In this document: in pieces, positions 1-64,000 of the stretch
Position numbering within the stretch: position 1 is the first letter of the stretch
Layout of the letters: the number at the start of each line of letters is the position of its first letter
NCBI GenBank assembly: GCA_024280885.1
Contig: JAJRPF010000008.1
Coordinates: 11,707 to 75,706 of the forward strand
Direction: 5' to 3'
Source of the DNA: Planctomycetota bacterium
GTDB lineage: Bacteria > Planctomycetota > JAJSAM01 > JAJVHW01
Length of the DNA stretch: 64,000 nucleotides
Program-made: the position numbers and the translations under genes
The notes under the pieces: generated by a model
The model's database searches: none
What the model saw: the letters and a program-made list of their open reading frames with translations, nothing else
What the model was told of the DNA's origin: nothing

Positions 1-1739
1 CCGCCGTGGCGCAGCGACCAGATGTCCTTGAGCGCCCATGGAGCCCAGCCCTTCTTCTCGATGATCTCGGCGAAGATCCAGAGATCCTTCATCCGGTTCT
101 CGAGGGGCACCATCCAGGTGAACTTGCCGTTCTCTTCGGTGTGCGAAGAGAAGAACTCAGCGAAGCCCTCGGTACTCCATAGCGGGCGTGTGAGCGAGTC
201 GAGCCAGCGCGGTGGGCGGCCGATGATCTTGCGCGTTGTATCCCACGTATAGAAGTGCACGAGTTGGTGCGTCGCTTCGTGGCATTGCACCTGGTTCGTG
301 GACTCCTGGGACTCGCCTTCGCCGTCGGCGCCCTTCTCTCCATCGCCTTCGTACGTCGTGATGAAGCGCGGCTCCTGCTTGGAGTAGTACGCGCGCGCGC
401 TGCCGGGTCCACCGACCTGGCGGATGTACTCGTAGTAGGAATCGCTGTCGGCGAACACGTTGGCCTTCAGGATGGTCGCGTAGTCCACCGAGTCTTCGGT
501 GTAGCGCTCGAAGCCGAAGATCGGCGCGATCTGCGTCATCCAGCCTTCGTACATGTTCTTGAAGAGGTCGATGTTGCGGTCGAGGATCTTCTGCGCCGTC
601 GCGACGGCCTCGGGGTCCGCATCCTCGATGACGGTCCCCTTCTCGGACTTGATCTCTACGAAGAGAAGATAGGGCCCGACGTGTGCGCTGACTGTCGGGT
701 GATCCTTGAACACCTCGAGCGTGCGGCGGTACGCGATCCACCGCGCGCGGCCGAACGCGGCGTCGGAGTTCGCGAGCTCCTGCTCGCCTGCTTCGACCTC
801 GGCGAGCAGCTCGTTAATCTGCGCGAGCTCCTCGCCCTCGGCCCACCACTTCTTCTTCCCGTTGTCACCCGCGTGCTTCTTGATCAGGCGGCCGAGTTGG
901 ACGACCGACTCGAGTTGGACGTCGTCGGCGAGTTCGCACTTGCGCAGGACGCGGCGTGCCTTGGAGGAGACCTCCTCGCGGCCGAGGACCTGGTTCGCCC
1001 ACTCGCTGGTCGGCGTGCGCGCGACGTAGAGACGCGCCAGGCGCTCGAGGCCTTCGCGTTCGTCGCGGTCGCGGAGGAACGTCGCCGTCTCTTGGACGAT
1101 CGAGTCCGACTCGGTGTTGGCGCGTGCGACCATCATGTTGACGCGGTCGGCGCGGACGTTCGCGGCGAGCATGGTCCACGCGGCCGGGTCCTTGTCCGGG
1201 TCACCGCCGCCCGCGGCGACGCCGGTTCCGTCGGCGGCCGGGGACCCGCCGATAGTCGTCGCCGGGGGGAGCTCGTCGCCGCCCTTCATCATGAAGAAGG
1301 CGATCACCGCGACGACCAGAAGACCGCCGCCAGCGAGCATCGGGACGGGTAGGGTCTTCTTGTCGGTGCGGGGGGCGTCGTCGCCGCGTGTAGCGCGCTG
1401 CCTGCCCCGGCTGCGCCCGCGCGGTTCCGGCTCGGACTCGGGCGGTGGGGCCGCGCGGCGCGCGGCGGGTTTCGCCGTGCGACCGGCGCCTGCGCGGCGT
1501 CCGGTGGATGCCTGTGCGCCGCGCGCTGCTGCGGGGGGCGTCCGTTTCGCGGCGGGCCGCGCCGGGGATGTGCCCGGGGATCTGCGCTGCGCGGGGCGTG
1601 CGGCCTGAGCGGGCTGCGCGGGCGGGGCCGTCGGCACCTCCACGACATGCCCGCACTTGCTGCAGGTGAACGTCTCATACTGTGCGACGGCGGCCAGGGG
1701 GAACTGGCCTCCGCAGCCGGGGCAACGAACCGTGGACAT
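1..1739 (-). CDS. partial CDS (first 579 codons; continues past window start): MJ0042-type zinc ribbon + one TM helix + HExxH putative metallopeptidase domain (DUF1570/peptidase-MA-like)
   Basis: Manual minus-strand translation from ATG at 1737-1739. MSTVRCPGCGGQFPLAAVAQYETFTCSKCGHVVEV is a CxxC..CxxC ribbon; LLVVAVIAFFMM is hydrophobic. YYSKQEPRF...VQCHEATHQLVHFYTW aligns with the AGYYSPGE...LAHELTHHW segment of the paralogs at 12859-15738 and 25406-28294. Absent from the ORF track because it runs off the window edge. Confidence 0.7.
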   Translation of the reverse strand, partial: MSTVRCPGCGGQFPLAAVAQYETFTCSKCGHVVEVPTAPPAQPAQAARPAQRRSPGTSPARPAAKRTPPAAARGAQASTGRRAGAGRTAKPAARRAAPPPESEPEPRGRSRGRQRATRGDDAPRTDKKTLPVPMLAGGGLLVVAVIAFFMMKGGDELPPATTIGGSPAADGTGVAAGGGDPDKDPAAWTMLAANVRADRVNMMVARANTESDSIVQETATFLRDRDEREGLERLARLYVARTPTSEWANQVLGREEVSSKARRVLRKCELADDVQLESVVQLGRLIKKHAGDNGKKKWWAEGEELAQINELLAEVEAGEQELANSDAAFGRARWIAYRRTLEVFKDHPTVSAHVGPYLLFVEIKSEKGTVIEDADPEAVATAQKILDRNIDLFKNMYEGWMTQIAPIFGFERYTEDSVDYATILKANVFADSDSYYEYIRQVGGPGSARAYYSKQEPRFITTYEGDGEKGADGEGESQESTNQVQCHEATHQLVHFYTWDTTRKIIGRPPRWLDSLTRPLWSTEGFAEFFSSHTEENGKFTWMVPLENRMKDLWIFAEIIEKKGWAPWALKDIWSLRHG

Positions 1740-1904
1740 ACGTCTTCTCCTCGCGCGGCGCTTCTTGCTCGATCCTCTTCAGACGACCCGGGCACGGTGA
1801 AGCGGAAGCCTCGCGTCCTGCTGAGCGTATCCTGCCGGGGGCCGACCGTCGTTGATCGAATCCCCCAAGCAGGGCTTGGACAAGTAGAACGTGGAGTTCC
1901 CGTC

Positions 1905-2597
1905 GTGAAGCAGCCTGAAATCACAGATCGCGGCGTCCTTTTCGATCTCGATGGCGTCCTGATCGACTCCGAGCGGCTCTACTATCGCGCCTACTCGGCG
2001 GTCCTGGCCGAGTTCGGCGTCTCCGTGACACCCGAGGTCTACGGCAAGGAGTGGATCTCCGCGGGCACCGGGCCCGAGTACGCGGTGGCGACCTTCGATC
2101 TGCCGATCACGCCGGAAGAGGTGCGTGCGCGCAAGAACCCGATCTACAGCAAGCTCCTGCGGGAAGAGGTCGCGCTCATGCCCGGGGCGAAGCAGGCGCT
2201 CGCGCGGCTGGCGGCCCGGTATCCGCTCGTACTGGCGACGAACTCGCGCGAGGGCGACGTGGACATGGTGCTGGAGCGCTTCGGCATCCGCGGGTTCTTC
2301 ACGGACGTCGTGACACGCGGTCGCTATGCGCGTCCGAAGCCGGCGCCCGATGCGTTCGTGACGGCTGCGGCTGCGATCGGATTGCCGAATGCGAGCTGCG
2401 TCGTGATCGAGGATGCCTGGAAGGGTGTGAAGGCCGCGAGCGTGGCCGGGTCACCGATTGTCGCCGTGCCGCATGAGTTCACGGCGGCGAACGATTTCAG
2501 TCTGTGCGCGAAGGTCGTTTCGTGTCTGGATGACGTGACGGCGGAACTGATCGACGAGGTGCTGGGCGACGGCTCCGTCGCTACGGTGTCCGCATGA
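1905..2597 (+). CDS. HAD-superfamily hydrolase (beta-phosphoglucomutase-like)
   Basis: GTG start is residue 87 of ORF 1647-2597, with GGAG 8 nt upstream. Motif I VLFDLDGVLIDSE. The N-terminal 86 codons of the track ORF overlap the upstream minus-strand gene and are low complexity. Confidence 0.8.
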   Translation: MKQPEITDRGVLFDLDGVLIDSERLYYRAYSAVLAEFGVSVTPEVYGKEWISAGTGPEYAVATFDLPITPEEVRARKNPIYSKLLREEVALMPGAKQALARLAARYPLVLATNSREGDVDMVLERFGIRGFFTDVVTRGRYARPKPAPDAFVTAAAAIGLPNASCVVIEDAWKGVKAASVAGSPIVAVPHEFTAANDFSLCAKVVSCLDDVTAELIDEVLGDGSVATVSA

Positions 2598-3079
2598 GCG
2601 ACCCGAGTAGCCCGCGAGACAAGATCAGTCTGCAAGCGCGCCTGGCGCCGAAGAGTGTGTGCTTCGGGTGCGGCCCCGCGAACGAGAAGGGGCTGCGGAT
2701 CGAGAGCTTCGTCGATGGCGAAGAGGTCGTCTGTGACTTCACCCCGGAGCCGCATCACCACGCGTTCCCCGGTGTTCTGAACGGCGGGATGGTCGGAACG
2801 TTGCTCGACTGTCATTGCAACTGGACGGCGGCGTATCACCTGATGGAGGCGGCGGGCGACGGGGAGTTGCCGAGCACCGTCACGGCCGAGTACACGATCA
2901 AGATGCTGCGCCCGACACCGATGGACGGCGTGTTGCATTTGCGCGCGCGCATTGTCGAGATGAAGGGCTCGCGGGCCGTCGTCGAAGGCGAGATCCACGC
3001 GGGTGGGAAGATCACGGCGACGTGTCGCGGGACGTTCGTCGCGGTGAAGACGGGCCATCCGGCGTATCACCGCTGGTAG
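2594..3079 (+). CDS. PaaI/4HBT-family hotdog thioesterase
   Basis: CFGCGPANEKGL and hotdog-fold length (161 aa). ATGA overlap with the upstream HAD gene suggests translational coupling. Confidence 0.8.
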   Translation: MSDPSSPRDKISLQARLAPKSVCFGCGPANEKGLRIESFVDGEEVVCDFTPEPHHHAFPGVLNGGMVGTLLDCHCNWTAAYHLMEAAGDGELPSTVTAEYTIKMLRPTPMDGVLHLRARIVEMKGSRAVVEGEIHAGGKITATCRGTFVAVKTGHPAYHRW

Positions 3080-3081
3080 AG

Positions 3082-3159
3082 GGTGAGAATACTGTGCCGG
3101 GCTCGTTTTTCTCAGGCGCGTCGAGGGGAGAAAAACGAGCCCGGCACGGTATTCTCACC
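3082..3159. repeat. long inverted repeat between convergent genes: 29-bp arms (one mismatch), 20-nt loop
   Basis: ggtgagaatactgtgccgggctcgttttt ... aaaaacgagcccggcacggtattctcacc. Lies exactly between the stop codons at 3079 (+) and 3172 (-). Arms are AT-richer than the surroundings. Confidence 0.6.
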
Positions 3160-3171
3160 AACAGACCGAGA

Positions 3172-4884
3172 TCACCGGATGTATGCGCGGATCACCTTGC
3201 CCGTTCTGTCCAGCAGCTTGACGCGCCCGTTCTGTGCCACGGCAACGCGCCCTCCGGCGACGTTGACGACGTTGCGCCATACGTTTCTCGCGTCGGGGAG
3301 TTCGACACGCGCTCCCGTTTCGATCTGCAGCAGTCCGGAGTCGGTGCGCACCCACGGGCCAAACCCGTTCGGCATCGCGAACGCTTGCTCGTCTCTGGCG
3401 AGTCTCGCCGTCGCGCGCGTTCCCACGATGGCGCCCGTCTCGCTGTTGACCGTGCTGTACGAGGCGGAGCCCTTCGCGAACTCGTAGACATGTACGAGGC
3501 CGGCGAGTTCGTCGAGGCGCCCCGTCGCCGTCCCGGTGACGGGGATGCTCAGGACGTCGTCGCCGGATTGCAGGTCGCGCAAACGGAGAGAGTCGTCGTC
3601 CGTCTGCTGGAACGCATGGTGCGGGCGCACCGAGAGCTTCGTCCCTGCTGGCACCTCCATCGATCGCCCGGCCCACTGAACGGACGTGTGGCTGCTACCG
3701 TCCTTTTCGCGGCCTGACCATGACGAGCCCCACCACGCGTCGTTCTGGCCGCGCCAGCCTGCGCGGTGTTTCTCCATGACCTGGCTCTCGGCGCTGAGCT
3801 GATCCCAGGAGCGGCTCTTCACCGACAGTCCGTCGGTCGGCTCGACCCAGCGCATCACTGCACGCTTCACGTCGTTGGCGTTGGAACCCGGCCAGCGAAA
3901 GAGATCGCACTCCCAGACGCGGAACGTCCCTGCGGCGGTCCACGCGGGTTCGGCCGGGATCACGTACGTACCGTCTACGACGTGCACTGCGCCCGACTCG
4001 ACGTTTACGATCCACACATGTGCCCGGCGTGCTCCAAACCGCTTCACATGCAAGGCGAGGTAGCGTCCGTCTGGCGACGGGTCGATCCGGTAGATATTCA
4101 CGTCCTCATCGCCGGGCACGAAGCTGGTGTGAGCTTCGACGGTCGCGATTGCCGCGGCCCCCGTCGGGACGCCGATGCAGATCGGGATCAGCAGCGCGAG
4201 GGCCCACTTCCTGACGAGCGAACGACTGTGGATGGGTCCGCGCGTGAAAGCGACGAGCGAACCGGCCAGAAGCAGCGCGCTGATGGTCGCCGGGACGGCG
4301 ACGAGGATCGTGTCGCCCGCGTCGATCCCGAGTGCCCAGAAGTCGATGCTCCACATCGCGAACGCCGGAGCTCCGACGGTGGCGACGCCCGCGACCGTTG
4401 CGGCGAATCCGCGGGGGAGGAGCGTGGAGAAGAAGAGGGCCGCGAACGCGGGGACGAGCGCGATGGGAGTTCGGGCGATCGCCTCGCCGCTTGCGCCTTG
4501 CATTGCCGTGTTGGCGGCGCCGCTGGCGCGCAGAGCGTAGAGCGCTGTTGTGACGGTCAACGCGTACACACCGAATGCGAGCGTCGCGACGACGAGGTGT
4601 GTGACCTTCGCGGCCCAGATCCGACCGAGGCCCGTCGGGAGACTTGCGAGAGCGTCCATCCGGCCGGTGGAGACATCGCTTGCCACCAGGTCAGAAGCGA
4701 TGAGCAGCCCGCAGAGCGCGGCTGCCGCCGTCCCGAACCAGCGCGCGGTCGATGCGCCGTACGTGTAGTGCCCGAAGAACTCCTCGTAGGCGATCAGGGC
4801 GAGGGGGGCGATCACGGCGAGCACGACGATGAGCGCGCGCGTGTCGCGGGCTTCTCTGCGGAGGAGGGGCAGGAAGGTCCGCAT
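3172..4884 (-). CDS. ABC-2-type permease fused to a C-terminal extracytoplasmic PD40/TolB-like beta-propeller domain
   Basis: N-terminal ~250 aa is a multi-TM region. C-terminal ~320 aa contains IYRIDPSPDGRYLALHV. Paralogous to the next gene. Confidence 0.7.
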   Translation of the reverse strand: MRTFLPLLRREARDTRALIVVLAVIAPLALIAYEEFFGHYTYGASTARWFGTAAAALCGLLIASDLVASDVSTGRMDALASLPTGLGRIWAAKVTHLVVATLAFGVYALTVTTALYALRASGAANTAMQGASGEAIARTPIALVPAFAALFFSTLLPRGFAATVAGVATVGAPAFAMWSIDFWALGIDAGDTILVAVPATISALLLAGSLVAFTRGPIHSRSLVRKWALALLIPICIGVPTGAAAIATVEAHTSFVPGDEDVNIYRIDPSPDGRYLALHVKRFGARRAHVWIVNVESGAVHVVDGTYVIPAEPAWTAAGTFRVWECDLFRWPGSNANDVKRAVMRWVEPTDGLSVKSRSWDQLSAESQVMEKHRAGWRGQNDAWWGSSWSGREKDGSSHTSVQWAGRSMEVPAGTKLSVRPHHAFQQTDDDSLRLRDLQSGDDVLSIPVTGTATGRLDELAGLVHVYEFAKGSASYSTVNSETGAIVGTRATARLARDEQAFAMPNGFGPWVRTDSGLLQIETGARVELPDARNVWRNVVNVAGGRVAVAQNGRVKLLDRTGKVIRAYIR

Positions 4885-4885
4885 C

Positions 4886-6571
4886 TCAGTTCTCCTGCTT
4901 CGGGGCGTAGACGGTGCGGGGGTTGGTGCCGTCGAGGTTCTGGATCTCGATGCGACCGTCGATCGTCAGTTGAATGACGCGGCGATCGGGGAGAACGCGG
5001 GCGCCGAGGAATGGATTGCCGGTCCACGCCTGGACGCTGGCGTACGTCGCTTGTGTGGCGAGGTCCAGGATGACGCGTTCGCCATCGTCGTCGCGAAACA
5101 CGAAGCGATCGTCAGAGCCGCCGCCGGGGAACCACGGAATACCGTGTGATCCGTCATCGACGACAGAACCCGTCTGCACATCTACGATGGTCGATCCGGT
5201 TGGGGAGTACATTCTCACGTACGCGCCGGTGGGCGAGAACGTCGCGTTGATGAACCGTTCGCGAGCGCGTTCTGGTGCACGAATGATCCGCGACGTGCCG
5301 GCGACGAGATCGTGAAGATGCACGCCCGCGGTGTCGGTGTAGAGCGCGTAGCCGGGAAGGCGCGAAAACTGGGGACTTCGGCTCACCGGCAGTGCACATT
5401 CCACGCCGGTGGCGGAGAGCGTCACGATCATGTCTGCGCCTTCGATGCGCGTCGTCGCCCAGTCAACGAACGGATAGAGGCGACCGGAGTTGACCTGTTT
5501 CGCCGACCGCGTCTCAAGGACGACGCCGGTCTCCTGGTCATAGAGGCGGTACAGGCTGGCGGTGCTTGTGTCGCCCGGCGTCCAGGCCCGGTACGCGCCG
5601 TCGTCGGCCCACGGGTTGCTCTGGTCGGCGCTCAGGTTGAGCTCTCCGAGTTGGGCGAGACTTCCGTCCTCGAGGTCGAGGATCCAGGTGCGAAGACTGG
5701 CGAACTTGTGCGGCTTCGCCGCGAGGATCACGAGGCGTCGGCCGTCGGGGGATACGTGACCGAGGGCAAGCCGCAAGCCCGGATCGTGGGGTTCGACGTC
5801 GAGTCGCTGTGAGAGTACGGCGGCCGAGATCGCTCCGGCCGGGAGAAGGACGACGATGGGGATGATCGCCGCAATGGCGAGTCGGCGCCAGACGGACGAG
5901 GTGTGCTGCGGAGCACGTACGAAGGCGAGTAGAGAACCCGCGAGAAACACGGGCGGCAAGGCGAGGAGCGCCGTTGCGACGGCCTCGTCGTCGGGCACCA
6001 ACTCCGGCGAGATCCAGTGGAGCAGCGGGATGGTGCCGCCGATCGCCGTGCACGTGACGACAGCGGCGCCGACGACGGCGAAGCCGCGTTCGAGGACGGT
6101 GGACCAGAACACGACGGTCGCGACGGCGAAGAGCGTTGCGTAGACCGCCATCGGGGGGAGTCGCGACAGTTCCACGAGGAACTGCGTGTTGGCCTCGGCG
6201 GGCGCGAGTGTCGCGTAGATGGCGGCGCAGGATGTGACGGTCCAGACCGAGAACGCCGCGCCGATCAGTAGCAGGAACGTCAGCTTCGACGCCCAGAGCG
6301 AGGACCAACGCGTCGGGAGGGCGGCGAAGGCGCGGGCGCGCTTCGTCGCGATGTCGGCGGCGATGATGTCCGCGGAGATGACCGCCAGGAAGAGGCCGAT
6401 GCAGACGGGAACGTACGTGGCGGCGGCGATGTCGCCGCGCCAGTCGAGGTAGCCGTACTCGATCGCGAGCAGACCGCCGGGGACGAGCAGCGCGCACGCG
6501 ATCGTGAGCGCGCGGACGTCGCGCCACTCCTTGTGGAGCAGTGCGAGTTGGGTCCTCAGGAAGCGTTGCAC
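4886..6571 (-). CDS. ABC-2-type permease with C-terminal PD40-like domain (paralog of 3172-4884)
   Basis: Same architecture. LGHVSPDGRRLVILAAKP motif. Only a 1-nt gap to the downstream paralog. Confidence 0.7.
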   Translation of the reverse strand: MQRFLRTQLALLHKEWRDVRALTIACALLVPGGLLAIEYGYLDWRGDIAAATYVPVCIGLFLAVISADIIAADIATKRARAFAALPTRWSSLWASKLTFLLLIGAAFSVWTVTSCAAIYATLAPAEANTQFLVELSRLPPMAVYATLFAVATVVFWSTVLERGFAVVGAAVVTCTAIGGTIPLLHWISPELVPDDEAVATALLALPPVFLAGSLLAFVRAPQHTSSVWRRLAIAAIIPIVVLLPAGAISAAVLSQRLDVEPHDPGLRLALGHVSPDGRRLVILAAKPHKFASLRTWILDLEDGSLAQLGELNLSADQSNPWADDGAYRAWTPGDTSTASLYRLYDQETGVVLETRSAKQVNSGRLYPFVDWATTRIEGADMIVTLSATGVECALPVSRSPQFSRLPGYALYTDTAGVHLHDLVAGTSRIIRAPERARERFINATFSPTGAYVRMYSPTGSTIVDVQTGSVVDDGSHGIPWFPGGGSDDRFVFRDDDGERVILDLATQATYASVQAWTGNPFLGARVLPDRRVIQLTIDGRIEIQNLDGTNPRTVYAPKQEN

Positions 6572-7533
6572 GGCGTCACCTCCTGCCCGTTCTTCGGAGT
6601 TGTCTCGGTGGCGCGGGCGGCGGCGCGGAACACGTGTTCGAGGTCGCGAGTCAGCCGATTGATGGACGCCACCTTCGCGTCCTCGCGCAGCGCCTTCTCG
6701 TAGGCGGGGTGGAAGTCGATGTAGGTGAGGACGACATCGGCGCCATCGCGTTCCGTGGCGGGGTGCCCCGGTGCCGACCAGATGGCGTTCGCGTCGTGGA
6801 GCGTGACCGCCATGCGGACGGACGAGCGTTGCAACTCCTCGAGGTCAGAGTCGAGACGGATCACGCCCTGCTCCATCAGCGCGACGCGATCGGCGACGCG
6901 CTCGACGTCGGTGATCGAGTGTGTGACGACGACGACCGTGCGACCTTCTTCGCGAAGATGTCCGAGGATCGCGGTGAGCACCTCGTGTCGCACGATCGGA
7001 TCGAGTCCGCTGAACGGCTCGTCGAGGAGCAGGAGTTTCGGGCGGTGCGCGAGCGCTGAGATCAGCGAGTGCTTCGCGCGCTGCCCCTTCGAGAGCGTCG
7101 ACACGTTCGCACGCGGATCGAGGTCGAGTTGCGCGCAGAGCTGCGTCTCCTCGTCGCGACTCCACGTCGGATAGAACGGCTCGAGGAAGCGGAACCAATC
7201 CTCGACGCGCATCCACTTCGGGAGCTCGACGCCGTCCTGGACGTAGCCGACCTTCGCGCGGATCGCTGGACCCTTGCGGGCGGGGTCGAGTCCGAGCACG
7301 CGAATGTGCCCGGCCTTCGGGACGAGCCAGCCGGTGAGGAGGCGCATGAGCGTCGTCTTGCCCTCGCCGTTGCGGCCGAGCAGCGCAGTTACACTCCCCC
7401 GCGGAACGCAGAGATCGACGCCGTTCAAGACGTTGTTCTTGCCGAAGCGATGGTGGAGTGCGTCCACCTCGATCACATAGTCGTCGTCCATGTTCACGGT
7501 GTTCGCTGTGCGTACTGTGTGTGCGGTGTTCAT
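6556..7533 (-). CDS. ABC transporter ATP-binding protein
   Basis: Walker A GRNGEGKTT, signature LSKGQRAK, Walker B LLLLDEP. AGGAGG 8 nt upstream of the ATG. 16-nt overlap with the downstream permease. Confidence 0.85.
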   Translation of the reverse strand: MNTAHTVRTANTVNMDDDYVIEVDALHHRFGKNNVLNGVDLCVPRGSVTALLGRNGEGKTTLMRLLTGWLVPKAGHIRVLGLDPARKGPAIRAKVGYVQDGVELPKWMRVEDWFRFLEPFYPTWSRDEETQLCAQLDLDPRANVSTLSKGQRAKHSLISALAHRPKLLLLDEPFSGLDPIVRHEVLTAILGHLREEGRTVVVVTHSITDVERVADRVALMEQGVIRLDSDLEELQRSSVRMAVTLHDANAIWSAPGHPATERDGADVVLTYIDFHPAYEKALREDAKVASINRLTRDLEHVFRAAARATETTPKNGQEVTPCNAS

Positions 7534-7922
7534 TGAGTCACCTCCTGCGTGGCGCCTTGCAGCAAGCGGCTCACGAGTCGTTCGATTTCTTGGGGGGAGA
7601 GGCCAGCGGCGAGCGCCTCCTCGACGGCGCGAGCGAGTCGCTCACCGAGCAACTTGCGCGTGCCGATGCGGCAGAGCTTCGGGGCGTCCGGGGCGACGAA
7701 TACGCCCGAGCCACGCCGCGTCTCGACCGTGCCGTCGCGCTCGAGTTCGCGATACGCGCGGGCCACGGTGTTGGGGTTGACGAGCGCCTGAGCGGCGAGA
7801 CCCCGTACCGACGGCAGCTTGTCACCGGCGCCGAGGCGTCCGCCGGCAACGGCAAATCGCACCTGATCGGCGATCTGTTCGCTGGGCGGCGTAGGCGCCT
7901 TGGGATCAACCTCGATCCGCAT
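7530..7922 (-). CDS. GntR-family transcriptional regulator, short YtrA-like subfamily
   Basis: 130 aa. HTH LPSVRGLAAQALVNPNTVARAYRELERDG. ATGA overlap with the ABC ATPase gives the YtrA-type regulator-ABC operon layout. Confidence 0.85.
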   Translation of the reverse strand: MRIEVDPKAPTPPSEQIADQVRFAVAGGRLGAGDKLPSVRGLAAQALVNPNTVARAYRELERDGTVETRRGSGVFVAPDAPKLCRIGTRKLLGERLARAVEEALAAGLSPQEIERLVSRLLQGATQEVTQ

Positions 7923-7960
7923 GGTCGTGCTCCTTCGACCGGAACACCAAGTCCCGGGAA

Positions 7961-7982
7961 GTGTGCTATCGGCCTAGTACAC
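7961..7982. promoter_or_regulatory. 22-bp near-perfect palindrome GTGTGCTATCGGCCTAGTACAC about 40 bp upstream of the GntR start: candidate autoregulatory operator
   Basis: Half-sites GTGTGCTA / TAGTACAC with one mismatch. Position is right for a YtrA-type operator. Confidence 0.4.
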
Positions 7983-8005
7983 CCACACGGTTAAGACCAA
8001 AACCC

Positions 8006-8109
8006 AGACCGGGTCGGCCTTGGGGCCTTATAGCCTCAAAATGCCGGGTTCGGATCCACGGCGGCGTTGGAGAGTTGAGGCTATAAGGCCCCAAGGCCGA
8101 CCCGGTCTG
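8006..8109. repeat. inverted pair of the 34-bp element AGACCGGGTCGGCCTTGGGGCCTTATAGCCTCAA forming a ~104-bp hairpin (MITE/REP-like)
   Basis: Direct copy at 8006-8039, inverted copy at 8075-8109, ~35-nt spacer. The same 34-mer recurs at 29217-29250 and 38005-38038. Confidence 0.7.
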
Positions 8110-8122
8110 TTACGTGGGGCTG

Positions 8123-10990
8123 CTACTTGGCGTTGTGTTCTAGGAGCTGGGTGAAGGTGCCGCCGCCCTGGTGGGCGAGGCGCTGGAGGAACGTCTCGTT
8201 CACTCCGAGATTGCCGTAAACGACGACGTAGATGCGGGCGCGGGCGTAGCGGTTGACCTCGGTGAACCAGCGCAGGAATTGCTCCGGCTCCACGACGTCG
8301 CCGATCGTCGGGCTGCCGTCCGTCAGGAGATGCACCGTGTCGGCGCTGTCCGGCAGTGACGGCGACGTCCACGTGCGCTCGCCGATCTCCAGTGCGGCGC
8401 CGAGCGCGCCGTGGAAGTTCGTCTCGCCCCATGGCGATCGGCTCCGCGCGAACGACGCTCCACCGCGCTTGTTGCCGGCGCTCGCCGGAACGAGTGCGTT
8501 CTTCCACGTCGCGACGTCGCTCGCGAAGGCGACGACGTTGAACACGGCGCGCGGGTCGAGTTGCTCGATCGCGTGCCGCAGCTCGATGCGCGACATCTCG
8601 GAGATTGTCGGATTGCCCGGCCCATAACTCCCGAGCAGACGCTCCTTCGTTCCGGGTGACGGGCTGAAGTTACGGTTCGTGCTGCGGCTCGTGTCGATCA
8701 CGAAGACGATGCGTTGCGAGAAGATGCGCTCGCCATAGACCGTCGGCGTGTTGTCGGGCGCGTAGCGCCCCGGTTCCTCGGGCTTCGGCTTCGGGCCCGT
8801 GATCGCGAAACCGCCGCGCTCGTTCGCCGAGCGCTCTTCCAGACGCCACCAGCCCTTCCACTTCTCGACGTCGTTGCCCATGTCCTCGCCGGAGAGGCGC
8901 CGCAGCGTGGCGAAGATCTCCTCGCGGACGCGCCCGCCCTCCTTCTCTGCGCGCTCGAGTAGTGGCGGGATGCTCTCGGGCGCGCCGATCTCCGCCAGTG
9001 TCTGCGCCGCTGCGATCCGCACTTGCCAGCGGGCGTGGGAGAGGTTCTTCGCGATGAGCGGAAGACACGTCGAATTCACTTCCTCACCGAACGCAGCGAG
9101 TGCGTCCATCGCGGCGATGCGCGTCTTGGGGGATGTGTCTTGAGAGAGCGCGCGGATCCCCGACTGCGCGTTGAAGTCGCGGAGTGCGGCCGAAGCCAGT
9201 GCCGACTCCGCGCGCACCAACCAGTGCGCGTCCTTGACCAGTGGGCGGAGCGCGTCCTTCGCGTTCGTGAGTCGCAGGAGTCGCACCGCCCGCGCCGCGT
9301 AGGCCCGCGAGAGCGGTCGCGCGGCCGACAGTCCGTGTTCCCAAATCGCGCGCCTGGCCGCTGCGTCCTCGACCTTCAGCAGTACGTCCAGGCCGGTCTC
9401 GCGAACACGATCGCTGCGAACGATCCCCACGAGATCGAGCAGAGCGGCGATCTCCAGCGGATCGGTGATCCTCCCCAGCGCGCGGATCCCCGCTTCGAGG
9501 TCGGCGGGGTCCATCATCGCGTTGAGCTTCCTGGCCGACGGTGTCTCGACGTCGGCCGCCTCGCTCGCGTCCTTCCCGAGGAGACGCGCAACCCACGCTT
9601 CGTGGAATGCCTCCGGGCTCATACCCAGATGATCCTCGAATGCCTCGCGCACGTCCCGTTCCTTGCGCAGATCCGCGAGTAGGTCAACCCACGGTTCGCG
9701 CCAGTCGTCCGACTCAAACGCCACGTCGAAGTAGCTCCAGCATTGGCGGCGCTCCTCGAGATTGAGGTGTCCGAGCGAGCTCGCTGCAAGCAGTTTCGCA
9801 ATCGGCGCGAGGTCTCCGCTACGCGCCCGGTTTTTCAACTTCTTACGCCAGTCCTTGCCGCTCCCCGAGATCTTCTGCTGTTCGCCGGTGCAGTAGTAGA
9901 CGACGTCACGGTGCTTCTCGACGCGCTTGTTGAACCAGTGCGCGATGCCGACGAACGCCCAGCGCGGCATCGTGCGGTTCTCGCCATTGCGTCCGATCCA
10001 GCACGTGATCATGACGTGCGCCATCAAGTGTCGCATCGCTCCGTGCAGCGCGTAGTCGTCGCCCGCGAGCGACCGCGCGGCCGCGGCCGACTGCTTCATG
10101 CGCTGCAACGGAACGCAGAAGCCGTTCAGGCAGAAGCCCTCGGAGATCGCGGAGTCACCGCGCCCCTGATACGAGCTGTAGATCATGTGGTTGCGCGAGT
10201 TGCGAAAGTACGACGCCTGCAACTTGCGGCCATCGGTCTCGCTCTTCGGTAGGTAGATGCCCATCGGGCGCAACAACTTCACGCGTCCGTTCATGACCTT
10301 GCCGAACTCGGTGTACGCCTGCTCGGCGCGTTGCACCATCAGGTGTGCATACTCGTGCGTCGTCGCGACGCGCACCTTCCCGGACTCGGACATCAGCTTG
10401 ATCTTGGGGATGTCCGTGACGACGTAGAAATGCCGCGAGTACGCCACCACCACGCGCTTCTCGTCGAACCATTGCTTCTCGATCGCGAGTTGCTTCTCCA
10501 TCGAAGAGCGCGCGTCCTGGCGCATGGCGTCCTTCTCGAAAGGGTCACCGTGGTCGCCGTCGCACCGCGGACAACTCGCACGCCCGGGGAACGGACAGCA
10601 CGTCGTGTTCGCGAGACACGCGCTGCAGTTGATCTTCCACGAGAGCGCGTGACGCTTGAGAAAGCACGCCATCCGATTGGACGCCATGCACGCCGCGTTG
10701 AAGCCCTTCGGTATCTCCCGCCCGGCGACGCAGAGCGCGCCCGACGCGCATTTCTCGCAGGGTCGTGGATCGTCGGGCGCCGCAACGGGCGCGTTCAGGA
10801 AGTGGTAGCAAGCCTGACGGTAGACGCAATGACAGCGCGCCTCGTCGGCGCCCGCCTCGTCGTCCTGCGCCGCGGCGCGGCGCCCGAACGGACCGATCAC
10901 GCACGCCGCCACCAGCAATGCAATCGCGAGAGCGCGCATCCATGCTCGTCGCTCGGAGATCGTCTGCGACATCATCTGCGATCCGTCCAT
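8123..10990 (-). CDS. secreted multidomain protein: Cys-rich module + HExxH metallopeptidase-like domain (DUF1570-like) + HEAT/PBS repeats + C-terminal von Willebrand factor A domain
   Basis: Start placed at MDGSQMM (residue 187 of the track ORF): GGGAGGAAGG 6 nt upstream, and further upstream would overlap gene 11070-12029. Signal peptide MRALAIALLVAACV. A ~12-Cys module follows. HExxH is ATTHEYAHLMVQ. HEAT-like repeats follow. vWA MIDAS motifs VFVIDTSRS...TNFHGAL...LLTDGSPT. Confidence 0.75.
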   Translation of the reverse strand: MDGSQMMSQTISERRAWMRALAIALLVAACVIGPFGRRAAAQDDEAGADEARCHCVYRQACYHFLNAPVAAPDDPRPCEKCASGALCVAGREIPKGFNAACMASNRMACFLKRHALSWKINCSACLANTTCCPFPGRASCPRCDGDHGDPFEKDAMRQDARSSMEKQLAIEKQWFDEKRVVVAYSRHFYVVTDIPKIKLMSESGKVRVATTHEYAHLMVQRAEQAYTEFGKVMNGRVKLLRPMGIYLPKSETDGRKLQASYFRNSRNHMIYSSYQGRGDSAISEGFCLNGFCVPLQRMKQSAAAARSLAGDDYALHGAMRHLMAHVMITCWIGRNGENRTMPRWAFVGIAHWFNKRVEKHRDVVYYCTGEQQKISGSGKDWRKKLKNRARSGDLAPIAKLLAASSLGHLNLEERRQCWSYFDVAFESDDWREPWVDLLADLRKERDVREAFEDHLGMSPEAFHEAWVARLLGKDASEAADVETPSARKLNAMMDPADLEAGIRALGRITDPLEIAALLDLVGIVRSDRVRETGLDVLLKVEDAAARRAIWEHGLSAARPLSRAYAARAVRLLRLTNAKDALRPLVKDAHWLVRAESALASAALRDFNAQSGIRALSQDTSPKTRIAAMDALAAFGEEVNSTCLPLIAKNLSHARWQVRIAAAQTLAEIGAPESIPPLLERAEKEGGRVREEIFATLRRLSGEDMGNDVEKWKGWWRLEERSANERGGFAITGPKPKPEEPGRYAPDNTPTVYGERIFSQRIVFVIDTSRSTNRNFSPSPGTKERLLGSYGPGNPTISEMSRIELRHAIEQLDPRAVFNVVAFASDVATWKNALVPASAGNKRGGASFARSRSPWGETNFHGALGAALEIGERTWTSPSLPDSADTVHLLTDGSPTIGDVVEPEQFLRWFTEVNRYARARIYVVVYGNLGVNETFLQRLAHQGGGTFTQLLEHNAK

Positions 10991-11069
10991 CGAGGACCTT
11001 CCTCCCGAGCCGAGGGATCCAACCACCCGGGCTCCTGTCTCGCGCTTCCACAGGGTACCGGAAGCTGCG

Positions 11070-12029
11070 CTACTTGGGCGGCAGGCGTTCGATCGTGCAG
11101 CGGAGTTCCGCCGTCTCGCGCCACGCCGGGTCCGCCGCGTCCCGGACGTCGATCTCCAGCGTCCACTCGAGCGTGTTCGGCAGCCCGTCATCCCACGCAA
11201 GACTCGCATTGCCCGCGAACGATGCGGCTTCGAGGCGCAATCGCGACAGACGAGTGGCACGTGTGAGCACCTCGTCCTCGGACGCCGCGCGCTGCGCACG
11301 TCCGGCGGCTCCCCAAGCGCGAAGCAGCACGGGCTTGCCGGAGACGTCAAACGTGATCGACGCACCGTCGCGCGCGAGCACTGCCGTCTGCGTCTCGACC
11401 TTGACGCCTGGCCCCCATAATGCGGCGACGAACTCCACGTCCGACTTCCACGGACCGTCTCCGTGGGCCAACGGAACGAAGAAGAGCGCCGGATCGGAGA
11501 GGAGGTGTTCGAGGAGTGCCGAGCCGACGTCTTCGGCGCGGTTGTCATCCACGCGCTCTGCGATCCGCGGATCGATCGTCGGGTCCGCCACGAACCCGTG
11601 CGTATCGACGATGCAACTCGCCGCCGTACCGGTACTCACTGCCCAGAACGCCGCGAACTCCACCGCGATGTCGCTCTCGGGGTCCTCGAGTACCTCGGTC
11701 ACCGCGGCGTATCCGCGATCCGTCGTGTCGAGCGCTGGAGCGCCGTCGAGGCCGCCCACCCACACACGCGCCCGTCCGTATTCGATACCGACGTGCCACG
11801 CACCATCGGCCACCTCGCGCAAACAGCGGAGTCTGACGTTCTGCGCCACCCTGATCTCTGGCTGCTCCTCGCCGTCCACGAGGACCCCCGTCAGCTCGAG
11901 TGTCTGCACGTACTCGATGGCATCGCCCGCCGAGAGCGCAACGTGCGCGTCGCGGTCGCCACCACTGCATGCGGACACAACGAGGCCGCCGAGCACGAGA
12001 AGGGAGAGAGGGACCACACGGCGAGACAT
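11070..12029 (-). CDS. lipoprotein of unknown function
   Basis: N-terminus MSRRVVPLSLLVLGGLVVSACSGG fits a lipobox. 12-nt gap to the methyltransferase gene. Confidence 0.6.
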   Translation of the reverse strand: MSRRVVPLSLLVLGGLVVSACSGGDRDAHVALSAGDAIEYVQTLELTGVLVDGEEQPEIRVAQNVRLRCLREVADGAWHVGIEYGRARVWVGGLDGAPALDTTDRGYAAVTEVLEDPESDIAVEFAAFWAVSTGTAASCIVDTHGFVADPTIDPRIAERVDDNRAEDVGSALLEHLLSDPALFFVPLAHGDGPWKSDVEFVAALWGPGVKVETQTAVLARDGASITFDVSGKPVLLRAWGAAGRAQRAASEDEVLTRATRLSRLRLEAASFAGNASLAWDDGLPNTLEWTLEIDVRDAADPAWRETAELRCTIERLPPK

Positions 12030-12041
12030 CGTCAGCGCAGA

Positions 12042-12857
12042 CTACGCGCTCGCGGCGCGAAGGACCCAGACCTGCTCTCGCCCGTATGTTGGCGGCGCGC
12101 CCTTGAAGTCCCCGTACTCCGCCTCGACAACGAGTCCGCACAGTTCGACGAGATGCCGCATCTCCTGTCGATACGTCCACCGGAGCGCGAGGCGGTCCGT
12201 CTCTCTGCGGATCTCCGTGCCGTCCGCGTCTCGCTCTATGAAGATGAACCGCTCTTCGATCACCTGACGCAATGGGTTCGTCGACATGCGCTTGTTCCAG
12301 ATCTCGACCGTCGTGCCGCTCGGCAGCGCGTACGTGCCACACGACTCGTTCACGGAATCACGCGTCGGAGCGAGGAGATCGAGCCGTGGGTCGAAGAGAT
12401 CGATCACGAGTCGGCCGTCGGGTGCCAGATGCTCGCGCAGCGCTGTGAGAGAGGCGCGTTGCGCGACCGTCGTGAGCAGCACCTGCCACGTTCGAAACGT
12501 GACGAGAATGAGCGGGAAGAGACGACCGAGGTCCGGCTGCGCGACGTCGCCGCTGCAGAACGTCACGCGTTCGGCGGCTTGTGCGTCGGGCGCCTTTACT
12601 GCTGCGGCCTTGCGCATGGCAGCGGAGAGATCCACGGCAACGACTTCGAAGCCCGCCTCCGCGAGCGGCCACGTCACGCGCCCGGTTCCGCATCCGAACT
12701 CGGCGATCGGCCCGCCGAGGCGACGAGCGAGATCGACGTAGAAGGCGACATCGCCTTCCACGGGTGTCTGGGGAATCAGGGCTGCATGTGCCGCGTCGTA
12801 GCTCCGAACCGAGAGCCCCTCCTCCGCGCAGAGACGCCGCGTCACTTGATCAACCAC
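12042..12857 (-). CDS. class I SAM-dependent methyltransferase
   Basis: Motif I EFGCGTGRVTWPLAEAGFEVVAVDLS. GTG start 1 nt after the stop of the upstream 959-aa gene. Confidence 0.8.
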   Translation of the reverse strand: MVDQVTRRLCAEEGLSVRSYDAAHAALIPQTPVEGDVAFYVDLARRLGGPIAEFGCGTGRVTWPLAEAGFEVVAVDLSAAMRKAAAVKAPDAQAAERVTFCSGDVAQPDLGRLFPLILVTFRTWQVLLTTVAQRASLTALREHLAPDGRLVIDLFDPRLDLLAPTRDSVNESCGTYALPSGTTVEIWNKRMSTNPLRQVIEERFIFIERDADGTEIRRETDRLALRWTYRQEMRHLVELCGLVVEAEYGDFKGAPPTYGREQVWVLRAASA

Positions 12858-12858
12858 A

Positions 12859-15738
12859 TCACTTGACCAACGACAGCAAGAACACCTTGAACTTCTCGTG
12901 CATGTCCTCGCCGCTCTCGAAGCCGAACCGCGTCGACGGGTCCTTCACTGAGCTGCTTCCGTAGTAGTTGCGCATGTACTTGATGAGCGCCTGGCGCCCC
13001 TCGTCACCGCAGCGATTCATGAGGAAGAAGACGAGGCTGCCCGACTGCTCGTAGAAGAGCGCGCGGTAGTCGAAGCGGCGGTTGCCGACCGTGTTGCGAA
13101 GGTCGACGTCGGCGATGTGCTTCTCGGGGATCTTCGAGAATTGGACCTGTGTCATCGCGACGAGTTCCGCCGTGTTGAGCAACTTGTCGATGCGCGCGAC
13201 CTGCGAGCAGCCATCGAGCGACGTGACCGTCGGATCATCGAGTCTGCCCTGGCGGCGCCCCATCTCCATCGACTGGTCTTCCATGAAGCGGGCGAATCCC
13301 TCGACGACGAAGTAACCGGGAATCCCCGCGCTGCCGCCCCGCGAACGCCCGCCGAGCCAGCGCATCGAGAGCCAGTGGTGCGTCAGCTCGTGCGCGAGCG
13401 TCTTCAGCAGATTGAGTGGTACTCTGTCGCTGCCGTCACGCGCCTTCGATACGTAGAAGCGACTGACGTTCTCGCCCGGGGAGTAGTACCCCGCGGACCA
13501 CGGCATGGCCTGACCACCGTCGGGGGTTCGCTCGGCGAGATACTCCTCGCGATTCTTGTGGATGCGCACGTCGAGCGGCTGTTTGCGATTGGCCTTGCCC
13601 TTCCCGAGCAAGCTTTCGAGTCCGCGCACCGTGCCCTCGCCGATGCGCAGGCACTCACCCACGACGTTGATGTCGGCGCTGCGCGAGAAGAGCATGACGT
13701 TGCGCGTGCGGAGACCGAGCGTGTCCTCCGTCCACGGCTTATTGCGTGCTTGCTTCCAGAGCCCGTTGGACTTCGAGATGAAGCGCCCGCCCGACGGCAC
13801 GATCGCCTTCGCCCACGTGAACCACACGCGCCCGGGGTTGGGCGCGTCAGCGAAGGGGAAGCCCTCTGGGATGAGCTTCTTCGCGCGCGCGTCGATCTCC
13901 GCCGCATCCACACCCTCGCGTTCGACGTACTCGAGCAACGCGGTCGCGGCGCCTTCGTACTCGCGGCTCTCACACCATTCGATCGCGCTCCAGATGGCCG
14001 CGACGCCCTTCGCTCGTGCCTTGTCTTCGATCGGCCCGAGGCGCTTCTTCTTCATGTCCGAGTTCGCGTTCTCGGTCTTGCTGGCGATGCTCGATTGATA
14101 GGTCTCGACGAGTGCGTCGCCCGCGTTGTAGCGCCGCATGTCGGCGAGAACGCGGCGGGCATCTTTCAGTAGTCTCTCCTTGCGGTACGCTTCGAAGGCG
14201 GGCTGCAGACCCTGCACGAAGACGCCGTCCAGGATGTTCTTCCAGGCTGCGAGCACGGCCGGTTCTTCGCCACGCAACGTGACCTCGCCGCCCGCCTCGC
14301 CGAGCGCGATATCGTCGAGTGCGAACTCCTCCGCTTCACCGGACTTCGGCGTGACCTTCACCGCGTCGCCGACGCGTTCGAACGTGCCGACGATCTTGCG
14401 GCCCGAGCGGAGGAAGACGCCGTCGCCATCGGTTGGTGGCGGTGCGGCGACTTCGGCGCCCGCGACGGCGGCACTCTCGGGATCGCTGCTGACCACTGCG
14501 TCGGGTTCCGCGAGGCAGATCAACTCATTCGTCTCGGTCCCGAGCATGACGAAGGCGTCCGCGACCGGTGTCACCGTCGTGATCTTCGGCAGATCCGGGA
14601 GGACCCACATCGTGCGGCCGGTGGCGGCGTCCATCGCCCAGTTGCCGAAGCAGACCGTGTTGCCCCAGGCGACGGCCGGACCCGGACGAGCGCCCTGCGG
14701 CAGCGATCCGCGCTCCGTGAGGGCGCGTCCCCCGCGTTCCGCAGTCACCATGTTCAGCGTCGTGTCCCTGGCGAAGCCATAGGCCTTGCCGCCACTCTGC
14801 GCCGGAGGCGTGATGATGTCGGATGCCTTGCGCTTCTTCACCTCGTCGGGGTGGAGCGCCATCGTTCCTGAGAAACCCGAGCCGTTGCCGCGCCCGGTCA
14901 GGAGCCACGAGCCCTCTTTCTTGCCCTGGAGCCAACCCATGACGAGCGCGCGTTGCGCGTCTCCGCCCGGCTCGCTTCCAACGCGGTTGAGTTCGTGGGT
15001 CGTCAGCGATCCAAACGACGGCTTCTTCGTCCCGAGTCCCTTGAGCGCCGTCACATGCATGTAGAGCTTGGCGTCATCGATGGACTGATACGTGCCAGCG
15101 ATCTGCACGCTGCGCTTGCCGCGCCGCACACCCAGCATCGCGTAGGGAATCTGCCCACTCACCTCGTCGTCTGGCCCGAGCCAGCGCGTCTTCGCGTATT
15201 CGCGCCCCTTCAAGGCGTCGAACATCTTCAGTTCCGCACCGTCGCGCACGATGACAAGGCCGTCGATGACGCTCTGGCCGCCGATGAACGCGCCCTTCTT
15301 CCGCCACGGGTTGCCAAGCTTTCCGCCCTTGAGCGGGAACCCGCGCAGGCTCTTCTCCTGACAGACGATGACGCGTCCCTGCCAAGCTGCAAGCGTGGCC
15401 CACAGGCCCTTTCCGAGGCCCCGCTCGTGTACCTTCGTGCCGCGGCGCGCGTGATATGCCTGCAAGATGAGCTTGTCGCGATCGGCGACGACCACGTACA
15501 CGATCCCGCCCCAGGTGACGGGTTCGCAGACGAGTGGTCCCGGCAGCTGCGCCTTCCACGCGATCGTGGGTTCGGCCGCGACCGGTGCGAAGGCGCTCAT
15601 GCCGGTGCGCGCCTCGTCGCCACGCGCTTGATTCCATTCGCGCGGCGCGCTGTCCTGCGCGTGCGCGTCCATCGGGGCGCTCCCCACGCCGAGTGCCGCC
15701 ACCAAGGCCAGGGTCACGATCACCGCTCGTCGCATCAT
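12859..15738 (-). CDS. secreted PQQ-like beta-propeller + HExxH metallopeptidase-like (DUF1570-like) protein
   Basis: Signal peptide MMRRAVIVTLALVAALGVGSAPMDAHA. PQQ/BamB-like repeats WGGIVYVVVADRDKLILQAYHARRG. C-terminal LKTLAHELTHHWLS. GGAGGG upstream of the ATG. Confidence 0.8.
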   Translation of the reverse strand: MMRRAVIVTLALVAALGVGSAPMDAHAQDSAPREWNQARGDEARTGMSAFAPVAAEPTIAWKAQLPGPLVCEPVTWGGIVYVVVADRDKLILQAYHARRGTKVHERGLGKGLWATLAAWQGRVIVCQEKSLRGFPLKGGKLGNPWRKKGAFIGGQSVIDGLVIVRDGAELKMFDALKGREYAKTRWLGPDDEVSGQIPYAMLGVRRGKRSVQIAGTYQSIDDAKLYMHVTALKGLGTKKPSFGSLTTHELNRVGSEPGGDAQRALVMGWLQGKKEGSWLLTGRGNGSGFSGTMALHPDEVKKRKASDIITPPAQSGGKAYGFARDTTLNMVTAERGGRALTERGSLPQGARPGPAVAWGNTVCFGNWAMDAATGRTMWVLPDLPKITTVTPVADAFVMLGTETNELICLAEPDAVVSSDPESAAVAGAEVAAPPPTDGDGVFLRSGRKIVGTFERVGDAVKVTPKSGEAEEFALDDIALGEAGGEVTLRGEEPAVLAAWKNILDGVFVQGLQPAFEAYRKERLLKDARRVLADMRRYNAGDALVETYQSSIASKTENANSDMKKKRLGPIEDKARAKGVAAIWSAIEWCESREYEGAATALLEYVEREGVDAAEIDARAKKLIPEGFPFADAPNPGRVWFTWAKAIVPSGGRFISKSNGLWKQARNKPWTEDTLGLRTRNVMLFSRSADINVVGECLRIGEGTVRGLESLLGKGKANRKQPLDVRIHKNREEYLAERTPDGGQAMPWSAGYYSPGENVSRFYVSKARDGSDRVPLNLLKTLAHELTHHWLSMRWLGGRSRGGSAGIPGYFVVEGFARFMEDQSMEMGRRQGRLDDPTVTSLDGCSQVARIDKLLNTAELVAMTQVQFSKIPEKHIADVDLRNTVGNRRFDYRALFYEQSGSLVFFLMNRCGDEGRQALIKYMRNYYGSSSVKDPSTRFGFESGEDMHEKFKVFLLSLVK

Positions 15739-15782
15739 CTACTTCCCTCCAAGTGGGTGCCGAGGGTACCCGCTCGCCTGCG

Positions 15783-16484
15783 TCAATTGGACCCTCCCCC
15801 GGAGAGGAAATAGCCCACCATGAGTTGAAGGACGATCGAGGCCTCGCCGACAGACCCTAGAACCTCGTGGAGTGAGTCCTCGATTGGCTCTCCCACTTCC
15901 GGCGCCGGAAGCCCGAACACCATGATCGCCAGGAGCGCAGCGTAGGGACTGACCAAGAGCAGCATTCCGGCGCCGCGTCCGAAGAGGACCCGGTTCCGCG
16001 GGCGCGCCTGCCACGTCACGAACGCGACGAGGCTGAGCACGACCACCGCGGGCGTGTACCAGCGGGCGAAGAGCAGCAGCCACGGTCCGCCAGGCCACTC
16101 CGCCGGAGGCATGTCCAGGCCGCGCGTGACGAGGAAGGAGATCACCGCGGCAGCGAGCGGCAGCACCAGGAAGAAGAGGCCCGCTGCGATCGGGCCGATC
16201 GCCCGCCTCACACGTTCCTCGCCCTGCTGCATGCAACCCCAACCGAGGAGGCTCGCCGTCGCCAGCGCGACCACGACATAGAACGTCAATCGGTCGGGAT
16301 CGAGCATCTCCGGCCACGCGTCGTCGGGCGTCAGAGCCAGCGCGCCGGTTCCGACGAGCGCCGCCATTCCGACCACCCCGATCCACCACGAGACAGGAAT
16401 CAAGATCCGTCGCACGAGATCGGGGGCCTCGAACGCGACGCGTGCCGCATCCTCGATCCCCGTCCGTCGCTTCCGTCTGCCCAT
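15783..16484 (-). CDS. integral membrane protein (about 6 TM), unknown function
   Basis: Hydrophobic segments throughout. Fills the gap between the tricorn gene and the downstream operon. Confidence 0.5.
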   Translation of the reverse strand: MGRRKRRTGIEDAARVAFEAPDLVRRILIPVSWWIGVVGMAALVGTGALALTPDDAWPEMLDPDRLTFYVVVALATASLLGWGCMQQGEERVRRAIGPIAAGLFFLVLPLAAAVISFLVTRGLDMPPAEWPGGPWLLLFARWYTPAVVVLSLVAFVTWQARPRNRVLFGRGAGMLLLVSPYAALLAIMVFGLPAPEVGEPIEDSLHEVLGSVGEASIVLQLMVGYFLSGGGSN

Positions 16485-16499
16485 GCCGCGGCCGCCCGC

Positions 16500-19400
16500 T
16501 CAGGGCTTCGGGTAGCGCAGATCGGGGCGGGGGCCGAGGTCGGGCGGCACCGTCGGCGCGGCGTCGAGGCGGTGCATGACCTCCTTGATGGCGCGGTCGA
16601 GTTGAGGGTCGCGATCGTGCCACGCGTCGGAGGGCGTGCGATCCACCACGATGTCGGGCTCGACACCGTGGTTCTCGACGCCCCAGCCGGGGCCGTGGAA
16701 CCAGAATGCGTACTCCGGCTGCGTCGTGAAACCGCCGTCCACAAGATCCTTCGCGCGATCGATGCCCACCACGCCGCCCCATGTCCGCATGCCGATCAGC
16801 GGCCCGAGTCCGGTGACTTTCACCGCCTGACTGAAGATGTCGCCGTCGGAGCCCGCGTTCTCGTTCGTGAGGACGACCACGGGACCCATCGGCGCGTGAT
16901 ATGGATACGTGCGCGGGGCGTGATTCCAGCGCGCTGCCGTCCACCCGACGACCTGCCGTAGGAGCTTCGCCAGCAGGATGCTCGAGATGTTGCCACCGCC
17001 GTTGAAGCGGTTGTCGATCACGAACCCACTCTTCTGCGTCACCTGCCAGAGGAAGTGCCGGTGGAACTCGATCGCGCCCCCGAGGCTCATGTCGGGAATG
17101 TGAACGTAGCCGATCCGGCCGTCTGTCGCCGCATCGACTTTCAGTCGGTTCGTCTCGACCCAATCCCGGTAGCGCAGCGATTGTTCGGAGCCAGTCGGCG
17201 TGACGCAGACCTCGCGCGTGTTGGTGCCCTCGGCGTCGTCGGCGATCGTCAACGCCACGCTGCGGCCCGCCTTCTGGAGGAGGAACTCGCCGGGATGGAC
17301 GCAGCGCCCGGGTCCATCGCCGCCCACGGGATTGCCGTCCACCGCGAGCAGGTAGTCACCCACGCTCACGTTCTTGCCGGGCGCCGCGAGTGACGAGTGC
17401 TGCCCTTCGGCCCACACGTCGCCGGTGTAGATCCGCGCGATTCGCAGCGCGTTCGTGTCGTCATCGGCGCTCAGGTCGCAGCCAAGTTGCCCGGGTGCGT
17501 AGCGGCGCGCCTTCGAGAGGTCGCCGCCCATCGCGTAGGCGTGCGACGTGCCGAGTTCGCCCTGCATTTCCCACAGCAGGTCCGCGAGTTCCTCGCGCGT
17601 CCGCACGCGCTCGACCAGCGGTGCGTAGCGGCGCAGGCAGGCGTCCCAATCGACCTGCACCAGCTCCTTGTCGTAGAAGTGATCGCGCTGGAGCGCCCAT
17701 GCCTCCTCCAGGATCTGGCGATACTCCGCACGCGGGTCTGTCGCGAGTGTGATGCGTGAGAGATCCATCCAGCCGGTTGTGCGCGATACGCGCTCCTTGT
17801 CCTCGGTCGGCGGGAGTTCCGCGGGCTTGACCGCGGCGCCGAGCGCGCGGTAGCGCGTGCCGATGCGGTAGAGCCACGTCGAGCCGTCGGCCGACTCGCA
17901 CCAACCGCTCACTGACGGGAGCGCCGTGTCCACTTTGCGTTCGATCAGGTCGTATGTCTCGACGCTGTAGGGAGCGGCCTCCGGTCCGTCGCCTTCCCAC
18001 TCGATCCGCCAACCCCGCAACGGCAGCTTCAGGACCGCGACGGACGCGGCGGAGCAGCCGATCTTGTCGTAGCGTCCGGCGGGGAAGGGGAAAGGCACAG
18101 CGCGCTCGGCAATCCCGTCGAAGTCGATCTCGATCGGCTCCGTCACGCGCTCGGGCGCCTTCTCCGGCGGCACGACATCCGCCGCGAAGGGCGGCTCCTC
18201 ATCCTTGCGCAACATCAGCGCATACGCGCGGGTCGGCGCGACGAATGCGAAGTCGTGTTCGAGCGCGCTGCCGTAGGGGTCGAGATGGCGTGACGAGAGG
18301 AGCGCGAGGAAGCGTCCGGCGGGATCCCACGCGGGCGAGGAATCGACAAACTCGTCGCGGCTGACCCGCGCGATGGAGCCATCGGCGACGCTCCACACGA
18401 AGATGCGCGTGGACCACCAATCGGACGCCCGCGAGTACGCGAGCCACGTGGAGCACGGCGACCAGGCGAGATCGCGCACCCATTTGTTGCCCTTGTCATC
18501 GATGAGCGCGAAGTCGGCGCTCTCGCCGTCGTCGGCGAGCGTTGCGATATGGAGCCCGCGACCCTGATCCACGATGGCGATGCGTTTCCCGTCCGGGCTC
18601 GGCTCGATGGTGCGGATCCGCCGCCCGACGCCGCCGAGGATCGTGGCCTGCTCGAGATCGGTTCCGATGCCGGCGACCGGGATGGTGAGCAAGCGATCCT
18701 CGCCGTCGATCTGCCCAATGGCCACCATGCGGCCGTCGTCACCGACGAAGCGCGCTTCGCGGAGGCGGATGCCGTGCGGCGCCGCGACCACCCGAGCCGC
18801 GCCGTGCCAGTTCGGGAGATGTACGACGCGGCCACGCGTGGTGAAGAGCGTCTCCTTGCCGTCCGCCGACAGCGCCATCGACTGGATGCTCTTCGGCACG
18901 CCGACGAACTTGCGCTGCGTCGCGAGAGAGTGCCCGCGCACGGTGACCGGGATCTCGCGCGGCGTGGGCTCGTCAGTCGTCGTGTCCAGCAGGAAGAGGC
19001 GCGCGCCCGCCGTGAACACGATGCGCGTTCCGTCAGCTTGCGGCCAGCGGACGAAGAACTCCTGCTGCGACGTGACGCGACGGCGATTGCCGCCGTCGGC
19101 GTCGGCGACCCAGAGATCGCCCATGCCGTCCTGATCGGAGAGGAACCAGAGCTGATCCCCGATCCACATCGGACAGCCATCGGTCCGCGGGCCGCCCGGC
19201 AGCAGCTCGAACTCGCCGGTGGACCGACTGCCGATCCAGATACGTCCGGCGCGCCCGCCCTGATAGCGCTTCCACCACGCGGGATCGGATCCGTGTCGAT
19301 TGACGGCGACGCGCTCGCCGTCGGCGTGATACGCGATCGTGGACGCGCGCCCGAGTGGCATGCCCGTGACCGGTCCGCCTCCGGCCGGCACGCTCGCCAG

Positions 19401-19766
19401 CGATTGCGCGCGGATGCCCTCGACTGCGAGTGTGCGGAAGATGATGTGCGCGCCGTCCGGGGTCCACCCGACGACCTGATCCGGCGTCGCGTGAAACGTC
19501 AGACGCCGCGCGTGTCCGCCGTTCGACGGCATGACCCAGACCGCGCTCGCGCCGTCGTCACCCGACGAGAACGCGATGTGCCGCCCGTCCGGCGAGAATC
19601 GCGGGAACGTGTGCGCTGCCGACGACGACGTCAGGCGTCGCGCTTCGCCTCCCTCGGTGCCGACCTCCCAGAGGTTGCCTTCGGCGCTGAAGACGACGTG
19701 GTCGCCCCGCAGCGTCGCGTGCTGGATGTACGCCAGCCCATCGTCGGTGTTCTTCACGTCAGACAT
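16500..19766 (-). CDS. tri: tricorn protease homolog (beta-propellers + PDZ + S41 peptidase)
   Basis: RFSPDGRHIAFSS PD40 repeats, a PDZ-like segment, and the S41 core TNENAGSDGDIF. Start placed at MSDVKN (residue 17 of the track ORF); ATG at 19814 is also possible. Confidence 0.85.
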   Translation of the reverse strand: MSDVKNTDDGLAYIQHATLRGDHVVFSAEGNLWEVGTEGGEARRLTSSSAAHTFPRFSPDGRHIAFSSGDDGASAVWVMPSNGGHARRLTFHATPDQVVGWTPDGAHIIFRTLAVEGIRAQSLASVPAGGGPVTGMPLGRASTIAYHADGERVAVNRHGSDPAWWKRYQGGRAGRIWIGSRSTGEFELLPGGPRTDGCPMWIGDQLWFLSDQDGMGDLWVADADGGNRRRVTSQQEFFVRWPQADGTRIVFTAGARLFLLDTTTDEPTPREIPVTVRGHSLATQRKFVGVPKSIQSMALSADGKETLFTTRGRVVHLPNWHGAARVVAAPHGIRLREARFVGDDGRMVAIGQIDGEDRLLTIPVAGIGTDLEQATILGGVGRRIRTIEPSPDGKRIAIVDQGRGLHIATLADDGESADFALIDDKGNKWVRDLAWSPCSTWLAYSRASDWWSTRIFVWSVADGSIARVSRDEFVDSSPAWDPAGRFLALLSSRHLDPYGSALEHDFAFVAPTRAYALMLRKDEEPPFAADVVPPEKAPERVTEPIEIDFDGIAERAVPFPFPAGRYDKIGCSAASVAVLKLPLRGWRIEWEGDGPEAAPYSVETYDLIERKVDTALPSVSGWCESADGSTWLYRIGTRYRALGAAVKPAELPPTEDKERVSRTTGWMDLSRITLATDPRAEYRQILEEAWALQRDHFYDKELVQVDWDACLRRYAPLVERVRTREELADLLWEMQGELGTSHAYAMGGDLSKARRYAPGQLGCDLSADDDTNALRIARIYTGDVWAEGQHSSLAAPGKNVSVGDYLLAVDGNPVGGDGPGRCVHPGEFLLQKAGRSVALTIADDAEGTNTREVCVTPTGSEQSLRYRDWVETNRLKVDAATDGRIGYVHIPDMSLGGAIEFHRHFLWQVTQKSGFVIDNRFNGGGNISSILLAKLLRQVVGWTAARWNHAPRTYPYHAPMGPVVVLTNENAGSDGDIFSQAVKVTGLGPLIGMRTWGGVVGIDRAKDLVDGGFTTQPEYAFWFHGPGWGVENHGVEPDIVVDRTPSDAWHDRDPQLDRAIKEVMHRLDAAPTVPPDLGPRPDLRYPKP

Positions 19767-19969
19767 TCGATCCCCAGTCCGGGTTGGTGACTCTCTCTGT
19801 GAACTCGGCGTCATGCCCGCGCCGCTGGCGGGCCGCGCATCGTATCAGGGCAACCGTGCGTGTCACTCTGCGCCGTCAAGTTCCCGTCTCCGCGGTGTTC
19901 TCTCGATCCGCCGTTCCTTGGATACGCGCGCCGTCGCCGCCAGAGTCCCGGAATGCAGCGAGTTTCGGC

Positions 19970-20419
19970 ATGAGCCGTTCCGAGATCGAGCACCTCTATC
20001 GTGCGGTGATGCCCGCGGTGCGCCATGCTCTGGCGCACCACGACGGATTCCGCGCATTCGGTGCCGTGCTGGGCGAAGACGGCAACGTCGCCCGCATCGA
20101 GCCGCGGCCCGATTTGCACGATGGCGGGCCATCCGGTCATGTGCTCGCGGTGCACGCCGCAGTCCAATCCGTCGTCGCCGCGCAGCGCATCGCCGCCGCT
20201 TGCGTCTGCACCGAGATCGAGCTCGAGGCGGACGACGTGGGCGACGAGCCCGACGGCGTCCGCATTCATCTCGAGGACGCGGACAGCGAGGTCATCGACG
20301 TTCTGGTGCCCTTCCGCCGCGACGACGCGGGCGAGGTCGAGTACGGCGAGATCGTGGGCCAGGAGGCGGAGCGGAAGTTGATGCCCCGGCGCCCGGCCGA
20401 CGAGGGCCCGCCGGAGTAG
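19970..20419 (+). CDS. hypothetical acidic cytoplasmic protein
   Basis: Internal ATG (residue 63 of ORF 19784-20419). Upstream part of the track ORF is Arg/Ser-rich junk. No recognisable domain. Confidence 0.4.
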   Translation: MSRSEIEHLYRAVMPAVRHALAHHDGFRAFGAVLGEDGNVARIEPRPDLHDGGPSGHVLAVHAAVQSVVAAQRIAAACVCTEIELEADDVGDEPDGVRIHLEDADSEVIDVLVPFRRDDAGEVEYGEIVGQEAERKLMPRRPADEGPPE

Positions 20420-20434
20420 CGGCGAGGCGGGACT

Positions 20435-21193
20435 CTACTTCTTGGCCTTCTTCGCAGGCTTCGGCTTCTCGGCCGTCTTCAGGATTTTCGGGAAGAGTTC
20501 GACCAGCTTGCGCGGGAAGCCGCTCTGGATCGGATCGTCACCGAAGTAGATATCCCACATCGCGCGGCACAGAGCGTCGCTCTCAATCGCGCCGAGTTGC
20601 TTTGCGTTCATCCGCACGGTCAGCGTCGTGCCCACCCAGGTGAAGTCGAGCTTCGTGCCCTCGGCGAGTTCATCCAACTTGAAGAGCGCCTTCAGCTTGG
20701 CGATGTCCTTCAGCGACCCTTTCACGCGATCCTTGAGCAGTTGCGCCACGCGCGGCTGCAGTGAGTCTTCGAAGGCCTCGTTGAAGTCCTCGACGTCCAC
20801 GTCGCGGGCGAGCTGCAAGCGCAGCGAGCGACCGAAACCCGGCGTGACAAGCTTCTCGCGGAAGTCGTCGTCGGCGCTCAGCTCCTTCGCCGTCTTGCCC
20901 TTCCACTTCCAGAGCGCAGCGCGGGCCTCGTCCGCGTCGACGTAGTGCCCGCAGGCGTAGACGTCCACGGCAAAGATCGACTTCTCGCGTACCGCGGTGC
21001 CGGTGATGCGGTGGCCGACCATCGTCTTCAGCACGTTGATCGTGACCGGCAGTTTGATGCCCGTCTCCGGCTCGGTGACCGTCGGACGCTTGCTCCGACT
21101 TTGGGCCGAGGCCGTGTGGCCGGCGATGGACGCGCTGCCGACAAGTATCGCGGCCGTCGTGAGAGCTGCGGCGATGAGGTTGAGGCGCGCCAT
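20435..21193 (-). CDS. secreted chalcone-isomerase-like protein
   Basis: Signal peptide MARLNLIAAALTTAAILVGSASIAGHTASA with GGAGG 7 nt upstream. GHRITGTAVREKSIFAVDVYACGHY resembles the CHI-like family pattern. Lys-rich tail. Confidence 0.55.
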   Translation of the reverse strand: MARLNLIAAALTTAAILVGSASIAGHTASAQSRSKRPTVTEPETGIKLPVTINVLKTMVGHRITGTAVREKSIFAVDVYACGHYVDADEARAALWKWKGKTAKELSADDDFREKLVTPGFGRSLRLQLARDVDVEDFNEAFEDSLQPRVAQLLKDRVKGSLKDIAKLKALFKLDELAEGTKLDFTWVGTTLTVRMNAKQLGAIESDALCRAMWDIYFGDDPIQSGFPRKLVELFPKILKTAEKPKPAKKAKK

Positions 21194-21255
21194 GGGAGAT
21201 CCTCCGGCCCGCCACTCTACATCGCTCGCCACCCTACATCACTCGTCAGTCCGGG

Positions 21256-22701
21256 TCAGCGCCGGATGGCGCCTCCGACGCGGATGCCGGTGCGCCGCCC
21301 GCCGCCGCTGATCCCACCACCCCGTATCCCACCATTGCGTATCCCACCGCGGTGAATTCCGCCCCAGCTATGGCCGCGGCCGGGGTACCACCCGCGCGGG
21401 TAGGCCGTCGAGCGATGACGGCGCCAGCGATACCAGCCGACGCCACTCCCCACGCCCCAGTACCCGTTGTAGTAGTCGTTGTAATTGTCGTAGCGCGACT
21501 CTTCCTCCGCCTCTCCGATCCGCGTGAGCAGCGAGAGCGCTTCCTCGTCCTTGTTGTCGATGGCGAGTGCTGCACGAGTCGCGGTGCGAGCCCTCGAGTA
21601 GTCGCCCTTGTCGAGATACGACGTGCCGAGCTGGATCTCGTTGTCACGCTCCTGCAGGTCGAGGCGCGCGGCGAAGTCGTCGAGGCTGTCGATCATCTCC
21701 GCATCGCCTGATCGAGTCGCCATCCGCTGCGCGGCCCCGACCTTGCGGCGCGCCGACGTCGTCTTCGAGCGGGCGAGCAGATACGACCGGATCGCCGTGG
21801 TCGGTCGGTCGGCCCGCTGGAGCCCCTTGCCGGTCAGGTTGAGCGAGTCATCGAGGAGCTTCTGAATCGGCGTCAACTGCTTCTGCCGTCGTGCGTCGAT
21901 CTTCTGTTCTGCAAGCCGCGCGTCGATCGCGGCGACGGCCGCCGCGGCGCTGTCTGCTGCTGGCATGCCCGCGAACTCTCGCTGCACGCGTCGCAAGATG
22001 CGTCGCGCCCTGTGGTCATCTCCGGAGATGGCTGCACTCTCGCCGCGGGCGAGTTCTTTGACGGAGACTTGATCCGCCAGCGCGACGAGTCGCGCTTCGG
22101 CGATCTGGAGCACGTCCGGGTCGGCCTGCGCGGCAGCGAGGTAGCTGACGCGGGCGACGTCATACATCCCCTGCGTGACCGCATACTCGGCGACATCCAT
22201 GAGCGCACCGGCGTCGCGCTCGCCCGCCCGCGCCAGCATCAGGTCCGCGACGCTATCGGGGTGCAGCGCGCCGTACTTGACGCTCGTCGTGCCTTTCATG
22301 CCCGTCTCGGTCTCAAACTGAAACTCGACGACGTTGCCGTCGTCGGAGACCACGCGCCCGGCGAGGAGCTTGCCGTTTCTGAGGCGTAACGCCGTCACGA
22401 TGCGGCGTCCGTCGTTCGCCCCCGGGCTCTGGAACGACACGGTGCGCGTGAGTGCGGTGCTCGCCGACTCGCGCCCTTCGTCCGAATACGTCGCGAGGAT
22501 GGCGCGGGCGTCATCCGGACGGAGATCGCCGTAGGCGCCCGTGCCGGCGTCGATGAGCGGCACGTTCGACTCCGTGTCCGCGACGACGCCGTCGCGAACT
22601 GTCGACTCTGCGCGCGGCGCGTCCGTCGATGTCGACGCCGTTTCCGAGGCGCACGAGGCGAGGAGCACGAGAACGAGACAGTGGGCAGGTCGAAAGCGCA
22701 T
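21256..22701 (-). CDS. lipoprotein with TPR-like helical repeats and a Tyr/Gly/Arg-rich C-terminal tail
   Basis: Start MRFRPAHCLVLVLLASCASE (lipobox) with GGAGG 6 nt upstream. C-terminus YDNYNDYYNGYWGVGSGVGWYRWRR...GGIRNGGIRGGGISGGG. Confidence 0.6.
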   Translation of the reverse strand: MRFRPAHCLVLVLLASCASETASTSTDAPRAESTVRDGVVADTESNVPLIDAGTGAYGDLRPDDARAILATYSDEGRESASTALTRTVSFQSPGANDGRRIVTALRLRNGKLLAGRVVSDDGNVVEFQFETETGMKGTTSVKYGALHPDSVADLMLARAGERDAGALMDVAEYAVTQGMYDVARVSYLAAAQADPDVLQIAEARLVALADQVSVKELARGESAAISGDDHRARRILRRVQREFAGMPAADSAAAAVAAIDARLAEQKIDARRQKQLTPIQKLLDDSLNLTGKGLQRADRPTTAIRSYLLARSKTTSARRKVGAAQRMATRSGDAEMIDSLDDFAARLDLQERDNEIQLGTSYLDKGDYSRARTATRAALAIDNKDEEALSLLTRIGEAEEESRYDNYNDYYNGYWGVGSGVGWYRWRRHRSTAYPRGWYPGRGHSWGGIHRGGIRNGGIRGGGISGGGRRTGIRVGGAIRR

Positions 22702-22783
22702 GGGAACCTCCACCGTCCAGCATAACGGGCCGTGCCGAATGCGCGCGGAAGCAGGCACCGTGGTGCGGGGCCGGCTGCGGCGA

Positions 22784-23323
22784 CTACCGCGGCGGGAATC
22801 GCGCGAGCGTCTCGCGAACGGCTTGATTGATGCGCTGATCACGCAGTTCGGCCGACGTCGAGTCGCGGAGTTCAGCCTCCGCCCAGCCTCGCCAGACGAT
22901 GTTGCCGCTCTCGGCATCGACGACATCGATGATGCACGAGCCCATCTTGTAGTTGTGGACGCTCACGTTCGCCGGCCGCCAGTTGCGGCGCCAGTGGTAG
23001 CCCGGCCCGGAGTCGTCCCACACGACGATGTCCTGCTGCTGCACGATCTGCACGCGGTAGGTCACGAGGAAATCCGCGGTCTCAGGCTCGACGCGCTGGA
23101 AACCGCCCTCGGTGAGCGCGGCCTCCGCTGCCCGGCGAATGCGCGAGTCATAGAGCGACGCTTCCACCTTGCCGACGGGCTGCGGCGCCCAGGCCCACGT
23201 GCGCAATGGCGAGAAGTTCACGGTGGTGTCGTAATCCGACCCGATGGTGGGAGCCCACGCGCATCCGGTCAGGAGCGCGAGAGCGAGTAGAGCGACGGCG
23301 AAAACGGCAGTGCGTGCATGCAT
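22784..23323 (-). CDS. DUF4136-family lipoprotein
   Basis: Lipobox ALLTGC. YKMGSCIIDVVDAESGNIVWRGWA matches the DUF4136 signature. Confidence 0.7.
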   Translation of the reverse strand: MHARTAVFAVALLALALLTGCAWAPTIGSDYDTTVNFSPLRTWAWAPQPVGKVEASLYDSRIRRAAEAALTEGGFQRVEPETADFLVTYRVQIVQQQDIVVWDDSGPGYHWRRNWRPANVSVHNYKMGSCIIDVVDAESGNIVWRGWAEAELRDSTSAELRDQRINQAVRETLARFPPR

Positions 23324-23447
23324 GCGGCTCAGTGTGGCCGAGGGACCTCGCCCGCCGAAACTCGGATCGACGAGATGCCGGAGCGGAGGGGCGGACGGGT
23401 CGGCGCGGGCGTCGTGTCCGGCCGGTACGCGGCGTGCCGATGCCGCG

Positions 23448-23927
23448 TCAGTCGCGGTGGTACGGATGGCCGCTGCGGAGGGACCACGCGCGGTAGACTT
23501 GTTCCGCGGCGACGACGCGGGCGAGGCCGTGCGGGAGAGTCAGTCGCGAGAGCGAGAGTGTCAGCGACGCGCTCTGTCGAAGTGCGGCGTCGAGTCCGTC
23601 GGCGCTGCCGATCACGAGCGCAACGTGGCGACCTGACTCAAGCCAGCGGGAGAGATGCGCGGCGAGTTCGCGTGTCGTCACGGCCTTTCCCCGTTCGTCG
23701 AGTGCCACGAGCAGGCAGCCCTTCGGCAAGGCCGCACGGATGCGCTCGGCTTCTTTCGCCAACACGGCGGCGATCGCCGCGCTCCCCGCGTTCGCCGGGC
23801 GGTGAAGCGGTTTGACCTCGATCAACTCCAGGCGCGCTTCACGCGGCATGCGCTTGGCGTATTCGCGGAACGCATCGGCGACCCAAGCCGGCTGACGCTT
23901 CGAGACGCACACGATGACTACTCGCAT
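23448..23927 (-). CDS. rlmH: 23S rRNA (pseudouridine1915-N3)-methyltransferase RlmH
   Basis: MRVVIVCVSKRQPAWV ... LSRLTLPHGLARVVAAEQVYRAWSLRSGHPYHR is a SPOUT RlmH signature. Start is residue 207 of the track ORF; the 206 codons upstream are Pro/Ser/Arg junk. Confidence 0.8.
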   Translation of the reverse strand: MRVVIVCVSKRQPAWVADAFREYAKRMPREARLELIEVKPLHRPANAGSAAIAAVLAKEAERIRAALPKGCLLVALDERGKAVTTRELAAHLSRWLESGRHVALVIGSADGLDAALRQSASLTLSLSRLTLPHGLARVVAAEQVYRAWSLRSGHPYHRD

Positions 23928-24045
23928 GGGGGTCGGATCCTTCGGAGACGGACGCAGAACGTGGTTGGGATGATCCTCACCTGTCGCGGCAATCCGAAGT
24001 TTCGATCGCCTGTCGCGTCTTTCAAGTCCGTGTAGGGTATTCCGC

Positions 24046-25383
24046 ATGACGCGGCGCCGCACTCCGCTCGCTCTCCTCTTCCTCCTTCTTCTGGTGGGCG
24101 GCGGGAGCGTGTTGATCGGAGTGCTGGACACACCGGGCGATGGCTCGGGCGACGAAGCGCGCGCAGCCGAGGGTGATGGCTCAGCTGAGCGGGAGAGCGG
24201 CTCCGAGCGGAAGACGCGGCGGTCGCGCGAGCGGACGCATGTGGCGCCGGGGGAACGCGGCGAACTCGGTGAAGGTGGCGAAGGTGGCGAGGGTGTTGCC
24301 AAAGGCGAGACGGGGCGCAGCGGGGGCGAACGCGGCGCCGCCGACGCCGAGCGCAATGGCGAACTCGGGGCGGATGGCGAGGCGTTACCCGCTCCCCCCG
24401 AGGAGCGCGAGCGCGTGACCGTCAAAGGACGCGTCGTGGACGCGGCCACCGGGAAGGGACTCTCGGGTGTGCGCATCCTGGTCGTGCGCGCGGGACGCGG
24501 TTGGGATGGCACGCGTACCGACGAGACAGGCGCTTTCTTGGGCACCGTTCCCGATCCGTCCGACCCGGCCGTCGAGACGCCGGTCGAATTGCGGATTGCG
24601 ATGAAGGGCTATCGCACACAGACCGTCCCGTGGACGAGTGGCGAGCCGGTGATCACACTGGAGGCGCGCGCGATGCCGCCTCTGCCGGGCATCGTCGAGG
24701 GACTCGCGACGGACCCCTCGGGGCACGTCGTGAGCGGTCGGCTCTTGATCACGTCGTACGACGAGATGGGCGATCACGTCGGGCAGTGGGTGCGCGCCGA
24801 CGAGAGTGGCGCGTTCCGTCTCGAGGGGCTTGCGCCCGGGCACTGGCAGATGCGCCTTGCGGGCGGCAGCGCGGCGGTGGATGTGATCGTTTCGGAGGGC
24901 GGGCGCACGTCGATGCATCTGCGCGCCGGCGCCACGGCGTGGCCCGGCACGCTCACGCGAGAACGCTTCGAGGAGTTGCACCGAGAGCTCTCGCTGCCCG
25001 GACCGACGCGTACCGATTCGCAGTCGTCCGACGTCGAGCAAGGCGGCGAGTCCGCGATGCTCGAAGAGCGCCGCCGTGCGGCGCGCATGCAGGCCCGTCA
25101 GCAGGCGATACAGAACCTGGAATCGCGCTGGCGCGGCGTGGCGCCGGAGCGTGACGTCATCGTCTCGGGTCTTCCGCAACGCGACTTCGCGTACGTGCGT
25201 GCCGCGACCACGAATGGCCCGAACGAGAGCTGGCGCGTGACGGTCCGCGACGGTGTCGCGCGTCTGCGTCTGACGCACGAACGCTGGCGACTCATCCTGG
25301 AGATCCCGGGCGAAGAGGAGCTGTCGTTGACCCTCATCGTCAACGCCGGCGAAGGCGCGCAGACAGTGTCGTGGACGCGCTGA
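24046..25383 (+). CDS. signal-anchored protein with a Gly/Glu-rich low-complexity linker and two carboxypeptidase-regulatory-like beta-sandwich domains
   Basis: MTRRRTPLALLFLLLLVGGGSVLIGVL TM segment. VKGRVVDAATGKGLSGVRILVV and GRLLITSYDEMGDHVGQWVRADESGAFRLEGLAPGHW motifs. Confidence 0.5.
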   Translation: MTRRRTPLALLFLLLLVGGGSVLIGVLDTPGDGSGDEARAAEGDGSAERESGSERKTRRSRERTHVAPGERGELGEGGEGGEGVAKGETGRSGGERGAADAERNGELGADGEALPAPPEERERVTVKGRVVDAATGKGLSGVRILVVRAGRGWDGTRTDETGAFLGTVPDPSDPAVETPVELRIAMKGYRTQTVPWTSGEPVITLEARAMPPLPGIVEGLATDPSGHVVSGRLLITSYDEMGDHVGQWVRADESGAFRLEGLAPGHWQMRLAGGSAAVDVIVSEGGRTSMHLRAGATAWPGTLTRERFEELHRELSLPGPTRTDSQSSDVEQGGESAMLEERRRAARMQARQQAIQNLESRWRGVAPERDVIVSGLPQRDFAYVRAATTNGPNESWRVTVRDGVARLRLTHERWRLILEIPGEEELSLTLIVNAGEGAQTVSWTR

Positions 25384-25405
25384 CCGCGACTCTCCGCGGC
25401 GGCTC

Positions 25406-28294
25406 TCAGCGGACGGTCTGCAGGAACTTCGCGAACGCGGTTCCCATCTCTCCGGCCGACGTGAAGCCGAGTCGCTTCCAGCCCGCCTTCGTCGAGCGCC
25501 CTGTGTAGAAGTCGCGGATGTAGCGGATCGTGAGAACGCGAGACTTGTCGCCGCGCATCCGGAGGAGCCAGAAGGCGAGGGCGCCGGACTGCTCGTAGAA
25601 GATGCTGCGCGGACTCATTTTGAAGGTCTGGAGCGAACGTCGCAACGTGACCTCGCACTTCGGCAGGTCCGAGAGTCGCGCGAATGTCCCCTGCGTCATA
25701 TCGACCAGTGTCTTGAGCGGGAACGCGTTGCGGTCCTTCGTCATCTGCGCGGTGGAGTCGATGGACCCGACCGTCTGGTCGTTGAACGTGAGGCCGCGTG
25801 TGTCCGCGTCCACCATCTGGTCCTCGATGAAGCGAGCGAGCCCTTCGACGATCCAGAACCCGGGCGCCTCGGCGCCGCGGCGAGCCGGTACACCGAAACT
25901 CGGTATCCAGCGCGAGTCGACGTAGTGGTGCGTCAACTCGTGGGCGAGCACCTTGAACAGCCCGCGGCCGAGCGGCTCCCGGTTCGGGCCCCCGTCCGGC
26001 ACGTGGAAGCGCGAGATGTTCTCGTACGGCGCGTAGTAGCCCGCACTCCATTTCGGCGCCGTGCCACCGACGGTCTTCTCGATCAGGTACTCCTTGCGAT
26101 TGCGATGGATGCGTACGTCGAGCCGGTCCTTGTCGGTCCAGCCCCGCGCCGGGCCGTCGCCGAGGATCTGCATCAGGCCCTCGACAGCGGCTTCGCCGGA
26201 GCGCAGACATGGTCCGATGATGGACGCGTCTTGACTGCGTGAGAAGAGCAGCAGACGCGGGGTTCGGAACCCGATCGTCCCACGAACACGAGTCCACACG
26301 CCCTCACAGCGCTTCCACGCGGGGTCGTCCGCACCGAGGAATTGCGCGTCGGCGGCGAGGACATACGGCGCCCATTGCAGCCAGCGTTGCGGCGCGTCGG
26401 GGAACCCACGATCGGGGAACTCCTTCGGGATTGTCGTCGCCGCCAACTCCGCGATGGCGGTCGAGTTGGCGTCCAGCTTGGTGGCCAGGGAGAGCAGGCC
26501 TGCGGCCGCAGTCTTCAGTTCACGACGGATGCACCACTTTGCGGCGGCGAGGATCTCCGTGACCATTGCCGCTTCCGCCTCGCCTTGTCGCCGTTCGAGC
26601 GCCGGTAGTCGGAGGTTGGCGTTCGGGTGCATGCGCTTGCCGGTGAGCTGCGCATTCAGTTCCTTCGCGCGACGCTCGCTCATGCCCCATGCGCGCGCCT
26701 CCTCGAGAACACCGCCAGCGGCGTTCGGGATCTCCATCCGCACGGCGCGTTCGAAGAGCTGCTCGTATCCACGCACCGCGGTGGCGCGCGCGGCGCGGCG
26801 CAGCACGTCGAAGACATCACGCTGCGTCGCGGCGTGGAGGACCTCGCCTCCCGAACGGGCGACGAGGACGTCGGCGCCCGCGACGGTGCGCGGTGCAGCC
26901 TTCGTGGTGACGATGAAGTCTTCACCCTTCTGCGTCACGGTCCCCGCGACCTCCGAGCCATCACGCAGGAGTACGCCGTCCATGGCGCGTGGGAGCGGCG
27001 GCACTGCGACTTCGGCTGCTGCCGTCGCGGTGGCCGCATCGGCGTCTGCACCGCGCGCGGCGTCCGGACTCGCCAGGCAGACCAACTCGCCCTTCTTCGT
27101 CCGAACAACGACCAATCCGTCGCCGGAGGGGATGGCCGGCAGTTTGATGTCCTCGCCGAAATCATGGACCCAGAGGACGCGCTTCGACGTGAGGTCAACA
27201 GCCCAGTTGCCGAAGTAGGCCACGTTTTGCGCAATCGACGGCCGACCGCGCCAAGCACCCTTGGGCTGGTCCTTCGCCTCGACCACCACGAAGTAGCGGC
27301 CGTCGACGTTGATCTTGAGCAGGTCCCACTTCTCGTTGAACGTGTACGCCTGACCACCAAAGATGGCCGGCGCGACGCGCGCATCCGCGAGGCCGCCCTC
27401 GCCGCGATCGGGAACGAGTGCGCCGTTGAGCGCTCCCTTCGCGCCTGCGAACCCGTCCTTGCACCAGAAGAACCAACCCGAGCCGTCCGCGCCGTCCATG
27501 CGCGCGACCACACTGTTGGAGAGCTTGCTCGACGCGCCGCGCTCGACCGGTGTGACTGGGCGGTTGTCGCCCGGCGCTGCCGTGATCGTCGGTGCTCGTT
27601 TGTGGAGCTCTTCGACACTGGTCAGGCGGGGGCGCAGCCAATCTCCTTGGAAGCTGAAGTGGTTACCAATCGACGCACTGGCGAGGAGGGCGGACTGGGG
27701 CCTGGGATACGTCGTCGCGATCAATCCGCTGCCCCCGACGGTGGCCGTGAGTTCCTTGCCGCGCCGCAGTCCGTAGACCGAGAAATCGGAGGACGTCGGG
27801 ACCAGCAGCAGGTCGCCGCAGATCCCCGGATGTCCGGAGAAGTCGCCCGCCTTCTTCCACATGGCCTTGAAGGACGTCCCCTTGAAGAGGAATGCGCGCA
27901 CGGTCTCGCGTTCCGTCATCACGACGGTCCCCTGCCACGCGAGCAGGTTGACGCGCCTGTCGGTGCTCTTCAAGACGACTTTGCGCGCGCGTTGCTCGCC
28001 CGTTGCGGCGTCGTATGCGAGCAGGACGTTGCGTCCCTGCGTGTCGCGCGAGACGAGGAAGATCGTGCCGCCCCAGACCACGGGCTCGCACACAATGGCG
28101 CCCTCGGGCTTGATGCGCCAGGCTTCGATCGGCTGGCGGCGGATCGGCTCGCAGGTCACGCGAGAGGTGCGGTCGGCGCCGCCGCACTTCATGTTCCAAT
28201 GCCGCGCGCCGACGCCGTCGTCGGCTCCGCGTGCGATCGGTCCCAGGCACAGCAGCGCGGCCGTCGCGCAGAGCACACTCAGTATCGTTCGCAT
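25406..28294 (-). CDS. secreted PQQ-like beta-propeller + HExxH metallopeptidase-like (DUF1570-like) protein, paralog of 12859-15738
   Basis: Start MRTILSVLCATAALLCLGPIARGADD (residue 58 of the track ORF) with AGGAGG 8 nt upstream. LAHELTHHYVDSRW. The C-terminal ~200 aa align with the paralog. Confidence 0.8.
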   Translation of the reverse strand: MRTILSVLCATAALLCLGPIARGADDGVGARHWNMKCGGADRTSRVTCEPIRRQPIEAWRIKPEGAIVCEPVVWGGTIFLVSRDTQGRNVLLAYDAATGEQRARKVVLKSTDRRVNLLAWQGTVVMTERETVRAFLFKGTSFKAMWKKAGDFSGHPGICGDLLLVPTSSDFSVYGLRRGKELTATVGGSGLIATTYPRPQSALLASASIGNHFSFQGDWLRPRLTSVEELHKRAPTITAAPGDNRPVTPVERGASSKLSNSVVARMDGADGSGWFFWCKDGFAGAKGALNGALVPDRGEGGLADARVAPAIFGGQAYTFNEKWDLLKINVDGRYFVVVEAKDQPKGAWRGRPSIAQNVAYFGNWAVDLTSKRVLWVHDFGEDIKLPAIPSGDGLVVVRTKKGELVCLASPDAARGADADAATATAAAEVAVPPLPRAMDGVLLRDGSEVAGTVTQKGEDFIVTTKAAPRTVAGADVLVARSGGEVLHAATQRDVFDVLRRAARATAVRGYEQLFERAVRMEIPNAAGGVLEEARAWGMSERRAKELNAQLTGKRMHPNANLRLPALERRQGEAEAAMVTEILAAAKWCIRRELKTAAAGLLSLATKLDANSTAIAELAATTIPKEFPDRGFPDAPQRWLQWAPYVLAADAQFLGADDPAWKRCEGVWTRVRGTIGFRTPRLLLFSRSQDASIIGPCLRSGEAAVEGLMQILGDGPARGWTDKDRLDVRIHRNRKEYLIEKTVGGTAPKWSAGYYAPYENISRFHVPDGGPNREPLGRGLFKVLAHELTHHYVDSRWIPSFGVPARRGAEAPGFWIVEGLARFIEDQMVDADTRGLTFNDQTVGSIDSTAQMTKDRNAFPLKTLVDMTQGTFARLSDLPKCEVTLRRSLQTFKMSPRSIFYEQSGALAFWLLRMRGDKSRVLTIRYIRDFYTGRSTKAGWKRLGFTSAGEMGTAFAKFLQTVR

Positions 28295-28409
28295 CGCGAC
28301 CCCTCCTGCGCGTTCATTGTCGCGATCCTGCGACTCCAATCGGGCACGAGCATACACGAGGGGCCTGCGTCCCCGACGGGTAGCATGGGCTGCCCATGGG
28401 AGGTCTCTG

Positions 28410-28793
28410 ATGACATTCGGTTTTCGTACACTCGCTCTCGCGCTCGTCGGCGGGATTCTCGTCACGGGCGGCTGTATCAGCGATGGCCTGATCGGCTCCC
28501 GAACGAAGGAGAGGATGCTCGCGACGGCGATCCCCGGCTACGAGCTGCAGGTGATCACGCTGCGCGTACGCGACAAAGCGTACGGTCGGCTCACAGTCGA
28601 GCAGGCGGTGATCGATGTCTTGCGGCGGCGCGAGGGCATCATGGACGTCAAGCGCGGCACCGGTCGCGAAGAGATCTACGTCCTCACCGAGACGTTCGTT
28701 GATCCGTATTCGCTCGCGCGCAGTGCGCCGGAACGGTTCACGGTCCGCGTGATCGACGTCATGAAGTCCGAGGGCCCCGAGGTCCCGAAGTAG
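28410..28793 (+). CDS. small lipoprotein, unknown function
   Basis: GGGAGG 7 nt upstream. MTFGFRTLALALVGGILVTGGCISDG. Divergent from 25406-28294 across a 115-bp intergenic region. Confidence 0.5.
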   Translation: MTFGFRTLALALVGGILVTGGCISDGLIGSRTKERMLATAIPGYELQVITLRVRDKAYGRLTVEQAVIDVLRRREGIMDVKRGTGREEIYVLTETFVDPYSLARSAPERFTVRVIDVMKSEGPEVPK

Positions 28794-28852
28794 GAAGCGC
28801 GGCCTCTGTCCCGGGGCGCCTCGCCGCCGGGTCCAGCCGCCGGAGGTGCACG

Positions 28853-29209
28853 ATGATCAAGGGTCTTCACGCGATGTTCTACTCGGCGGATCCGCCGGCC
28901 ACGCGCGCCTTCCTTCGCGACAAACTGGACCTGCCGTTCTGCGACGTCGGCGACGGCTGGCTGATCTTCGACCTCGCCGAGGCCGAGGTCGGCAGTCACC
29001 CGCTCATGCCGGAGCAGGGCCGCGCCAAACCCGGCCACGACATCTCGTTCTACACGGACGACATCGAGGCGACCGTCACGGCGCTGAAGGCCAAGGGCGT
29101 CGAATTCAAGGGCGCGATCGAAGATTGCGGCTTCGGTCTCGCCACCGAGATGAGCGTCCCGGGCGACCTCGTAGTCACCCTCTACGAGCCCCGCTACAAG
29201 AAGACCTGA
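28853..29209 (+). CDS. VOC / glyoxalase-bleomycin-resistance family protein
   Basis: 118 aa. GGAGG SD. Glyoxalase-like fold motifs. Confidence 0.75.
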   Translation: MIKGLHAMFYSADPPATRAFLRDKLDLPFCDVGDGWLIFDLAEAEVGSHPLMPEQGRAKPGHDISFYTDDIEATVTALKAKGVEFKGAIEDCGFGLATEMSVPGDLVVTLYEPRYKKT

Positions 29210-29216
29210 TCCTCAC

Positions 29217-29250
29217 AGACCGGGTCGGCCTTGGGGCCTTATAGCCTCAA
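29217..29250. repeat. copy of the 34-bp MITE/REP-like element, 8 bp after the stop at 29209
   Basis: Identical 34-mer. A degenerate inverted partner (ACCGGGTCTG) lies ~40 bp downstream. Confidence 0.7.
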
Positions 29251-29393
29251 ACCCGCCCCCTTTCCCGACCATACCGGGTCTGTTTTCGCGCCTTTTGGCC
29301 TCGACTTCGGCCCGATAATGCGGATCTCGGGCGGGCGCCTCTCCAAGCTGCCGATCTATCCCGCCGATGGATACCGAGGAGAGGAACTGCCCC

Positions 29394-29630
29394 ATGGACA
29401 TGCCGCTCGCGTTGGGTCTGATTGCAGCAGCACTCGTCATCGGCTACGTACTCGGCAGGCGAGCGCCTGGCGGCACGTCTCTGCCTCCGCCCGTCCCGCC
29501 CGACCCAGCGGCTCTCGCCGCGGTGGGGCCCATCCTCGCCCGAGACGGCAAGATCGCCGCGATCAAGGCGTATCGCGAGCGCACCGGGGTCGGACTGCGC
29601 GACGCGAAGCTCGCCGTCGACACGCTCTGA
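29394..29630 (+). CDS. small membrane protein with a ribosomal-L7/L12-C-terminal-like domain
   Basis: TM helix LALGLIAAALVIGYVL. C-terminus GKIAAIKAYRERTGVGLRDAKLAVDTL resembles the L7/L12 CTD. Confidence 0.5.
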   Translation: MDMPLALGLIAAALVIGYVLGRRAPGGTSLPPPVPPDPAALAAVGPILARDGKIAAIKAYRERTGVGLRDAKLAVDTL

Positions 29631-29640
29631 CGTCGCGATT

Positions 29641-29669
29641 GCGCCCGAGTCGAGCGCGCTCGCGGGCGC
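29641..29669. terminator. GC-rich hairpin between convergent stop codons (29630 and 29670): candidate bidirectional terminator
   Basis: gcgcccgagtcgagcgcgctcgcgggcgc (7-bp outer stem plus palindromic core), followed by ctatttgta. Confidence 0.5.
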
Positions 29670-30704
29670 CTATTTGTACGTCGGGACGCGCTCCCGAATG
29701 AGGCGTGAGTAGTCGCCCACACGACCCAGACCGGTCCCGACCGGGTTGAGGTGACTCTGATCCTTGTACTCATCGAACGGCAGCGTCGTCTCGAAGCCGT
29801 CGCGTGAGTAGATGAGCTCGTCCACCTTGCCCGGGAGCAGGATGCGCCAGTCCCACGGCTTGGGCGTCTCGGTGGTCGCCACCGCGTGCACGCGAATGCC
29901 CGTGGTGCAATTCGTGGAGAGCACATTGTAGAAGACCGGCTCCGTCTTCATCCGATTGATGGTCTCCACGTAGTCGAGGAAGATCGCCCGCGCGCGCTCC
30001 GGGGAGATCGTGAGGCGGTAGAGATAGACGTCCTCACCCTTTCGGTAGTCGGTGCGCAGCCGAACGATGTCGCGCTCCTCGGCGACGACGTAGATCAGCG
30101 TGAACTGACGGTAGAGCCCGCCGAACGTCGAGTAGGTCTGCCCCTCCTGCATGCGCGTCTCGATCGAGATCACGACGGGGTCGGAGTCGTCGAACTGGAA
30201 CGAGAGGAATGGGTGCGCGATCCACGGCGACCCCCAGTAGGTCAGGAACATGTCGACGCCGGTCAGCTTTGAGACATCCACGGTCCGCGTGTTCCAGTGC
30301 GCCGTGTAATCGAGCTCTGCGCGGTATTCGCAGTCTCGAATGCCGTGCAAGGTCACGCGATCGCCGTCGATCTCCCCCCATGGCTCCACGGCGACGTTCC
30401 GCTGCCAGGTGCGGTCATTCGAGGGCTCGAGCGTGAGCCACCAGCCCGTGACGATCGCGCAGAGCCCTGCCACCGCCGCCGCCTTGCGCAGCCATCCGCC
30501 CTTCACGAAGATCGCCGCCGCGAGGACCGCAACGAAGAGCGCGCCCACGAAGAGCGCGTTCGGCGCCCCGTCGGGGAGGTCGTAGTGTAGCGCTCCGGCG
30601 GCCCAGATCGTCCAGAGCCCGAGCAGGAGGCTCACGACGACTCCACCGAACGCTCGCACCAAGCGCAGGAGACAGCCTGGCTTCGCCTCTGGAGATTCAC
30701 TCAT
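29670..30704 (-). CDS. DUF4105-domain membrane-anchored protein
   Basis: N-terminal TM helices, then SNDRTWQRNVAVEPW ... HPFLSFQFDD ... VYLYRL ... FYNVLSTNCTT matches the DUF4105 (Lnb N-terminal) pattern. Confidence 0.75.
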   Translation of the reverse strand: MSESPEAKPGCLLRLVRAFGGVVVSLLLGLWTIWAAGALHYDLPDGAPNALFVGALFVAVLAAAIFVKGGWLRKAAAVAGLCAIVTGWWLTLEPSNDRTWQRNVAVEPWGEIDGDRVTLHGIRDCEYRAELDYTAHWNTRTVDVSKLTGVDMFLTYWGSPWIAHPFLSFQFDDSDPVVISIETRMQEGQTYSTFGGLYRQFTLIYVVAEERDIVRLRTDYRKGEDVYLYRLTISPERARAIFLDYVETINRMKTEPVFYNVLSTNCTTGIRVHAVATTETPKPWDWRILLPGKVDELIYSRDGFETTLPFDEYKDQSHLNPVGTGLGRVGDYSRLIRERVPTYK

Positions 30705-30772
30705 CCCCGGATCCTACGCACATCTCCTTGCGAAGCGCATTCCCGCGTGCCCGCAGCGCCGCGCATGCGAGA

Positions 30773-31126
30773 ATGGACCGCATGATCGAAGAGACGCTCC
30801 GGAAGCTCGAGGAACGCATCCAGTCGTCCAAACGTACCGGTGACGGGACGCGCACGGAACTGCTCGCACTCGTCAAGGAGCTGCGTACCGAGTTCGCGTC
30901 GGTCGCGGAGACGCACGGCGAAGAGGCTGCGGCCATCGCCCAGCGAGCACAGGAGGCCACGCGCGACGGTACGGTGCGCGTTGACGGATCGGGGTCCGGC
31001 GAGCCGACGGCCGACGGTCGCGCTGCCGACGTCGAGGACGCTCTTCTCGAGTTCGAATCCGCGCACCCCCGCATGGTGGGTATCTTCCGTTCGCTGATGC
31101 GCACGCTCGCCGACGCCGGCATCTGA
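30773..31126 (+). CDS. DUF4404-like small protein
   Basis: C-terminus LEFESAHPRMVGIFRSLMRTLADAGI matches the DUF4404 tail. Start is residue 16 of the track ORF. Confidence 0.55.
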   Translation: MDRMIEETLRKLEERIQSSKRTGDGTRTELLALVKELRTEFASVAETHGEEAAAIAQRAQEATRDGTVRVDGSGSGEPTADGRAADVEDALLEFESAHPRMVGIFRSLMRTLADAGI

Positions 31127-31194
31127 GCTTCACAATTGCCGGCGATCGGCGCCTGGTCGGCACGCGGTCTCTACGAAGTGCGAGGACCGCCGTG

Positions 31195-32127
31195 CTACTG
31201 ATCGGCGCGCGGCAGGTTGCTGTTCTCGAAGCGTCGGACGACAGGTCGCTCGACGAAGAGAGTCGTACCGTCGTCGAAGAGCGTGTCTCGTCCCCTGCCT
31301 CCGTCGAACTCGGCTGTGAAGAAGTCCGACGTGCCGGTCAGTGAGATCATGTCGCGTGCCGCGTCGGTTGAGATGCGCAACGCGTTCGCGGAGACCGCGT
31401 TGAGTCGGACATCGTCCACGCCCCCTCCGGCGCGCACGTTGACCTGGCCGGGCATTGTCACGCGATCGAGCACGAGACGATCATCGCCCTTGCCGAGCAA
31501 CAGGCGCGCGTCGTCACCGATCGCAACGTCGCGGATGTCGACCGTGTCGGCGGCCCCGCCTGTGTTCATCGTGAGGTCGTCCGTGATGGCCGTGTCGGCG
31601 ATGGTGATCGAGTCTTCGTCGCCGCCGGTGGAGACTTCGAAGTCGTCGCCGATCGTCGCGCCGGAGATGGTCAACTGATCCCGTCCCGAGCCCGTCGCGA
31701 CGCGCACCTCGTCGGAGACGCGCAGATCGAAGATTTCGATCAGATCGTCGCCGCCGCGCGAGTCGATCGTCAGCTCGCCGGGGAGCCGTAGCGCAGCACT
31801 TCCGTCCGGGTCCGCGAATACACGGATGACGTCGTCGCCACCCGTCGTCTTGATGCGCACGTCGCCGAAGACCTTCTCGAAGATCTCCGAGACTCTCCCG
31901 TTCACCGTTGTCGACTCGTCGATCGCGCGAACTGCGACTCTGCCGCCTCCGAGGGATTCCACTTCGAATTGGACAGCACCCGGGCCGGTGGAGCGAAGCC
32001 GCAGTTCGCCGGAACGGACGCGTCCGTTGATCTCGGCCGCCTGCGCCGTCGTCGTCAAGATACCCACTGCGAGGATCCCGATCACGCCGCTGAATCGGCC
32101 AAGACTGGCCCGTCGGAGCTTGTGCAT
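31195..32127 (-). CDS. secreted repeat protein (GGDD/TGG beta-helix-like repeats)
   Basis: Signal peptide. Periodic TTGGDDVIRVF / SRGGDDLIEIF / STGGDEDSITI / NTGGAADTVDI / RAGGGVDDVRL repeats. Confidence 0.6.
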   Translation of the reverse strand: MHKLRRASLGRFSGVIGILAVGILTTTAQAAEINGRVRSGELRLRSTGPGAVQFEVESLGGGRVAVRAIDESTTVNGRVSEIFEKVFGDVRIKTTGGDDVIRVFADPDGSAALRLPGELTIDSRGGDDLIEIFDLRVSDEVRVATGSGRDQLTISGATIGDDFEVSTGGDEDSITIADTAITDDLTMNTGGAADTVDIRDVAIGDDARLLLGKGDDRLVLDRVTMPGQVNVRAGGGVDDVRLNAVSANALRISTDAARDMISLTGTSDFFTAEFDGGRGRDTLFDDGTTLFVERPVVRRFENSNLPRADQ

Positions 32128-32336
32128 CTGTTTCGCGTCCTTCCCAACCGGGACTCTGCCACGGACCTCCGAAGTGAGGGCGTAGGGGCGGGAGCCTCGC
32201 AGTTGCGTATGGCGATGGGAGGAGCAAACTTTGGCCGCTACCGCGAGCCGCCCGCGTGATCGTTCCTACGTGGATTGTCGAGAACGAACCGCGCACGTCT
32301 GCGTCTGCACCCTCGTAGGGTGTTCTCGAAAGGACG

Positions 32337-32873
32337 ATGAGCATGCATCGACACACCACCAACCTGCCACGGAAACGGGGCGCCGCGCTGATGCTCGCGC
32401 TCGTTCTTTCGTCCGGACTCGCGGCTTGCGGCACCGGTGACACGGCGCATTACGTCGCGGAGGAACCGGCTGGCTCCGAGCAGTGGGTCGAGATCGAGGA
32501 TGAGCCCGCGTGGGTCACTGAAACCCCACACCACGACGGCTACGTGCGCTTCGTCGCGACGGGGAAGTCGAACCTGCGTTCGATCATCGCGACCGGCAAC
32601 CGCCCCTCCGCGACGCGCGATGCCGTTCTCTTCATCGCTTCGCGACTCACGCCGGTCGTAGGGGTCGAGCAGGCGACGCAGATCGCGAACAGCGGAGCGA
32701 ACGCGCTCCAACTCGCGCGGCGTGCGTGTCGCGAAGAGATCCTCACGACGGACCCGGTGCCCGGGAACACGCTGTGCACCGCGTGGGCGCTCTGGGAGGT
32801 CTCCATCGCGGACGTGATCGCCGACGTTCCGGAGTCCCTGCGCGAAGCGGCGCACTCCGCGCTCGCGCGATAG
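32337..32873 (+). CDS. lipoprotein, unknown function
   Basis: MLALVLSSGLAACGTGD lipobox. Confidence 0.5.
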   Translation: MSMHRHTTNLPRKRGAALMLALVLSSGLAACGTGDTAHYVAEEPAGSEQWVEIEDEPAWVTETPHHDGYVRFVATGKSNLRSIIATGNRPSATRDAVLFIASRLTPVVGVEQATQIANSGANALQLARRACREEILTTDPVPGNTLCTAWALWEVSIADVIADVPESLREAAHSALAR

Positions 32874-33071
32874 CAACGCCAGTGGGAGCGCCCGGTCGGC
32901 CCTCCAGAGCCGTCACGTGGAGGGTACCCGGGGAGGGGCGGCCCAACTGGCTCGGCTGCGGTGACGCCCTCGGTCCGCCGCTCGACGGGGACCGCGGGGC
33001 GTCGCCGGGACTCCGGAGGAGTCGAGAGGCCGCTCCGCAGTCATCGTACTCGCGGACATGAGTCGAACGAC

Positions 33072-33416
33072 TCAGTCGTCCGAAGGGCAGCCCCAACCGG
33101 CCGACGAGCCGCCGACGGTCTCAGCGATGCGCGCGAGTTCCGCTTCGCATTCCCCGATCGCCCCGTGAGTCGGCAGGACCTCGCGCCGGCAGACGACCTC
33201 CCACTGGCCCTCGCCATCGTCTGGCCCGTGGACCTCGACCTCGTAGCCGAGAGCCGCCGCCTCGCGCGCCATCTGCGTCGCGGCGCCCGGGTCCGAGATC
33301 ACGTGCGCGAAGGCCACCATACGATGCCGGTCGAGGTCGATCCCCGCCGCCTCCATGTCGCGCAACTGATCTCCGTTGCGATCGTCGGGATAGTCCGCCG
33401 TGTCGTTGTCGTGCAT
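33072..33416 (-). CDS. small acidic protein (possibly RraB-like)
   Basis: 114 aa, very acidic. VAFAHVISDPGAATQMAREAAALGYEVEV. Assignment is tentative. Confidence 0.4.
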   Translation of the reverse strand: MHDNDTADYPDDRNGDQLRDMEAAGIDLDRHRMVAFAHVISDPGAATQMAREAAALGYEVEVHGPDDGEGQWEVVCRREVLPTHGAIGECEAELARIAETVGGSSAGWGCPSDD

Positions 33417-33507
33417 GCAGCGCCTCGTCCAGTGTCGCCGACCAGTGTTGCGGATCGGCCTTGCGGGATCAGTGTCGCCGTGTAGCGCGTCGGACTACAC
33501 TTTCGTC

Positions 33508-34875
33508 ATGGCCTTGAGGGGAACCCGCATCGCGACGAGGGTCTGGCTCTGGCTCGGCTTGGCCGTGTTCGTTGCCACGCCAGCGTTCGCGCAGGACAAT
33601 CGGCCCCTGACGGACCCCTCGGTCCCCGCAGACCCGGCCGTAACGCCCGCCACCAAACGCGTCACGAGTGCCGACGGCAGCGTCTCGACCGAAGTGCCAG
33701 TCGGTTGGGAGGTCGAGGTCGTCGATGACGAGAAGTTCGTACTCACGTTGATTGTCAGTGTGCCGGAGACCGCGGCAGAGAACGAGGCACCGGCCGCTCC
33801 GGGCGCCCCGGAGGTGGAAACGGAGACGGAGGAGCCGCCGCCGCGGTTCCGCATCCGCGTTGTCGCGGACGACTCCGTGCGGCGCGCGCGACCGCAGCCG
33901 TTCGTCGAGCGCGACACCGTGGCGCAGCAATTCGATCTCGACCCGGCGCAGATCGAAGCGTCCCTCGATCCGATTCCACACCTCACGTTCGAGTGGGCAA
34001 CGCGCGGACGCGACCTGCGCGCGTACTTCGGGTATCGACGCATCGGACGGCAGGTCTTCGTCGTGACCACGGTCGAGATCGATCCGTCGGACTGGCTGGG
34101 CCTCCGCGCCGGCATCGTCGGCGTCGTGCAGTCGCTCGAGACCACACGGACCTACGATCAGCCGTGTCCCGAGGGCTACACCGAGACCGTGTTGAAGGGC
34201 GTTCACTTCCAGGTCCACCCCGACGTGCCGAAGAAGGAAGTCGCGCTGATCAAGAAGCGCTTCACGGTGCTGCGTAAGGCATTCGAGAGTGGTCTCTGGA
34301 AGCTGAGATTCACCGCCGACAGCCCACCGATCGTCCTCGTGCATTCCACGAAGGGGCTGGCTCGCGCGATCTGTGCCGCGGCGGACGACCGGCGCTTCGG
34401 GCAGCACTACGATCTCGACACGCAGCGGCTCTTCGTCGTGCCCTTCGGTAGTGAGCGGACGATGGCGTCGGCCGACTTCGCCCAGAGCGTTCAGGCGCTC
34501 TTCATCATGGAGTCGTTCGGGCGCTGCGTGCCGACTTGGATCATCCGTGGCTTGACGAAGCAGGCGGCTGCCGGTGCGTTGACGGGGAAAGCCGCGCCTG
34601 TGATCCCGGAGATGTTCGGTCCCGTTCCCTTGTCGCTACCGCCGCTCGAGCGCCAGTTGGACGGAGCCGAAGAGAGCTTCTTCTGGCTGCTCTTCTTCCG
34701 CTCCGGCCCCGTCCGGTATCGCAAGGCATTCGACGCCGTCGTCGCGGAGGCCACGCGGACGTTCGACTGGGACACCGCGGTGCGCACGCACCTGCTCTCC
34801 CTCGATCAGGAGAAGCTGCTGAAGGCCGCCAATGCGTTCGTCGCGAAGAAGGTGAAGATCGACAGCGGCGAGTGA
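33508..34875 (+). CDS. secreted hypothetical protein
   Basis: Signal peptide MALRGTRIATRVWLWLGLAVFVATPAFAQD (residue 37 of the track ORF). No recognised domain. Confidence 0.5.
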   Translation: MALRGTRIATRVWLWLGLAVFVATPAFAQDNRPLTDPSVPADPAVTPATKRVTSADGSVSTEVPVGWEVEVVDDEKFVLTLIVSVPETAAENEAPAAPGAPEVETETEEPPPRFRIRVVADDSVRRARPQPFVERDTVAQQFDLDPAQIEASLDPIPHLTFEWATRGRDLRAYFGYRRIGRQVFVVTTVEIDPSDWLGLRAGIVGVVQSLETTRTYDQPCPEGYTETVLKGVHFQVHPDVPKKEVALIKKRFTVLRKAFESGLWKLRFTADSPPIVLVHSTKGLARAICAAADDRRFGQHYDLDTQRLFVVPFGSERTMASADFAQSVQALFIMESFGRCVPTWIIRGLTKQAAAGALTGKAAPVIPEMFGPVPLSLPPLERQLDGAEESFFWLLFFRSGPVRYRKAFDAVVAEATRTFDWDTAVRTHLLSLDQEKLLKAANAFVAKKVKIDSGE

Positions 34876-34905
34876 CGCGGATGCGCGTGACGCCGCCGCG
34901 AACGT

Positions 34906-36636
34906 CTACGCTTCGAACGAGTCCCCGCGGTGCAGGCGCCGCGCGATCGAGAAGGTCTGCTCCATCGCCCGCCGCGTTGGGAATTGAGCCGCGATCCAGC
35001 GCGCAGTCGCCACCAGCGCGAGGCGCCCTTGTTCGGATTGCCCGTGACGTTCGAGCTGCCGCCACGCGATCTCGAGTTGCTGAAACGAGTGGAAGCCAGT
35101 GTCCTCGCGCAGGACGGCCTTGCCGAGCGTGCCGAGCAGCGCGCGCGGATCGCCGCCATTCTCGAGGTAGGCGCGCGCGATGGATGCGGCCTCGTCGATC
35201 GAGCTGCGGCGATCGTATGCATCCAGTAACTCAGGGAGCAGCGTGGCCGCGTCGTCCACGGCGGCGCGCGAAGCGGGGAGCGGCGCGGGTGGGAGATTGA
35301 GAAAGCGGTCGAGGTAGACCGACATCGCGCCGTCGAGGACCGCGCGGAAGAGATCGCGCGAGGGCGCGCGTCGCATGGCCTCCGCGACTGCATTCGCGTA
35401 CGTCAGCGTGTGGTGAACCGTATCCCAGTCGGTCGCTTCGTTCGACGTGCCAAAACGCAGCACGCGCAGGATGGCGGCGAGCACCACGGCGTCGGCGAGC
35501 GCGACGGGCGAGACGCCCGCGGATAAGTGCGCGACGATCGTGGCGAGCGCGCCCTCGGGGTCGTCGGCAACGAGCGTCTCGGCCAGGCCGCGCGCGTCCG
35601 GGAGCACTGTCCCGCCGGGCCGCGCGAAGGGCTCCTCGGGCACGTCGTCCCACGCGGCATCTACCAGCGCCGCCACGTCGACGGGCGAGCGCCACGCCGA
35701 CGTTTCCTCCATCCGGCGCATCTGCGCCATCTGGGGTATGAGTGACGTGAAGAGTTGCGCCTGGTCGGTTGCGTCGTCCATGCGCTCGGCCAGCTCGGCG
35801 CACTTGATTGCGTAGTCGAGCGTGTGCCCGACGTCGGCGTAGCGATGATCCGTGCACGCGGCGAGCACGGCGTCGAGTGCCGCCGTCGTGCCGTGCTCGA
35901 CCAAGAGCGTGAAGAGGACGCGCTCCGCCCCGGGTGCGTCACGCACATCGATCGTCTCGCGCAGCCACTGGCGCAGCCCCGCGCGGTCGCGCCCGGAGCC
36001 GCTGAGATCTGGCAACGGATGACGCGGCGGGCTTCCGGCGCAATCGCGGGCCACGAAGCGCACGCCGTGAACGAGCGCACGCTGCCGGTCCTCGGCGTCG
36101 AGGGCTGGCAGCACATTGACCATCGCGGTGAGCACCGAGAGCCCGGGCTGCCATCCGTCGCTGCGCTGCGTGGCGCCCCATCGTGCGGCGAGCGACATCG
36201 CGAGTTCGGGCTCGATGTCGCCCTCGTCCAACTCGATGATCGCCTTCGCCGCGACCAGCCCGAGATTGTCCATGAGCCCGCGTCCGAGTCGCTCGCTGCC
36301 GTGTTCGCGCGGATCGCGAGGGGGGCGAGTCGGATCCACGTACACCTCGTCGCCGCGCACCTCAACCCGGTACGCCGCGGCGTCATCAGCCCAGGGATCG
36401 AGAGTCGCGCCGCAGGTGATGTCGAAGCGCGCATGGTGCCAATGACACGCGAGGAGCCCATCGCGCGTGTCGCCCGTATGGAGCGGGAAGCCCATGTGCG
36501 GACAGCGGTTGTCGAGCGCGTGGAAGGCGCCGTCATGCCAGAGCACCAGTACGGGCGTGCCGCCCACCGTCACGACACGATGGCCCTTCTCGCGGATGGT
36601 CGCGGCGGGGCCTGCAAGGACGAGTTCTGCGGACAT
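34906..36636 (-). CDS. Rieske [2Fe-2S] domain fused to a ~450-aa C-terminal domain of unknown function
   Basis: CPHMGFPL...CHWHHARFD Rieske motif at the N-terminus. AGGAGG 5 nt upstream. Confidence 0.75.
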   Translation of the reverse strand: MSAELVLAGPAATIREKGHRVVTVGGTPVLVLWHDGAFHALDNRCPHMGFPLHTGDTRDGLLACHWHHARFDITCGATLDPWADDAAAYRVEVRGDEVYVDPTRPPRDPREHGSERLGRGLMDNLGLVAAKAIIELDEGDIEPELAMSLAARWGATQRSDGWQPGLSVLTAMVNVLPALDAEDRQRALVHGVRFVARDCAGSPPRHPLPDLSGSGRDRAGLRQWLRETIDVRDAPGAERVLFTLLVEHGTTAALDAVLAACTDHRYADVGHTLDYAIKCAELAERMDDATDQAQLFTSLIPQMAQMRRMEETSAWRSPVDVAALVDAAWDDVPEEPFARPGGTVLPDARGLAETLVADDPEGALATIVAHLSAGVSPVALADAVVLAAILRVLRFGTSNEATDWDTVHHTLTYANAVAEAMRRAPSRDLFRAVLDGAMSVYLDRFLNLPPAPLPASRAAVDDAATLLPELLDAYDRRSSIDEAASIARAYLENGGDPRALLGTLGKAVLREDTGFHSFQQLEIAWRQLERHGQSEQGRLALVATARWIAAQFPTRRAMEQTFSIARRLHRGDSFEA

Positions 36637-36790
36637 GGAGCCTCCTGGGCGGACCAGGATAGCGCGTACGCGGCTTCGTGCACGCCGCGACCGCGCCCGA
36701 CTGCGCCGCTCTTCGCGACGCAGCCCACGCGGATTCGTCTCGCGGGCGCGGCTCCACTACCCTGCGCGCTCTCCCACCCAGAGGACTGCG

Positions 36791-37978
36791 ATGCTGCTCA
36801 AGACGTTCCCGCCCATGGGGGTCTACGAGACCCTCTTCAAGTTCGCCGACGCGACCGCCAAGTACATGGGCGACGCGGGCACGCACCCGTGGGCGCAGGG
36901 TTTTCCACTCACGACGCAGCTTCCGGACGGACCGCCGCTGCCCACCAGCGTCGCGATCACGTCGGACGACCTCATGTACCCGAAAGCGGACGGCCAGCCA
37001 CCGTTGCGCCAGGCGATCGCCGACTACTACAACACGTTCTACGATGCGGGCATCACGGCCGACAATGTGGCCGTCTTCGCAGGCGGGCGACCCGCGATCT
37101 TTGCGATCCTCGCGTTCCTGCTGGAAGGCACGACCGTCGCCGTCGAGTCGACCGAGTACACGCCGTATTGGGATGTCCTGCGGCTGCTGAACGTGCCCCA
37201 CACCCTGATCCCGAGCAACGTCGAGAACCGTTTCCGGCCAGCAGGTTCGGACTACGACGTCGAGCCGCTCGACGGCACATCCCGCGTCATGCTGCTGAAG
37301 AGCAACCCCTGCAATCCGACGGGCGTCGCGACGACCGGCTCGGCGCTGCGGGAACTCGTCGAGAAGTTCAGCGCACCCGGCCGCGGCGCGCTCATCGACG
37401 AGGCGTACGAGTTCTATCTCGACCCGGAGCCCGAGAGCGCCCTGCGCCACATCGACGACATTGACGCGACCGACATCTTCGTCGTCGGCGCCGCGACGAA
37501 GGGCCTGCAGGTCCCCGGAATGCGCGTCGGCTGGTGCATTGCGGCGAAGCAACACATCGAGATCTTCCGCAACTACTCGTCGTTCGGAATGGGCGGGGTC
37601 TCGCGTGCGTCGCAGCTCTACGTCACGCAGCTGATGGAGCTCGAGCGTGTGCGCCAGGCCCGCGCCGCCGTCGGTGCGTTCTTCACGTCGCAGCGCAACC
37701 GCTACGCCGAGGGACTCGCCTCGCTCGGTCTTGAGCTCTTCAGCGGCAAGGGCGGGTTCTACCACTGGGCGCGCCTGCCCGAGGGCCTGACCGGCGACAG
37801 CGTGAACGAGCTCCTCTTCGCGCACGAAGCCGGCATCCTGCCGGGCCGTCTCTGCGATATGTCCCGCCCGGCTGGCGGCGGCCCGAGCAGCCTCGACAAC
37901 ATGTTCCGCTTCTCGTTCGGCCCGCTCTCCGCGGAGAGTTACAAGTCCGACATGGAGATCCTGCGCCGCGTGTTCTGA
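36791..37978 (+). CDS. PLP-dependent aminotransferase (class I/II fold)
   Basis: 395 aa from the internal ATG. The upstream 108 codons of the track ORF overlap the Rieske-gene promoter and are junk. LLKSNPCNPTG and ATKG motifs. Confidence 0.8.
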   Translation: MLLKTFPPMGVYETLFKFADATAKYMGDAGTHPWAQGFPLTTQLPDGPPLPTSVAITSDDLMYPKADGQPPLRQAIADYYNTFYDAGITADNVAVFAGGRPAIFAILAFLLEGTTVAVESTEYTPYWDVLRLLNVPHTLIPSNVENRFRPAGSDYDVEPLDGTSRVMLLKSNPCNPTGVATTGSALRELVEKFSAPGRGALIDEAYEFYLDPEPESALRHIDDIDATDIFVVGAATKGLQVPGMRVGWCIAAKQHIEIFRNYSSFGMGGVSRASQLYVTQLMELERVRQARAAVGAFFTSQRNRYAEGLASLGLELFSGKGGFYHWARLPEGLTGDSVNELLFAHEAGILPGRLCDMSRPAGGGPSSLDNMFRFSFGPLSAESYKSDMEILRRVF

Positions 37979-38004
37979 CCCGCCACACAATCCGATTCGA
38001 GCCG

Positions 38005-38038
38005 AGACCGGGTCGGCCTTGGGGCCTTATAGCCTCAA
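38005..38038. repeat. copy of the 34-bp MITE/REP-like element between convergent genes
   Basis: Identical 34-mer, 27 bp after the aminotransferase stop. Confidence 0.7.
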
Positions 38039-38099
38039 CTCGAGGACTCTCCGAGCCCTCGGGTCGGCACTCTGCGGGAAGCTCGATGGCGCGCTCGCC

Positions 38100-39167
38100 C
38101 TACTCGACGGGCAAACGCCGGAAGCCGTCGATCATCGTGCGGAACTCGGGTTCCCAGTCTTCGCGCGCGTTCGCCGCGACCATCGCCTGGAGCACCCAGT
38201 AGTTGCCGTCTTCCTCGAAGAGAACGAGCTGCAGGACGAACATCGCGTCGGATGTGCCCGCATGCGTCGCCGTCGTCGTGATCTCGACGGCTTCCAGACC
38301 GTCCACCCGCAGTTCCTTGACGGCCGAGTCACGCAGGTTGGTCATCTGCGCCGTCGCCGCGAGCCGACGCTTGGCGAAGTTCACGCGCTCGCCCGCTGCG
38401 ATCTTCGAGACCGACGGCGCCACGATCACCAGCGGCGCCCCGGGCTTGCTCTTCCCGAATGTCCCCGGCTCGCAATAGATCGTCCCGACGCGTGTGTGGT
38501 GCCCGATCTCCAGCCGCTTCGCCTTGCCGAGCGCGAAGCGCATCACGTCCGGGTGGCGCGTCTTCGAGATGGTGAGTTCGCGCAGGCATTTTTCCATTGG
38601 CGCGCGCAACGCGTCGGCGTCGGAGACCCGAAACGTCGCCGACATCAACGCCGTCCCATCAGGCACCGGAGCCACCAGGATGAAGCGCTCCATCTCGATG
38701 CCGCGCGCCTCCTGCATCACGCGCAGCAAGAGCGCCGTGCGCGCGCCGATCTTGATGTCCTCGCGCGATACAACCGTCATCCCGCGCGAAGCGAGCTTCT
38801 CGTCGTCTCGCATCCCCGAAACGGTCGCCTCGTAGGGCCCGGGCAACTCGTTCACCAGGATGGAAGCCGAGCGCTTCTCATCCCCGAAGCCCGAGTACCG
38901 TTCCGCCTTCACAAACCCCGCGGGCGGCACCAACGCCACGTGCGTCCCCGGCACGGGGATGCGCTTCGCTGCGATCGGCGGCTTCTGCGACGAGGGCGAC
39001 GGCGTCCCCGCGACCGGTGTGGGCGGTGCCGCCTCGTCCTGTGCCTGAGCGGACGGTGTGCCGACGAGCCCGAGCACTCCGACGAGGAGCGCAGCCCTCG
39101 CCGTCGCCAGCCAACCCTGCGCGAGCCGACCGGATCGGGAGTTCGAGTGTGTGGAGTAGGACCTCAT
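38100..39167 (-). CDS. secreted hypothetical protein
   Basis: Start MRSYSTHSNSRSGRLAQGWLATARAALLVGVLGLVGTPSAQA (residue 58 of the track ORF). Pro-rich linker. No SD seen. Confidence 0.55.
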   Translation of the reverse strand: MRSYSTHSNSRSGRLAQGWLATARAALLVGVLGLVGTPSAQAQDEAAPPTPVAGTPSPSSQKPPIAAKRIPVPGTHVALVPPAGFVKAERYSGFGDEKRSASILVNELPGPYEATVSGMRDDEKLASRGMTVVSREDIKIGARTALLLRVMQEARGIEMERFILVAPVPDGTALMSATFRVSDADALRAPMEKCLRELTISKTRHPDVMRFALGKAKRLEIGHHTRVGTIYCEPGTFGKSKPGAPLVIVAPSVSKIAAGERVNFAKRRLAATAQMTNLRDSAVKELRVDGLEAVEITTTATHAGTSDAMFVLQLVLFEEDGNYWVLQAMVAANAREDWEPEFRTMIDGFRRLPVE

Positions 39168-39382
39168 GTAGCGCACTCTGCGGGATAGCGCCGCGCTGTC
39201 AAAGCGCCGGCCGGGAGCCGAGGCCGGCCGCACATCACCGCGAGTGCGCCCGGCGGCCACCTGAACTCTGCCGCGTGAGATGTGCCCCGAGTCACTGTAG
39301 GCTTTCCGTCGGCGCGCGAATGGCGGCGGTCGGTCCACCGCGAGTGCCGCGCCGCGGATTGGAACCAGGAGGAGGTGGGGTG

Positions 39383-40651
39383 ATGGGAGTGAAGCACAGG
39401 ATCCGGACGAGCATGGTCGCGCTCGGTCTGCTTGTCAGCGCGAGTGCTCCAGCGTTCGCGCACGAGTACTTCGTCGACGGCAACGAGGTCGATCTCGCGC
39501 CGCCGTTCTTCACGGTCCGCGAGATCGTGCTGGAGCGCGGCAAGAGTGTCCGGATCGAGGTGCGCGACGCGGGGACCTGCAAGGCTCGGATCCAGATGAC
39601 GGGTGACTCCTCGGGTCTCCAGGTGAAGAACGGAGACTCGAAGACAGCGAAGGTGTCGCACACGATCACCGTCACGGCCAAGGAGTCGGGCACGTTCACC
39701 GCGGAGATCTCCGTCAAAGGAGAAGGCACGGACAAGAACGGCAGCCCGTGCACCGAGGACTCCGTCAACCGCTTCCTCTTCAAGGTCTCGGCGCCGACCA
39801 AGACGCTTGTGAAGGAGTTCAGCAAGGGCTGGAAGGGGTTCGGGAAGACCTTCAAGATGGAGTTGTCCGGGCACCGCTCGTTCGTCTCCGAGGTCACGAA
39901 GGACTGCCTGCGCAACTTCCAATCTGGTTCTGCCGATGGCGAGACTGCGCTATGGGGGATGTACGGCGCGTGGACGATCGCGCTCAACGAGACGTATATG
40001 TCGGGCTCTCGCGCTCTCACAGGATACCGCGACTTCGGCTCCGACATCCTCTCGCGCGGCCAAGTCCCCGAGGGCTGCCCTCCGCGCTCGTTCGACGACG
40101 GCAGTGGCGGCGCCTGGGACTCCGCCCAGACGAACGTCTACTCCGGAACATGCCGACTCGCCGCGGCCCTCCGGAAGTCCGCGACGAAATCGACAGCCAA
40201 GTTCATGAAGATCGGCACGCAGCTCGACGAGAACTGGACGATCAACATCGGATTGCGGCCGTTGCGCGACCCCTCCGTGAGCGCTCCCAGCATCGGCGGA
40301 CGGGCGCCCGAGGGTGACGAGGGCGCCCACGTCACCGTCTTCGGCGGCGTCTCTTACCGCAAAATGGACATGGGCACGAACCAGTACGTCTGGGCCGGCG
40401 GTTACGCCGACCCTGTGCGCGGCGCCTTCGAAGTCATGCTCCGCGACGCCGATGGCGACGTGGCGACGAAGACCGTCACGCCCGGAAGCTCTGGCACATG
40501 GAACGTCCTCTTCGACAAGAGCGACGGCATCGCAGCAGGCTTCTCCTATCGCCTCGGCGTCGGCTACCGATCCGGCGGCCTCGACATCGGTCTCAGCTAT
40601 GACTGGGAGCAGGTCTCCGTACCGAAGATCGCCGTCACGACGCGCTTCTGA
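39383..40651 (+). CDS. secreted hypothetical protein, Lys/Ser/Thr-rich, lower GC than neighbours
   Basis: AGGAGGAGG SD. Signal peptide MGVKHRIRTSMVALGLLVSASAPAFA. Composition differs from the Ala/Arg-rich norm of the window. Confidence 0.55.
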   Translation: MGVKHRIRTSMVALGLLVSASAPAFAHEYFVDGNEVDLAPPFFTVREIVLERGKSVRIEVRDAGTCKARIQMTGDSSGLQVKNGDSKTAKVSHTITVTAKESGTFTAEISVKGEGTDKNGSPCTEDSVNRFLFKVSAPTKTLVKEFSKGWKGFGKTFKMELSGHRSFVSEVTKDCLRNFQSGSADGETALWGMYGAWTIALNETYMSGSRALTGYRDFGSDILSRGQVPEGCPPRSFDDGSGGAWDSAQTNVYSGTCRLAAALRKSATKSTAKFMKIGTQLDENWTINIGLRPLRDPSVSAPSIGGRAPEGDEGAHVTVFGGVSYRKMDMGTNQYVWAGGYADPVRGAFEVMLRDADGDVATKTVTPGSSGTWNVLFDKSDGIAAGFSYRLGVGYRSGGLDIGLSYDWEQVSVPKIAVTTRF

Positions 40652-40799
40652 TCTCCGGCGTCGCCAACGAAGTACCGCCGCTTGCCGCTACCGAGTCACT
40701 CGAGAGGGCGCGTTGCCGAGACGGGCTGGACTCGGGTGCGGGCGTGGCACAGAGGTGCCTGCCCTGGCAGGTGCATTGACGCGACGGAAGGAGGCGGCG

Positions 40800-41012
40800 A
40801 TGAAAATCTGTCCTGATTGCTCCGCCGAGATGGTGGAGGGCTGTCGTCGCGATAAATTCAACGCCATGACGGCCAGTCCGGAGAGCTGGGTGGCGAACGA
40901 GCCCAAGAAGCAGCTCCCGTTCCTTCTTGGTCACAAAGAGCGCCCCATCCCCGTCGTGACGTACGCGTGCGTCGAGTGCGGACGGCTCGTCTCGTACCTG
41001 AAACGCGAGTGA
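40800..41012 (+). CDS. small zinc-ribbon protein (CPDC...CVECG), 70 aa
   Basis: GGAGG SD. Two CxxC pairs. Lower GC. Confidence 0.5.
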   Translation: MKICPDCSAEMVEGCRRDKFNAMTASPESWVANEPKKQLPFLLGHKERPIPVVTYACVECGRLVSYLKRE

Positions 41013-41322
41013 AGCGGGCGGCGTGTTCCGGTGGGCGCTCCACTCCGACCGTGCCCCCGAGACCGCGGGTCACCTCGCCGGAACATCGACGTTCGTCAAC
41101 CCCGACAAGACCCCGGCCAATTGCGGCCATCCGGGGAGGCCCTGAAGCGCGGAGCGACTCCCCGCGCAGGATGGACACCGCGTCTCCGATCGAGACGCCC
41201 ACGTCGCGGCGAAGAGACCGGTGTCGACGTGCCATGCCGCCACCGAGAGTCATCGGACGAGCCGCGGACTCACCCCACAAGTGGGCGGGTCGTCCATGCA
41301 CAAGCGCGGTTGTCGCCGAGCA

Positions 41323-41706
41323 TCAGCCCTCGGAACGGGTCATGAGCCACCCGATACTACCGACCACGCCGACTAGCGGCAGAGAGGCGACACAGCACCA
41401 GAGCGTGCGCCGCAGGGCGTGAAATGGCTCGTCCCAATCGCGACTCCGGAACCACAGTTTCCAACTCGCGAGGATCGAGATCACGCACAGCACAGGTATC
41501 GACTGCATCCAGGTCCAGTACGCCGAGGTGGGGTCGCCCCACGCGCCCGGCACCGGGAAGTACGTCGCGTTCAAGATCGTCACGGGAACGGAGCCCGTGC
41601 CCAGTAGCACACACCCCACCGTGACGCATAACGGAACGGTGATCGGCTGGCGTTCAGGTGACAGGTCCACGGCGTACGATCGCCGATTGCGCTCCTCATA
41701 TGTCAT
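41323..41706 (-). CDS. small membrane protein (3 TM)
   Basis: Hydrophobic segments. Its start codon lies inside repeat R1. Confidence 0.4.
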   Translation of the reverse strand: MTYEERNRRSYAVDLSPERQPITVPLCVTVGCVLLGTGSVPVTILNATYFPVPGAWGDPTSAYWTWMQSIPVLCVISILASWKLWFRSRDWDEPFHALRRTLWCCVASLPLVGVVGSIGWLMTRSEG

Positions 41707-41926
41707 ACCGAGTCAGGCTCAATTCGTCGGATTGAACGCTCCGCACCTTGCCAGGCTCGTCGCCCTCCCGAGCGGAGTTCAACGCACGTTGCCCCGGCGA
41801 CGCTCGTCCGCGTGTAGAGTCCTGAGCGACGTTGAGAGGCGCAACGAGGTGGTCGACAGGCTGGCGACCCTGGTCGAGAGTGGAGAGTTGAGACCGCCGA
41901 AGCGAGCTTGGCACAGCATGCCGAGG
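41697..41926. repeat. dispersed repeat family copy R1 (~230 bp)
   Basis: Starts catatgtcataccgagtcaggctc, ends gttgagaccgccgaagcgagcttggcacagcatgccgag. Homologous over its length to R4 (47450-47700); the 5' ~60 bp also match R3 and R2. Confidence 0.6.
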
Positions 41927-41967
41927 CGTGCGCCGCAACGACGTGCGTGGGCCGTGGGAGGGCAGCT

Positions 41968-44517
41968 ATGACCGCAGACCGAGCATCCAGAGCCGTCGTC
42001 TCGCTGGCCGATGTGCCGTTCTCGATGCGGCTGCGCCTGCACCTGATCGCCGGCGTCGCGGTGGCTTTCTTGAGCGTGTACGGGCGCGCGGTCTGCCCGT
42101 TCGTCGCGGGCGTTCAGCTACCGCGACTCGTCGCCGGACTCCTCGCCGTCGCCGCCGCTCAGATCGCGCTGCGGGAAGCGCTCTACCGTCTGGTCCCGCG
42201 GCCCTTCGGCAGGGCGTCTCTCGCGCGCCACGGAATGGTCGTCTCGATCTTCTCGTGGCTGGTGGCCGGAGTCGTCGCCCTCGCCCTTCACATGGCGCTC
42301 TACCCGGACTTCCCGATGGGCAGCCACATCAAGCTGCTGACCGGGTACTGGGCTCTGGGCGGCGGGATCCTCTCGCAGCTCGACTTCGTGCTCCTCGAAC
42401 GCTATCTCCGCAAGCATGGCGCCGTGCACACGGTCGCGGCGCAGAGCGTCGAGCGAATCACGCGCCGGCTCATGGAGAGCTACGTCATCTTCACGATCGT
42501 GCCCGCGCTGATCCTGGTCCTCGTCCTGTTGCGCAACGTCTACGAGGGGCACGCGGGGATGGGCCAAGCGGTGGAAGGGATGTTCGTCGGGGCGGTGTTC
42601 GTCGGTTCCGCGCTCGTGGTCTCTCGGCAGTACGGGCTTGCGCTGCGCGAGGACTGCGACGCCATGCGAAAGGCGGTGCTCGACGTCGCCGAGGGTCGCT
42701 TCGACGTGGATCTCGACAGCTCCCGCCCCGACGAGATCGGCCTCGTCGCGCGGAGCATCTGCGCGATGGGACAGGATCTCGCCGTCCGCGAGAAGCGCGA
42801 GGTCAAACTGCTCCAGATCACGAGCGCGTTCAGCGAACAGTTGCACCTCGACCGGCTGCTACGAGTCATCACGACGGGGGCGACTCAACTCGTCAACGCG
42901 GAGCGCAGCACGCTCTACCTCTACGACGCGCGTCGCGACCAGCTCTGGACCCCCGTGGCGGAGGGGATGAACGGTGAGCCTCTCTATCTCGACAAGAACG
43001 CCGGTCTCGCGGGCGCGACGTTCACGACCCAGGAGGCGATCATCCTGGACGATGTCCGCGCCGACCCGCGGTTCAACGCGGCGACGGATCGCGCGACCGG
43101 TTTCACGACGAAGAGCATGCTGTGTGTGCCGGTCAACTCGAAGGACGGCAAGCACCTCGGCGTGATCCAGGTTCTCAATCGTCGCGACGGCGCGTTCGGG
43201 CCGCGCGACGAGAGTCGCCTGCGGGCCATGGCGTCGCAATCCGCGACGGCGATCGAGAACGCCCAGCTCTTCGAGGACGTGCTGAACCTGAAGAACTACG
43301 CCGAGAGTATTCTGCGCAGTCTTTCCAACGGTGTGATCTCGCTCGACCGCGATCTGAACGTGACGACACTCAACGAGGCGGCCGAACGGATTCTTGGTTG
43401 CACCGAAAGCGACGTCGCGGAGCAGCCCGCGAGCGCGTTGTTCCACACCGAGAACGAGTGGGTGATGGACAGCGCACGCACCGTCATGAGCAGCGGCGTC
43501 GCCGATCACACCCTCGACGTCGAACTCGTGATCGACGCGGACCGGAAGGCCTCCGTCAACCTCACCGCCGTGCCCCTGATCGACGCGAGCGACGAGCCGA
43601 TTGGCCAGCTCCTCATCATGGAGGACCTGTCGGCGGAGAAACGGACGCGCGCCACGATGTCGCGCTACATGCCCAAGGAGGTCGTGGAACAGGTGCTCTC
43701 CGGGCATCGAGACGTGATCGAGGGCCGCATGCAGCAGATGACACTGCTGTTCACGGACATCCGCAGTTTCACGACGATCTCCGAGGCCATCGGACCACGA
43801 GCAACCGTTGCCATGCTGAACGAGTACTTCGAGGGGATGGTCGATGTCGTCCACGACCACGGCGGCATCCTCGACAAGTACATCGGCGACGCGATCATGG
43901 CTCTCTTCGGCGTGCCGCTCGGAGGAGAGCACGACGAGCGCGATGCCGTCGCAGCCGCCAACGACATGATGCGCGCGCTCGCAGCGATCAACGCACGTCG
44001 GGAAGCGGCAGGCCTCGAACCCATCATGCACGGGATCGGCGTGTCCACGGGCGAGGCCGTCGCCGGCAACATCGGTTCGCCGCGACGGATGGACTACACG
44101 GTGATTGGCGACTCGGTGAATCTGACGGCGCGCATCGAGAGCATCACGAAGTTCTACAAGGCGCCCGTGCTCGTCAGCGAGATGACCGTCAAGCTGCTGG
44201 ATGCGCCCGAGTACTTGCGCGAGGTGGACTGCATCCGCGTCAAGGGCAAGTCGGATCCAGTCACAATTTTCGAGAGTTTCGAGTACCGCGCGGACCGGCT
44301 CACGGACGAACTCCTGCAGGCCTACGAGATCGAGACGACGGCGCTCGCGGCGTACCGCACGCAGAACTGGGCTGACGCGGAGCGCCTCTTCCAACAGGCG
44401 CAGGTGCTCGCGCCGGCCGACCGGATTCCCGAGATCTACCTCGAGCGGATCGCCCACTATCAAAGCGCGCCGCCGGGCCCCGACTGGGACGGCGTCTGGA
44501 CGATGCTCTCGAAGTGA
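41968..44517 (+). CDS. membrane-anchored multi-sensor class III adenylate/guanylate cyclase (TM + HAMP + GAF + PAS + CHD)
   Basis: GGGAGG 7 nt upstream. Start placed downstream of repeat R1. GAF region NAERSTLYLYD...CVPVNSKDGKHLGVIQVLN. Cyclase motifs LLFTDIRSFT and KYIGDAIMALFG. Confidence 0.85.
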   Translation: MTADRASRAVVSLADVPFSMRLRLHLIAGVAVAFLSVYGRAVCPFVAGVQLPRLVAGLLAVAAAQIALREALYRLVPRPFGRASLARHGMVVSIFSWLVAGVVALALHMALYPDFPMGSHIKLLTGYWALGGGILSQLDFVLLERYLRKHGAVHTVAAQSVERITRRLMESYVIFTIVPALILVLVLLRNVYEGHAGMGQAVEGMFVGAVFVGSALVVSRQYGLALREDCDAMRKAVLDVAEGRFDVDLDSSRPDEIGLVARSICAMGQDLAVREKREVKLLQITSAFSEQLHLDRLLRVITTGATQLVNAERSTLYLYDARRDQLWTPVAEGMNGEPLYLDKNAGLAGATFTTQEAIILDDVRADPRFNAATDRATGFTTKSMLCVPVNSKDGKHLGVIQVLNRRDGAFGPRDESRLRAMASQSATAIENAQLFEDVLNLKNYAESILRSLSNGVISLDRDLNVTTLNEAAERILGCTESDVAEQPASALFHTENEWVMDSARTVMSSGVADHTLDVELVIDADRKASVNLTAVPLIDASDEPIGQLLIMEDLSAEKRTRATMSRYMPKEVVEQVLSGHRDVIEGRMQQMTLLFTDIRSFTTISEAIGPRATVAMLNEYFEGMVDVVHDHGGILDKYIGDAIMALFGVPLGGEHDERDAVAAANDMMRALAAINARREAAGLEPIMHGIGVSTGEAVAGNIGSPRRMDYTVIGDSVNLTARIESITKFYKAPVLVSEMTVKLLDAPEYLREVDCIRVKGKSDPVTIFESFEYRADRLTDELLQAYEIETTALAAYRTQNWADAERLFQQAQVLAPADRIPEIYLERIAHYQSAPPGPDWDGVWTMLSK

Positions 44518-44554
44518 CGAGCCGCTTCAGACGCGCGCTTCGCATGCGCGGAGA

Positions 44555-45469
44555 CTACTGACCGCCGGCGTTCAAGCGACCCACGTCGATCTCCTCTTGC
44601 CCCTCCCAGGCGAACGCGCCATGGATGCGAGAGCGTTCCAAGGTGCCGGAGAGCATGTACGTACGGCCGCGTTCGAGCCACTCGGTCGAGATCCGACCCA
44701 AGTGGTCGGTCGTCCGCTCGCCATGCGGCAACTGGGCGCCGTCTGTGACGTCATGAATGCGGACGCTCAGCCCCGACAACGGCTGCTCGCGTAAGCTGAG
44801 AACGACGGTGTCGCCGTTCGCCAACCGGGGTAGAGCGACGTTCGTATCCGACGCCGTTCGCCCCAACTCGAGCGATGCGCGGAGCGGACGACGTCCGGGG
44901 ATGAGTGCCAGAATGACGAGCCGCACGTGGCTCGCAGGGTGCGCCTCCAGGGAACCACCGGAAACCCCGATGCGATGCTCGAACCAGCCGTCGGCGTCGG
45001 TCGTGACGCGTCGGTTTGCGATGAACGTCGCCTTGTGCTCCAAAGGCGAATGCGAGTAGACGGTCGCCCCCCGATTGCGAGCGCTATCGGCAGAGATATC
45101 CTCCTCCACGCGCACGCTCTGAAAGCGAACCGACACTCCGGCGATGGGCTCACCTCGCTCGTCGACGATGCGACCTCGGCCCCAGAGTCCGGCAATATCG
45201 ACGTGGGTGCGGTCCTTCCGCCTGACGGTCGGAGTCGGTGGCTGCACGTGTCGCCGACTCCGCAGTCGCGAGTCGACCCCGGTCGGCTCGGGGTCCGCGC
45301 CTGCCGTCTCCGGGCTGACGCCGTGGGCGGAAGGAGGCCGCCCCGCAGGAACGCGCGGTTCGCCGTCGAAGTCGGCATCGAACGAACTCAGAACACGTGG
45401 CACACCGGCGACAACCGCCGCCAGCAGAGCAAGCACCACAACTCCGAGGGCGATCCTCCGTCTCGTCAT
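44555..45469 (-). CDS. signal-anchored hypothetical protein with a carboxypeptidase-regulatory-like domain
   Basis: MTRRRIALGVVVLALLAAVVAG TM segment. GRIVDERGEPIAGVSVRF. Confidence 0.5.
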   Translation of the reverse strand: MTRRRIALGVVVLALLAAVVAGVPRVLSSFDADFDGEPRVPAGRPPSAHGVSPETAGADPEPTGVDSRLRSRRHVQPPTPTVRRKDRTHVDIAGLWGRGRIVDERGEPIAGVSVRFQSVRVEEDISADSARNRGATVYSHSPLEHKATFIANRRVTTDADGWFEHRIGVSGGSLEAHPASHVRLVILALIPGRRPLRASLELGRTASDTNVALPRLANGDTVVLSLREQPLSGLSVRIHDVTDGAQLPHGERTTDHLGRISTEWLERGRTYMLSGTLERSRIHGAFAWEGQEEIDVGRLNAGGQ

Positions 45470-45566
45470 GGCGTAATCCTAGCCGAGCAGCGGGAGGGCT
45501 CTCGCGATCGGACTACCCAACGGCTCGACTGCACTCCGGATTCGCGACCGCGTGTCAACCGCGTGC

Positions 45567-45660
45567 GTCATGCCAAGCCAGGCTCGTCCGCCCGCTCCGC
45601 GAAGTGACCGTCGGAGCGCCCGAAGGTCCCACGCCATGAAGACGCCATCTACGAGACGCG
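45567..45660. repeat. dispersed repeat family copy R2 (partial, ~95 bp)
   Basis: gtcatgccaagccaggctcgtccgcccgctccgcgaagtgaccg...cccacgccatg aligns with the 5' part of R3. Confidence 0.5.
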
Positions 45661-45890
45661 GGCCGGTTCGATGCTCTGTAGCTCGGCTGCGTGGTCGGAA
45701 CGAAGAGCTCTCCATAGGTCCACCGCCTGCTGGAGATTCAGCCAGAATGCCGGCTCTGTCCCGGTGAAACGTGCCAGCCGCTAGGCTGTGCCCGGATTGC
45801 CCGAGCGCTTGCAGAAGACGCGACAACTACCCTGACACCGGGGGCGCGCTGCCACCGTCCTGGGTTGAGGTCGGCGACGAGCACGTGGCA

Positions 45891-46301
45891 CTAAGCGAAG
45901 TCCGCGAGTCGGCGGAGGATCGCGGTCAGCGCGCCGGCGTGGCGGGCGGACCGAAGCGTGCCTTCGCAGAAGCGCTCCTTGCGCACGTAGGTGGTGATCA
46001 GCTTGCGCAGCGTGTCGATCGTTGCGGCGTGTAGGGCCGACGGGTCTTTGTGCAGCCGCTGCGCCTCGTCTTGCCACGCGGGCCAGTCGAAATCGTAGAC
46101 CCATTTGTGTGCGTACGCGCGTTCCACGAATTCGTTCTCGACGCGGTCCGAGAGCATGTGCGGCAGCGTGAGCACTCCGTCGTCTCCCGGCGGTGGTTCG
46201 TGCCACCGGTCGGTCGTGGGGCTCGCCATCTCCGGGAGGAGTTCGGCCAGTGCGGCGATAGCCTCGGGACGGGGCGTCCAGTCAGGTTCCTTCTGCGTCA
46301 T
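45891..46301 (-). CDS. hypothetical protein
   Basis: 136 aa with normal composition (Trp-rich WVYDFDWPAWQDEAQ). Starts 27 bp from R3. Confidence 0.5.
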   Translation of the reverse strand: MTQKEPDWTPRPEAIAALAELLPEMASPTTDRWHEPPPGDDGVLTLPHMLSDRVENEFVERAYAHKWVYDFDWPAWQDEAQRLHKDPSALHAATIDTLRKLITTYVRKERFCEGTLRSARHAGALTAILRRLADFA

Positions 46302-46327
46302 CGAGTGATGCTACGTGTCAGACCGCG

Positions 46328-46500
46328 CCATGTCATACCGAGCCAGACTCAACTCGTCGGTTTGGACACTCCGCTTCTCGTCAGGCTCGTCGGCCCGCTG
46401 CGCGAAGTGCCCGCTGGAAGCCGCGATCGTCCCGCACCATGACGACCCGTCTGGCGCGCCTCGCGCACGCCGGGTGACGCGGGCTACCCCGTGTGCTTTC
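46328..46500. repeat. dispersed repeat family copy R3 (~170 bp)
   Basis: ccatgtcataccgagccagactcaactcgtcgg...gtcaggctcgtcggcccgctgcgcgaagtgcccgctggaagccgcgatcgtcccgcaccatg. The 5' part matches R1; the central part matches R4. Confidence 0.6.
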
Positions 46501-46591
46501 TCCGCCTCGTACCACCGTTGGTAGCCTCAGAAGCGGTTCGGACGAGCCACTCCTGATGTCACATAGTGGCAGTTTGTGATACACTCCGGAG

Positions 46592-46888
46592 ATGGCAACG
46601 CGCACCTCCCTGAACGTCTCGCTGAGCCCCGAACTCGCGGGCTACGTTCGCTCCTGCGTCGAGTCCGGCAACTACCTCACCGCGAGCGAAGTCGTGCGGG
46701 AGTCGTTGCGACTCCTGCAGCAGCAGCACGCCGAGGGTCGCCTGGTCATCGAAGAGGTTCGCGAAAGGGTCGAGGCCGCGTACCGCGCCTCACTGGAAGA
46801 CGAGATCGTGGACAGCGACGTCGTCCTTCAGCGTGTTCGTCTCAGCCTGGAGGCACGGAGGGAAACGCAGACACTGCCACCCGGGTGA
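46592..46888 (+). CDS. parD: type II antitoxin, ParD family
   Basis: MATRTSLNVSLSPELAGYVRSCVESGNYLTASEVVRESLRLL. GGAG SD. Confidence 0.8.
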   Translation: MATRTSLNVSLSPELAGYVRSCVESGNYLTASEVVRESLRLLQQQHAEGRLVIEEVRERVEAAYRASLEDEIVDSDVVLQRVRLSLEARRETQTLPPG

Positions 46889-47187
46889 GTCGCGCTCGGC
46901 TTTCATCGCTCGCCGCACGCGAGTTCGTGCGCTGCGTGGATCGGATCGCGGACGCCAATGCCGACGCTGCGTTGGCCTGGGTAGATGCTGTTGAGGCCGC
47001 GCTCGCGCGCATCGCGTCATTCCCCGCATTGGGTCATCGGCGAGAGGATCTGACGGAAAGAGAGATCCGCTTCTATCGCGTCTCGTCTCACCTGCTCGTG
47101 TACCGCACGGACACAGATCCACCGATCGTCATCGACATCATCCACTCCGCTCGCGACGTCTCGGCGCGACTGCGGGCAACGGAGTGA
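46885..47187 (+). CDS. parE: type II toxin, ParE/RelE family
   Basis: GTGA overlap with the parD stop. C-terminus EIRFYRVSSHLLVYRTDTDPPIVIDIIHSARD is typical ParE. The first 103 codons of the track ORF are a spurious extension. Confidence 0.75.
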   Translation: MSRARLSSLAAREFVRCVDRIADANADAALAWVDAVEAALARIASFPALGHRREDLTEREIRFYRVSSHLLVYRTDTDPPIVIDIIHSARDVSARLRATE

Positions 47188-47449
47188 CGCCGGAACGCCC
47201 ACAACTGCGACGTCGGGCGACGGACGCCACCCGGGTGCGGGCCAGCGCCTCATGGGCAACGGGCGGGAGTCTGCCGAGAGGGGCTCCGCCGACGGGAGGT
47301 CACGTTCATCGTCGCGACGAAGCGCGGGGCGAGCGCCGCGCACCAGCGCGACGCAACCCCGGACTATCTCCCGCCGCCACCGCACGTTGAGCTTGGCCCG
47401 GGCGTGATTTGGCACCGCAGATGCCAGATTGGGGCGCAAAGTGGCAGTG

Positions 47450-47700
47450 CCATATCGAGTCAGGCTCGTCGGCTCGCTCCGCGAGGGCCCGCTGGAAGCC
47501 GCGACCGCCCCGCGCCATGGCAACGCGTCTCACGCGCCCTCGCGAGTGGCGTGCGACGCGTGTTGCCCCAGCGACCCCCGTCCACGAGTAGAGTCTTGGG
47601 CGCCGTCGCGAGCCGCGACGGCGCGGTTGACAGGCTGAGGAACTTGGTCGAAATTGGCGTGTTGAGACCGACGAATCGAGCCCGGCGCAGAATGCCGATG
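47450..47700. repeat. dispersed repeat family copy R4 (~250 bp), ending at the stop codon of 47703-48185
   Basis: ccatatcgagtcaggctcgtcgg...cccgctggaagccgcgaccgccccgcgccatgg...gttgacaggctgaggaacttggtcgaaattggcgtgttgagaccgacgaatcgagcccggcgcagaatgccgatg. Confidence 0.6.
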
Positions 47701-47702
47701 TC

Positions 47703-48185
47703 CTAGTCCGAGACGCTCAGGTGCAGGATGAACCGGCCCTTCGGTCCTTCGAAGGCGAGCTCATCCCACGCGCACGCGTAGAAGGAGCTCTCAGTCCTCA
47801 CGTGCACGATCCAGACGCTCGTGGCGCACGTGGCGGCTGCAATGCGTTCCAACAACCGGTCGATGATGCGCTCGCGCCCGCGGTCATTGCTGACCTCGAA
47901 GTCCGAGTTCGTGTCGTCCAGTCTGGGCCCGTGCGGGTCCTGGAACTCGAACAGCCAGCGTTCGAACATGGACTTTGCCGCTCGCCCCGCGTCATCTACC
48001 GGTTCGACCGTTACGCGCGCGGCCTTGTCGCGGACCCAGAGCTTGATTGCATCGACGATTGAGCCGTCCGGTGAAAGTCGGTCGATCTCGAACGTGTACC
48101 CGTGGTTCGTCTTGCCGTTCAGATCCGCGAACGCCTCCAGGTATCCGCGCAACTCGCCGAACCTCACGTCTGCGTCTGATGTCAT
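47703..48185 (-). CDS. hypothetical protein
   Basis: 160 aa, acidic, no domain recognised. Confidence 0.5.
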   Translation of the reverse strand: MTSDADVRFGELRGYLEAFADLNGKTNHGYTFEIDRLSPDGSIVDAIKLWVRDKAARVTVEPVDDAGRAAKSMFERWLFEFQDPHGPRLDDTNSDFEVSNDRGRERIIDRLLERIAAATCATSVWIVHVRTESSFYACAWDELAFEGPKGRFILHLSVSD

Positions 48186-48453
48186 CGGGCTCCTCGTTGG
48201 TCGTGGCTCCGGTCCATCACATCGCGCGGGGCTCGATTCGGCAATTCGAGCGCTCTACTCTCGACCAGGCCTGTCGGCGAGTCAACCGCCTCGTCGCGGT
48301 TCGTCAATCGCGTCGAAGTGGCACCACCAATACGCGGCAGCCCGTCGTGAATGTCACCGCGACCGTGTGCGAGCCGTCTGCCGTCACGACGCACCAGCGC
48401 TCGACGCGACCGAGGCTCACGAACGGCTGGATGCTGACGCGCAGATCGCGGAG

Positions 48454-50412
48454 TCAGTAGTACTGATAGTGCGGGCTGGTGAGGAGGGCTAGGGCGGCGG
48501 TGCGCCAGGTGGAGCCGGGGTCGGCCAGGATTGTGAGGAAGGCGGAGAGTTCGTCGGGGGTGGGGTCGCGGCCGAGGAAGCGGCGGAAGACTTCGGTGAC
48601 CTGGGCGCCGGTGACGGAGCCGGAGTCGCTGGTTTGGCCGGAGGCGGCGGCGTCGGCGGTGCGGAGGGGGAGGACGGCGCCGGAGTCGAGCATCACCTTG
48701 GCGAGGACGCCGCGGAGGGGGGCCGGGTCGGTGAGGGCCTGGAGCGCGTTGCGCATGTTGCGGAACTCCTGGAGCGCCGGGGCGCGGCCGAGGAGGTCGA
48801 CGAAGAGGCCGCGGATGAACTGGTGGTCGTCCTTTGCGCGGGCGGGGCGGTCGGGGCTGGTGTAGCGCTCCGAGGTGAGCCATTCGCGTATGAGGGGCTT
48901 GAGTTCGCCGGCGTCGAGGGCGAGGCGACCGGCGGCGCGCGCGTGCTCTTCGTCGGGAAGGGCCTGGCCGAGGTAGCGGACTTCCATGCGCCGCGTGAAC
49001 TGGTCGACGTAGTCGGGCTGGGAGAGGGCGATCTTGACGACGTCGCTCTGGTTCTTGCCGAGGGTCTTGAAGATGCGCGTCTTCTCGCCGTCGTACATGC
49101 GCTTGGCTTCCTTGAGCAGCTTGAGTTCGCTCTGGACCTCGATGCCGAGGAACTGCTCGAGGATGACGGTGACGTACGTGTCGTTGCCGGGGTTGCGCGA
49201 GTTGAATTCGGCGGAGAGGGCGAAGTCGCGGTGCGCGTCGAAGAACGTGGCGTCACCATCGCGCATCTTCCGCGGCACCTCGGCGAGTCGATCGCTGACG
49301 GGGCGAAAGCGGTCGATCAGGAGGAAGAAGAACGCCTCTTCGTTGAACCAATGCTCCCAGGCTTCGAGTGAGCCGAGGAGTTGATCGACGCGCGCCGGAA
49401 AGGGCTTCGCCGCGATGCGTGCGAGTTCCTCGTCGGTGGGGCTGCGTCCGAGGACGTCGAAGTAGAGGGCGCGGGTGAGACGGCGATCGGCGCTGGGGAT
49501 GCGTTCGACGCGCGCGACGGTGTCGCCGTCGCCTTCCGTGCGTTCGGTCGGACGCACAGCGGCGAAGCGCACGAGCACGGGCCATCCGGAGAGTTTCGCG
49601 TCGCGCGGTCGGCAGCGCAGCAGCCACGGCCCGTCGCGATCGGGCGCGAGTGTCGTCTTCGCGCCGTGCTTCGTGGAGAGGCGCGCCTCCGCCCCGAGCG
49701 GCGCCTCGACGATCTCCCACTCGATACTGACGTCGTCTCCGTCGGGGTCGAATGAGAGCGACGCGTCGAATGTGATCTCGGTCCCACGTGTGACGTTCTG
49801 CTGCCAGGGCGCGAGTACCGCGACGGGCGGCTTCTGTCTCTTCGTCGCGCCGAATACCCACTGAACGAGCGGACCCTTCGGATCGAGGAGCGCTGCGTCG
49901 AAGTCGCTGCCGTCGGCCTTCCCTCCGTCGTGGTCGATGCCGCCGTTCGCGAGGGGGACGAGCTTGAGCAGGAGCAGGCTGCGTTCGGGGGCGGGCGCGT
50001 GGACGAGGCCGGTGACGTTCTCGTAGTTGGCCTGAACGATCGCCTCGTCCCACGTGCCGTCGACTTCGGGTGGGAGGAGGCGGTGCTTCGAACGATTGTC
50101 GGGATCGCCCGCGTCGTGGCAACCGATGCACTCGCGTTCGAGGATCGGCAGGACCTCGTCGCGGAAGAGCTGCGGATCGTGGACGACGTCACGACGCATC
50201 GCGCCGCCGTTCATGGGGTCGGGCGACATCGGGTCGGGCGACATCTTGTCCTGCGCGAAGAGGACAGTCGGGATCAGCACGGCCAGAGTGACGGCCGAGC
50301 TTGTGGCGAGGAGGATGCGCAATGAGATCACGGTCACGATCCTACCGCCGCGCGGTGAGTGTGCGACGCCTCGCTTGTGCGCCAGCCTCGGGAGACCGCG
50401 TGCGCTGGCCAC
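48454..50412 (-). CDS. PSCyt1 (planctomycete-type cytochrome c) + DUF1549 + DUF1553 protein
   Basis: LPILERECIGCHDAGDPDNRSKHRLL haem-binding CxxCH, DUF1549-like RRLTRALYFDVLGRSPTDEELARI. True start may be the internal GTG near 50326, which has GGTAGGA upstream and begins a signal peptide ISLRILLATSSAVTLAVLIPTVLFAQD. Confidence 0.75.
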   Translation of the reverse strand: MASARGLPRLAHKRGVAHSPRGGRIVTVISLRILLATSSAVTLAVLIPTVLFAQDKMSPDPMSPDPMNGGAMRRDVVHDPQLFRDEVLPILERECIGCHDAGDPDNRSKHRLLPPEVDGTWDEAIVQANYENVTGLVHAPAPERSLLLLKLVPLANGGIDHDGGKADGSDFDAALLDPKGPLVQWVFGATKRQKPPVAVLAPWQQNVTRGTEITFDASLSFDPDGDDVSIEWEIVEAPLGAEARLSTKHGAKTTLAPDRDGPWLLRCRPRDAKLSGWPVLVRFAAVRPTERTEGDGDTVARVERIPSADRRLTRALYFDVLGRSPTDEELARIAAKPFPARVDQLLGSLEAWEHWFNEEAFFFLLIDRFRPVSDRLAEVPRKMRDGDATFFDAHRDFALSAEFNSRNPGNDTYVTVILEQFLGIEVQSELKLLKEAKRMYDGEKTRIFKTLGKNQSDVVKIALSQPDYVDQFTRRMEVRYLGQALPDEEHARAAGRLALDAGELKPLIREWLTSERYTSPDRPARAKDDHQFIRGLFVDLLGRAPALQEFRNMRNALQALTDPAPLRGVLAKVMLDSGAVLPLRTADAAASGQTSDSGSVTGAQVTEVFRRFLGRDPTPDELSAFLTILADPGSTWRTAALALLTSPHYQYY

Positions 50413-50475
50413 GAATGGGAAGAGGCGGGAGGTCCACCTGGAACCTCCCGCCTCGAGAAATGCTGACGAGGTCAG

Positions 50476-51012
50476 CTACTTCTTCTTGCGTGCAGTCTTC
50501 TTCGCAGCCTTCTTCTTCGCAGGCTTGCGTGTCGCCTTCTTAGCAGCCTTCTTCTTGGCAGGCTTGCGCGTTGCCTTCTTGGCTGCCTTCTTCTTGGCGG
50601 GCTTGCGCGTCGCCTTCTTAGCAGCCTTCTTCTTGGCAGGCTTACGCGTTGCCTTCTTGGCTGCCTTCTTCTTCTTGGCGGGCTTACGCGTCGCCTTCTT
50701 AGCGGCCTTCTTCTTGGCAGGCTTGCGCGTTGCCTTCTTGGCTGCCTTCTTCTTGGCGGGCTTGCGCGTCGCCTTCTTAGCAGCCTTCTTCTTGGCAGGC
50801 TTGCGCGTTGCCTTCTTGGCTGCCTTCTTCTTCTTGGCGGGCTTACGCGTCGCCTTCTTAGCAGCCTTCTTCTTGGCAGGCTTGCGCGTTGCCTTCTTGG
50901 CTGCTTTCTTCTTCTTGGCGGGCTTGCGCGTCGCCTTCTTCGCAGCCTTCTTCTTAGCCGGCTTGCGGGTCGCCTTCTTGGCGGCCTTCTTTGCTGCCTT
51001 CTTCGCGGCCAT
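50476..51012 (-). CDS. histone H1-like / AlgP-like Lys-Ala tandem-repeat DNA-binding protein
   Basis: About 12 tandem KKATRKPAKKK(K)AA units with 39/42-bp DNA periodicity. AGGAGG 6 nt upstream of the ATG. Confidence 0.8.
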   Translation of the reverse strand: MAAKKAAKKAAKKATRKPAKKKAAKKATRKPAKKKKAAKKATRKPAKKKAAKKATRKPAKKKKAAKKATRKPAKKKAAKKATRKPAKKKAAKKATRKPAKKKAAKKATRKPAKKKKAAKKATRKPAKKKAAKKATRKPAKKKAAKKATRKPAKKKAAKKATRKPAKKKAAKKTARKKK

Positions 51013-51125
51013 CTGAAAACCCTCCTGATGGTCGTAATGAAAATGGCGGCACGGCCGCGTGCCGCTCGTTCACTCAGTTCATCGACCGAGCTGACGGCTT
51101 ACTTCGGCAGGGACGCACCGAAACT

Positions 51126-51458
51126 TCAACCCGTCTTCACGTCGATCGTGTTTGCGGAACACGCCGCAGTGATCCATGCGGCGTAGGCTGGGTGCACCGA
51201 TGACGTGTCGAGCGCCACGATCTCTGGCACGTCGTAGGGGTGGAGTTCGGCGACCCGTTGCATGAGCTGCGACAGCGCTTGCGTACTGGTCTTGATGACC
51301 AACAATGACTCGCGGTCGCGGTGTACTTCACCTTGCCATCGGTAGACGGACGTGATGCCGGGGAGGATGTTCACACACGCGGCCACGCGCTCTTCGATCA
51401 GCTTGGAAGCCAGCGTTTCCGCGGCCTCCGGAGTGATCGTGGTCAGAACGACGTGCAT
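51126..51458 (-). CDS. cutA: divalent-cation tolerance protein CutA
   Basis: MHVVLTTITPEAAETLASKLIEERVAACVNILPGITSVYRWQG. AAGGAG upstream of the internal ATG. Confidence 0.8.
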   Translation of the reverse strand: MHVVLTTITPEAAETLASKLIEERVAACVNILPGITSVYRWQGEVHRDRESLLVIKTSTQALSQLMQRVAELHPYDVPEIVALDTSSVHPAYAAWITAACSANTIDVKTG

Positions 51459-51540
51459 GGCGTTCTCCTTCACGTCCTGCGACTCTCATCGCTGAGCCGA
51501 CAGGTTAGCGCATCGCGGGTACGCGCTGCTCACTCCGTTG

Positions 51541-52296
51541 TTACATGGTCGGCATGCGCGCGAGAAATGCGCGCAGTCGGTCGCTCGTCGGCGTGCGCAG
51601 AAGTGGCTGCGTCGCGCCCTCTGCAATGATGCGTCCGTGCTCCATGAAAACGGTGCGCGACGACACGTCGGCAGCGAATGAGATTTCGTGTGTGACGATC
51701 ACCATTGTCGTTCCGTCGGCTGCGATTTCGCGGATGACGCCGAGAACTTCGCCCACCGTTTCGGGGTCCAATGCACTCGTTGGTTCGTCGAAGAGAAGCG
51801 CGTCTGGGCGCATCGCAAGAGCGCGCGCAATCGCCACGCGTTGCTGCTGTCCACCGGAGAGTTCGCCGGGTCGCGCGGACGCCTTGTCGGCGAGTCCGAC
51901 GCGGTCGAGTAGCTCACGCGCGTGACGCGTTGCAGTCGCGCGGTCTTCGGTGCAAACGACTGTCGGTGCGAGCGTCAGGTTGTCGAGTACGGAGATGTGC
52001 GGGAAGAGGTGGAACGCCTGGAACACCATGCCGACGCGGCGGCGCAGTGCGTCGATGTCGGGCGCGCCGACGCGCAGCGGAGCACCGCCCACGCGCACCG
52101 AACCCGCGTCCGGAACCTCGAGACCGTTCAAGCAACGCAACAACGTCGACTTGCCGCCGCCCGAAGGGCCGATGACGGTGATGACCTCACCCTTGTGCAC
52201 GGTGAGGTCCACGCCGTCGAGAGCGACGACGTCGCCCCAACGCTTCGCGAGCCCGCGCGCTTGCAGGATTACGTCGTTCTGCGTGGAGACGCTCAC
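51541..52296 (-). CDS. polar amino-acid ABC transporter ATP-binding protein (GlnQ/HisP-like)
   Basis: GTG start overlapping the permease stop (GTGA). GPSGGGKST, LSGGQQQRVAIARAL, LLFDEPTSALD. The 223 N-terminal codons of the track ORF are Arg-rich antisense junk. Confidence 0.85.
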   Translation of the reverse strand: MSVSTQNDVILQARGLAKRWGDVVALDGVDLTVHKGEVITVIGPSGGGKSTLLRCLNGLEVPDAGSVRVGGAPLRVGAPDIDALRRRVGMVFQAFHLFPHISVLDNLTLAPTVVCTEDRATATRHARELLDRVGLADKASARPGELSGGQQQRVAIARALAMRPDALLFDEPTSALDPETVGEVLGVIREIAADGTTMVIVTHEISFAADVSSRTVFMEHGRIIAEGATQPLLRTPTSDRLRAFLARMPTM

Positions 52297-53075
52297 AGTC
52301 GCGCCACCGGCAACGCCTCCTCGCCCGCGAGGCGGCGCTCCATGCGGCGTGTGAGGAGCGTGAGCGGCAGCGTCACGACGAGATAGAGCGCTGCGAGGCA
52401 GATGAACGCCGCCCACGTCTCGTACTCCCGCGCTTGCAGGTTCTTCGCGTGATACGTGATCTCCGCGACGCCGATGATCGAGAGCAACGAGCTCTCCTTG
52501 ACGATCGAGACGGCTTCGCCCGTCAACGGAGGGAGCAGTCGCCGCGCGCACTGCGGGAGCACGACGTGGCGCAACGCCTGCGCGTGACTGAGGCCGAGCG
52601 AGCGCGCCGCCTCCCACTGCCCGCGGTCGATCGATTCGATGGCGCCGCGCACGACTTCCGCGATGTACGCCCCGCCGAAGACGCCGAGACCGATCGCGCC
52701 GACGATTGCGGCTTCGCGCGGGCCGAAGAGACCGTGAAGTTGCAGCGCCTGCGCGATGCACCAGTACCAGAGGTAGAGCTGCACGAGAAACGGTGTGCCG
52801 CGCACGACCTCGACGTATGTGCGTCCGATCTGATCGAGCGCGACGGAACGCGACACCCGGAAGAGCGCTGCGATTACGCCGAGAATGAGGCCGATCCCCA
52901 CAGCACCGGACGAGATGACGACTGTCAGGCCGAGGCCGGTGAGGAAGAGATCGCGGCGCTCCCACGCGAGCGCCCAGCGGATCTCTCCCGGTGCGAGGGA
53001 GATGACGATCGCGAGCGCAGCGATGATCGCCATGACGACAGCGCCGCGGACGAGTCGCTCTCTCTGGGCGGTCAC
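52293..53075 (-). CDS. polar amino-acid ABC transporter permease
   Basis: EAARSLGLSHAQALRHVVLPQ EAA-loop motif. GTG start 4 nt after the SBP stop, with AGGAG upstream. Confidence 0.8.
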   Translation of the reverse strand: MTAQRERLVRGAVVMAIIAALAIVISLAPGEIRWALAWERRDLFLTGLGLTVVISSGAVGIGLILGVIAALFRVSRSVALDQIGRTYVEVVRGTPFLVQLYLWYWCIAQALQLHGLFGPREAAIVGAIGLGVFGGAYIAEVVRGAIESIDRGQWEAARSLGLSHAQALRHVVLPQCARRLLPPLTGEAVSIVKESSLLSIIGVAEITYHAKNLQAREYETWAAFICLAALYLVVTLPLTLLTRRMERRLAGEEALPVARL

Positions 53076-53079
53076 GCGC

Positions 53080-53901
53080 TCACTCCTCGGTCGCGCGGAA
53101 GCGCTCCGCATCGCCAAGCCACTTCGCGAGCAGCTCGTCGACCTTGCCGCCCGGTCGGGTTTCGGCGGCGAGGAACGCGTCGAGTGCGGGCGCAAGTTCT
53201 GAGCCCAGCGGCAATGCGACTGCGTAGAGCTCGATCCCGAGTTCCGTGTCGATGATGCGCGTCGTCTCGGGATGCTGCGCGTGCAGGTTCACGATCGAGA
53301 CCATGTCGTAGACGAGCGCGTGCGCGCGTCCGGCAGCGACCTCGGCGGCGGCGTCCACTTCACGGTCGTAGACGCGGATCTGCGCGTTCGGAAATCGTGT
53401 CTCCGCCTTCTCTTCTCCCGTCGTCTTGCGCTGCACCGCGATCACAACGTCATCGCCCTCGAGTGCCTCGAGGCCCGCAGCGTCCGCCACGCGCTGCGTC
53501 GAGACGAGCACACCCGTCGCCACGCGGGCGTAGGGACGCGAGAAGAGCACCACGTGCGCGCGCTCCTTCGTCCGGCTCATCCCGGAGGCGATGGCGTCGA
53601 TGCGCCCCGCCTGCAGGTCCGGGATCAATGCCGAGAAGTCCCGGCTACTGAAGGTGACCTCGCGGTTGATGTGCGCGCCGAACGCCCGCATGAGGTCGAT
53701 GTCGAAGCCCTCGAGCGATCCGTCGGTTGCGACCGACTCGAAGGGCGGGAAGGCGGCCTCGGTGCCCACGACGAGCGCATCGCTTCCGGCGGACTTTGTG
53801 CAGGCGGCAAGGCAGACGAGGGCGAGCAGGAGCGTGACAATGCGGCGCATGGCCGACAGCCTAACGCGACGCCCGGTCCGAAGCCCCCGCCGAGCGAACA
53901 A
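53080..53901 (-). CDS. amino-acid ABC transporter substrate-binding lipoprotein
   Basis: Lipobox LVCLAAC. Periplasmic binding protein family 3 motifs. Start may instead be the internal ATG at 53850. Confidence 0.8.
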   Translation of the reverse strand: MFARRGLRTGRRVRLSAMRRIVTLLLALVCLAACTKSAGSDALVVGTEAAFPPFESVATDGSLEGFDIDLMRAFGAHINREVTFSSRDFSALIPDLQAGRIDAIASGMSRTKERAHVVLFSRPYARVATGVLVSTQRVADAAGLEALEGDDVVIAVQRKTTGEEKAETRFPNAQIRVYDREVDAAAEVAAGRAHALVYDMVSIVNLHAQHPETTRIIDTELGIELYAVALPLGSELAPALDAFLAAETRPGGKVDELLAKWLGDAERFRATEE

Positions 53902-54194
53902 CAGAGGCCGTGGCGTGCCCGAAATCGCGTGCCTGGCTCAATGTTCTCGGCGCGATACCGGGTCTCACCCTCGTCAGCCCGGATCGCCGCGCTGAAGAAT
54001 CTGAGCCTGGCACGACGTTTCGGGCAGCGAAGAGCGTGCTCCAACTGCCGCTCTTCCGGACGGTCTCCTGCACGGAGCCCCCGGCCCGCGACTCCCGGAG
54101 CCGCCCCCTACAGTCGCCCCCTCGGCAGTGCCGATCCTCTAATGCGCACGGAACGGCCGGGCCGTCCCTCGGTGCCGAGCGCAGGAGAAGACTG

Positions 54195-54455
54195 ATGAAG
54201 AAGATGCTGATCGCCCTCGCCGTCGTCGCCCTGTTCTCGACGACCGGTTGCTACACGTCGCGCCGGGTGGCCGGCGATGACCTCGTCGGTGGCCCGACGA
54301 ATGCCTATCTGTGGGTCACTGTGCCTGCCGATATCCTGATGTCGCCCTACCAGATCCCGAAGTGGATGATGGACGAGGACGACACGTGGAATCCGTGGGA
54401 CTTCGATGAGATCCGCGACGAGTACGACTACGAGGCCAGCTACGCTGACATGTAG
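54195..54455 (+). CDS. small acidic lipoprotein
   Basis: AGGAGAAG SD. MKKMLIALAVVALFSTTGCYTS. Asp/Glu/Trp-rich tail. Confidence 0.5.
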   Translation: MKKMLIALAVVALFSTTGCYTSRRVAGDDLVGGPTNAYLWVTVPADILMSPYQIPKWMMDEDDTWNPWDFDEIRDEYDYEASYADM

Positions 54456-54771
54456 TCGCCAAGCGACTCGTTCTGGCCGGTCCCATGGAGTGCGTTCCGT
54501 GCGACCGGCTTTTTCGACATCTGCACGGGATCCGCACGGATCTCGAAAGCGCCACTTTGTCGGCGCGCCTCTTACTCCCTAAGTCCTTTGAAGACAAAGG
54601 CATAACGCTTTATCGGCGTACGGTCGGCACAAGGTCATTTAGCCCTTCCCGCTGAGTTTTCTGGCGGTAGTCGGTGTCTCGACGTACGCTCCGCGACTTT
54701 ATGGCCGAAAGGCGGACGAAAGTCCTCCCCGACGCCAACCGGAGACGGGGCGGCGGAGCCTCTCTCAAGCG

Positions 54772-54996
54772 ATGTGTCAGCCTTCAATGAAGACACCCGA
54801 CGATCGGGCGGGAGCAACGTGGCTTCGCTACACTCATCTGGGCGTTCAGTACTGCCTGACCTTGCTACTCTTCGTATTCGCGGGGTGGTGGGCAGATCAG
54901 AGACTGGGGTGCGAACCCTGGCTGACGATCGTGGGTGCACTGCTGGGGTTCGGCGTGGCGACGTATCTGATCGTCCGGCAGGCCCAGCGGATCTGA
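54772..54996 (+). CDS. atpZ: AtpZ/ATPase_gene1-like small membrane protein at the head of the atp operon
   Basis: LGVQYCLTLLLFVFAGWWADQRLGCEPWLTIVGALLGFGVATYLI matches the putative F0F1-ATPase subunit family. Start may be the second ATG at 54787. Confidence 0.5.
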   Translation: MCQPSMKTPDDRAGATWLRYTHLGVQYCLTLLLFVFAGWWADQRLGCEPWLTIVGALLGFGVATYLIVRQAQRI

Positions 54997-55028
54997 AGCC
55001 GACCGCGCTGGCGCCGGCTGCGAAGGGC

Positions 55029-55553
55029 TTGGCCGCCGAGAGCCTGGCCGCCAACGAGAGTGTTGCCGCCAAGCGTGTCGTTGCCGCACCCGAGATCAGC
55101 GGCGCTACGAAGGTCGCCGGTGGCCTCGGCCTCGCCGCGATCTTCGGGACAGTCCTCTGGGGGCTGGTCGCGCTCTTGGGCTTCAACGCCGTGACGATGT
55201 CCGGGGTCTACACCGGTACGTTCTTCGGCCTCATCTCGCTCGTTGTCGAGATGGCCGTGATCGGGCGTTCGCTGCGGACGTTCGAGGACGACGGAATGAA
55301 GGCGACGTTGCGCGCTTTCATCCTTCGCCTGGTCCTCGTCGGGAGCATCGGGACCTGGTTCGCTCGCGCTGACAGCGGCACGAGCGCTGCCGCGTACTGC
55401 CTCACGTACTGCGCGACGTTCTTCGTCTACATGTGCTGGCTCACGTGGCGGACGTACCATCAGCCCGTGCAGTATCAGGGGCAGCGTGAGCGCGCTCGGC
55501 GCGAGTCGCACGAGGCGCCTGCGCGCCTCGAGACTGTCGGAGGCGCAGCCTGA
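55029..55553 (+). CDS. atpI: AtpI-like membrane protein (start uncertain)
   Basis: Four hydrophobic helices. Ends with TGATG overlap at the atpB start. Codon usage is coding-like. No ATG; TTG at 55029 is one candidate start. Confidence 0.4.
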   Translation: MAAESLAANESVAAKRVVAAPEISGATKVAGGLGLAAIFGTVLWGLVALLGFNAVTMSGVYTGTFFGLISLVVEMAVIGRSLRTFEDDGMKATLRAFILRLVLVGSIGTWFARADSGTSAAAYCLTYCATFFVYMCWLTWRTYHQPVQYQGQRERARRESHEAPARLETVGGAA

Positions 55554-56380
55554 TGCTGACTCTTCTCGCCGCTGACAGTCCCTACGAGCACACGTGGAAC
55601 TCGTGGACGCTCCACTTCTACAACTGGGACATCGACCTGCGTGCTGTGCCGGGTTTTCACGACCTAGGCGTCTCGAAGTTCGTGCTCATGATGCTCAGCG
55701 CAGCCGTCGCGTTGCTGGTGCTGGGGATGTGGGCCGGTGCTGAGGCGCGCCGGGCGCACGCCGAGGGCCGCATCCCGCGCGGCCCGGCGCATGTCGTCGA
55801 GGTCTTCGTTCAGTACATCCGCGACGACATGATGGCGCCGAATATGCCGCACCATCACAGGAAGCCGTTCCTGATCGCGGTGTTCTGCACCAACTTCTTC
55901 TTCATCCTCTTCTGCAATCTGATCGGTCTTCTCCCGCAGCCCTTCGGCGCCACGGCGACGGGCTCGCCGTGGGTCACCGGCGCGCTCGCTTTCGGCGGCA
56001 CGCTGATGCTCATCTTCGGTGCAGGTATCTACGAGCACGGCGTTCTCGGCTACGTGGCGCACCTTGCGCCGCCGTCGCCGTTTCCTGTGCGCTGGTTCGT
56101 GCTCTTGCCCATCGAGTTCATCGGGCAATTCGTGAAGCCCTTCGCGTTGATGATCCGCCTCGCGGCCAACATGACCGCTGGCCACATCATCCTCGCCGTA
56201 CTCGGCGGCTTCCTGACCCTGTCGATGGGTTGGGGCACCGCGGTCATGGTGAAGGGCGCGAGCGCCTTTGGCTTCTTCGCGATCACGGGCTTCGAGATCG
56301 CGATCGCCTTCATCCAGGCCTACATCTTCACAACGTTGAGCATCGTGTTCGTGGGGGCTTCGCTCTCCCACGAGCACTAG
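55553..56380 (+). CDS. atpB: ATP synthase F0 subunit a
   Basis: LMIRLAANMTAGH with the conserved Arg. GGAGG SD. Confidence 0.9.
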   Translation: MLTLLAADSPYEHTWNSWTLHFYNWDIDLRAVPGFHDLGVSKFVLMMLSAAVALLVLGMWAGAEARRAHAEGRIPRGPAHVVEVFVQYIRDDMMAPNMPHHHRKPFLIAVFCTNFFFILFCNLIGLLPQPFGATATGSPWVTGALAFGGTLMLIFGAGIYEHGVLGYVAHLAPPSPFPVRWFVLLPIEFIGQFVKPFALMIRLAANMTAGHIILAVLGGFLTLSMGWGTAVMVKGASAFGFFAITGFEIAIAFIQAYIFTTLSIVFVGASLSHEH

Positions 56381-56462
56381 GCCACACACAGTTAATTCAA
56401 GTTCAAAGCTTCGAGAGGTCGGGCTCGCATCAGGCGGGCCCCAACACATAAGAGGTGTTCCG

Positions 56463-56771
56463 ATGGATCCGACTCAAGCAGCAGTTGTCGCGGCAAGCAG
56501 TGGTGCAGGCATGATGGCCTGGGGTTTCGTGGGCGCGTCGATGGGTGCGGCAATTGCCGCCGTCGCCGCCGCCATGGGCATTGGCAAGATCTCTGCCGCC
56601 GCGTGTGAGTCGATCGCTCGCCAGCCTGAGGCTGCCGGCGACATCAAGGGCAACACGATCCTGACCGCCGCCTTCATCGAGGGCGTCTGCCTCTTCGCGT
56701 GCGTCATTGCACTGCTCGTCAACTTCGGTGTGGTCGACGCGATCACGTTGATGACCGGCAAGGCTGGCTAG
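56463..56771 (+). CDS. atpE: ATP synthase F0 subunit c
   Basis: ARQPEAAGDIKGNTILTAAFIEGVCLFA hairpin with the carboxylate Glu. Confidence 0.9.
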   Translation: MDPTQAAVVAASSGAGMMAWGFVGASMGAAIAAVAAAMGIGKISAAACESIARQPEAAGDIKGNTILTAAFIEGVCLFACVIALLVNFGVVDAITLMTGKAG

Positions 56772-56839
56772 TTACCGCGCCGGCTAGTCGTCGCCCTGGG
56801 CGGCTGACAAGCCAGCTGAACACCTCCGAAGCTCCGGTC

Positions 56840-56860
56840 GCCGGGACTCTGCGTCCCGGC
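56840..56860. other. 8-bp perfect hairpin (gccgggac-tctgc-gtcccggc) in the atpE-atpF spacer
   Basis: No U-tract follows. Could be an attenuator or processing site that sets atpE excess. Confidence 0.35.
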
Positions 56861-56934
56861 GGCCATCGGAGGGGGTGACCTGAGTGGATGTGCGTGGGCC
56901 GTGTGAGCCCGCGCGAATGTCGAGGAGCGAGCGG

Positions 56935-57498
56935 ATGCTGTACCTCTTGGCCGTCGAAGAAGGCGGACACGGTGGCGGACACGGGATCGACCCGATGGAA
57001 GCCGCGAACCCTGCGAACTGGCAGTCCGGCGTGTGGGCTCTGGGAATCTTCCTGGTGCTCGTGGTCGTGCTGAAGAAGTTCGCGTGGGGGCCCATCGTGG
57101 CCGGCCTGGACGCGCGCGAAGAGCGCATCAACGCGAGCCTTGAGAAGGCTGCGGAGATTGAAGAGGCAACGCGGAAGCTGGCGGAGACGAACCAGCAGCT
57201 GCTCGACGAGGCCCGGCGCGAGGCGCAGGGCATTATCGCCGAATCACGTGACGCTGCCGCCGCCGCCGCGAACGAGATCAGTGCGAAGGCGCAGGCCGAG
57301 ATCGAGGCGCAGCGCGATCGCGTGAAGCGCGAGCTCGCTCTCGAGGCCGAGAAGGTCAAGGCCGATCTGCGCGCCGGTGCCGTGGAGCTGACACTCATGG
57401 CGGCCGGGAAGCTGATCGGGAAGTCGTTGACCGCCGAGGACCAGCGGCGTCTCGCCGAAGAGGCCCTCGCCGACGCCGAGTCGGTGGCGAGAAACTAA
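56935..57498 (+). CDS. atpF: ATP synthase F0 subunit b
   Basis: GAGGAG 8 nt upstream of the ATG at 56935. TM WALGIFLVLVVVL then a long coiled coil. Alternative starts at 56884 and 56917. Confidence 0.85.
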   Translation: MLYLLAVEEGGHGGGHGIDPMEAANPANWQSGVWALGIFLVLVVVLKKFAWGPIVAGLDAREERINASLEKAAEIEEATRKLAETNQQLLDEARREAQGIIAESRDAAAAAANEISAKAQAEIEAQRDRVKRELALEAEKVKADLRAGAVELTLMAAGKLIGKSLTAEDQRRLAEEALADAESVARN

Positions 57499-57501
57499 GC
57501 C

Positions 57502-58059
57502 GTGGCAAACCCCAGCCACACGATCGCTCGCGTCTACGCACAGGCGCTCTACGAGGTCGCCGAGGAGCAGGGCTCGGTCGGCGTCGTGCACGATGAGTTG
57601 CGCGCTCTCGCCGGATTGGCCTGGCAAGAGGGCAACGAGGACATTCGCGACTTCTTCCTCTCGCCGCGCATCGATCGCGATACGAAGTGGAAGTTGTTGG
57701 GCGACGCACTCGCAGAGCATCTCTCCCGTCCGGTACTCGGCTTGCTCAAGGTCCTGATCTTCAAGGGCCGCGAGGCGACGCTGGACAACATCGCCGACCA
57801 TTTCGACAGGTTCCAGGATCTGGCGGAGAACCGCATCCACGCGCACGTCACGGTGGCGTCGCCGATGGACGACGCGCTCAGGGCGGACCTGACGGCGCGC
57901 CTCGAGGCGGAGAGCGGCAAGGTCGTGCGCATGCACGAGCGCGTCGATCCCTCGATCATCGGCGGCGCGTCCATTCGCGTCGGTGACCGTGTGATCGACC
58001 GCACTCTGCGGACCAAGCTGGCAGCGCTGCGCGAGCACCTGCTGGAGACGGCGAACTAG
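57502..58059 (+). CDS. atpH: ATP synthase F1 subunit delta (OSCP)
   Basis: GTG start. OSCP-like sequence throughout. Confidence 0.9.
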   Translation: MANPSHTIARVYAQALYEVAEEQGSVGVVHDELRALAGLAWQEGNEDIRDFFLSPRIDRDTKWKLLGDALAEHLSRPVLGLLKVLIFKGREATLDNIADHFDRFQDLAENRIHAHVTVASPMDDALRADLTARLEAESGKVVRMHERVDPSIIGGASIRVGDRVIDRTLRTKLAALREHLLETAN

Positions 58060-58152
58060 CGACGGCAACGAGCGATTGACGACGAGCGAGCTTATAGCGA
58101 CGAAGCGCGCGCCGGGGTTTCCCGGCCGACGCACACGAGCGGAGAACGGCAA

Positions 58153-59805
<1,653 letters not shown>

Positions 59806-59824
59806 GTAGCGGGGAGAGACGGCC

Positions 59825-60730
59825 GTGGCCCAGAACTCCAAGGCGATCCGCAAGCGCATCAAGAGTGTCGCTTCGACGAAGAAGATCACGCGCACCATGG
59901 AAATGGTCGCGACTTCGAAGTTGCAGCGCATCCAGGGGCGTGTGCTCCAGTCGCGTCCCTACATGGCGGCGATGAAGAGCCTGATGGAGAAGATCTCCGG
60001 ATCGGTCGAGAGCATCGGTCTCTTGTCGCCGCTCTTCGAGCGTCGTACGCCGACGAAGCGGGTCCTGGTGTTCGTGATCACGGCCAACCGCGGTCTCTGC
60101 GGCGGCTTCACCTCGAACATCGTCAAGATGTGCCGCGATCACCTCGATGCGCTCCGCGAAGAAGGCATCGAGCCGACGCTGTGGGTGGCCGGCAAGAAGG
60201 GCGTCTCGCAGTTGAAGTTCCGCGGTGTGGACATCGACGAGTCGCGTACCGATCTCACGGACAACCCGACGTTTGCCGAGGCCGAGAGTATCGCGGCGCC
60301 CATGCTGGCGGCGTTCCTCGACCACACGGTCGATCGCGTCGACGTCGTCTATGCCGACTTCAAGTCGGTCGGCAGCCAGCCGCCGACGGCGACCACGCTC
60401 TTGCCGGTCGGCGACACCGGCTCGGAAGACGGCGACGAGTCCGGATCCGAAGACGAACACGGCGCCGGTGCCGACCAATTCATCTACGAGCCGTCGGCCG
60501 CTGAGATCCTGGCCGAGCTCGGTCCGGTGTACGTGAAGAACCTGATGTATCGGATGTTGCTCTCCTCTGTGGCCAGCGAGCAGATCGCACGTCGCGTCGC
60601 GATGAAGAACGCGACGGATGCGGCCGGTGACATGGAGAAGAACCTCACCCGTGACTACAACAAGGCGCGCCAGGCAGCGATCACGCAAGAGATTGCTGAG
60701 ATCGTCGGCGGCGTCGAGGCGATGAAGTAA
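59825..60730 (+). CDS. atpG: ATP synthase F1 subunit gamma
   Basis: Gamma signature at the N- and C-termini. Acidic insertion GDTGSEDGDESGSEDEHGAGADQ. Confidence 0.9.
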   Translation: MAQNSKAIRKRIKSVASTKKITRTMEMVATSKLQRIQGRVLQSRPYMAAMKSLMEKISGSVESIGLLSPLFERRTPTKRVLVFVITANRGLCGGFTSNIVKMCRDHLDALREEGIEPTLWVAGKKGVSQLKFRGVDIDESRTDLTDNPTFAEAESIAAPMLAAFLDHTVDRVDVVYADFKSVGSQPPTATTLLPVGDTGSEDGDESGSEDEHGAGADQFIYEPSAAEILAELGPVYVKNLMYRMLLSSVASEQIARRVAMKNATDAAGDMEKNLTRDYNKARQAAITQEIAEIVGGVEAMK

Positions 60731-60798
60731 AGCAAACGACCAGTCTCGCGCCCTCTCTCCGATCGCGGAGGTCGGGCGCCTGGTACGCAGAGGATTGA

Positions 60799-62223
<1,425 letters not shown>

Positions 62224-62227
62224 TCCT

Positions 62228-62623
62228 GTGAGCACCCTGACCTGCCGCATCGTCTCTCCGGAGCGCCCCCTCTTCGAGGGCGAGGTCGATCGCCTCGTCG
62301 CCCCCGGCGCGATGGGCGAACTCGGCATCTACCCGCTGCACGCACCGCTCATCTCGAAGCTCGGTCCGGGCGTCCTGCGTCTGCACCAGGGCAGCGACGT
62401 GAAGCGCATGGCGATCCGCGGCGGCTTCGTCGAGGTGAAGGACGACGACGTGATCCTGCTCGTGACCCACGCCGTCCTGCCCGAGGACGTGGACAAGCAC
62501 ACCGCTGAGCGCGATCTCGCGAACACCATCGAAGAACTGCAGCACCCGAGCACGCAGGAGCGCTTCGACGAGTTGCTCGAACAACGCACCTGGTTCGAAG
62601 TGTGCGTCCGCATGCACGCGTGA
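62228..62623 (+). CDS. atpC: ATP synthase F1 subunit epsilon
   Basis: GTG start 4 nt after the atpD stop. Epsilon fold. Confidence 0.9.
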   Translation: MSTLTCRIVSPERPLFEGEVDRLVAPGAMGELGIYPLHAPLISKLGPGVLRLHQGSDVKRMAIRGGFVEVKDDDVILLVTHAVLPEDVDKHTAERDLANTIEELQHPSTQERFDELLEQRTWFEVCVRMHA

Positions 62624-62630
62624 TGGCCTG

Positions 62631-62649
62631 ATCCGCGCGTAGCGCGGAT
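62631..62649. terminator. hairpin atccgcgc-gta-gcgcggat 8 bp after the atpC stop
   Basis: Perfect 8-bp stem followed by a G/T-rich tract tgttgtgtttgtg. Putative operon terminator. Confidence 0.5.
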
Positions 62650-62663
62650 GGGGGCATCACGCC

Positions 62664-63345
62664 GCTGTGTTGTGTTTGTGCCGACTCCGTCGGCACCCCT
62701 CACTTCGTTCGGGTGTTCGGCTTCGGTCGCGGCTCCGGCTGCTTCAACCGGGTCTGCGCTCGGAGTTCGTTGCCGCGCCTCGGGCCGTGACCACGCCGCG
62801 TGAGTTCGCGCGTCGCGAGGTCGGGTTTCGCAGGCGGAATCCGCTCCCTGCGCCTCACTGCGATGCTGTGTTGCGTTTGTGCCGACTCCGTCGTCACGCT
62901 CGCTCTCGCTCGCATGTTCGGCTCCCGTCGCGGCTCCGACTGCTTCAACCGGGGCTGCGATCGGAGTTCGTTGCCGCGCCTCGGGCCGTGACCACGTCGT
63001 GTGAGTTCGCGCGTCGCGAGATCGGGTTTCGCAGGCGGAATCCGCTCCCTGCGCCTCACTGCGATTGTCACGCTGAGTGCTGCGCACACAGCCCGCCAAT
63101 CGCTTTGTTGTGTTGGTGCCGACTCCGTCGTCACGCTCGCTCTCGCTCGCATGTTCGGCTCCCGTCGCGGCTCCGACTGCTTCAACCGGGGCTGCGATCG
63201 GATGTCGTTGCCTCGCCTCGGGCGGTGACCACGTCGTGTGAGTTCGCGCGTCGCGAGATCGGGTTTCGCAGGCGGAATCCGCTCCCTGCGCCTCACTGCG
63301 ATTGTCACGCTGAGTGCTGCGCACACAGCCCGCCAATCGCTTTCG
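62664..63345. repeat. three-copy tandem array of a 201/237-bp unit immediately downstream of the atp operon
   Basis: Unit anchor gccgactccgtcg at about 62680, 62881 and 63118 (periods 201 and 237 bp). The 3' ~150 bp of each unit are near-identical. Confidence 0.8.
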
Positions 63346-63516
63346 TTCCCGGCGTTGTCGAGAGGGTGGGGCTGCCTTGCCGCCGAGCCTTCCTACCCCT
63401 CGCCGCGCGAAGAAATTGAGCCTGGCACGGCACTTCGAAGACCGCCCGCACCGTGCCTCCCTTCGCCCTCTTCAGCGCCACTCCTTCACAGACTGGCTCC
63501 CGATCGTCTCAGACGC

Positions 63517-64000
63517 TCACTGGAAGAGGTCCGTGAACGCTTCCGATGCGGTGCGACCAACGATCGTCACGTCGTCGTTTCCGACGTTGGACGGAAGCGA
63601 GGAAATCTGCGGGCGCCCGAGAACCACATGCAGCGAACCACTTCCGTCACCGTTTAGGTCTGTCAGCCCTGATCCCAGCAGCAGGTCCTGGCGTCCATCT
63701 CCGTTGAGATCGACCGCTCCGAGGAACCTGCCGATGAGGTCAGTCTCTGCGACGCCGGAGATGATCGCAGATGCGAGCGTTGCGCTGCGGCTGGCGATGT
63801 TGGGGCCACCCGCAAACACGAAGACGCCGCCCTGACCGGACAGCTGGCCCTCGTAGAGTGAGTCTGCGACGATCAGGTCCACGTTCCCGTCGCCGTTCAC
63901 GTCCGCGAGAACGATCGAGTCTCCAAAAGTCGGGAGGACGCTCTGCGTGTCCGCCGTGAACACGAGATCGGCGGCGAGCCGCGTCGTCGAGCGCGCCGCC
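63517..64000 (-). CDS. FG-GAP/integrin-alpha-like beta-propeller repeat protein (partial; N-terminus beyond window end)
   Basis: VLADVNGDGNVDLIV, VDLNGDGRQDLLLG, TDLNGDGSGSLHVV. The minus-strand frame stays open to position 64000. Confidence 0.7.
   Translation of the reverse strand, partial: AARSTTRLAADLVFTADTQSVLPTFGDSIVLADVNGDGNVDLIVADSLYEGQLSGQGGVFVFAGGPNIASRSATLASAIISGVAETDLIGRFLGAVDLNGDGRQDLLLGSGLTDLNGDGSGSLHVVLGRPQISSLPSNVGNDDVTIVGRTASEAFTDLFQ

Follow-up and report, generated by a model that had tools for sequence, protein, structure and literature searches.

The question raised by this locus is whether four minus-strand genes carrying HExxH strings share one catalytic domain, and which of their products could act as zinc peptidases. 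The host belongs to the Planctomycetota, which are major degraders of complex organic matter and in which much of the exported proteome is unannotated. Within the 64,000-nt window (the whole stretch of DNA analysed), the strings read HEATH, HEYAH, HELTH and HELTH in the genes here designated G1 to G4, respectively. A hydrophobic N-terminus or transmembrane (TM) helix was found in each product by hydropathy, and signal peptides were called by eye and hydropathy. The four genes are as follows.

2..1739, minus strand: G1, predicted type-II membrane-anchored gluzincin, cut by the window edge, identified from its translation
8123..10990, minus strand: G2, predicted secreted multi-domain protein in which a signal peptide and a Cys-rich module precede a degenerate gluzincin domain, followed by HEAT repeats and a VWA domain
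12859..15738, minus strand: G3, predicted secreted protein with a BamB-like propeller joined through a small beta domain and a helical linker to an intact gluzincin domain
25406..28294, minus strand: G4, full-length paralogue of G3 (propeller and gluzincin domain), with HELTH at nt 25928-25942 and the candidate ligand E817 at nt 25844-25846

Family HMMs applied to the six-frame ORFs of the whole window detected no further paralogue. The reading that we consider probable is that the four proteins of this uncultured planctomycete are exported and each contain a version of one divergent gluzincin (clan MA) domain, of which the peptidase domains of M9 bacterial collagenases are the nearest solved relatives, with intact sites in G1, G3 and G4 and a pseudo-peptidase in G2. 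The assignment of the peptidase domain rests on predicted structures and profile comparison, with no curated family model reaching its threshold.

Pairwise BLASTP among the four proteins found a single pair, G3 and G4, which aligned end to end with 32% identity over 984 columns (E 1.8e-131). The original prediction had described the four as a family with different, swapped N-terminal modules, a description that fails for these two genes, as they are paralogous over their whole length and have the BamB-like propeller in common. The propeller itself had been correctly anticipated. The family profile matched BamB chains of the PDB with E-values of 1.6e-8 to 2.8e-8, in agreement with an 8-bladed BamB-type structure, and single sequences scored 22.6-22.7 bits against Pfam PQQ_2, under the cut-off of 27.6; the propeller call is thus one made from a sequence profile. 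In the predicted layout of G3 and G4, the signal peptide and the 8-bladed BamB-like propeller come first, then a small beta domain, and a helical linker leads to the peptidase domain; the main parts were placed in G3 as follows.

14449..15651, minus strand: G3 BamB/PQQ-like beta-propeller (about aa 30-430), family profile against PDB BamB, E 1.6e-8
12862..13743, minus strand: G3 gluzincin domain, with HELTH at nt 13378-13392 (H783, E784, H787), E813 at nt 13300-13302, A816, and Y896 at nt 13051-13053

The G1 gene encodes 579 aa within the window, and since its relatives are ~690 aa long, the ~110 C-terminal residues are expected beyond the window edge. Altogether 42 relatives of the G1 type were found, with lengths of about 570-700 aa. 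Both N-terminal features proposed for G1, a zinc ribbon and one TM helix, were recovered, the ribbon as a CxxC...CxxC motif that is conserved in the family consensus and that produced sub-threshold Pfam matches only (Zn_Ribbon_TF, E 8e-4; Zn_ribbon_4 in 3/22 relatives).

1638..1730, minus strand: G1 CxxC...CxxC zinc ribbon (aa 4-34), predicted to be cytoplasmic, sub-threshold Pfam zinc-ribbon matches
1290..1358, minus strand: G1 single TM helix (about aa 128-150), hydropathy scan
2..542, minus strand: G1 gluzincin domain, truncated, with HEATH at nt 267-281 (aa 487-491) and Glu524 of EGFAEF at nt 168-170

G1 would accordingly represent a membrane-anchored version of the domain, in which one TM helix separates a zinc ribbon in the cytoplasm from the peptidase domain outside it.

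The region homologous in G1, G3 and G4 comprises ~225-290 aa, including (A/R)(G/A)YYS...RF, HExTH and EGxA, and in hhalign comparison the G1 family aligned with the G3/G4 family at 97.9% (E 4.5e-13) over 225 columns. The predicted structures contain the thermolysin-like elements by which gluzincins of clan MA(E) are recognised, i.e. beta-sheet, backing helix, central helix and glutamate helix. The gluzincin zinc site, HExxH on the central helix and Glu on the next helix, was located in G3 (H783/E784/H787 and E813), G4 (H785/E786/H789 and E817) and G1 (H487/E488/H491 and E524), with the motif residing on helices 215-234 and 249-263 of the predicted model. Spacing from His to Glu is 26 residues in G3, 28 in G4 and 33 in G1. 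A test for a thermolysin-like HExxH+E fold had been proposed for the set; the fold was found, as was the zinc site in G1, G3 and G4, but the site does not extend to G2.

Across 152 proteins of the G3/G4 type, H783, H787, E813, G814, A816 and Y896 were invariant and E784 was present in 151; most G1 relatives kept HEATHQ...EGFAEF. Judged from their sequences, G1, G3 and G4 look catalytically intact. In these proteins three residues would coordinate Zn2+: the two HExxH histidines of the central helix and, on the helix that follows, the Glu of E-G-x-A. Water activation would fall to the HExxH Glu. A hydrophobic floor like that of M9 may be formed by the invariant Ala at +3 from the ligand Glu, and the invariant Tyr is a likely oxyanion stabiliser. 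The propeller of G3 and G4, or the membrane tether of G1, may serve to place or choose extracytoplasmic polypeptide substrates.

Searches with Pfam and NCBIfam models assigned no peptidase family to the four proteins. The label first put forward, DUF1570 or Peptidase_MA_2, was not upheld, as neither model matched any of the four at E ≤0.1 and both reached only sub-threshold scores in some relatives. For DUF1570 (PF07607), the best E-values among relatives were 5.2e-4 (G3 type) and 0.012 (G1 type), below the gathering threshold, and for Peptidase_MA_2 (PF13485) one of 14 G3-type relatives gave E 0.064. These matches were no better than those to M9, M61 or BSP. The M9 model (PF01752) likewise found nothing at E ≤0.1 in the four window proteins, and its best match among relatives, at E 3.3e-5 to 3.9e-5, was taken as below the model cut-off, the value of which was not displayed. 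Both DUF1570 and Peptidase_MA_2 are uncharacterised HExxH gluzincin families that have the HExxH...EGxA pattern in common with the window domain, and DUF1570 is rich in planctomycete proteins, which would give it the same phylum bias as G3 and G4. It is nevertheless improbable, in our estimation, that the domain is an ordinary member of DUF1570, Peptidase_MA_2 or M9 that the curated models missed, with nothing new beyond annotation.

The closest resemblance was to the M9 collagenases (ColG, ColH, ColT and the Grimontia/Vibrio enzymes), which like G1, G3 and G4 carry HExxH on the central helix and Glu on the next. In M9, the Glu ligand follows HExxH by 28-30 residues and an Ala stands three residues past it (PMC3711286). 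The window spacings of 26 (G3), 28 (G4) and 33 (G1) come near this pattern without matching it exactly, and the Ala at +3 stands in all three proteins, being invariant in the 152 relatives. G1 moreover carries the E-G-x-A-E-F string, with a second Glu one turn past the ligand (PMC3711286). M9 enzymes and the window proteins are alike also as secreted multi-domain proteins, this being a prediction for the latter. Sequence identity, however, is only 12-15%, and the double Gly that precedes the edge strand in M9 is replaced by (A/S)-G-Y-Y-S in G3/G4, where only the second Gly is invariant, and by R-A-Y-Y-S in G1. The accessory modules differ as well: no Pfam match to the PKD or collagen-binding (CBD) domains of M9 was obtained in the window proteins, which instead carry the BamB-like propeller (G3/G4), zinc ribbon and TM helix (G1), or HEAT repeats and VWA (G2). 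M1 aminopeptidases, including tricorn-interacting factor F3, gave a structural score far lower than that to M9, and their GxMEN exopeptidase motif, N-terminal beta domain and C-terminal ARM domain are absent from the window proteins. Literature queries on DUF1570 with Planctomycetes and on gluzincins with a beta-propeller returned nothing relevant. Fusion of a collagenase-like domain with a BamB-type propeller is not known to us from earlier descriptions, the queries having covered these two subjects.

The G2 protein turned out to be a different case. All four minus-strand ORFs do carry HExxH strings, as originally noted, but the common region around the motif holds for G1, G3 and G4, and the HEYAH of G2 is not its counterpart. 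The following features were identified in G2.

10541..10837, minus strand: Cys-rich module with 14 Cys, at least 8 of them invariant in the family, and an invariant CFLKRHAxSW, from alignments
10343..10357, minus strand: HEYAH (aa 212-216), within an insertion where the backing helix begins, from topology and profile mapping
9566..10477, minus strand: gluzincin-fold domain (aa 172-475), with H321-L-M-A-H325 at nt 10016-10030 and V347 at nt 9950-9952 where the ligand Glu would stand
8831..9433, minus strand: HEAT repeats, Pfam HEAT_2 at 63 bits against a cut-off of 27.7
8156..8710, minus strand: VWA domain with MIDAS residues (DTSRS...T...D), Pfam VWA_3 at 35.7 bits against a cut-off of 27

The HEAT repeats and VWA domain were thereby confirmed, both above their Pfam thresholds, but they are C-terminal additions, and the Cys-rich module contains 14 Cys, not the 12 first counted; this module was partly of low pLDDT in the model. 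The MIDAS elements DTSRS, GETN and TDG were visible in G2 and its relatives. About 30 relatives of G2 were found, and the architecture was kept in relatives P0014, P0016 and P0023-25.

Relationship of G2 to the other three proteins was seen by profile-profile comparison and predicted fold only, and is the weaker link. G2 produced no BLASTP alignment with the other proteins, and neither the G3/G4 nor the G1 HMM picked it up among the window ORFs. Its family profile retrieved nothing useful from PDB sequences, and Foldseek E-values were not significant. With hhalign, the merged G1 and G3/G4 profile aligned to the G2 family at 84% (E 7.6e-6) and, once secondary structure was scored, at 93.9%; the G3/G4 family by itself gave 27% and the G1 family by itself nothing. 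An 18-column match of HExxH on HExxH, obtained at 3.9% with larger re-built alignments, was dismissed as a match between motifs, since it conflicts with both the merged-profile alignment and the topology. Residue mapping in G2 is accordingly based on hhalign and on the order of secondary-structure elements.

By this mapping, the canonical positions of the zinc site are occupied by H321-L-M-A-H325 and V347. In the family the canonical motif is RHxxxH, with Glu in 0/29 members and the ligand Glu in only 4/27; 27/29 retain the old-site His pair, and a His one turn past the lost Glu is mostly kept. HEYAH is a separate, family-specific conserved motif and not the canonical catalytic motif: it sits before the backing helix in a family-specific insertion, and the suggestion that it is the shared catalytic HExxH is thus contradicted. 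This degeneration of the canonical site to H-L-M-A-H...V makes G2 a probable pseudo-peptidase, a degenerate homologue in which the catalytic Glu and the ligand Glu would have been lost family-wide. Fusion of this degenerate fold with HEAT repeats and a MIDAS-containing VWA domain suggests that G2 is most likely a non-catalytic binding or scaffold protein. In the manner of pseudo-peptidases, which are protease-fold proteins that are catalytically dead and serve for binding, it keeps the fold without the general-base Glu and third ligand throughout the family, and is fused to interaction domains of the HEAT and VWA types.

Unlike them, G2 has an invariant HExxH elsewhere and retains both old His, a combination for which we know of no precedent among gluzincins, and on these grounds the protein may not be inert. 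The new-position HExxH was found in 31/31 family members, down to 27% identity, and is followed by a near-invariant R-A-E. An alternative explanation would be that proteins of the G2 type are active enzymes, in which the ancestral zinc site was dismantled and its role as a metal or catalytic centre passed to the invariant HExxH of the inserted hairpin and backing helix. The new site would then be completed perhaps by E223, by H321/H325/H351, which are retained, or by the invariant Arg-His in the Cys-rich module, with HEAT and VWA domains recruiting substrate. Such a centre would account for the complete conservation of HExxH and for the persistence of the old His pair together with the His past the lost Glu, and the HEYAH-bearing helix was modelled at a pLDDT of about 90. 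Topology and hhalign, however, place HEYAH outside the cleft-forming helices, no third ligand for it was identified, and no gluzincin is known to us in which catalysis proceeds from the backing helix. We consider this alternative unlikely; if it were true, the thermolysin-like fold of G2 would house an active site at a new position, coupled to substrate recruitment by the HEAT and VWA domains. The G2 family offers a clean case for the study of protease-fold repurposing, as loss of the canonical site goes together with a new invariant HExxH elsewhere.

Additional genes surround G2 and G3 in the window.

11070..12857, minus strand: methyltransferase and lipoprotein genes between G3 and G2, co-directional, association not conserved
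12042-12857, minus strand: SAM methyltransferase, Pfam Methyltransf_25
11070-12029, minus strand: lipoprotein, lipobox seen in the sequence
16500-19814: tricorn-type protease, without signal peptide

The placement of two HExxH genes in one minus-strand run with a methyltransferase and a lipoprotein gene was verified, as G3, methyltransferase, lipoprotein and G2 are co-directional with gaps of 1, 12 and 79 nt, and a tricorn protease gene is indeed in the neighbourhood. The C-terminal propellers claimed for the ABC permeases were not confirmed, the permease C-terminal domain having no PDB matches. From this arrangement the original prediction had drawn a single substrate-capture or degradation system, comprising the four HExxH proteins, methyltransferase, lipoprotein, tricorn protease and ABC permeases. 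A long co-directional minus-strand array with short gaps does extend from the tricorn gene to the second permease, and parts of the order recur elsewhere: G3-like, G2-like, GntR, ABC, permease, thioesterase and G1-like in loci L004/L006, and 5-TM protein, G3, lipoprotein and G2 in L005. The two syntenic genomes are, however, close relatives with 60-66% identity in G3, so their synteny carries little weight, and even there the methyltransferase is absent from L005 and L006 and the tricorn gene from L005. The arrangement was met only in these two closest genomes, with no neighbour conserved over 78 loci from 68 assemblies; the commonest neighbour at the 78 G3-type loci, an ABC ATPase, occurred in only 11. 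A G3- or G1-type gene accompanied none of 21 G2-type metagenomic loci, most of these contigs being short. GntR-ABC-permease is an ordinary self-contained module, and the tricorn homologue lacks a signal peptide, whereas G2, G3 and G4 are predicted to be exported. Such a multi-gene capture system thus lacks support, conservation of the cluster being limited to the two closest genomes, and we regard it as very doubtful. A narrower relay of the tricorn/F3 type was considered separately and rejected as unlikely, since the tricorn homologue would be cytoplasmic and G3 exported; the adjacency is not kept in L005.

The separate reading of four proteins on one divergent gluzincin domain assigns three families of hypothetical proteins (G3/G4, G1 and G2 types) to a collagenase-like zinc-peptidase fold; it does not overturn current understanding, and is mainly a lead for annotation and enzymology. 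Cluster names that were looked up read “hypothetical” or “HEAT repeat” throughout. The G3/G4 family alone comprises 1,302 clusters (50% identity) at E ≤1e-3, most of about 950 aa. Its named relatives were all from Planctomycetota, and none is characterised. Of 78 G3-type genomic loci, 72 were titled Planctomycetota at phylum, class, order or family level, and 6 were from unclassified MAGs. One of the 78 loci belongs to the cultured Saltatorellus ferox Poly30 (NZ_CP036434.1, within 4,995,968-5,017,011), which offers an organism for testing the predicted division into active and degenerate members.

The four HExxH-protein genes of the original prediction (G1 to G4) were all recovered on the minus strand of the window (G+C 67%) with a GC3-based frame filter and ORF listing, and translation placed a single HExxH motif in each protein:

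2-1739, minus: G1, 579 aa present, extending past the left window edge; HEATH
8123-10990, minus: G2, 955 aa; HEYAH at aa 212-216
12859-15738, minus: G3, 959 aa; HELTH
25406-28294, minus: G4, 962 aa; HELTH

At its core the finding holds: G1 to G4 are a paralogous set of exported proteins with a gluzincin domain (clan MA zinc peptidase with HExxH and a Glu ligand). Three family HMMs, run on the window's ORFs in all six frames, found no further copies of the G1, G2 or G3/G4 domain. In a relative's contig (locus L004, ERZ795105 NODE_174), a second G1-type paralogue (12172-14166, 664 aa, 40% identity to G1) is situated immediately downstream of the G1 orthologue, and therefore further family members may lie past the window's left edge.

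G3 and G4 aligned end to end in BLASTP (32% identity, 984 columns, E 1.8e-131) and are therefore ordinary paralogues over the whole gene, N-terminal module included, so that the suggested swapping of N-terminal modules does not apply to this pair. No other pair among the four was significant, G1 and G2 aligning with none, and at E≤0.1 Pfam and NCBIfam returned no peptidase family except a faint M61 match in G4. Family alignments were made for the G3/G4 C-terminal region and the N-terminal half of G2 (13 database relatives each), and for G1 (42 database relatives). In profile comparison, the G1 family matched the G3/G4 family with 97.9% probability (E 4.5e-13, 225 columns), pairing the motifs (R/A)(A/G)YYS..E..RF, HExTH and W..EGFA.F. 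As judged from these profiles, G1, G3 and G4 have a homologous domain in common, and for these three the proposed shared HExxH region stands, also outside the motif itself.

AlphaFold2 modelling of the last 399 aa of G3 on a 40-sequence alignment (pLDDT 91.1, pTM 0.89) predicted two strands, a long backing helix (130-151 of the modelled piece), strands, the HELTH helix (215-234) and a helix (249-263) with E253, which is E813 of full-length G3. The model confirms a predicted thermolysin-like fold with HExxH+E, and bears out the idea of a gluzincin at clan level. Membership in DUF1570 or Peptidase_MA_2 was not upheld, as Pfam scanning of all family members gave scattered sub-threshold matches only (M61, M9, BSP, DUF1570, M1, Peptidase_MA_2), the best E-values being ~3e-5 for the bacterial collagenase family M9, and 5e-4 and 0.012 for DUF1570. 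Profile search of PDB sequences gave weak aminopeptidase N matches (E ~0.006) precisely on the HExxH...E stretch. Hallmarks of M9 are a spacing of 28-30 residues from HExxH to the Glu ligand, Ala three residues past that Glu, a second Glu one turn after the ligand, and a double-Gly motif (PMC3711286). The corresponding spacing is 26 in G3, 28 in G4 and 33 in G1, all three have Ala at +3, and G1 has the second Glu (EGFAEF); there is no double-Gly motif, nor are there PKD or CBD domains for collagen recruitment. The domain belongs to an uncurated family nearest to the M9 collagenases, outside DUF1570 and Peptidase_MA_2.

Among 1.84 billion cluster representatives, the G3/G4 profile matched 1,302 clusters at E≤1e-3 in HMMER (403 at E≤1e-30), mostly of ~950 aa, with a minority of ~520 aa lacking the propeller. 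Within G3, G4 and the 150 best matches, H783, H787, E813, G814, A816 and Y896 (full-length G3 numbering) were invariant (152/152) and E784 was present in 151, a pattern expected of working zinc peptidases. QCHEATHQ...EGFAEF was likewise kept in most G1 relatives and lost in a few. In the G1-type relatives P0037, P0051 and P0055, HExxH, the ligand Glu or both are gone (CREATLQ, CEVAAFQ...HGFAAF, CCEAARQ...VGFGEF), so that degeneration is a recurrent event in the superfamily. None of the sources looked up, cluster names included, offered a functional name, and literature searches on DUF1570 in Planctomycetes and on gluzincins with beta-propellers turned up nothing on these proteins.

The point of most interest is that the G2 family has an invariant HExxH in a new position. 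HEYAH opens helix 211-232 of the G2 model, which by element order is the backing helix and not the central one; the central-helix and glutamate-helix positions are taken by helices 310-329 and 343-355. The G2 family matched the G3/G4 family alone weakly (27%, E 6.8e-4) and the G1 family alone not at all, and a re-built comparison gave nothing except an insignificant 18-column match of HExxH on HExxH. The merged G1 and G3/G4 profile reached 84% (E 7.6e-6), and 93.9% when secondary-structure scoring drew on DSSP strings from both models, over 218-251 columns. This alignment pairs G3 H783/E784/H787 with G2 H321/L322/H325 and E813 with V347; an LG.(S/T)PE.F..W helix closes both domains, and HEYAH falls inside a G2-specific insertion (beta hairpin and HEY) just ahead of the backing helix. 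G2 thus aligns with the others through the merged profile, but its HEYAH is unpaired with HExxH and is not the shared catalytic motif. In a G2-type set enlarged with metagenome and genome sequences, the canonical catalytic Glu was found in 0/29 and the canonical ligand Glu in 4/27, while the upstream HExxH was present in 31/31, down to 27% identity. In our reading, G2 would be a pseudo-peptidase at the ancestral site with a newly acquired conserved motif, and its canonical site probably has no catalytic activity.

Hydrophobic N-termini of G2, G3 and G4 are consistent with signal peptides, and G1 begins with a CxxC...CxxC ribbon, a low-complexity linker and one TM helix. A full-length G3/G4 profile of 42 sequences matched the 8-bladed propeller BamB (E 1.6e-8). 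C-terminal to its shared domain, G2 matches the models HEAT_2 at 63 bits and VWA_3 at 35.7 bits, the latter with the MIDAS residues DxSxS...T...D.

G3 and G2 belong to a long co-directional minus-strand array, which continues after G2 with regulator and transport genes to the last permease, ending at 3172; a plus-strand thioesterase gene separates it from G1:

16500-19814, minus: tricorn-type protease, 1104 aa; Peptidase_S41, Tricorn_C1, PDZ_Tricorn, PD40 propeller
15783-16484, minus: 5-TM membrane protein, no Pfam match
12042-12857, minus: SAM-dependent methyltransferase, flanked by the G3 stop, 1 nt away, and the lipoprotein gene
11070-12029, minus: lipoprotein, lipobox VVSAC, no Pfam match
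7530-7922, minus: YtrA-like GntR regulator
6556-7533, minus: ABC ATPase
4886-6571 and 3172-4884, minus: two paralogous permeases, 6-7 TM helices each
2594-3079, plus: thioesterase

The ~300-aa C-terminal soluble domain of each permease, a propeller in the original prediction, had no Pfam or PDB sequence match. No signal peptide was found in the tricorn homologue, so that it and the exported proteins probably act in separate compartments.

In one relative (L004/L006, 60-64% identity) the gene order is G3-like, G2-like, GntR, ABC, permease, thioesterase, G1-like and second G1 paralogue, and in the closest relative (L005, 66% identity) 5-TM protein, G3, lipoprotein and G2. The closest relatives keep the 5-TM protein and lipoprotein beside their G3 orthologue, the syntenic regions of L005 and L006 lack the methyltransferase, and tricorn is next to G3 in L006 and missing from L005. 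At L001, an unrelated methyltransferase is convergent to a short G3-type gene. Scanning of one genome per species gave 78 G3-type loci in 68 assemblies, 72 of them with Planctomycetota titles (phylum, class, order or family), among these the cultured Saltatorellus ferox Poly30, and the remaining six unclassified MAGs. In 15 of the 68 assemblies there were two or three copies, often in tandem; paralogy is therefore common but modest. Neighbour clustering found no gene in more than 11 of the 78 loci, the commonest being an ABC ATPase, and none of the 21 G2-type metagenomic loci (most on short contigs) had G3 or G1 type neighbours. Beyond the two closest genomes the gene context dissolves; the neighbourhood is no conserved system, and the proposed multi-gene substrate capture is not supported, given also the tricorn homologue's missing signal peptide.

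Between the tricorn gene and G4 (20435-23323, minus; 24046-25383, plus) are genes for chalcone-isomerase-like, TPR (with a Gly/Arg-rich tail), DUF4136 (a lipoprotein) and CarboxypepD_reg proteins; L005 synteny includes the first three and a CarboxypepD_reg protein. Elsewhere in the window, a large sensor adenylate/guanylate cyclase is encoded at 41836-44517 (plus), its domains being MASE10, HAMP, GAF, PAS and Guanylate_cyc, and an F-type ATP synthase operon (a, b, delta, alpha, gamma, beta, epsilon) lies at 55490-62623 (plus). The alpha subunit of the synthase (581 aa) matched ATP-synt_ab in two separate stretches, suggesting a ~75-aa insertion in the nucleotide-binding domain.

Follow-up and report, generated by a model that had tools for sequence, protein, structure and literature searches.

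RAYT-like genes flanked by terminal inverted repeats (TIRs) have been described as TIRtrons and their enzymes as TIRYTs (Di Nocera et al., 2013, PMC3733652). Many of these TIRs carry the motif GGGGWSAS, and some constitute dispersed families whose members occur alone, as dimers, or in groups (PMC3733652). Quentin et al. (2018, PMC6006769) assigned most TIRYTs to TnpA_Y1 subclass 2.1, of which subgroup 2.1.2 has a Bac_DnaA_C-like C-terminus, and remarked that the head of the TIRs does not look like a DnaA box. In the literature that we searched, TIRYT/TIRtron systems are rarely named and biochemical tests are absent; none of the works naming TIRYTs reports a test of their activity on TIRs.

Related systems are the REP/REPIN-RAYT systems, such as Escherichia coli TnpA_REP (4er8) and the REPINs of Pseudomonas fluorescens. 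There, short extragenic repeats correspond to the flanks of a single-copy, vertically inherited Y1 gene, inverted doublets form long hairpins, and more than one repeat population can occur per genome. A fixed gene position with co-diverging repeats has been described for these systems too. Known IS200/IS605 elements, such as IS608 and ISDra2, lack TIRs and instead end in asymmetric subterminal hairpins on one strand; an HTH domain is missing from their transposases.

Here, we analyzed a stretch of 64,000 nucleotides from an uncultured planctomycetotal genome (referred to as the window), which contains a conspicuous 34-nt intergenic repeat. We consider this 34-mer, with a probability of about 80%, to be the TIR of a system of the TIRYT/TIRtron class (TnpA_Y1 subclass 2.1), the copies in the window being dispersed non-autonomous derivatives. 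The repeat family is new in a known, little-studied class. This reading would explain the repeat and is a warning for annotators, as such repeats break assemblies, as seen for the related contig L090, which terminates within a copy, and coincide with a break in synteny in at least one case. The lineage also offers a clean case in which the TIRs of a fixed syntenic gene diverge together with that gene over a range of 92 to 45% protein identity, and in which two repeat variants coexist in one genome, one replacing the other at a single site.

Repeat copies lie behind stop codons

Exact copies of the 34-mer AGACCGGGTCGGCCTTGGGGCCTTATAGCCTCAA, hereafter called A-type, were found at positions 8006-8039 (+), 8075-8108 (-), 29217-29250 (+), and 38005-38038 (+), precisely where a preliminary description of this DNA had placed them. 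No further copy exists in the window at up to three mismatches, and 100 dinucleotide-preserving shuffles of the window gave no match. Using nhmmer with a TIR profile derived from related repeats, we detected exactly five copies in the window, i.e., the four A-type copies and a variant at 29271-29305, and no fossil copies besides these, corresponding to a density of five copies per 64 kb. The wide spacing of the copies and the inverted orientation of one of them rule out a CRISPR or another tandem array. As described before, the repeat contains a strikingly AT-rich portion, since its tail TTATAGCCTCAA has a G+C content of only 33%; the overall value, however, is 66.7% for the window and not ~69% as had been assumed. 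Every A-type copy is intergenic and located 7-26 nt past a stop codon, in line with the earlier view that the copies follow stop codons or separate convergent genes.

The copies at 8006-8039 (nhmmer E = 3e-8) and 8075-8108 (E = 1.9e-8) form an inverted pair with the head AGACC pointing outward and the tail CCTCAA pointing inward. As C8005 pairs with G8109, the arms 8005-8039 and 8075-8109 are 100% complementary over 35 nt, and the hairpin previously put at ~104 bp is thus perfect in its arms. The 35 nt between them (8040-8074), read from the sequence and its predicted fold, represent the loop region. The pair starts 14 nt past the stop codon (8123-8125, minus strand) of a gene encoding a 1141-aa HEAT/VWA protein and lies 83 nt upstream of the start (7922) of a GntR gene, both genes being encoded on the minus strand.

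The solo A-type copy at 29217-29250 is located 7 nt past the stop codon of a glyoxalase-family gene and is followed in direct orientation by the variant ATACCGGGTCTGTTTTCGCGCCTTTTGGCCTCGAC (29271-29305, +; E = 4.8e-8), which is unique in the window and which we call B-type. The two copies start 54 nt apart and match at 72% in register. The preliminary description had merged them into a ~65-bp MITE-like unit with degenerate inverted termini (cagaccgggtc ... accgggtctg). Both strings are present, but the second is the head of the B-type copy in direct orientation and not an inverted terminus. This locus therefore contains two different repeat variants, each of which is conserved in relatives, rather than one unit. 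The other solo copy has a tail extended by CTC (38005-38041, +), is identical to the 8072-8108 arm over 37 nt, and is situated between convergent aminotransferase and PsbP-like genes, 26 nt past the stop codon of the former and 61 nt from that of the latter.

A Y1 transposase gene is flanked by the repeat

The window does not encode a transposase, as tblastn matched only the translated repeats themselves. Using a 20-mer of the repeat as query, we scanned metagenome contigs and obtained matches on two contigs of sample Ga0256847. One of them, L001, carries two 34-mers in inverted orientation, at 1656-1689 (+) and 2786-2819 (-, one mismatch), with a 1.1-kb ORF between them. The encoded protein of ~350 aa matches the Pfam family Y1_Tnp with 32.5 bits (cut-off 23) and Bac_DnaA_C below threshold. 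Its HUH motif (H61, H63) and Y120-x3-NP motif (N124, P125) are invariant among 51 homologues, several of which are named "REP element-mobilizing transposase RayT" at JGI. Thus, the earlier label of a "MITE/REP-like family" was right in kind, in that this dispersed non-coding sequence is the one that borders a RAYT-like Y1 gene on both sides in inverted orientation. The motif is also present on L002 and L005 and is intergenic on all three contigs, and so is not restricted to the window.

An AlphaFold2 model of the L001 enzyme (pLDDT 89.9) was compared with known structures using Foldseek. The closest match was E. coli TnpA_REP in complex with a REP hairpin (4er8, E = 6.5e-6, TM 0.70), followed by TnpA of IS608/ISDra2, with which the enzyme shares the catalytic fold and the HUH/Y motifs. 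The C-terminus matches DnaA DNA-binding domains both by fold (3pvp_B, TM 0.65) and by profile (1j1v, E = 0.0096), and the related Pfam domain PF08299 is precomputed on homologues P0003 and P0009. In addition, an NCBI protein encoded on a 46-kb contig is 92% identical to the L001 enzyme. This protein is probably the window genome's own TIRYT copy, to which its degree of divergence fits, and close relatives likewise suggest that the genome carries a TIRYT gene.

The flanked gene keeps one syntenic position

We identified six orthologues of the L001 enzyme on contigs L091, L088, L004, L003, L087, and L089, with identities of 59, 55, 50, 47, 45, and 38%, respectively. In each case, flanking TIRs of 35-46 nt represent the top-ranked inverted repeat. 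The five orthologues with 45-59% identity share the gapless layout xxACCGGG(TC)+8+8+(A/G)GCCTC, for which L091 needs one extra base. The A-type TIR of the window consists of the head CAGACCGGGTC, units 1 and 2 GGCCTTGG and GGCCTTAT, and the tail AGCCTCAA. In the same order, the TIRs read AAGACCGGGTC, TGCCTACAT, TGCCTTCC, AGGCTCAA on L091; CAGACCGGGTC, ATGTTTCG, CGCGTTCC, AGCCTCGG on L088; CGGACCGGGTC, TAACTAGC, TAACTCCC, AGCCTCGA on L004; GAGACCGGGAG, GGCTTAAC, CGCTTTTT, GGCCTCGG on L003; and CGTACCGGGTC, TTAGTTCG, CAACTTCC, AGCCTCAA on L087. The B-type TIR of the window has the corresponding elements CATACCGGGTC, TGTTTTCG, CGCCTTTT, and GGCCTCGA. At 38% identity, L089 still has a related head, GCCGGGCG, followed by the 8-nt units TAACTAAG and TAACTACA and the tail CCCCTC.

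An esterase gene adjoins the TIRYT gene in five of the six orthologues and on L001, and the other neighbor is a glycogen synthase gene in two of these orthologues. This shared neighborhood shows that the gene holds one chromosomal position (L001, L091, L088, L004, L003, and L087) while the TIRs diverge with it, as in REPIN-RAYT systems. On L089, the right-arm TIR is present twice in the right flank of the TIRYT gene (4021-4066 and 4085-4123), both copies being oriented alike, so that TIRs also cluster beside the gene itself.

Distant homologues connect the repeat to published TIRtrons

A scan of species-representative genomes yielded 79 distant homologue loci with 27-36% identity in named genomes. 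The flanking inverted-repeat score was at least 17 in 66 of these loci, compared with at most 15 in shuffles, and nearly all of the 66 have the outer end GGGGACG, which agrees with the published consensus GGGGWSAS. The head of the window TIR, CGGGTCGG, matches this consensus at 6 of 8 positions when the heads are aligned by eye. Extra TIR copies were found nearby at 11 of 67 distant loci and include heads-outward pairs 75-140 bp apart. The dispersal in the window is comparable to that described for TIRtrons, as the window contains a dimer, two single copies, and an A+B group, and more copies are present on L002 and L005.

Further shared features are the RAYT-like HUH/Y1 protein with extra length and a C-terminal HTH, which in this class is of the Bac_DnaA_C, HTH_23, or HTH_28 type, and the non-palindromic flanking TIRs, the right one of which often extends into the 3' end of the coding sequence. 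The system described here deviates from published TIRtrons in its extended and altered head, (C)AGACCGGGTC, and in the tail (A/G)GCCTC conserved in the subfamily. It also differs in its host, an uncultured lineage with 67% G+C which is absent from the GTDB species representatives searched, and in having one syntenic gene, whereas some distant relatives have at least five copies per genome. Between three and at least five TIRYT copies per genome were seen in MAG MFD02416.bin.2.25 (L012, L013, L017, L019, L022) and in a Smithellaceae MAG (L041, L043, L067). Wherever the flanking repeat scored well in these multi-copy MAGs, the TIRs were identical or near-identical, reminiscent of IS behavior.

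TIRs contain direct subrepeats in 8-bp phase

Comparison of the TIRs revealed a family-wide architecture consisting of a GGG(A/T)C(G/A) head, ~3 nt, and two direct subrepeats in 8-bp phase. We found it in the left TIRs of L008-L091 (e.g., L009 9903-9929 and L080 1558-1585) and in the window (8016-8039). The sequences of the units are lineage-specific, for example TTAACTTA/TTAACTT, ATAAGAT/TATAAGT, GTCAAGAT/GTCAAGTT, and GTAACTAA/GTAACTAC; in the window, the subrepeats GGCCTTGG/GGCCTTAT are followed by AGCCTCAA. Eight was the best tandem period in 52 of 67 TIRs and, after clustering by sequence, in 26 of 29 TIR clusters, compared with 12.7% of segments drawn at random from these loci (for the 29 clusters, p is about 4e-22 under a null of 1/9). 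The architecture itself is solid. No mention of 8-bp-phased subrepeats was found by text search in PMC3733652 or in the other literature searched.

Like the TIRs, replication origins contain short, phased direct repeats, and the C-terminus of the enzyme matches DnaA domain IV. The ~8-bp subrepeats, however, vary between lineages, and none of them resembles the DnaA box TTATNCACA. A tentative interpretation, which we hold to be possible but somewhat doubtful, is that TIRYTs read double-stranded ends, their DnaA-domain-IV-like HTH contacting the 8-bp-phased subrepeats (two in general, three here), whereas IS200/IS605 and RAYT enzymes recognize single-strand hairpins. The subrepeats would then serve as a lineage "address" by which each transposase stays paired with its own repeat population, for instance A-type or B-type. 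In a crude test of co-variation between the TIR body and protein domains, the partial correlation was 0.14 with the C-terminal, 0.07 with the N-terminal, and 0.10 with the middle part of the protein, values that do not discriminate between the domains. The phased subrepeats suggest how a DnaA-like domain could provide an HUH transposase with end specificity, and their architecture is the part of this work most worth following up.

The left TIRs of many A+T-rich relatives have TTGACA or TTGAC directly behind their second subrepeat (e.g., L045 9917-9965, L062 9921-9965, and L012 9926-9960), which could be the -35 box of the transposase gene.

Repeat turnover among close relatives

The sample that contains L001 also holds L006, which is ~93% identical to the window at the nucleotide level. 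Contigs from Ga0256847 and from ENA sample ERZ27262698 are orthologous to the window with ~93% nucleotide identity over 2-4 kb, and orthologues of window proteins encoded on the ERZ27262698 contigs show 94-98% amino-acid identity. L005 and L006 encode the same 344-aa protein, P0064, which is 94% identical to that of the window. Exact 20-mer scans of GTDB representative genomes and of viral contigs as well as blastn against plasmids gave no match; the lineage is not included in those sets.

At the site orthologous to the 29217 copy, L005 carries an A-type repeat that differs by two substitutions, in keeping with long vertical inheritance of this copy; L006 shows one of the two before the contig ends inside the repeat. 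The neighboring B-type copy (29271-29305) is identical in L005 and L006, so that these relatives share the A and the B copy of this locus with the window. Further B-type occurrences were detected on L002 and, as a pair, on L090. At non-orthologous sites in a relative (the left TIR of L001 and a copy on L002), the A-type repeats are identical to those of the window at 34 of 34 positions despite ~7% genome divergence, which suggests that the copies derive from a conserved master sequence.

The L090 pair occupies the GntR site. Where the window has a perfect A-type pair (8005-8109), L090 (1-85) has an imperfect B-type pair around an unrelated 34-nt spacer before the contig ends inside the repeat. 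The GntR-side flank is 100% identical up to ...CCAAAACCC, i.e., up to the same boundary. Thus, one element has taken the place of another here, with the outer boundary kept. Such an exchange would be in line with an HUH-type mechanism that is site-specific, makes no duplications, and re-uses its target, but gene conversion could also have produced the A/B difference.

The 38005 site (window 37979-38100) was compared with L092 (3106-3241). The two sequences are similar only as far as the stop codon of the aminotransferase gene, and a different gene follows downstream, which places this repeat at a synteny break; a clean empty site could not be defined in L092. Overall, we saw neither a transposition intermediate nor a clean empty site. 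Target-site duplications, which the preliminary description had proposed to look for, are absent from the ends of the pair (...AAAACCC / GTTACGT...), from the L001 unit, and from the flanks of all eight copies.

Alternative origins of the repeat

The main alternative is that the repeat represents a classical REP/REPIN, i.e., an imperfectly palindromic unit of 20-40 nt whose single-strand hairpin, together with a conserved 5' tetranucleotide, is recognized and cut by a short RAYT, as by E. coli TnpA_REP. The enzyme's closest solved structure is TnpA_REP bound to its REP hairpin, the arrangement of inverted copies around the gene resembles a REPtron, the gene looks single-copy and occupies one syntenic position across orthologues, and the window features both an inverted doublet and a second repeat population. 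The repeat units, however, are non-palindromic. Self-folding of single units gave minimum free energies of -5.1 and -5.2 kcal/mol, whereas their shuffled versions averaged -4.2 and -3.9 kcal/mol (z = -0.65 and -0.91, respectively), and across the subfamily z ranged from -0.91 to +1.54. Direct reading of the 34-mer also revealed neither a GTAG nor a CGTC tag. Lacking both the tags and any folding advantage over shuffles, these repeats are not classical REPs. Moreover, the protein of ~350 aa is about twice as long as the 165-aa chain of the solved E. coli TnpA_REP and has an additional DnaA-like HTH, and the literature sets exactly such cases apart as TIRYT/TIRtron (PMC3733652; PMC6006769). We therefore regard a classical REP/REPIN as improbable.

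A second alternative, which we consider very improbable, is a host-selected element, such as a terminator, an mRNA-stabilizing hairpin, or a protein operator, that was copied for its function without a transposase. The position of all copies 7-26 nt past stop codons would suit such a role, and REPs are known to affect mRNA stability in other bacteria. In addition, the region around the pair (7995-8120) folds as RNA with -92.1 kcal/mol (z = -11.2 compared with shuffles), and on the minus strand the hairpin precedes GGGTTTTGG; of this structure, a terminator scan flagged only small sub-hairpins next to GGGTTTTGG. The solo copies, however, have neither a hairpin nor a T-run in their tails. Searching the window against Rfam 15 gave no hit at the gathering score, and a permissive search returned only eukaryotic miRNA-precursor models with 18-44 bits, compared with thresholds of 70-100. 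That the repeat has the sequence of transposase-gene TIRs is by itself a direct explanation for its multiple copies, and the GntR site has a different variant in a relative despite identical flanks. The pair hairpin, located just past a gene end, may nevertheless attenuate transcription or protect the upstream mRNA, which we predict to be a side effect of the pair and not its origin.

A MITE derived from a DDE-type IS by cut-and-paste with target-site duplication, which the intergenic 105-bp unit with its perfect 35-bp terminal inverted repeats resembles, is regarded as highly improbable, since neither the pair nor the L001 unit is bordered by direct duplications and the genes found between such TIRs are exclusively of the Y1/HUH type (7/7 close loci and most of the 79 distant ones), with no match to the repeat in plasmid or viral collections.

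Together, the non-palindromic unit and the lack of target duplication are compatible neither with a classical REP nor with a DDE-type MITE, and the TIRYT/TIRtron assignment accounts for the repeat best. The lack of target-site duplication is shared with IS200/IS605 elements, from whose chemistry a precise re-use of sites is expected as well.

Proposed mechanism of repeat dispersal

In our model, the TIRtron would consist of a chromosomal RAYT-like HUH/Y1 gene, whose product has a DnaA-domain-IV-like C-terminal HTH, flanked by inverted TIRs of 34-38 nt. The window would harbor its derivatives, namely one MITE/REPIN-like heads-outward pair, two solo A-type copies, and one older or sister B-type copy. 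The transposase, encoded by a single-copy gene elsewhere in the genome, is predicted to recognize these TIRs in trans and to cut them by HUH/tyrosine chemistry at the conserved outer head (C)AGACCGGGTCG (head string ACCGGGTC), a variant of GGGGWSAS/GGGACG. Pairs and single units would be moved or copied into intergenic sites without target duplication, and sites already holding a repeat would be re-used. More speculatively, the subrepeats GGCCTTGG|GGCCTTAT|AGCCTCAA may be binding sites of the DnaA-like HTH that position the catalytic domain.

The heads-outward geometry of the pair is the same as that of the TIRs flanking the L001 transposase gene. We considered whether the pair is an internal deletion of an L001-type unit but found no support for this origin, as the best alignment of the pair spacer with the inner flanks of the L001 unit was matched by 189 of 2000 shuffles and is thus non-significant. 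The spacer of the L090 B-type pair likewise shows no significant similarity to the window spacer or to the L001 inner flanks.

Other repeats in the window

The window contains several repeated structures besides the TIR copies. A hairpin with 32-nt arms that are 97% complementary and a 14-nt loop, GGTGAGAATACTGTGCCGGGCTCGTTTTTCTC ... GAGAAAAACGAGCCCGGCACGGTATTCTCACC, is located at 3082-3159, where two convergent ORFs have their ends at 3079 and 3172 on either side of it. It resembles a bidirectional terminator and is unrelated to the 34-mer. At 50476-51012, the minus strand encodes a 178-aa Lys/Ala-rich histone-H1-like protein with ~13 copies of AAKKATRKPAKKK, and the corresponding tandem repeat (50497-50991) comprises 12.5 copies of a 39-nt unit with 85% matches. 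A longer tandem repeat at 62664-63343 is built from units of 201/237 nt in two to three copies that are 91-97% identical. Finally, several segments of 55-80 nt are repeated between 41.7 and 48.3 kb in direct and inverted orientation with 62-92% identity: 41700-41778 corresponds to 46330-46408; 45577-45657 to 46380-46460 and 47459-47538; and 47609-47688 to 48224-48303. These segments resemble leader regions or 5' ends of genes in a paralogous cluster.

Follow-up and report, generated by a model that had tools for sequence, protein, structure and literature searches.

The locus analysed here lies in a window of 64,000 nucleotides, which is the whole stretch of DNA under study, and is explained, rather probably as a whole, by a variable chromosomal stretch that carries a set of predicted exported proteins, one of them a probably active metallopeptidase (P1) and another a putative pseudo-peptidase (P4), together with a methyltransferase gene that is a passenger. 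Comparison with related loci indicates that this passenger is very recent and was inserted in the lineage of this strain only. Observed directly were the genes themselves, the domains and folds assigned to them, how well their residues are conserved, and which genes relatives have or lack; the peptidase activity of P1 and the inactivity of the canonical site of P4 we infer.

The main value of the analysis is negative, yet useful: what looked like an odd operon proves to be a strain-level insertion, so that adjacency in this single genome misled. In addition, a small uncharacterised family of exported proteins, that of P4, is defined, which has so far been named only in Planctomycetota; its members have a zincin fold devoid of the canonical catalytic residues and display another invariant cluster of His and Glu, the domain being fused to HEAT repeats and to a von Willebrand factor A (vWA) domain.

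Gene content and flanks of the locus

P1, the methyltransferase, a lipoprotein and P4 are encoded by four consecutive ORFs on the minus strand, as are all the features described below; an ORF check found the four genes of the first-pass annotation where it had placed them. The conserved upstream flank of the locus is a homologue of the Tricorn-type proteases (1104 aa, 16500–19814), containing the Pfam domains Tricorn_C1, PDZ_Tricorn and Peptidase_S41, whose orthologues occupy the same position in two related loci (L005 and L010); the other flank is a GntR/ABC-transporter module. The region between the two would be a variable stretch in a probably planctomycete chromosome; its conserved core, as far as sequence comparison goes, is shared by close relatives only and comprises the membrane protein g233, P1, the lipoprotein and P4, which would all be envelope or secreted proteins. 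The relatives compared, in order of identity, are L012 (P4 96% identical), L008 (about 80%), L005 and L006 (about 60–65%), and L009 and L010 (about 54–64%).

The g233 protein (233 aa, 15783–16484) has about five predicted membrane-spanning segments, hydrophobic segments having been judged by eye in the translation, and a Pfam search gave no match; its orthologues, with 46–74% identity, are found directly upstream of P1 in L005, L006, L008 and L010. The lipoprotein gene (319 aa, 11070–12029) follows the methyltransferase gene after a 12-nt gap and codes for a product that was rightly designated as such: a lipobox, LVVSAC, is recognised by eye at residues 16–21, and its Cys is kept in four of the five orthologues (L012, L005, L006 and L009), being lost in L008. 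Identity with these orthologues is 88% in L012, 54% in L008 and 31–34% in L005, L006 and L009, while the gene is absent in L010; the protein belongs to no Pfam or NCBIfam family and, from its sequence, is a fast-evolving one. P1, the lipoprotein and P4 would all be exported, as predicted by their N-terminal sequences.

Scans of the region for promoters and terminators yielded site numbers not exceeding chance expectation; thus, a terminator-like hairpin (8006–8020), found by a consensus scan about 100 nt 3′ of the P4 stop codon, is weak evidence, since such sites are no commoner in the region than by chance. PADLOC, which contains models of anti-phage defence, returned generic and partial matches and none specific to a system (mad2, in its SAM domain, for the methyltransferase, with 44.8 bits, and HEAT-ARM_XIII for P4, with 21.6 bits), and membership of the locus in a defence system was rejected on this ground.

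The order P1, optional lipoprotein, P4 is kept in five loci (L005, L006, L008, L010 and L012), over a range of P4 identity that extends from 96% to about 62%. This speaks against P1 and P4 being functionally unrelated, their arrangement reflecting an inherited gene order in a hotspot of gene gain and loss that stretches from the tricorn protease to the GntR/ABC module. Such an origin is, however, a serious possibility, if one that falls somewhat short of an even chance: P4 stands alone in all the four loci where its identity is at most 50% (L001, L002, L004 and L007), P1 and P4 are on different contigs of GCA_021776825.1, the lipoprotein gene, a CarboxypepD_reg gene and others come and go between the same flanks, and a P1 paralogue within the window has no adjoining P4. 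Co-transcription of the genes is presumed here, as would be any cooperation between P1 and P4.

P1, P4 and their zincin domains

P1 (959 aa, 12859–15738) has a signal peptide (N-terminus MMRRAVIVTLALVAALGVGSAPMDAHA/QD), then a region that weakly resembles a PQQ/BamB propeller, a helical middle part and, at the C-terminus, a gluzincin domain; its family counts eight database clusters only. The first-pass annotation had described it as a PQQ propeller joined to an HExxH motif, and of these the motif stands, whereas the propeller stays below threshold (PQQ_2, 22.6 bits vs a cut-off of 27.6 in Pfam; BamB chains match the propeller region weakly, with E about 0.03). The catalytic motifs (13273–13392) are HELTHH (residues 783–788, nt 13375–13392) and VEGFARFMEDQ (residues 812–822, nt 13273–13305), and H783, E784, H787 and E813 are invariant in all nine aligned sequences. 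In the model of residues 485–959 (pLDDT 87), HELTHH is located on helix 291–310 of the model, which is the active-site helix, and E813 on the next one, helix 325–339. A Foldseek search of the PDB with this model placed the collagenases ColG, ColT and ColH, together with ERAP1, at the top (E 2e-4 to 1e-3, probability 1.0). The C-terminal domain therefore displays the features of the gluzincins of clan MA, namely HExxH on the active-site helix, a Glu in the third-ligand position and a zincin fold. Residues 601–959 match no Pfam family even at E up to 10, Peptidase_MA_2 and DUF1570 included, and the isolated N-terminal domain of P4, searched in the same way, gave nothing either. As its HExxH and its Glu ligand are intact, P1 is probably an active zinc metallopeptidase; this exported enzyme would consist of propeller-like, helical and gluzincin parts.

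P4 (955 aa, 8123–10990) comes after the lipoprotein gene, with a gap of 79 nt, and is preceded by GGGAGGAAGG. Its signal peptide is followed by a Cys-rich module and a zincin-like domain, and then by HEAT repeats and a vWA domain, an architecture conserved over the full length in 43 clusters of a 90%-identity database and also in the 57 cluster representatives of at least 800 aa that make up the census of the family. A Tat signal (SERRAWM) was considered and rejected, the RR pair not being conserved in homologues. The Cys-rich module (residues 53–143, 10562–10834) includes 14 Cys, in columns that are invariant or nearly invariant, and the stand-alone relatives of P4 have a CxxC-rich N-terminus, which in one case weakly matches Pfam DnaJ_CXXCXGXG. 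The HEAT/PBS-lyase-type repeats (residues about 526–704, 8879–9415) score above the Pfam cut-offs with HEAT_2 (63 bits), HEAT (31.7) and HEAT_PBS (22.2), and the vWA domain (8144–8710) reaches 35.7 bits with VWA_3, vs a cut-off of 27. Its MIDAS is complete, with D766-x-S-x-S770 (DTSRS, residues 766–770), T857 and D891 invariant or nearly so in the family, so that a vWA MIDAS at the end of a 955-aa protein, preceded by HEAT/PBS repeats, had been correctly noticed. The Cys-rich HExxH-HEAT-vWA architecture originally proposed holds as well, except that its HExxH, which reads HEYAH, is most probably not at the canonical active-site position. A search of the literature on DUF1570 and on the planctomycete combination of HEAT, vWA and metallopeptidase domains found nothing relevant.

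The N-terminal domain of P4 was modelled over residues 44–490 (pLDDT 81, pTM 0.85) and, compared to the PDB by Foldseek, resembles the peptidase domains of ColH and ColG, aureolysin (M4) and the M1 aminopeptidases (IRAP), with a best E of 4e-4 and TM of 0.39–0.45, which identifies a zincin fold. Two motifs were considered in this domain. The first, HEYAH...RAE (residues 212–223, 10319–10357), lies on a helix preceded by four strands, taken here for the backing helix (helix 168–190 of the model, ahead of a strand); H212, E213, H216, R221 and E223 are each conserved in 54–56 of the 57 full-length representatives. The invariance of HEYAH...RAE reveals strong selection on this His/Glu cluster, which could still be catalytic.

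The second motif corresponds to the canonical zincin site (9935–10030) and is degenerate: HLMAH (residues 321–325) replaces HExxH, reading H321-L-M-A-H325, and in WAFVGIAHW (residues 344–352) the third-ligand position is occupied by V347 instead of Glu. Among the 57 full-length representatives, the position of the catalytic Glu is an E in three, and that of the third ligand is an E in 27 and a V in 16; in the stand-alone relatives the catalytic-Glu position is mostly Asn or His. Which helix is the backing one and which carries the active site was assigned from the order of secondary-structure elements and from Pfam alignments in relatives. In the remote stand-alone ones, Peptidase_MA_2 (11 of 20) and DUF1570 (5 of 20) match at the second motif, and in the relative P0225 both matches start at, or just before, the homologous HNTAH...DEGFAH; the Pfam zincin models do not align to the HEYAH motif in relatives. 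From alignments and model together, HEYAH most probably sits on the backing helix, off the canonical active site. P4, whose canonical site has neither the catalytic Glu nor the Glu ligand, is most likely a metal-dependent binding or scaffold protein, that is a pseudo-peptidase rather than a conventional protease, in which the Cys-rich module and the zincin-fold domain are fused to a HEAT solenoid and a vWA/MIDAS domain.

Alternatively, P4 might be an active metalloprotease, with HEYAH (212–216) as the catalytic motif and E223 or H321 as the third ligand, as the conservation of the first motif, the near invariance of H321 and the zincin fold of the domain would allow. HEYTH is a motif of the M9 collagenases, which are the top fold matches, and HEYxH resembles it. 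This alternative is unlikely, however, because in the stand-alone relatives the Pfam alignments of Peptidase_MA_2 and DUF1570 fall on the second motif and not on the first, whose Glu is variable there (E in 16 of 54, the others having Q, R, K or A); moreover, no acidic residue or His is conserved 18–35 residues downstream of HEYAH, and the order of the elements in P4 (strands, HEYAH helix, strand, further elements, HxxxH helix, W.xEG.AHW helix) equals that of the backing, active-site and Glu helices of P1. As a speculation, to which a similarly low probability is given, P4 and its stand-alone relatives may form a branch of the zincins that gave up the canonical catalytic Glu throughout the family and established a new His-Glu-x-x-His...Arg-x-Glu centre on the backing helix, either an active site that has moved there or an additional metal site, in an exported protein that would capture its target through HEAT and vWA/MIDAS, possibly together with P1. 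Should the His/Glu cluster of P4 be functional, it would be an example, of modest interest, of how an active site migrates or a pseudoenzyme evolves within a very common protease fold.

The description of P1 and P4 as two HExxH proteins is true of their motifs, HELTHH and HEYAH, each of which is invariant in the alignment of its own family, and both domains have zincin folds; however, no mutual sequence homology was detected. Profile–profile comparison of the P4 N-terminal domain with P1 (whole and core sub-alignments, local and global) aligned only the trivial HExxH, and paralogy of the two proteins at the sequence level is thus unsupported.

The methyltransferase gene and its insertion

The methyltransferase gene (12042–12857; 271 aa from a GTG codon) is separated from P1 by a single nucleotide; in the NCBI annotation the gene, P0052, begins with another GTG, at 12845, which makes 267 aa and a 13-nt gap. 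The product has no signal peptide. Its original assignment to the class I SAM methyltransferases was borne out by five Pfam models above cut-off (Methyltransf_25, with 45.9 bits, and Methyltransf_12, 23, 11 and 31) and by a GxGxG SAM motif, FGCGTGR, at residues 54–60. CorZ (PDB 9SOT) is the nearest homologue of solved structure (139.6 bits, E 1.2e-39, residues 34–269), and CypM and MtfA are also among the solved relatives. The best NCBIfam match is the daptide methyltransferase NF041820, which is reached with 87 bits at profile positions 25–152 of 243, vs a curated cut-off of 175; membership in the daptide or RiPP methyltransferases was accordingly rejected. The family has more than 1,600 matches, the best non-self one being 52% identical, and is spread over many phyla at 41–52% identity; these are widespread enzymes of the cytoplasm, and free amines are the groups that their relatives of solved structure methylate. 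In 80 loci of the family, from Planctomycetota, Chloroflexota, Gemmatimonadota, Eisenbacteria and others, the gene never adjoins homologues of P1, P4, the lipoprotein or g233, and no conserved neighbour was found, the most frequent ones, purine-biosynthesis genes, occurring in 9 of the 80.

The gene is contained in a segment of about 0.87 kb (11994–12858) that was inserted or replaced in this strain specifically; it also provides the new 5′ end of the lipoprotein gene and carries no other gene than the methyltransferase. The DNA of L012 aligns to positions 13419–12859 (95.5%) and 11993–8005 (92.8%) of the window, two blocks that in L012 are separated by some 70 bp only, and there the P1 stop codon overlaps the lipoprotein start, with no methyltransferase in between. 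The octamer TCAAGTGA is present twice at the left junction of the segment; neither target-site duplications nor mobile-element genes were found at the junctions. The insertion, between P1 and the lipoprotein gene, would have replaced these 70 bp or so and given the lipoprotein a new start codon. Overall GC content of the methyltransferase gene (0.659) is the same as in the neighbours, and GC3 is 0.78, vs 0.85 for P1 and P4 and 0.80 for the lipoprotein; the indication of a foreign origin from composition is weak. The presence of a cytoplasmic enzyme amid secreted proteins, which had been pointed out as unusual, is explained by the recent insertion and not by function.

The first-pass annotation had read the four genes as a coupled operon, and a true functional operon would imply that the two HExxH proteins have a product or a substrate on which the methyltransferase acts; the N-terminus of a peptide newly freed by proteolysis, for instance, could be methylated, as in RiPP maturation. 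The gaps are tight (1–13 nt and 12 nt), CorZ acts on a RiPP whose leader has been removed by a protease, methylating the N-terminal amine that is then free (PMC12951456), and the daptide methyltransferase, CypM and MtfA point in the same direction. The synteny check failed, however: the methyltransferase is missing in all the seven related loci, including L012, L008, L005, L006, L009 and L010, one of which is 93–95% identical in DNA. Since the gene is absent from relatives and its broad family is found in unrelated contexts, a functional four-gene operon does not hold; the shortfall of the daptide score, the lack of a signal peptide in an enzyme whose neighbours are predicted to be exported, and an inserted segment that holds the methyltransferase alone also count against it. 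The operon reading is thus largely refuted by the synteny data and appears very improbable. The methyltransferase, taken as a passenger, is probably co-transcribed with its neighbours here, the gaps around it being short, and it may have a newly acquired local role.

The least probable explanation, an ancestral methyltransferase deleted in the relatives or a chimera of the assembly, agrees with the plain junctions and the matching GC content, but the former needs clean deletions to have occurred separately in at least five lineages, with the P1–lipoprotein junction restored every time. The nearest relative of the methyltransferase is only 52% identical, vs 80–96% for those of the flanking genes, and a chimera is unlikely to keep the reading frames at both junctions and to equip the lipoprotein with a whole new signal peptide and its ATG.

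Comparison with known systems

CorZ/BytZ (PDB 9SOT/9SOV; PMC12951456) belongs to the RiPP pathway of the biarylitide myxarylin, in which it methylates the N-terminal amine. The methyltransferase of the window is similar to it in its class I Rossmann fold and GxGxG motif, but is closer (about 50%) to the large, context-free family of many phyla. Of a biarylitide cluster, neither a P450 nor a precursor gene of about 5 aa was found in the inserted segment, which is flanked by P1 and the lipoprotein, and the neighbour families that recur in the 80 methyltransferase loci do not include such genes.

With Peptidase_MA_2 (PF13485) and DUF1570 (PF07607), of clan MA, P1 shares the zincin fold and the succession of HExxH, about 30 residues and xEGxAxxxE, and the N-terminal domain of P4 shares the order of secondary-structure elements, the remote stand-alone relatives matching these Pfam models, although neither the P1 nor the P4 domain itself does. 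P4 differs from them in having HLMAH...V at the canonical motif, with HExxH...RxE kept on the preceding helix. The M9 collagenases (ColG, ColH and ColT) and the M1 aminopeptidases are, among solved structures, what both models match best (E 2e-4 to 4e-4 and probability 1.0 in Foldseek, with moderate TM of 0.38–0.48 and 9–15% identity); unlike the collagenases, P1 and P4 have no collagen-binding or PKD domain, and P4 is devoid of the catalytic residues.

P4 is not adjoined by a MoxR- or BatA-type partner ATPase. Its vWA domain is akin to that of the inter-alpha-trypsin inhibitor heavy chain (ITIH; profile E 8e-20), the MIDAS being complete in P4, and its HEAT repeats to the alphaRep and PBS-lyase solenoids (profile E down to 1e-49 in the PDB). 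What sets P4 apart from both is the fusion of these domains to a Cys-rich module and a degenerate zincin in a bacterial protein that is predicted to be exported.

Gene layout and probable insertion of the methyltransferase gene

The window has a G+C content of about 67%. In agreement with the first-pass annotation, its minus strand carries four ORFs between 15738 and 8123, whose G+C content varies by codon position as expected. The first codes for P1, a putatively exported protein of 959 aa (15738-12859, minus strand; N-terminus MMRRAVIVTLALVAALGVGSAPMDAHA|QD), and is followed by a methyltransferase gene (12857-12042, minus), whose GTG start is located one base past the P1 stop codon; P0052, the database version of this enzyme, starts at the next GTG (12845) and has 267 aa. 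After a 12-nt gap comes the gene of a 319-aa lipoprotein (12029-11070, minus; lipobox LVVSAC) and then, 79 nt further on and preceded by a GGGAGGAAGG box, that of P4 (10990-8123, minus), a 955-aa protein with a signal-peptide-like N-terminus ending AAA|QDDE and a stretch with 14 Cys at residues 53-143. Pfam and NCBIfam back the class I SAM methyltransferase, the HEAT_2, HEAT and HEAT_PBS repeats and the VWA_3 domain; the MIDAS residues, the Cys-rich stretch and both HExxH strings were all found, and the initial description of the stretch was essentially accurate. The name “PQQ-propeller-HExxH” used there for P1 holds for the HExxH; for the propeller, the Pfam PQQ_2 match is sub-threshold (22.6 vs 27.6 bits) and PDB profile matches to BamB are marginal.

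The first-pass annotation had also proposed that the methyltransferase is embedded in a four-gene operon; the gene is, however, absent at L012, L008 (about 80% identity), L005 and L006 (about 60-65%), and L009 and L010 (about 54-64%). L012 (ERZ27262698) is the closest relative, with a P4 96% identical and DNA 92.8-95.5% identical to that of the window. In L012, about 70 bp stand in place of the segment of about 0.87 kb that carries the methyltransferase in the window, and the GTG with which its lipoprotein gene begins overlaps the stop codon of P1. An insertion in the lineage of the window is far more parsimonious than deletion, which would need five or more clean events. With the insertion, the lipoprotein gene exchanged its 5′-end and acquired a new ATG together with a new n-region of the signal peptide. 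The left junction (12842-12864, minus) carries two copies of the octamer TCAAGTGA, 6 nt apart, one at the P1 stop codon and the other at the alternative start codon (GTG) of the methyltransferase; L012 has a single copy. The doubling could be a trace of microhomology left by the event. Misassembly at the insertion is an unlikely explanation of the extra segment: reading frames are intact at both junctions and the lipoprotein has a complete new signal peptide.

The methyltransferase family

The enzyme has more than 1,600 relatives in the database, the best non-self match being 52% identical. In the neighborhoods of 80 family loci, from Planctomycetota, Chloroflexota, Gemmatimonadota, Eisenbacteria, Elusimicrobiota, Saccharimonadales and Proteobacteria, no homologue of P1, P4, the lipoprotein or g233 (a 233-aa protein with about five predicted membrane-spanning segments, coded directly upstream of P1) was found, and no neighbor family was common to more than nine; the most recurrent were purine-biosynthesis genes (at most 9 of 80 loci). 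Since synteny is not conserved and the family is widespread and free of a fixed context, the methyltransferase is not tied to this cluster and the operon idea is not supported. On these comparisons the gene is a passenger with no conserved link to its neighbors, probably co-transcribed with them.

CorZ (9SOT/9SOV; E 1.2e-39) comes closest among the solved homologues; its substrate is the RiPP myxarylin, which it methylates at the free N-terminal amine (PMC12951456). CcbJ, MtfA and CypM come next, and given these relatives the window enzyme is plausibly an amine N-methyltransferase. It arrived without any other biosynthetic gene. An identity as daptide methyltransferase was discarded, the NCBIfam cut-off not being reached, and so was a mad2 defense assignment, the PADLOC match being partial (44.8 bits), confined to the SAM-binding region and judged a generic fold similarity.

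Conserved core and flanking genes

Full-length P4 homologues form 43 clusters, the few named ones being Planctomycetota MAGs, and those of P1 only 8. Genomic context was retrieved for twelve homologues. The order g233, P1, lipoprotein, P4 is retained in L005, L006, L008 and L012; in L010 P4 directly follows P1 without the lipoprotein, and in GCA_021776825.1 P1 and the lipoprotein (L009) are on a separate contig from P4 (L007). P4 homologues at 50% identity or less have unrelated neighbors (L001, L002, L004, L007). The lipoprotein evolves far faster than its neighbors, with 33% identity in relatives whose P1 and P4 reach about 60-65%; the L008 orthologue has no lipobox cysteine. In L008 the P1 orthologue is also frameshifted near the C-terminus (3529-3756; 869 aa, followed in a different frame by the final 75 residues), and the short metagenome contig of L012 ends (4508-4752) in an inverted P4 3′-end of about 84% identical DNA, most likely an assembly artefact.

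Two conserved flanks enclose the core: one has the gene of a tricorn-type protease, the other those of a GntR regulator and an ABC ATPase together with permease-like genes. Upstream in the window (16500-23539, minus) are the tricorn-type protease homologue (1104 aa) and chalcone-isomerase-like, TPR and DUF4136 lipoprotein-like genes; the tricorn and chalcone-isomerase-like genes recur near the cluster in relatives. Downstream (3172-7922, minus), GntR, the ATPase and the first permease-like gene are conserved in L005, L006, L009 and L010, and the second permease-like copy recurs only in L009; the two paralogues (561 and 597 aa, about 31% mutual identity) have no Pfam matches. Gene content between the flanks varies: a CarboxypepD_reg gene is found in L005, L009 and L010, in L005 and L010 as an additional gene between P4 and GntR that the window does not have.

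The zincin-like domains of P1 and P4

The HExxH regions of P1 and P4 match no Pfam model and have no profile-profile similarity to each other. AlphaFold models of P1 residues 485-959 (pLDDT 87) and P4 residues 44-490 (pLDDT 81, pTM 0.85) retrieve with Foldseek the same solved folds, M9 collagenase peptidase domains (ColG, ColH, ColT), M1 aminopeptidases and thermolysin-type M4 (E about 2e-4 to 4e-4, probability 1.0); both are therefore predicted to be clan-MA gluzincin folds. In P1, the invariance of the canonical residues H783, E784 and H787 of the active-site helix and E813 of the next helix supports an active metallopeptidase. P1 is probably a zinc metallopeptidase that is exported, propeller-like in its N-terminal part and helical in the middle. 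A P1 paralogue (25406-28294, minus; 962 aa, 32% identity over the full length) also carries a signal peptide and keeps the motifs HELTHH...VEGLARFIEDQ intact. It is similar to P0051 and to L011, the locus of P0051, and no P4, lipoprotein or methyltransferase gene is next to it.

A P4-domain profile searched against 1.84 billion representatives gave 495 matches, some of them stand-alone secreted proteins about 370-420 aa long; among the aligned relatives, 11/20 match Peptidase_MA_2 (Pfam) and 5/20 DUF1570. In the database protein P0225, the Pfam models align from HNTAH(253)...DEGFAH(274) on and not to the earlier HDTAH(164), and this second motif aligns with P4 H321-L-M-A-H325 and W344-A-F-V347-G. 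The HExxH string first noted in P4, HEYAH, is thus present but most probably does not occupy the canonical active-site position. Since both models share the same order of elements (strands, long helix, strand, further elements, HxxxH helix, W..EG.AHW helix), HEYAH most probably lies on the backing helix. A census of 57 full-length P4-like representatives and 54 stand-alone relatives revealed that at the canonical site the catalytic Glu is retained in 3/57 of the former and mostly replaced by Asn (23/54) or His (9/54) in the latter, the second His is kept in 38/57 and 46/54, and the third-ligand position is Glu in 27/57 and 28/54, with Val in 16 full-length proteins including the window P4. H212, E213, H216, R221 and E223 of the backing helix are conserved in 54-56 of the 57, the Glu of the motif being variable in stand-alone relatives (E in 16/54). 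These counts indicate that the canonical protease site of P4 is degenerate and that a separate His/Glu cluster is strongly constrained. The profile matches also include P0202 and P0276; P0276 (905 aa), a remote relative only about 20% identical to P4, has the same zincin-like/HEAT/vWA architecture, so the fusion is older than the close P4 family.

P4 is most likely an exported binding or scaffold protein, in which the vWA domain, with its complete MIDAS, would bind a ligand in a metal-dependent manner and the HEAT solenoid would offer a surface for protein binding; for the Cys-rich module and the zincin-like domain, a role in binding is more probable than one in cleavage. Cooperation of P1 with P4, suggested only by their adjacency in one clade, has roughly even chances. 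Each domain can be assigned to a known superfamily (clan-MA zincins, HEAT repeats, vWA and class I methyltransferases); the P4-type zincin-like subfamily, which lacks the catalytic Glu, carries an invariant HExxH...RxE one helix earlier and is fused to HEAT and vWA domains, is not described in the searched domain libraries (Pfam) or literature.

Follow-up and report, generated by a model that had tools for sequence, protein, structure and literature searches.

What recurs between the genes of a strain-variable segment on a Planctomycetota chromosome, and does it act on the genes that it adjoins? In the 64-kb stretch of DNA analysed here (the window), an earlier note had described four repeats, R1 to R4, lying in the same orientation, and had offered three readings of them: recombination sites in a gene-cassette array of the integron type, a MITE, or a promoter-leader family. 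Indeed, we found the four repeats where the note had placed them, all on the + strand and with pairwise blastn matches far beyond chance: 77% over 164 nt for R1 and R4 (E 2e-32), 80% over 112 nt for R3 and R4 (E 1e-22), 80% over 79 nt for R1 and R3 (E 4e-15), and 78% over 65 nt for R2 and R3 (E 2e-10). A fifth copy, R5, which is inverted and partial, had been overlooked; the remainder of its intergenic region has no homology to the element. The family thus comprises two complete copies (R1, R4) and three partial ones (R2, R3, R5), and it is diverged, with 69-80% identity between copies (80% for R5 and a copy in the related contig L049, 70-72% for cross-type pairs).

A full element measures ~220-250 bp and is modular, with blocks A (or A'), B and C combined differently in each copy (Table 1). 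The 3' end of block C, taken as its reverse complement, corresponds to block A (nhmmer, opposite strand, E 1.3e-5 to 4e-3; a repeat finder also picked up an inverted pair), and the element therefore has inverted ends. In the complete copies R1 and R4 these are imperfect, ~60 nt long, and placed around two optional inner parts, block B and a stretch of 42 nt belonging to block A. Since short direct repeats border each of the two, slippage probably accounts for their gain or loss. The mismatches between R1 and R4 show no codon periodicity (12/12/13 per codon phase, p=0.97) and indels break the frames, which bears out the claim that the repeats are non-coding; they are not copies of one duplicated gene with a conserved frame, the finding that the note had named as telling against its interpretation. 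The substitutions are mixed, with 20 transitions and 17 transversions. A DGR template/variable repeat pair was considered and rejected, as the substitutions are not adenine-specific and no reverse transcriptase was found in the window.

Table 1. Repeats, genes and candidate signals of the segment, in positions of the 64-kb window
Feature	Position	Strand	Remark
Strain-variable hotspot, ~9 kb	39339-48453		flanked by core genes 38100-39338 (-) and 48454-50412 (-)
127-aa membrane-like gene	41323-41706	-	start codon is the terminal ATG of R1-A
R1, complete copy (A + C, without B)	41702-41922	+	fills divergent intergenic region; block A against C-end reverse complement, E 2.8e-5
R1 arms	left 41702-41764, right ~41865-41922		within R1
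Promoter-like box in R1 C core, TCGACA-N17-GAGAGT	41853-41881	+	from sequence reading and alignments
Outward 17-codon ORF from terminal ATG of R1-C	41918-41971	+	TGA overlaps cyclase ATG at 41968 (ATGA)
MASE10-HAMP-GAF-PAS adenylate/guanylate cyclase gene	41968-44517	+	cargo absent from L049
304-aa gene, no confident family	44555-45469	-	unrelated 161-aa gene in its place in L049
R2, left-part copy (short A' + B)	45567-45650	+	outer end is a strain breakpoint; inner edge abuts stop codon of higA remnant
higA-like HTH antitoxin gene, 3' remnant	45648-45812	-	intact in L049, L051, L057
DUF6508 gene	45891-46301	-	
Outward 12-codon ORF from terminal ATG of R3-A	46298-46336	-	ATGA overlap with DUF6508 start (46301)
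R3, left-part copy (long A + B + start of mid-C)	46332-46500	+	truncated before parDE module
parDE toxin-antitoxin module	46592-47187	+	parD 46592-46888, parE 46885-47187
R4, complete copy (A' + B + C)	47449-47696	+	between convergent genes parE and 160-aa gene
Equivalent promoter-like box, TTGACA-N17-GAAATT	47627-47655	+	from sequence reading and alignments
160-aa gene, no assigned function	47703-48185	-	bracketed by inverted C cores of R4 and R5
Outward 11-codon ORF from R5 end	48182-48217	-	ATGA overlap with start of 160-aa gene (48185)
R5, inverted part-copy (block C core only)	~48212-48316	-	directly upstream of 160-aa gene; 80% to L049 1715-1800
Equivalent promoter-like box, TTGACT-N17-GAGAGT	48257-48285	-	from sequence reading and alignments

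The five copies are strongly clustered, falling within 6.5 kb of the 64-kb window (P ~5e-4), and a block profile search found none in the other 57 kb. Further copies were retrieved neither by pattern scans of genome, metagenome and viral collections nor by a translated-ORF search, and all known copies, across the window and the public collections scanned, lie in one hotspot. Its toxin-antitoxin or defence-like cargo differs among relatives. In the window, one cargo gene encodes 849 aa, some modules consist of two genes, and gene orientation is mixed. In relatives at 77-82% DNA identity, homology ends exactly at the stop codon of a 652-aa gene, and the hotspot holds either a 79-aa gene and RelA_SpoT or an AAA_21 ATPase and a 301-aa gene; we found no repeats in the hotspot of these relatives. 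The arrangement is thus not identical in all relatives, and the view that the segment is accessory held up, with some homology breakpoints lying exactly on repeat edges. Three comparisons with related contigs gave such a break. The first is at the outer end of R2, where the window and L051 part from L049; the second is at a block C end in L049 which, set against the near-intact higB of L057, cuts into that gene; and the third is where the inner edge of R2 meets the stop codon of higA. Among the ~6 junctions between the window and L049, just one is on an element end.

Each element end reads outward into an ATG, and gene starts are faced by seven of the nine ends, with neither end of R4 among them. 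As had been noticed earlier, R1 contains the start codon of the 127-aa gene. The statement that R4 ends at a stop codon is correct in that the stop of the convergent 160-aa gene is close, but R4 ends 7 nt before it; similarly, the repeats do abut unrelated genes, but the zinc-ribbon gene (40800-41012) adjoins no repeat. All five abutting genes start with ATGAC, compared with 1 of 36 in relatives (p=8e-6 in a Fisher test applied post hoc), and for three of the abutting genes a short ORF leads up to the start and overlaps it through ATGA, both patterns having been noticed after the fact. The terminal motif was found solely at element ends. The arrangement of the 12-codon ORF from R3-A is likewise present in L049, and two of the abutting genes also have Shine-Dalgarno sequences of their own. 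The core of block C lies upstream of three unrelated genes (the cyclase gene, the 160-aa gene, and higBA in L049). Across the promoter-like boxes, the hexamers and the 17-nt spacing are kept while the spacer sequence varies; the match to the -10 consensus is weak and falls below the threshold of a consensus scan.

Our tentative answer, to which we would give slightly less than an even chance, is that the repeats are a lineage-specific, non-coding composite element, MITE-like or BOX-like, which marks module junctions and whose ends, joined to unrelated genes, are portable expression modules. Among the three readings offered before, the MITE and the promoter-leader fit the anatomy (inverted ends, no coding capacity, ends facing gene starts), while the integron does not. 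The element or its halves would have been joined to unrelated genes by end-specific events, through end-directed recombination or else through transposition by an enzyme whose gene lies elsewhere, and each end may then be a portable module for expression. At the block C end the candidate signals are a conserved TTGAC-N17-GAGAGT box, a ~35-nt leader and an ATG, so that new cargo would gain signals for both transcription and translation. The terminal ATG could either be the start codon of the neighbour or open a short ORF whose stop overlaps the start of the neighbour (ATGA). Judging from the sequence, the element probably supplies expression signals to the adjoining genes. As regards its origin, the element has the small non-coding body (220-250 bp) and the terminal inverted repeats of a MITE. 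Its hairpins, which in a MITE would be highly base-paired, are of modest stability relative to shuffled sequences (z = -1.86 for R1, z = -1.2 for R4). We found no target-site duplications of 4-9 bp within +/-4 nt of the ends of R1 and R5, and R4 gave only a 4-nt match at chance level; the comparisons offered no true empty site, and such duplications could have eroded because the copies are old (69-80% identity). In agreement with the earlier note, which had seen no integrase, no ORF tested across the 64 kb had a Pfam match to an integrase, a tyrosine recombinase or a transposase, and no parent IS was found among them.

The strongest alternative is that recombination within the hotspot set copies of a ~100-nt upstream region, consisting of promoter, leader and ATG, before unrelated genes, with no mobile element involved, and that what look like inverted ends in R1 and R4 are a pair of such leaders facing each other head to head in the gap of divergent genes. 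There is a precedent in putative mobile promoters, defined as conserved sequence of 50-100 nt at at least 80% identity upstream of coding sequences that are not homologous, of which low-copy families may stem from recombination (PMC3488235). The confinement of all copies to one locality agrees with such copying, as do the lack of target-site duplications and of a detectable transposase, the stand-alone block C cores of R5 and L049 directly upstream of genes, and the seven of nine ends that face a gene start. However, one end meets higB inside the gene and not at a gene start, R4 has no end directed at a gene start, and a promoter role is not obvious for block B or for the A' forms. The identity of the copies, 70-80%, also reaches the published criterion at its upper end at most. 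Moreover, the copies differ by 20-30% whereas the hotspot turns over at a strain divergence of 4-10%, and arrival from a wider pool therefore fits better than duplication in place. On this evidence we consider local duplication unlikely, if still a serious contender.

We find it improbable that a site-specific recombinase with its gene elsewhere in the genome instead integrated the modules one after another, with the repeats as its sites or the scars it left; this would have produced hybrid direct repeats and made the hotspot a cassette-like platform other than an integron. Four same-orientation copies do punctuate the modules, the cargo, which varies between strains, is made up of small genes and toxin-antitoxin modules, breakpoints coincide exactly with the edges of repeats, and the modular part-copies resemble hybrid att sites. 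Yet no recombinase was found among the ORFs tested in the 64 kb, R5 is inverted, strain junctions are mostly away from the repeats and share no visible core beyond ATGAC, and other lineages use the same hotspot with no repeats. Slightly less probable again, and best regarded as a speculation, is that the repeats are the linker of a gene-capture platform in Planctomycetota, independent of an integrase or dependent on a recombinase acting in trans, in which they would be both the joining site for cargo and an expression adaptor made up of promoter box, leader and terminal ATG. The ATGAC common to the element ends and all five abutting gene starts would then be the joining core, and the terminal ATG would become the start codon of the cargo or couple its translation through the ATGA overlap.

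It is very improbable that we are dealing with a family of structured non-coding RNAs or cis-regulatory leaders, or with the decayed remains of a single gene that was duplicated. R1 can be folded into a long hairpin, but the copies together give a weak consensus structure (-16.9 kcal/mol across 145 columns), and Rfam, which holds no attC family, gave no match even at E<=1. The genes downstream are also mutually unrelated. Long open frames do cross R1 and R4, but the even spread of mismatches over codon phases and the broken frames speak against a gene fragment; in addition, the ORF across R4 has neither a Pfam match nor a real protein homologue, and tblastx against the cargo of the relatives gave only GC-rich noise.

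Least tenable, and already largely refuted, is the reading of the repeats as attC sites in a genuine integron cassette array that has no integrase of its own (a CALIN): the ORFs tested in the 64 kb include no intI, the two cores RYYYAAC...GTTRRRY occur in order on one strand in none of the copies, and the elements lie 5' of genes in mixed orientation rather than 3' of co-oriented promoterless ORFs. Integrons do occur in Planctomycetes, and attC sites have R''/R' cores of the form RYYYAAC...GTTRRRY, whose AAC/GTT triplets are conserved at the palindrome's base, together with a variable terminal structure that measures 20-100 nt (PMC4889954). The resemblance lies in imperfectly palindromic one-strand repeats less than 4 kb apart, in strain-variable small accessory and toxin-antitoxin genes (parDE included), and in the lack of a nearby integrase, an adjacent intI being a trait of integrons that a CALIN does not require. 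The spacings of R1 to R4 on the + strand (3.9, 0.8 and 1.1 kb) are integron-like in geometry only and are not evidence of attC. Unlike attC sites, the repeats lack R/L box cores and a conserved AAC/GTT: both triplets are present in R1 only, ~146 nt apart and with conserved sequence continuing ~30 nt outside the pair, and the alignments show GAC, CTC or GTC in the other copies. At 220-250 bp they have twice the usual attC length, and the strain breakpoint is at the outer terminus instead of the GTT core.

Small interspersed repeats have hardly been described in Planctomycetota, and this family had no match in Rfam or in the public collections scanned. It goes beyond a routine repeat in being packed into one hotspot of toxin-antitoxin or defence type, with strain homology breaking on its edges and its ends meeting unrelated genes at their start codons. 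Should the outward signals prove functional, the composite element would illustrate in compact form how genes newly gained by a chromosomal hotspot can be expressed without an integron; should they not, it would be a repeat family of the ordinary kind, decaying within a variable region.

Several known systems invite comparison with this composite element. REP/REPIN sequences with their RAYT transposases are extragenic and palindromic too, and in both cases mobility may depend on an enzyme with its gene at another locus; however, REPs are hairpins of 20-40 bp with GTAG or CGTC tags and a high copy number (PMC3733652), whereas the unit here is ~230 bp and we found no short tagged hairpin repeat, and this candidate was rejected. 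The putative mobile promoters discussed above share with our element a homologous stretch of ~100 nt directly upstream of non-homologous genes (cyclase, 160-aa gene, higBA); the inverted second end and the inner blocks set ours apart, and its promoter activity is a prediction. MITEs such as Correia elements, RUP and Nezha are similarly small, non-coding and intergenic, with terminal inverted repeats, both orientations and truncated copies, and one end here disrupts a gene (higB in L049). Differences from MITEs are that we saw no target-site duplications and no matching IS or transposase, that the element is not AT-rich, and that its copies are unusually diverged, clustered, and known from a single hotspot.

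Lastly, the design is reminiscent of the pneumococcal BOX elements, which consist of boxA, a variable boxB and boxC; boxA and boxC are reported to have a stimulating effect on genes downstream of them, and an ORF leading out of the element can begin at a start codon contributed by boxC (PMC3049150). BOX elements differ in having more than 100 dispersed copies per genome, compared with five copies in one 9-kb hotspot here, and block B is never in tandem in our element, whose host is GC-rich. The likeness is one of design, by analogy and not homology; a sequence relationship would not be expected across phyla. Both are composite, non-coding and intergenic, with end modules that pair (here the A and C ends) around an optional inner module (here B), and the outward terminal ATGs of our element appear to be the counterpart of the start codon in boxC.

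The four same-strand repeats of the earlier note (R1-R4) are real, and all of them sit on the + strand at the positions it gave. Blastn between pairs of copies gave 77% identity over 164 nt for R1 and R4 (E 2e-32), 80% over 79 nt for R1 and R3 (E 4e-15), 80% over 112 nt for R3 and R4 (E 1e-22) and 78% over 65 nt for R2 and R3 (E 2e-10). Four is not the full count, however, as there is a fifth, inverted part-copy (R5) upstream of the gene at 47703-48185, and homology of R5 is limited to about 48212-48316, the remaining intergenic region scoring z ≤ 1.1 against shuffle controls. Full-length versions of R5 and of a copy in the related contig L049 (69% identity over 250-300 nt) were rejected because their left part likewise reached only z ≤ 1.1 in shuffle tests; in either case only the block C core is present. 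A cluster of five copies in 6.5 kb has a P of about 5e-4, and further copies are absent from the rest of the 64-kb window.

The family is modular and built of three blocks. The left end module, block A (~60 nt), is full in R1 and R3, and R2 and R4 carry a short form, A', from which a 42-nt segment is missing, with a CAGRCTC direct repeat at its borders. The optional inner block B (~95 nt) is found in R2, R3 and R4 but not in R1, and the right module, block C (~170 nt), in R1 and R4. What had been overlooked at first is that block A is the reverse complement of block C's final ~60 nt; a block C profile matches the opposite strand at 46395-46331 (E 1.3e-5) and 41764-41702 (E 2.8e-5). R1 and R4 thus count as complete copies of an element whose ends are imperfectly inverted.

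Both internal length differences are bounded by short direct repeats, as slippage would give: the CAGRCTC-flanked segment of block A is present in R3 (46349-46390) and missing in its L049 orthologue (about 97-120), and block B, flanked by C(T/C)C(C/G)CGAG-like motifs, is present in R4 (47473-47550) and not in R1 (41757-41778). At 47600-47624, just upstream of its TTGACA box, R4 also holds a perfect hairpin, GCGCCGTCGCG-AGC-CGCGACGGCGC, whose stem is 11 bp and whose loop is 3 nt. In the other copies the stem is down to 4-5 bp, and one of the changes is compensatory (CGTTG/CAACG in R1, CGTCG/CGACG in R4).

Repeat copies, their position relative to gene starts, and genes of the variable segment
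Feature	Coordinates	Strand	Remarks
R1	41702-41922	+	complete element, imperfect inverted ends; A end: the 127-aa gene begins at the terminal ATG; C end: 17-codon ORF leading to an ATGA overlap with the cyclase start
R2		+	left part; A' end: ORF stops 12 nt short of the 304-aa gene start
R3		+	left part; A end: 12-codon ORF leading to an ATGA overlap with the DUF6508 start, also in L049
R4	47449-47696	+	complete element, imperfect inverted ends; neither end faces a gene start
R5	about 48212-48316		right part, inverted; 11-codon ORF leading to an ATGA overlap with the 160-aa gene start
127-aa membrane-like gene		-	
MASE10-HAMP-GAF-PAS cyclase, 849 aa	41968-44517	+	
304-aa gene		-	
higA remnant	45648-45812	-	
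DUF6508 gene		-	
parDE		+	
160-aa gene	47703-48185	-	

The repeats are non-coding. Mismatches between R1 and R4 (gapless pairs) are spread evenly over the codon phases (12/12/13, p=0.97), and indels between copies shift the reading frames. The ORF across R4 has no Pfam match, and a search against 1.8 billion representative proteins, aimed at any spurious ORFs called on other copies, returned one irrelevant repetitive protein and no real homologue.

Read outward, the ends finish in ...CTCGGYATGAC, a motif present at repeat ends only. All five abutting genes start with ATGAC, as does 1 of the 36 genes called in relatives (Fisher p=8e-6, post hoc); for ATGA alone, the counts are 5/5 and 13/42 (p=0.006, post hoc). 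The four block C cores carry TTGAC(A/T)...GA(G/A)A(G/T)T hexamers at a fixed spacing of 17 nt, with CTGGTC directly preceding the second hexamer and the remaining spacer variable. The arrangement resembles a promoter, although it fits the -10 consensus weakly and a consensus scan does not call the block C box.

We compared the window with related contigs found via cluster members and homologues (L049, L050, L051 and L057 come from assemblies ERZ27262698, SRR8439430, ERZ23491265 and ERZ27227324). Where L049/L050 and L051 share sequence with the window, identity is 89-96%; these contigs have orthologues of R2 and R3, and their gene content is different. L049 is without window 41059-45566 (127-aa gene, R1, cyclase and 304-aa gene), having an unrelated 161-aa gene instead, and where the window has a deletion it carries a 314-aa gene, a solitary block C core (1715-1815) and higA in intact form, along with a higB remnant of nine codons. 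L049 parts from the arrangement shared by the window and L051 exactly at the R2 outer end (GTCATGCC...). L057, which has no repeats, carries higBA at 91% identity, with a promoter of its own and a higB close to full length; homology of L057 to L049 begins right after the block C terminus, within higB, and ends at the higA stop codon, which is the start of the R2 inner edge. Repeat edges thus mark three homology breakpoints; the remaining window/L049 junctions (39227/40786, 41058 and 45812/45871) lie away from them.

Four more distant contigs (L053-L056; 77-82% DNA identity) keep both core genes that flank the variable segment, 38100-39338 and 48454-50412 (both - strand), with other cargo between them; their homology ends precisely where the latter, a 652-aa gene, has its stop (window about 48450). 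A 79-aa gene and a RelA_SpoT-domain gene are present in L054 and L056, the latter also with a methyltransferase gene, and an AAA_21 ATPase and a 301-aa gene in L055. The differing cargo thus marks 39.3-48.45 kb as a fast-turnover hotspot. The repeats are absent from the hotspot versions of L053-L056, in which repeat families of their own were sought and none found, and the family is confined to the narrow lineage of the window.

Several further observations concern the cargo. The 79-aa gene and the 230-aa RelA_SpoT-domain gene (L054 2072-3013, L056 5051-5992) look like a small-alarmone-synthetase toxin-antitoxin pair, and the 438-aa ATPase with the 301-aa gene (L055 4214-6432) resembles a defence system; modules of both types may generally land at this locus. 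The higBA module is seen in three states of decay: higB near full length and frameshifted into higA in L057 (353-973), higB reduced to its last nine codons (HDVEIVDYH*) beside the intact higA in L049 (1816-2203), and only a 3' fragment of higA in the window, an order in which the toxin gene goes first. L049 has, distinct from its block C core, a lone end-module fragment at 1556-1590 (CGATGCGAATCGGACTCGGAATGAC), 47 nt away from where the 314-aa gene starts (nhmmer weak, E 0.06). At the contig end of L056, a 124-nt direct duplication (1-124 and 543-666, 97% identity) in and near the gene for the ATP synthase a subunit may be an assembly artefact.

The window has a G+C content of 66.7%, no tRNA gene and no Rfam match, and the ORFs chosen here are exactly the source's own gene calls. 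Outside the segment it is ordinary chromosome, with an aminotransferase, ABC transporters, CutA and the ATP synthase operon among its genes. Homologues of the right-flank gene carry names that put the organism in Planctomycetota. The small island proteins had no match in PADLOC, PHROGs or NCBIfam. The cyclase matches Pycsar PycC models (PADLOC, E 2e-23) in the class III cyclase domain only, with no effector gene adjacent, and its sensor part suggests ordinary signalling. The 1.56-kb stretch at 39227-40786, missing in L049, has a repeat at neither junction, and its ORFs (39292-40047, -; 39017-40651, +) have no Pfam, NCBIfam or PHROGs match. Between the parE stop and R4, 261 nt (47188-47448; 70-72% G+C) hold no convincing gene, are unlike the repeats and may be a decayed cargo gene. 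Beyond the hotspot, a tandem array of at least 12 units with a 39/42-nt period (50428-51030; G+C down to about 58%, AT skew to -0.77) lies inside a 178-aa ORF (50476-51012, -); this repeat-protein gene beside CutA is kept in relatives (L055 1640-2089, L056 2566-3030), where the unit patterns differ (27/12/15-nt spacings).

Anatomically, the repeats belong with small composite elements of the MITE or BOX kind: they are non-coding, their ends are inverted and in one case cut a gene, their inner blocks are optional, some copies are truncated, and both orientations occur. The element or its halves would have been set beside unrelated cargo by end-specific joining events, and its ends would provide portable signals for expression. 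The known copies are all local and 20-30% apart, yet the hotspot turns over at a strain divergence of 4-10%, which suggests that copies come with cargo from a wider pool and not by duplication in place. The MITE and promoter-leader readings proposed earlier survive in part: non-coding nature, inverted ends and gene-start geometry agree with them, but target-site duplications were looked for and none found, and the ORFs tested in the window yielded no transposase. That the repeats form a gene-capture and expression adaptor, with ATGAC as joining core, we consider improbable.

Local duplication of a promoter-leader region, as in putative mobile promoters (PMC3488235), would account for the way the ends face gene starts and for block C cores that stand alone. 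It leaves both R4 and the end joined inside higB unexplained, and we regard it as unlikely, if worth weighing. We give little credence to serial site-specific integration, which would produce the common orientation and the breakpoints at repeat edges, but R5 is inverted and there is no recombinase to point to, no integrase or transposase having been found in any ORF tested across the window. For the integron-like cassette array of the earlier note, an attC-core check with the criteria of PMC4889954 was negative. A true integron or CALIN is not supported: ordered R''/R' cores are lacking, AAC/GTT triplets vary between copies, the repeats are twice the usual attC length and lie 5' of genes in mixed orientation, and the breakpoint is at the outer terminus. 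A structured RNA has no support either, with no Rfam match for the repeats at gathering score or E ≤ 1 and only weak RNAalifold structure in the four block C cores. Nor do gene fragments, given the even codon-phase mismatches and the lack of a real homologue of the R4 ORF; fragments of relatives' cargo genes were rejected on tblastx hits that were noise only, and block C as a decayed higB 5' region because the R4 ORF has no Pfam match and the genuine higB 5' part and promoter of L057 are unrelated.

We also searched for copies elsewhere. Scanned for the exact pattern CAGGCTCGTCNNCNCGCTNCGCGA, 185,579 species genomes yielded 35 single matches in unrelated high-GC taxa and no real copy; the matches are due to chance, because only the pattern itself was covered. 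The exact block C pattern gave 13 chance matches and no real copy in JGI metagenomes, and exact-pattern scans of viral contigs and blastn against plasmids gave nothing. Diverged copies could escape the exact-pattern scans of genomes, metagenomes and viral contigs.

Among known systems, a DGR check was negative, and REP units, which are tagged hairpins of 20-40 bp (PMC3733652), do not fit the repeats. The family belongs to a kind already known, the small composite inverted-end repeat, and the closest match in design is the pneumococcal BOX element, in which the end modules pair together, boxB is variable, boxA and boxC stimulate downstream genes, and boxC is able to supply a start codon (PMC3049150).
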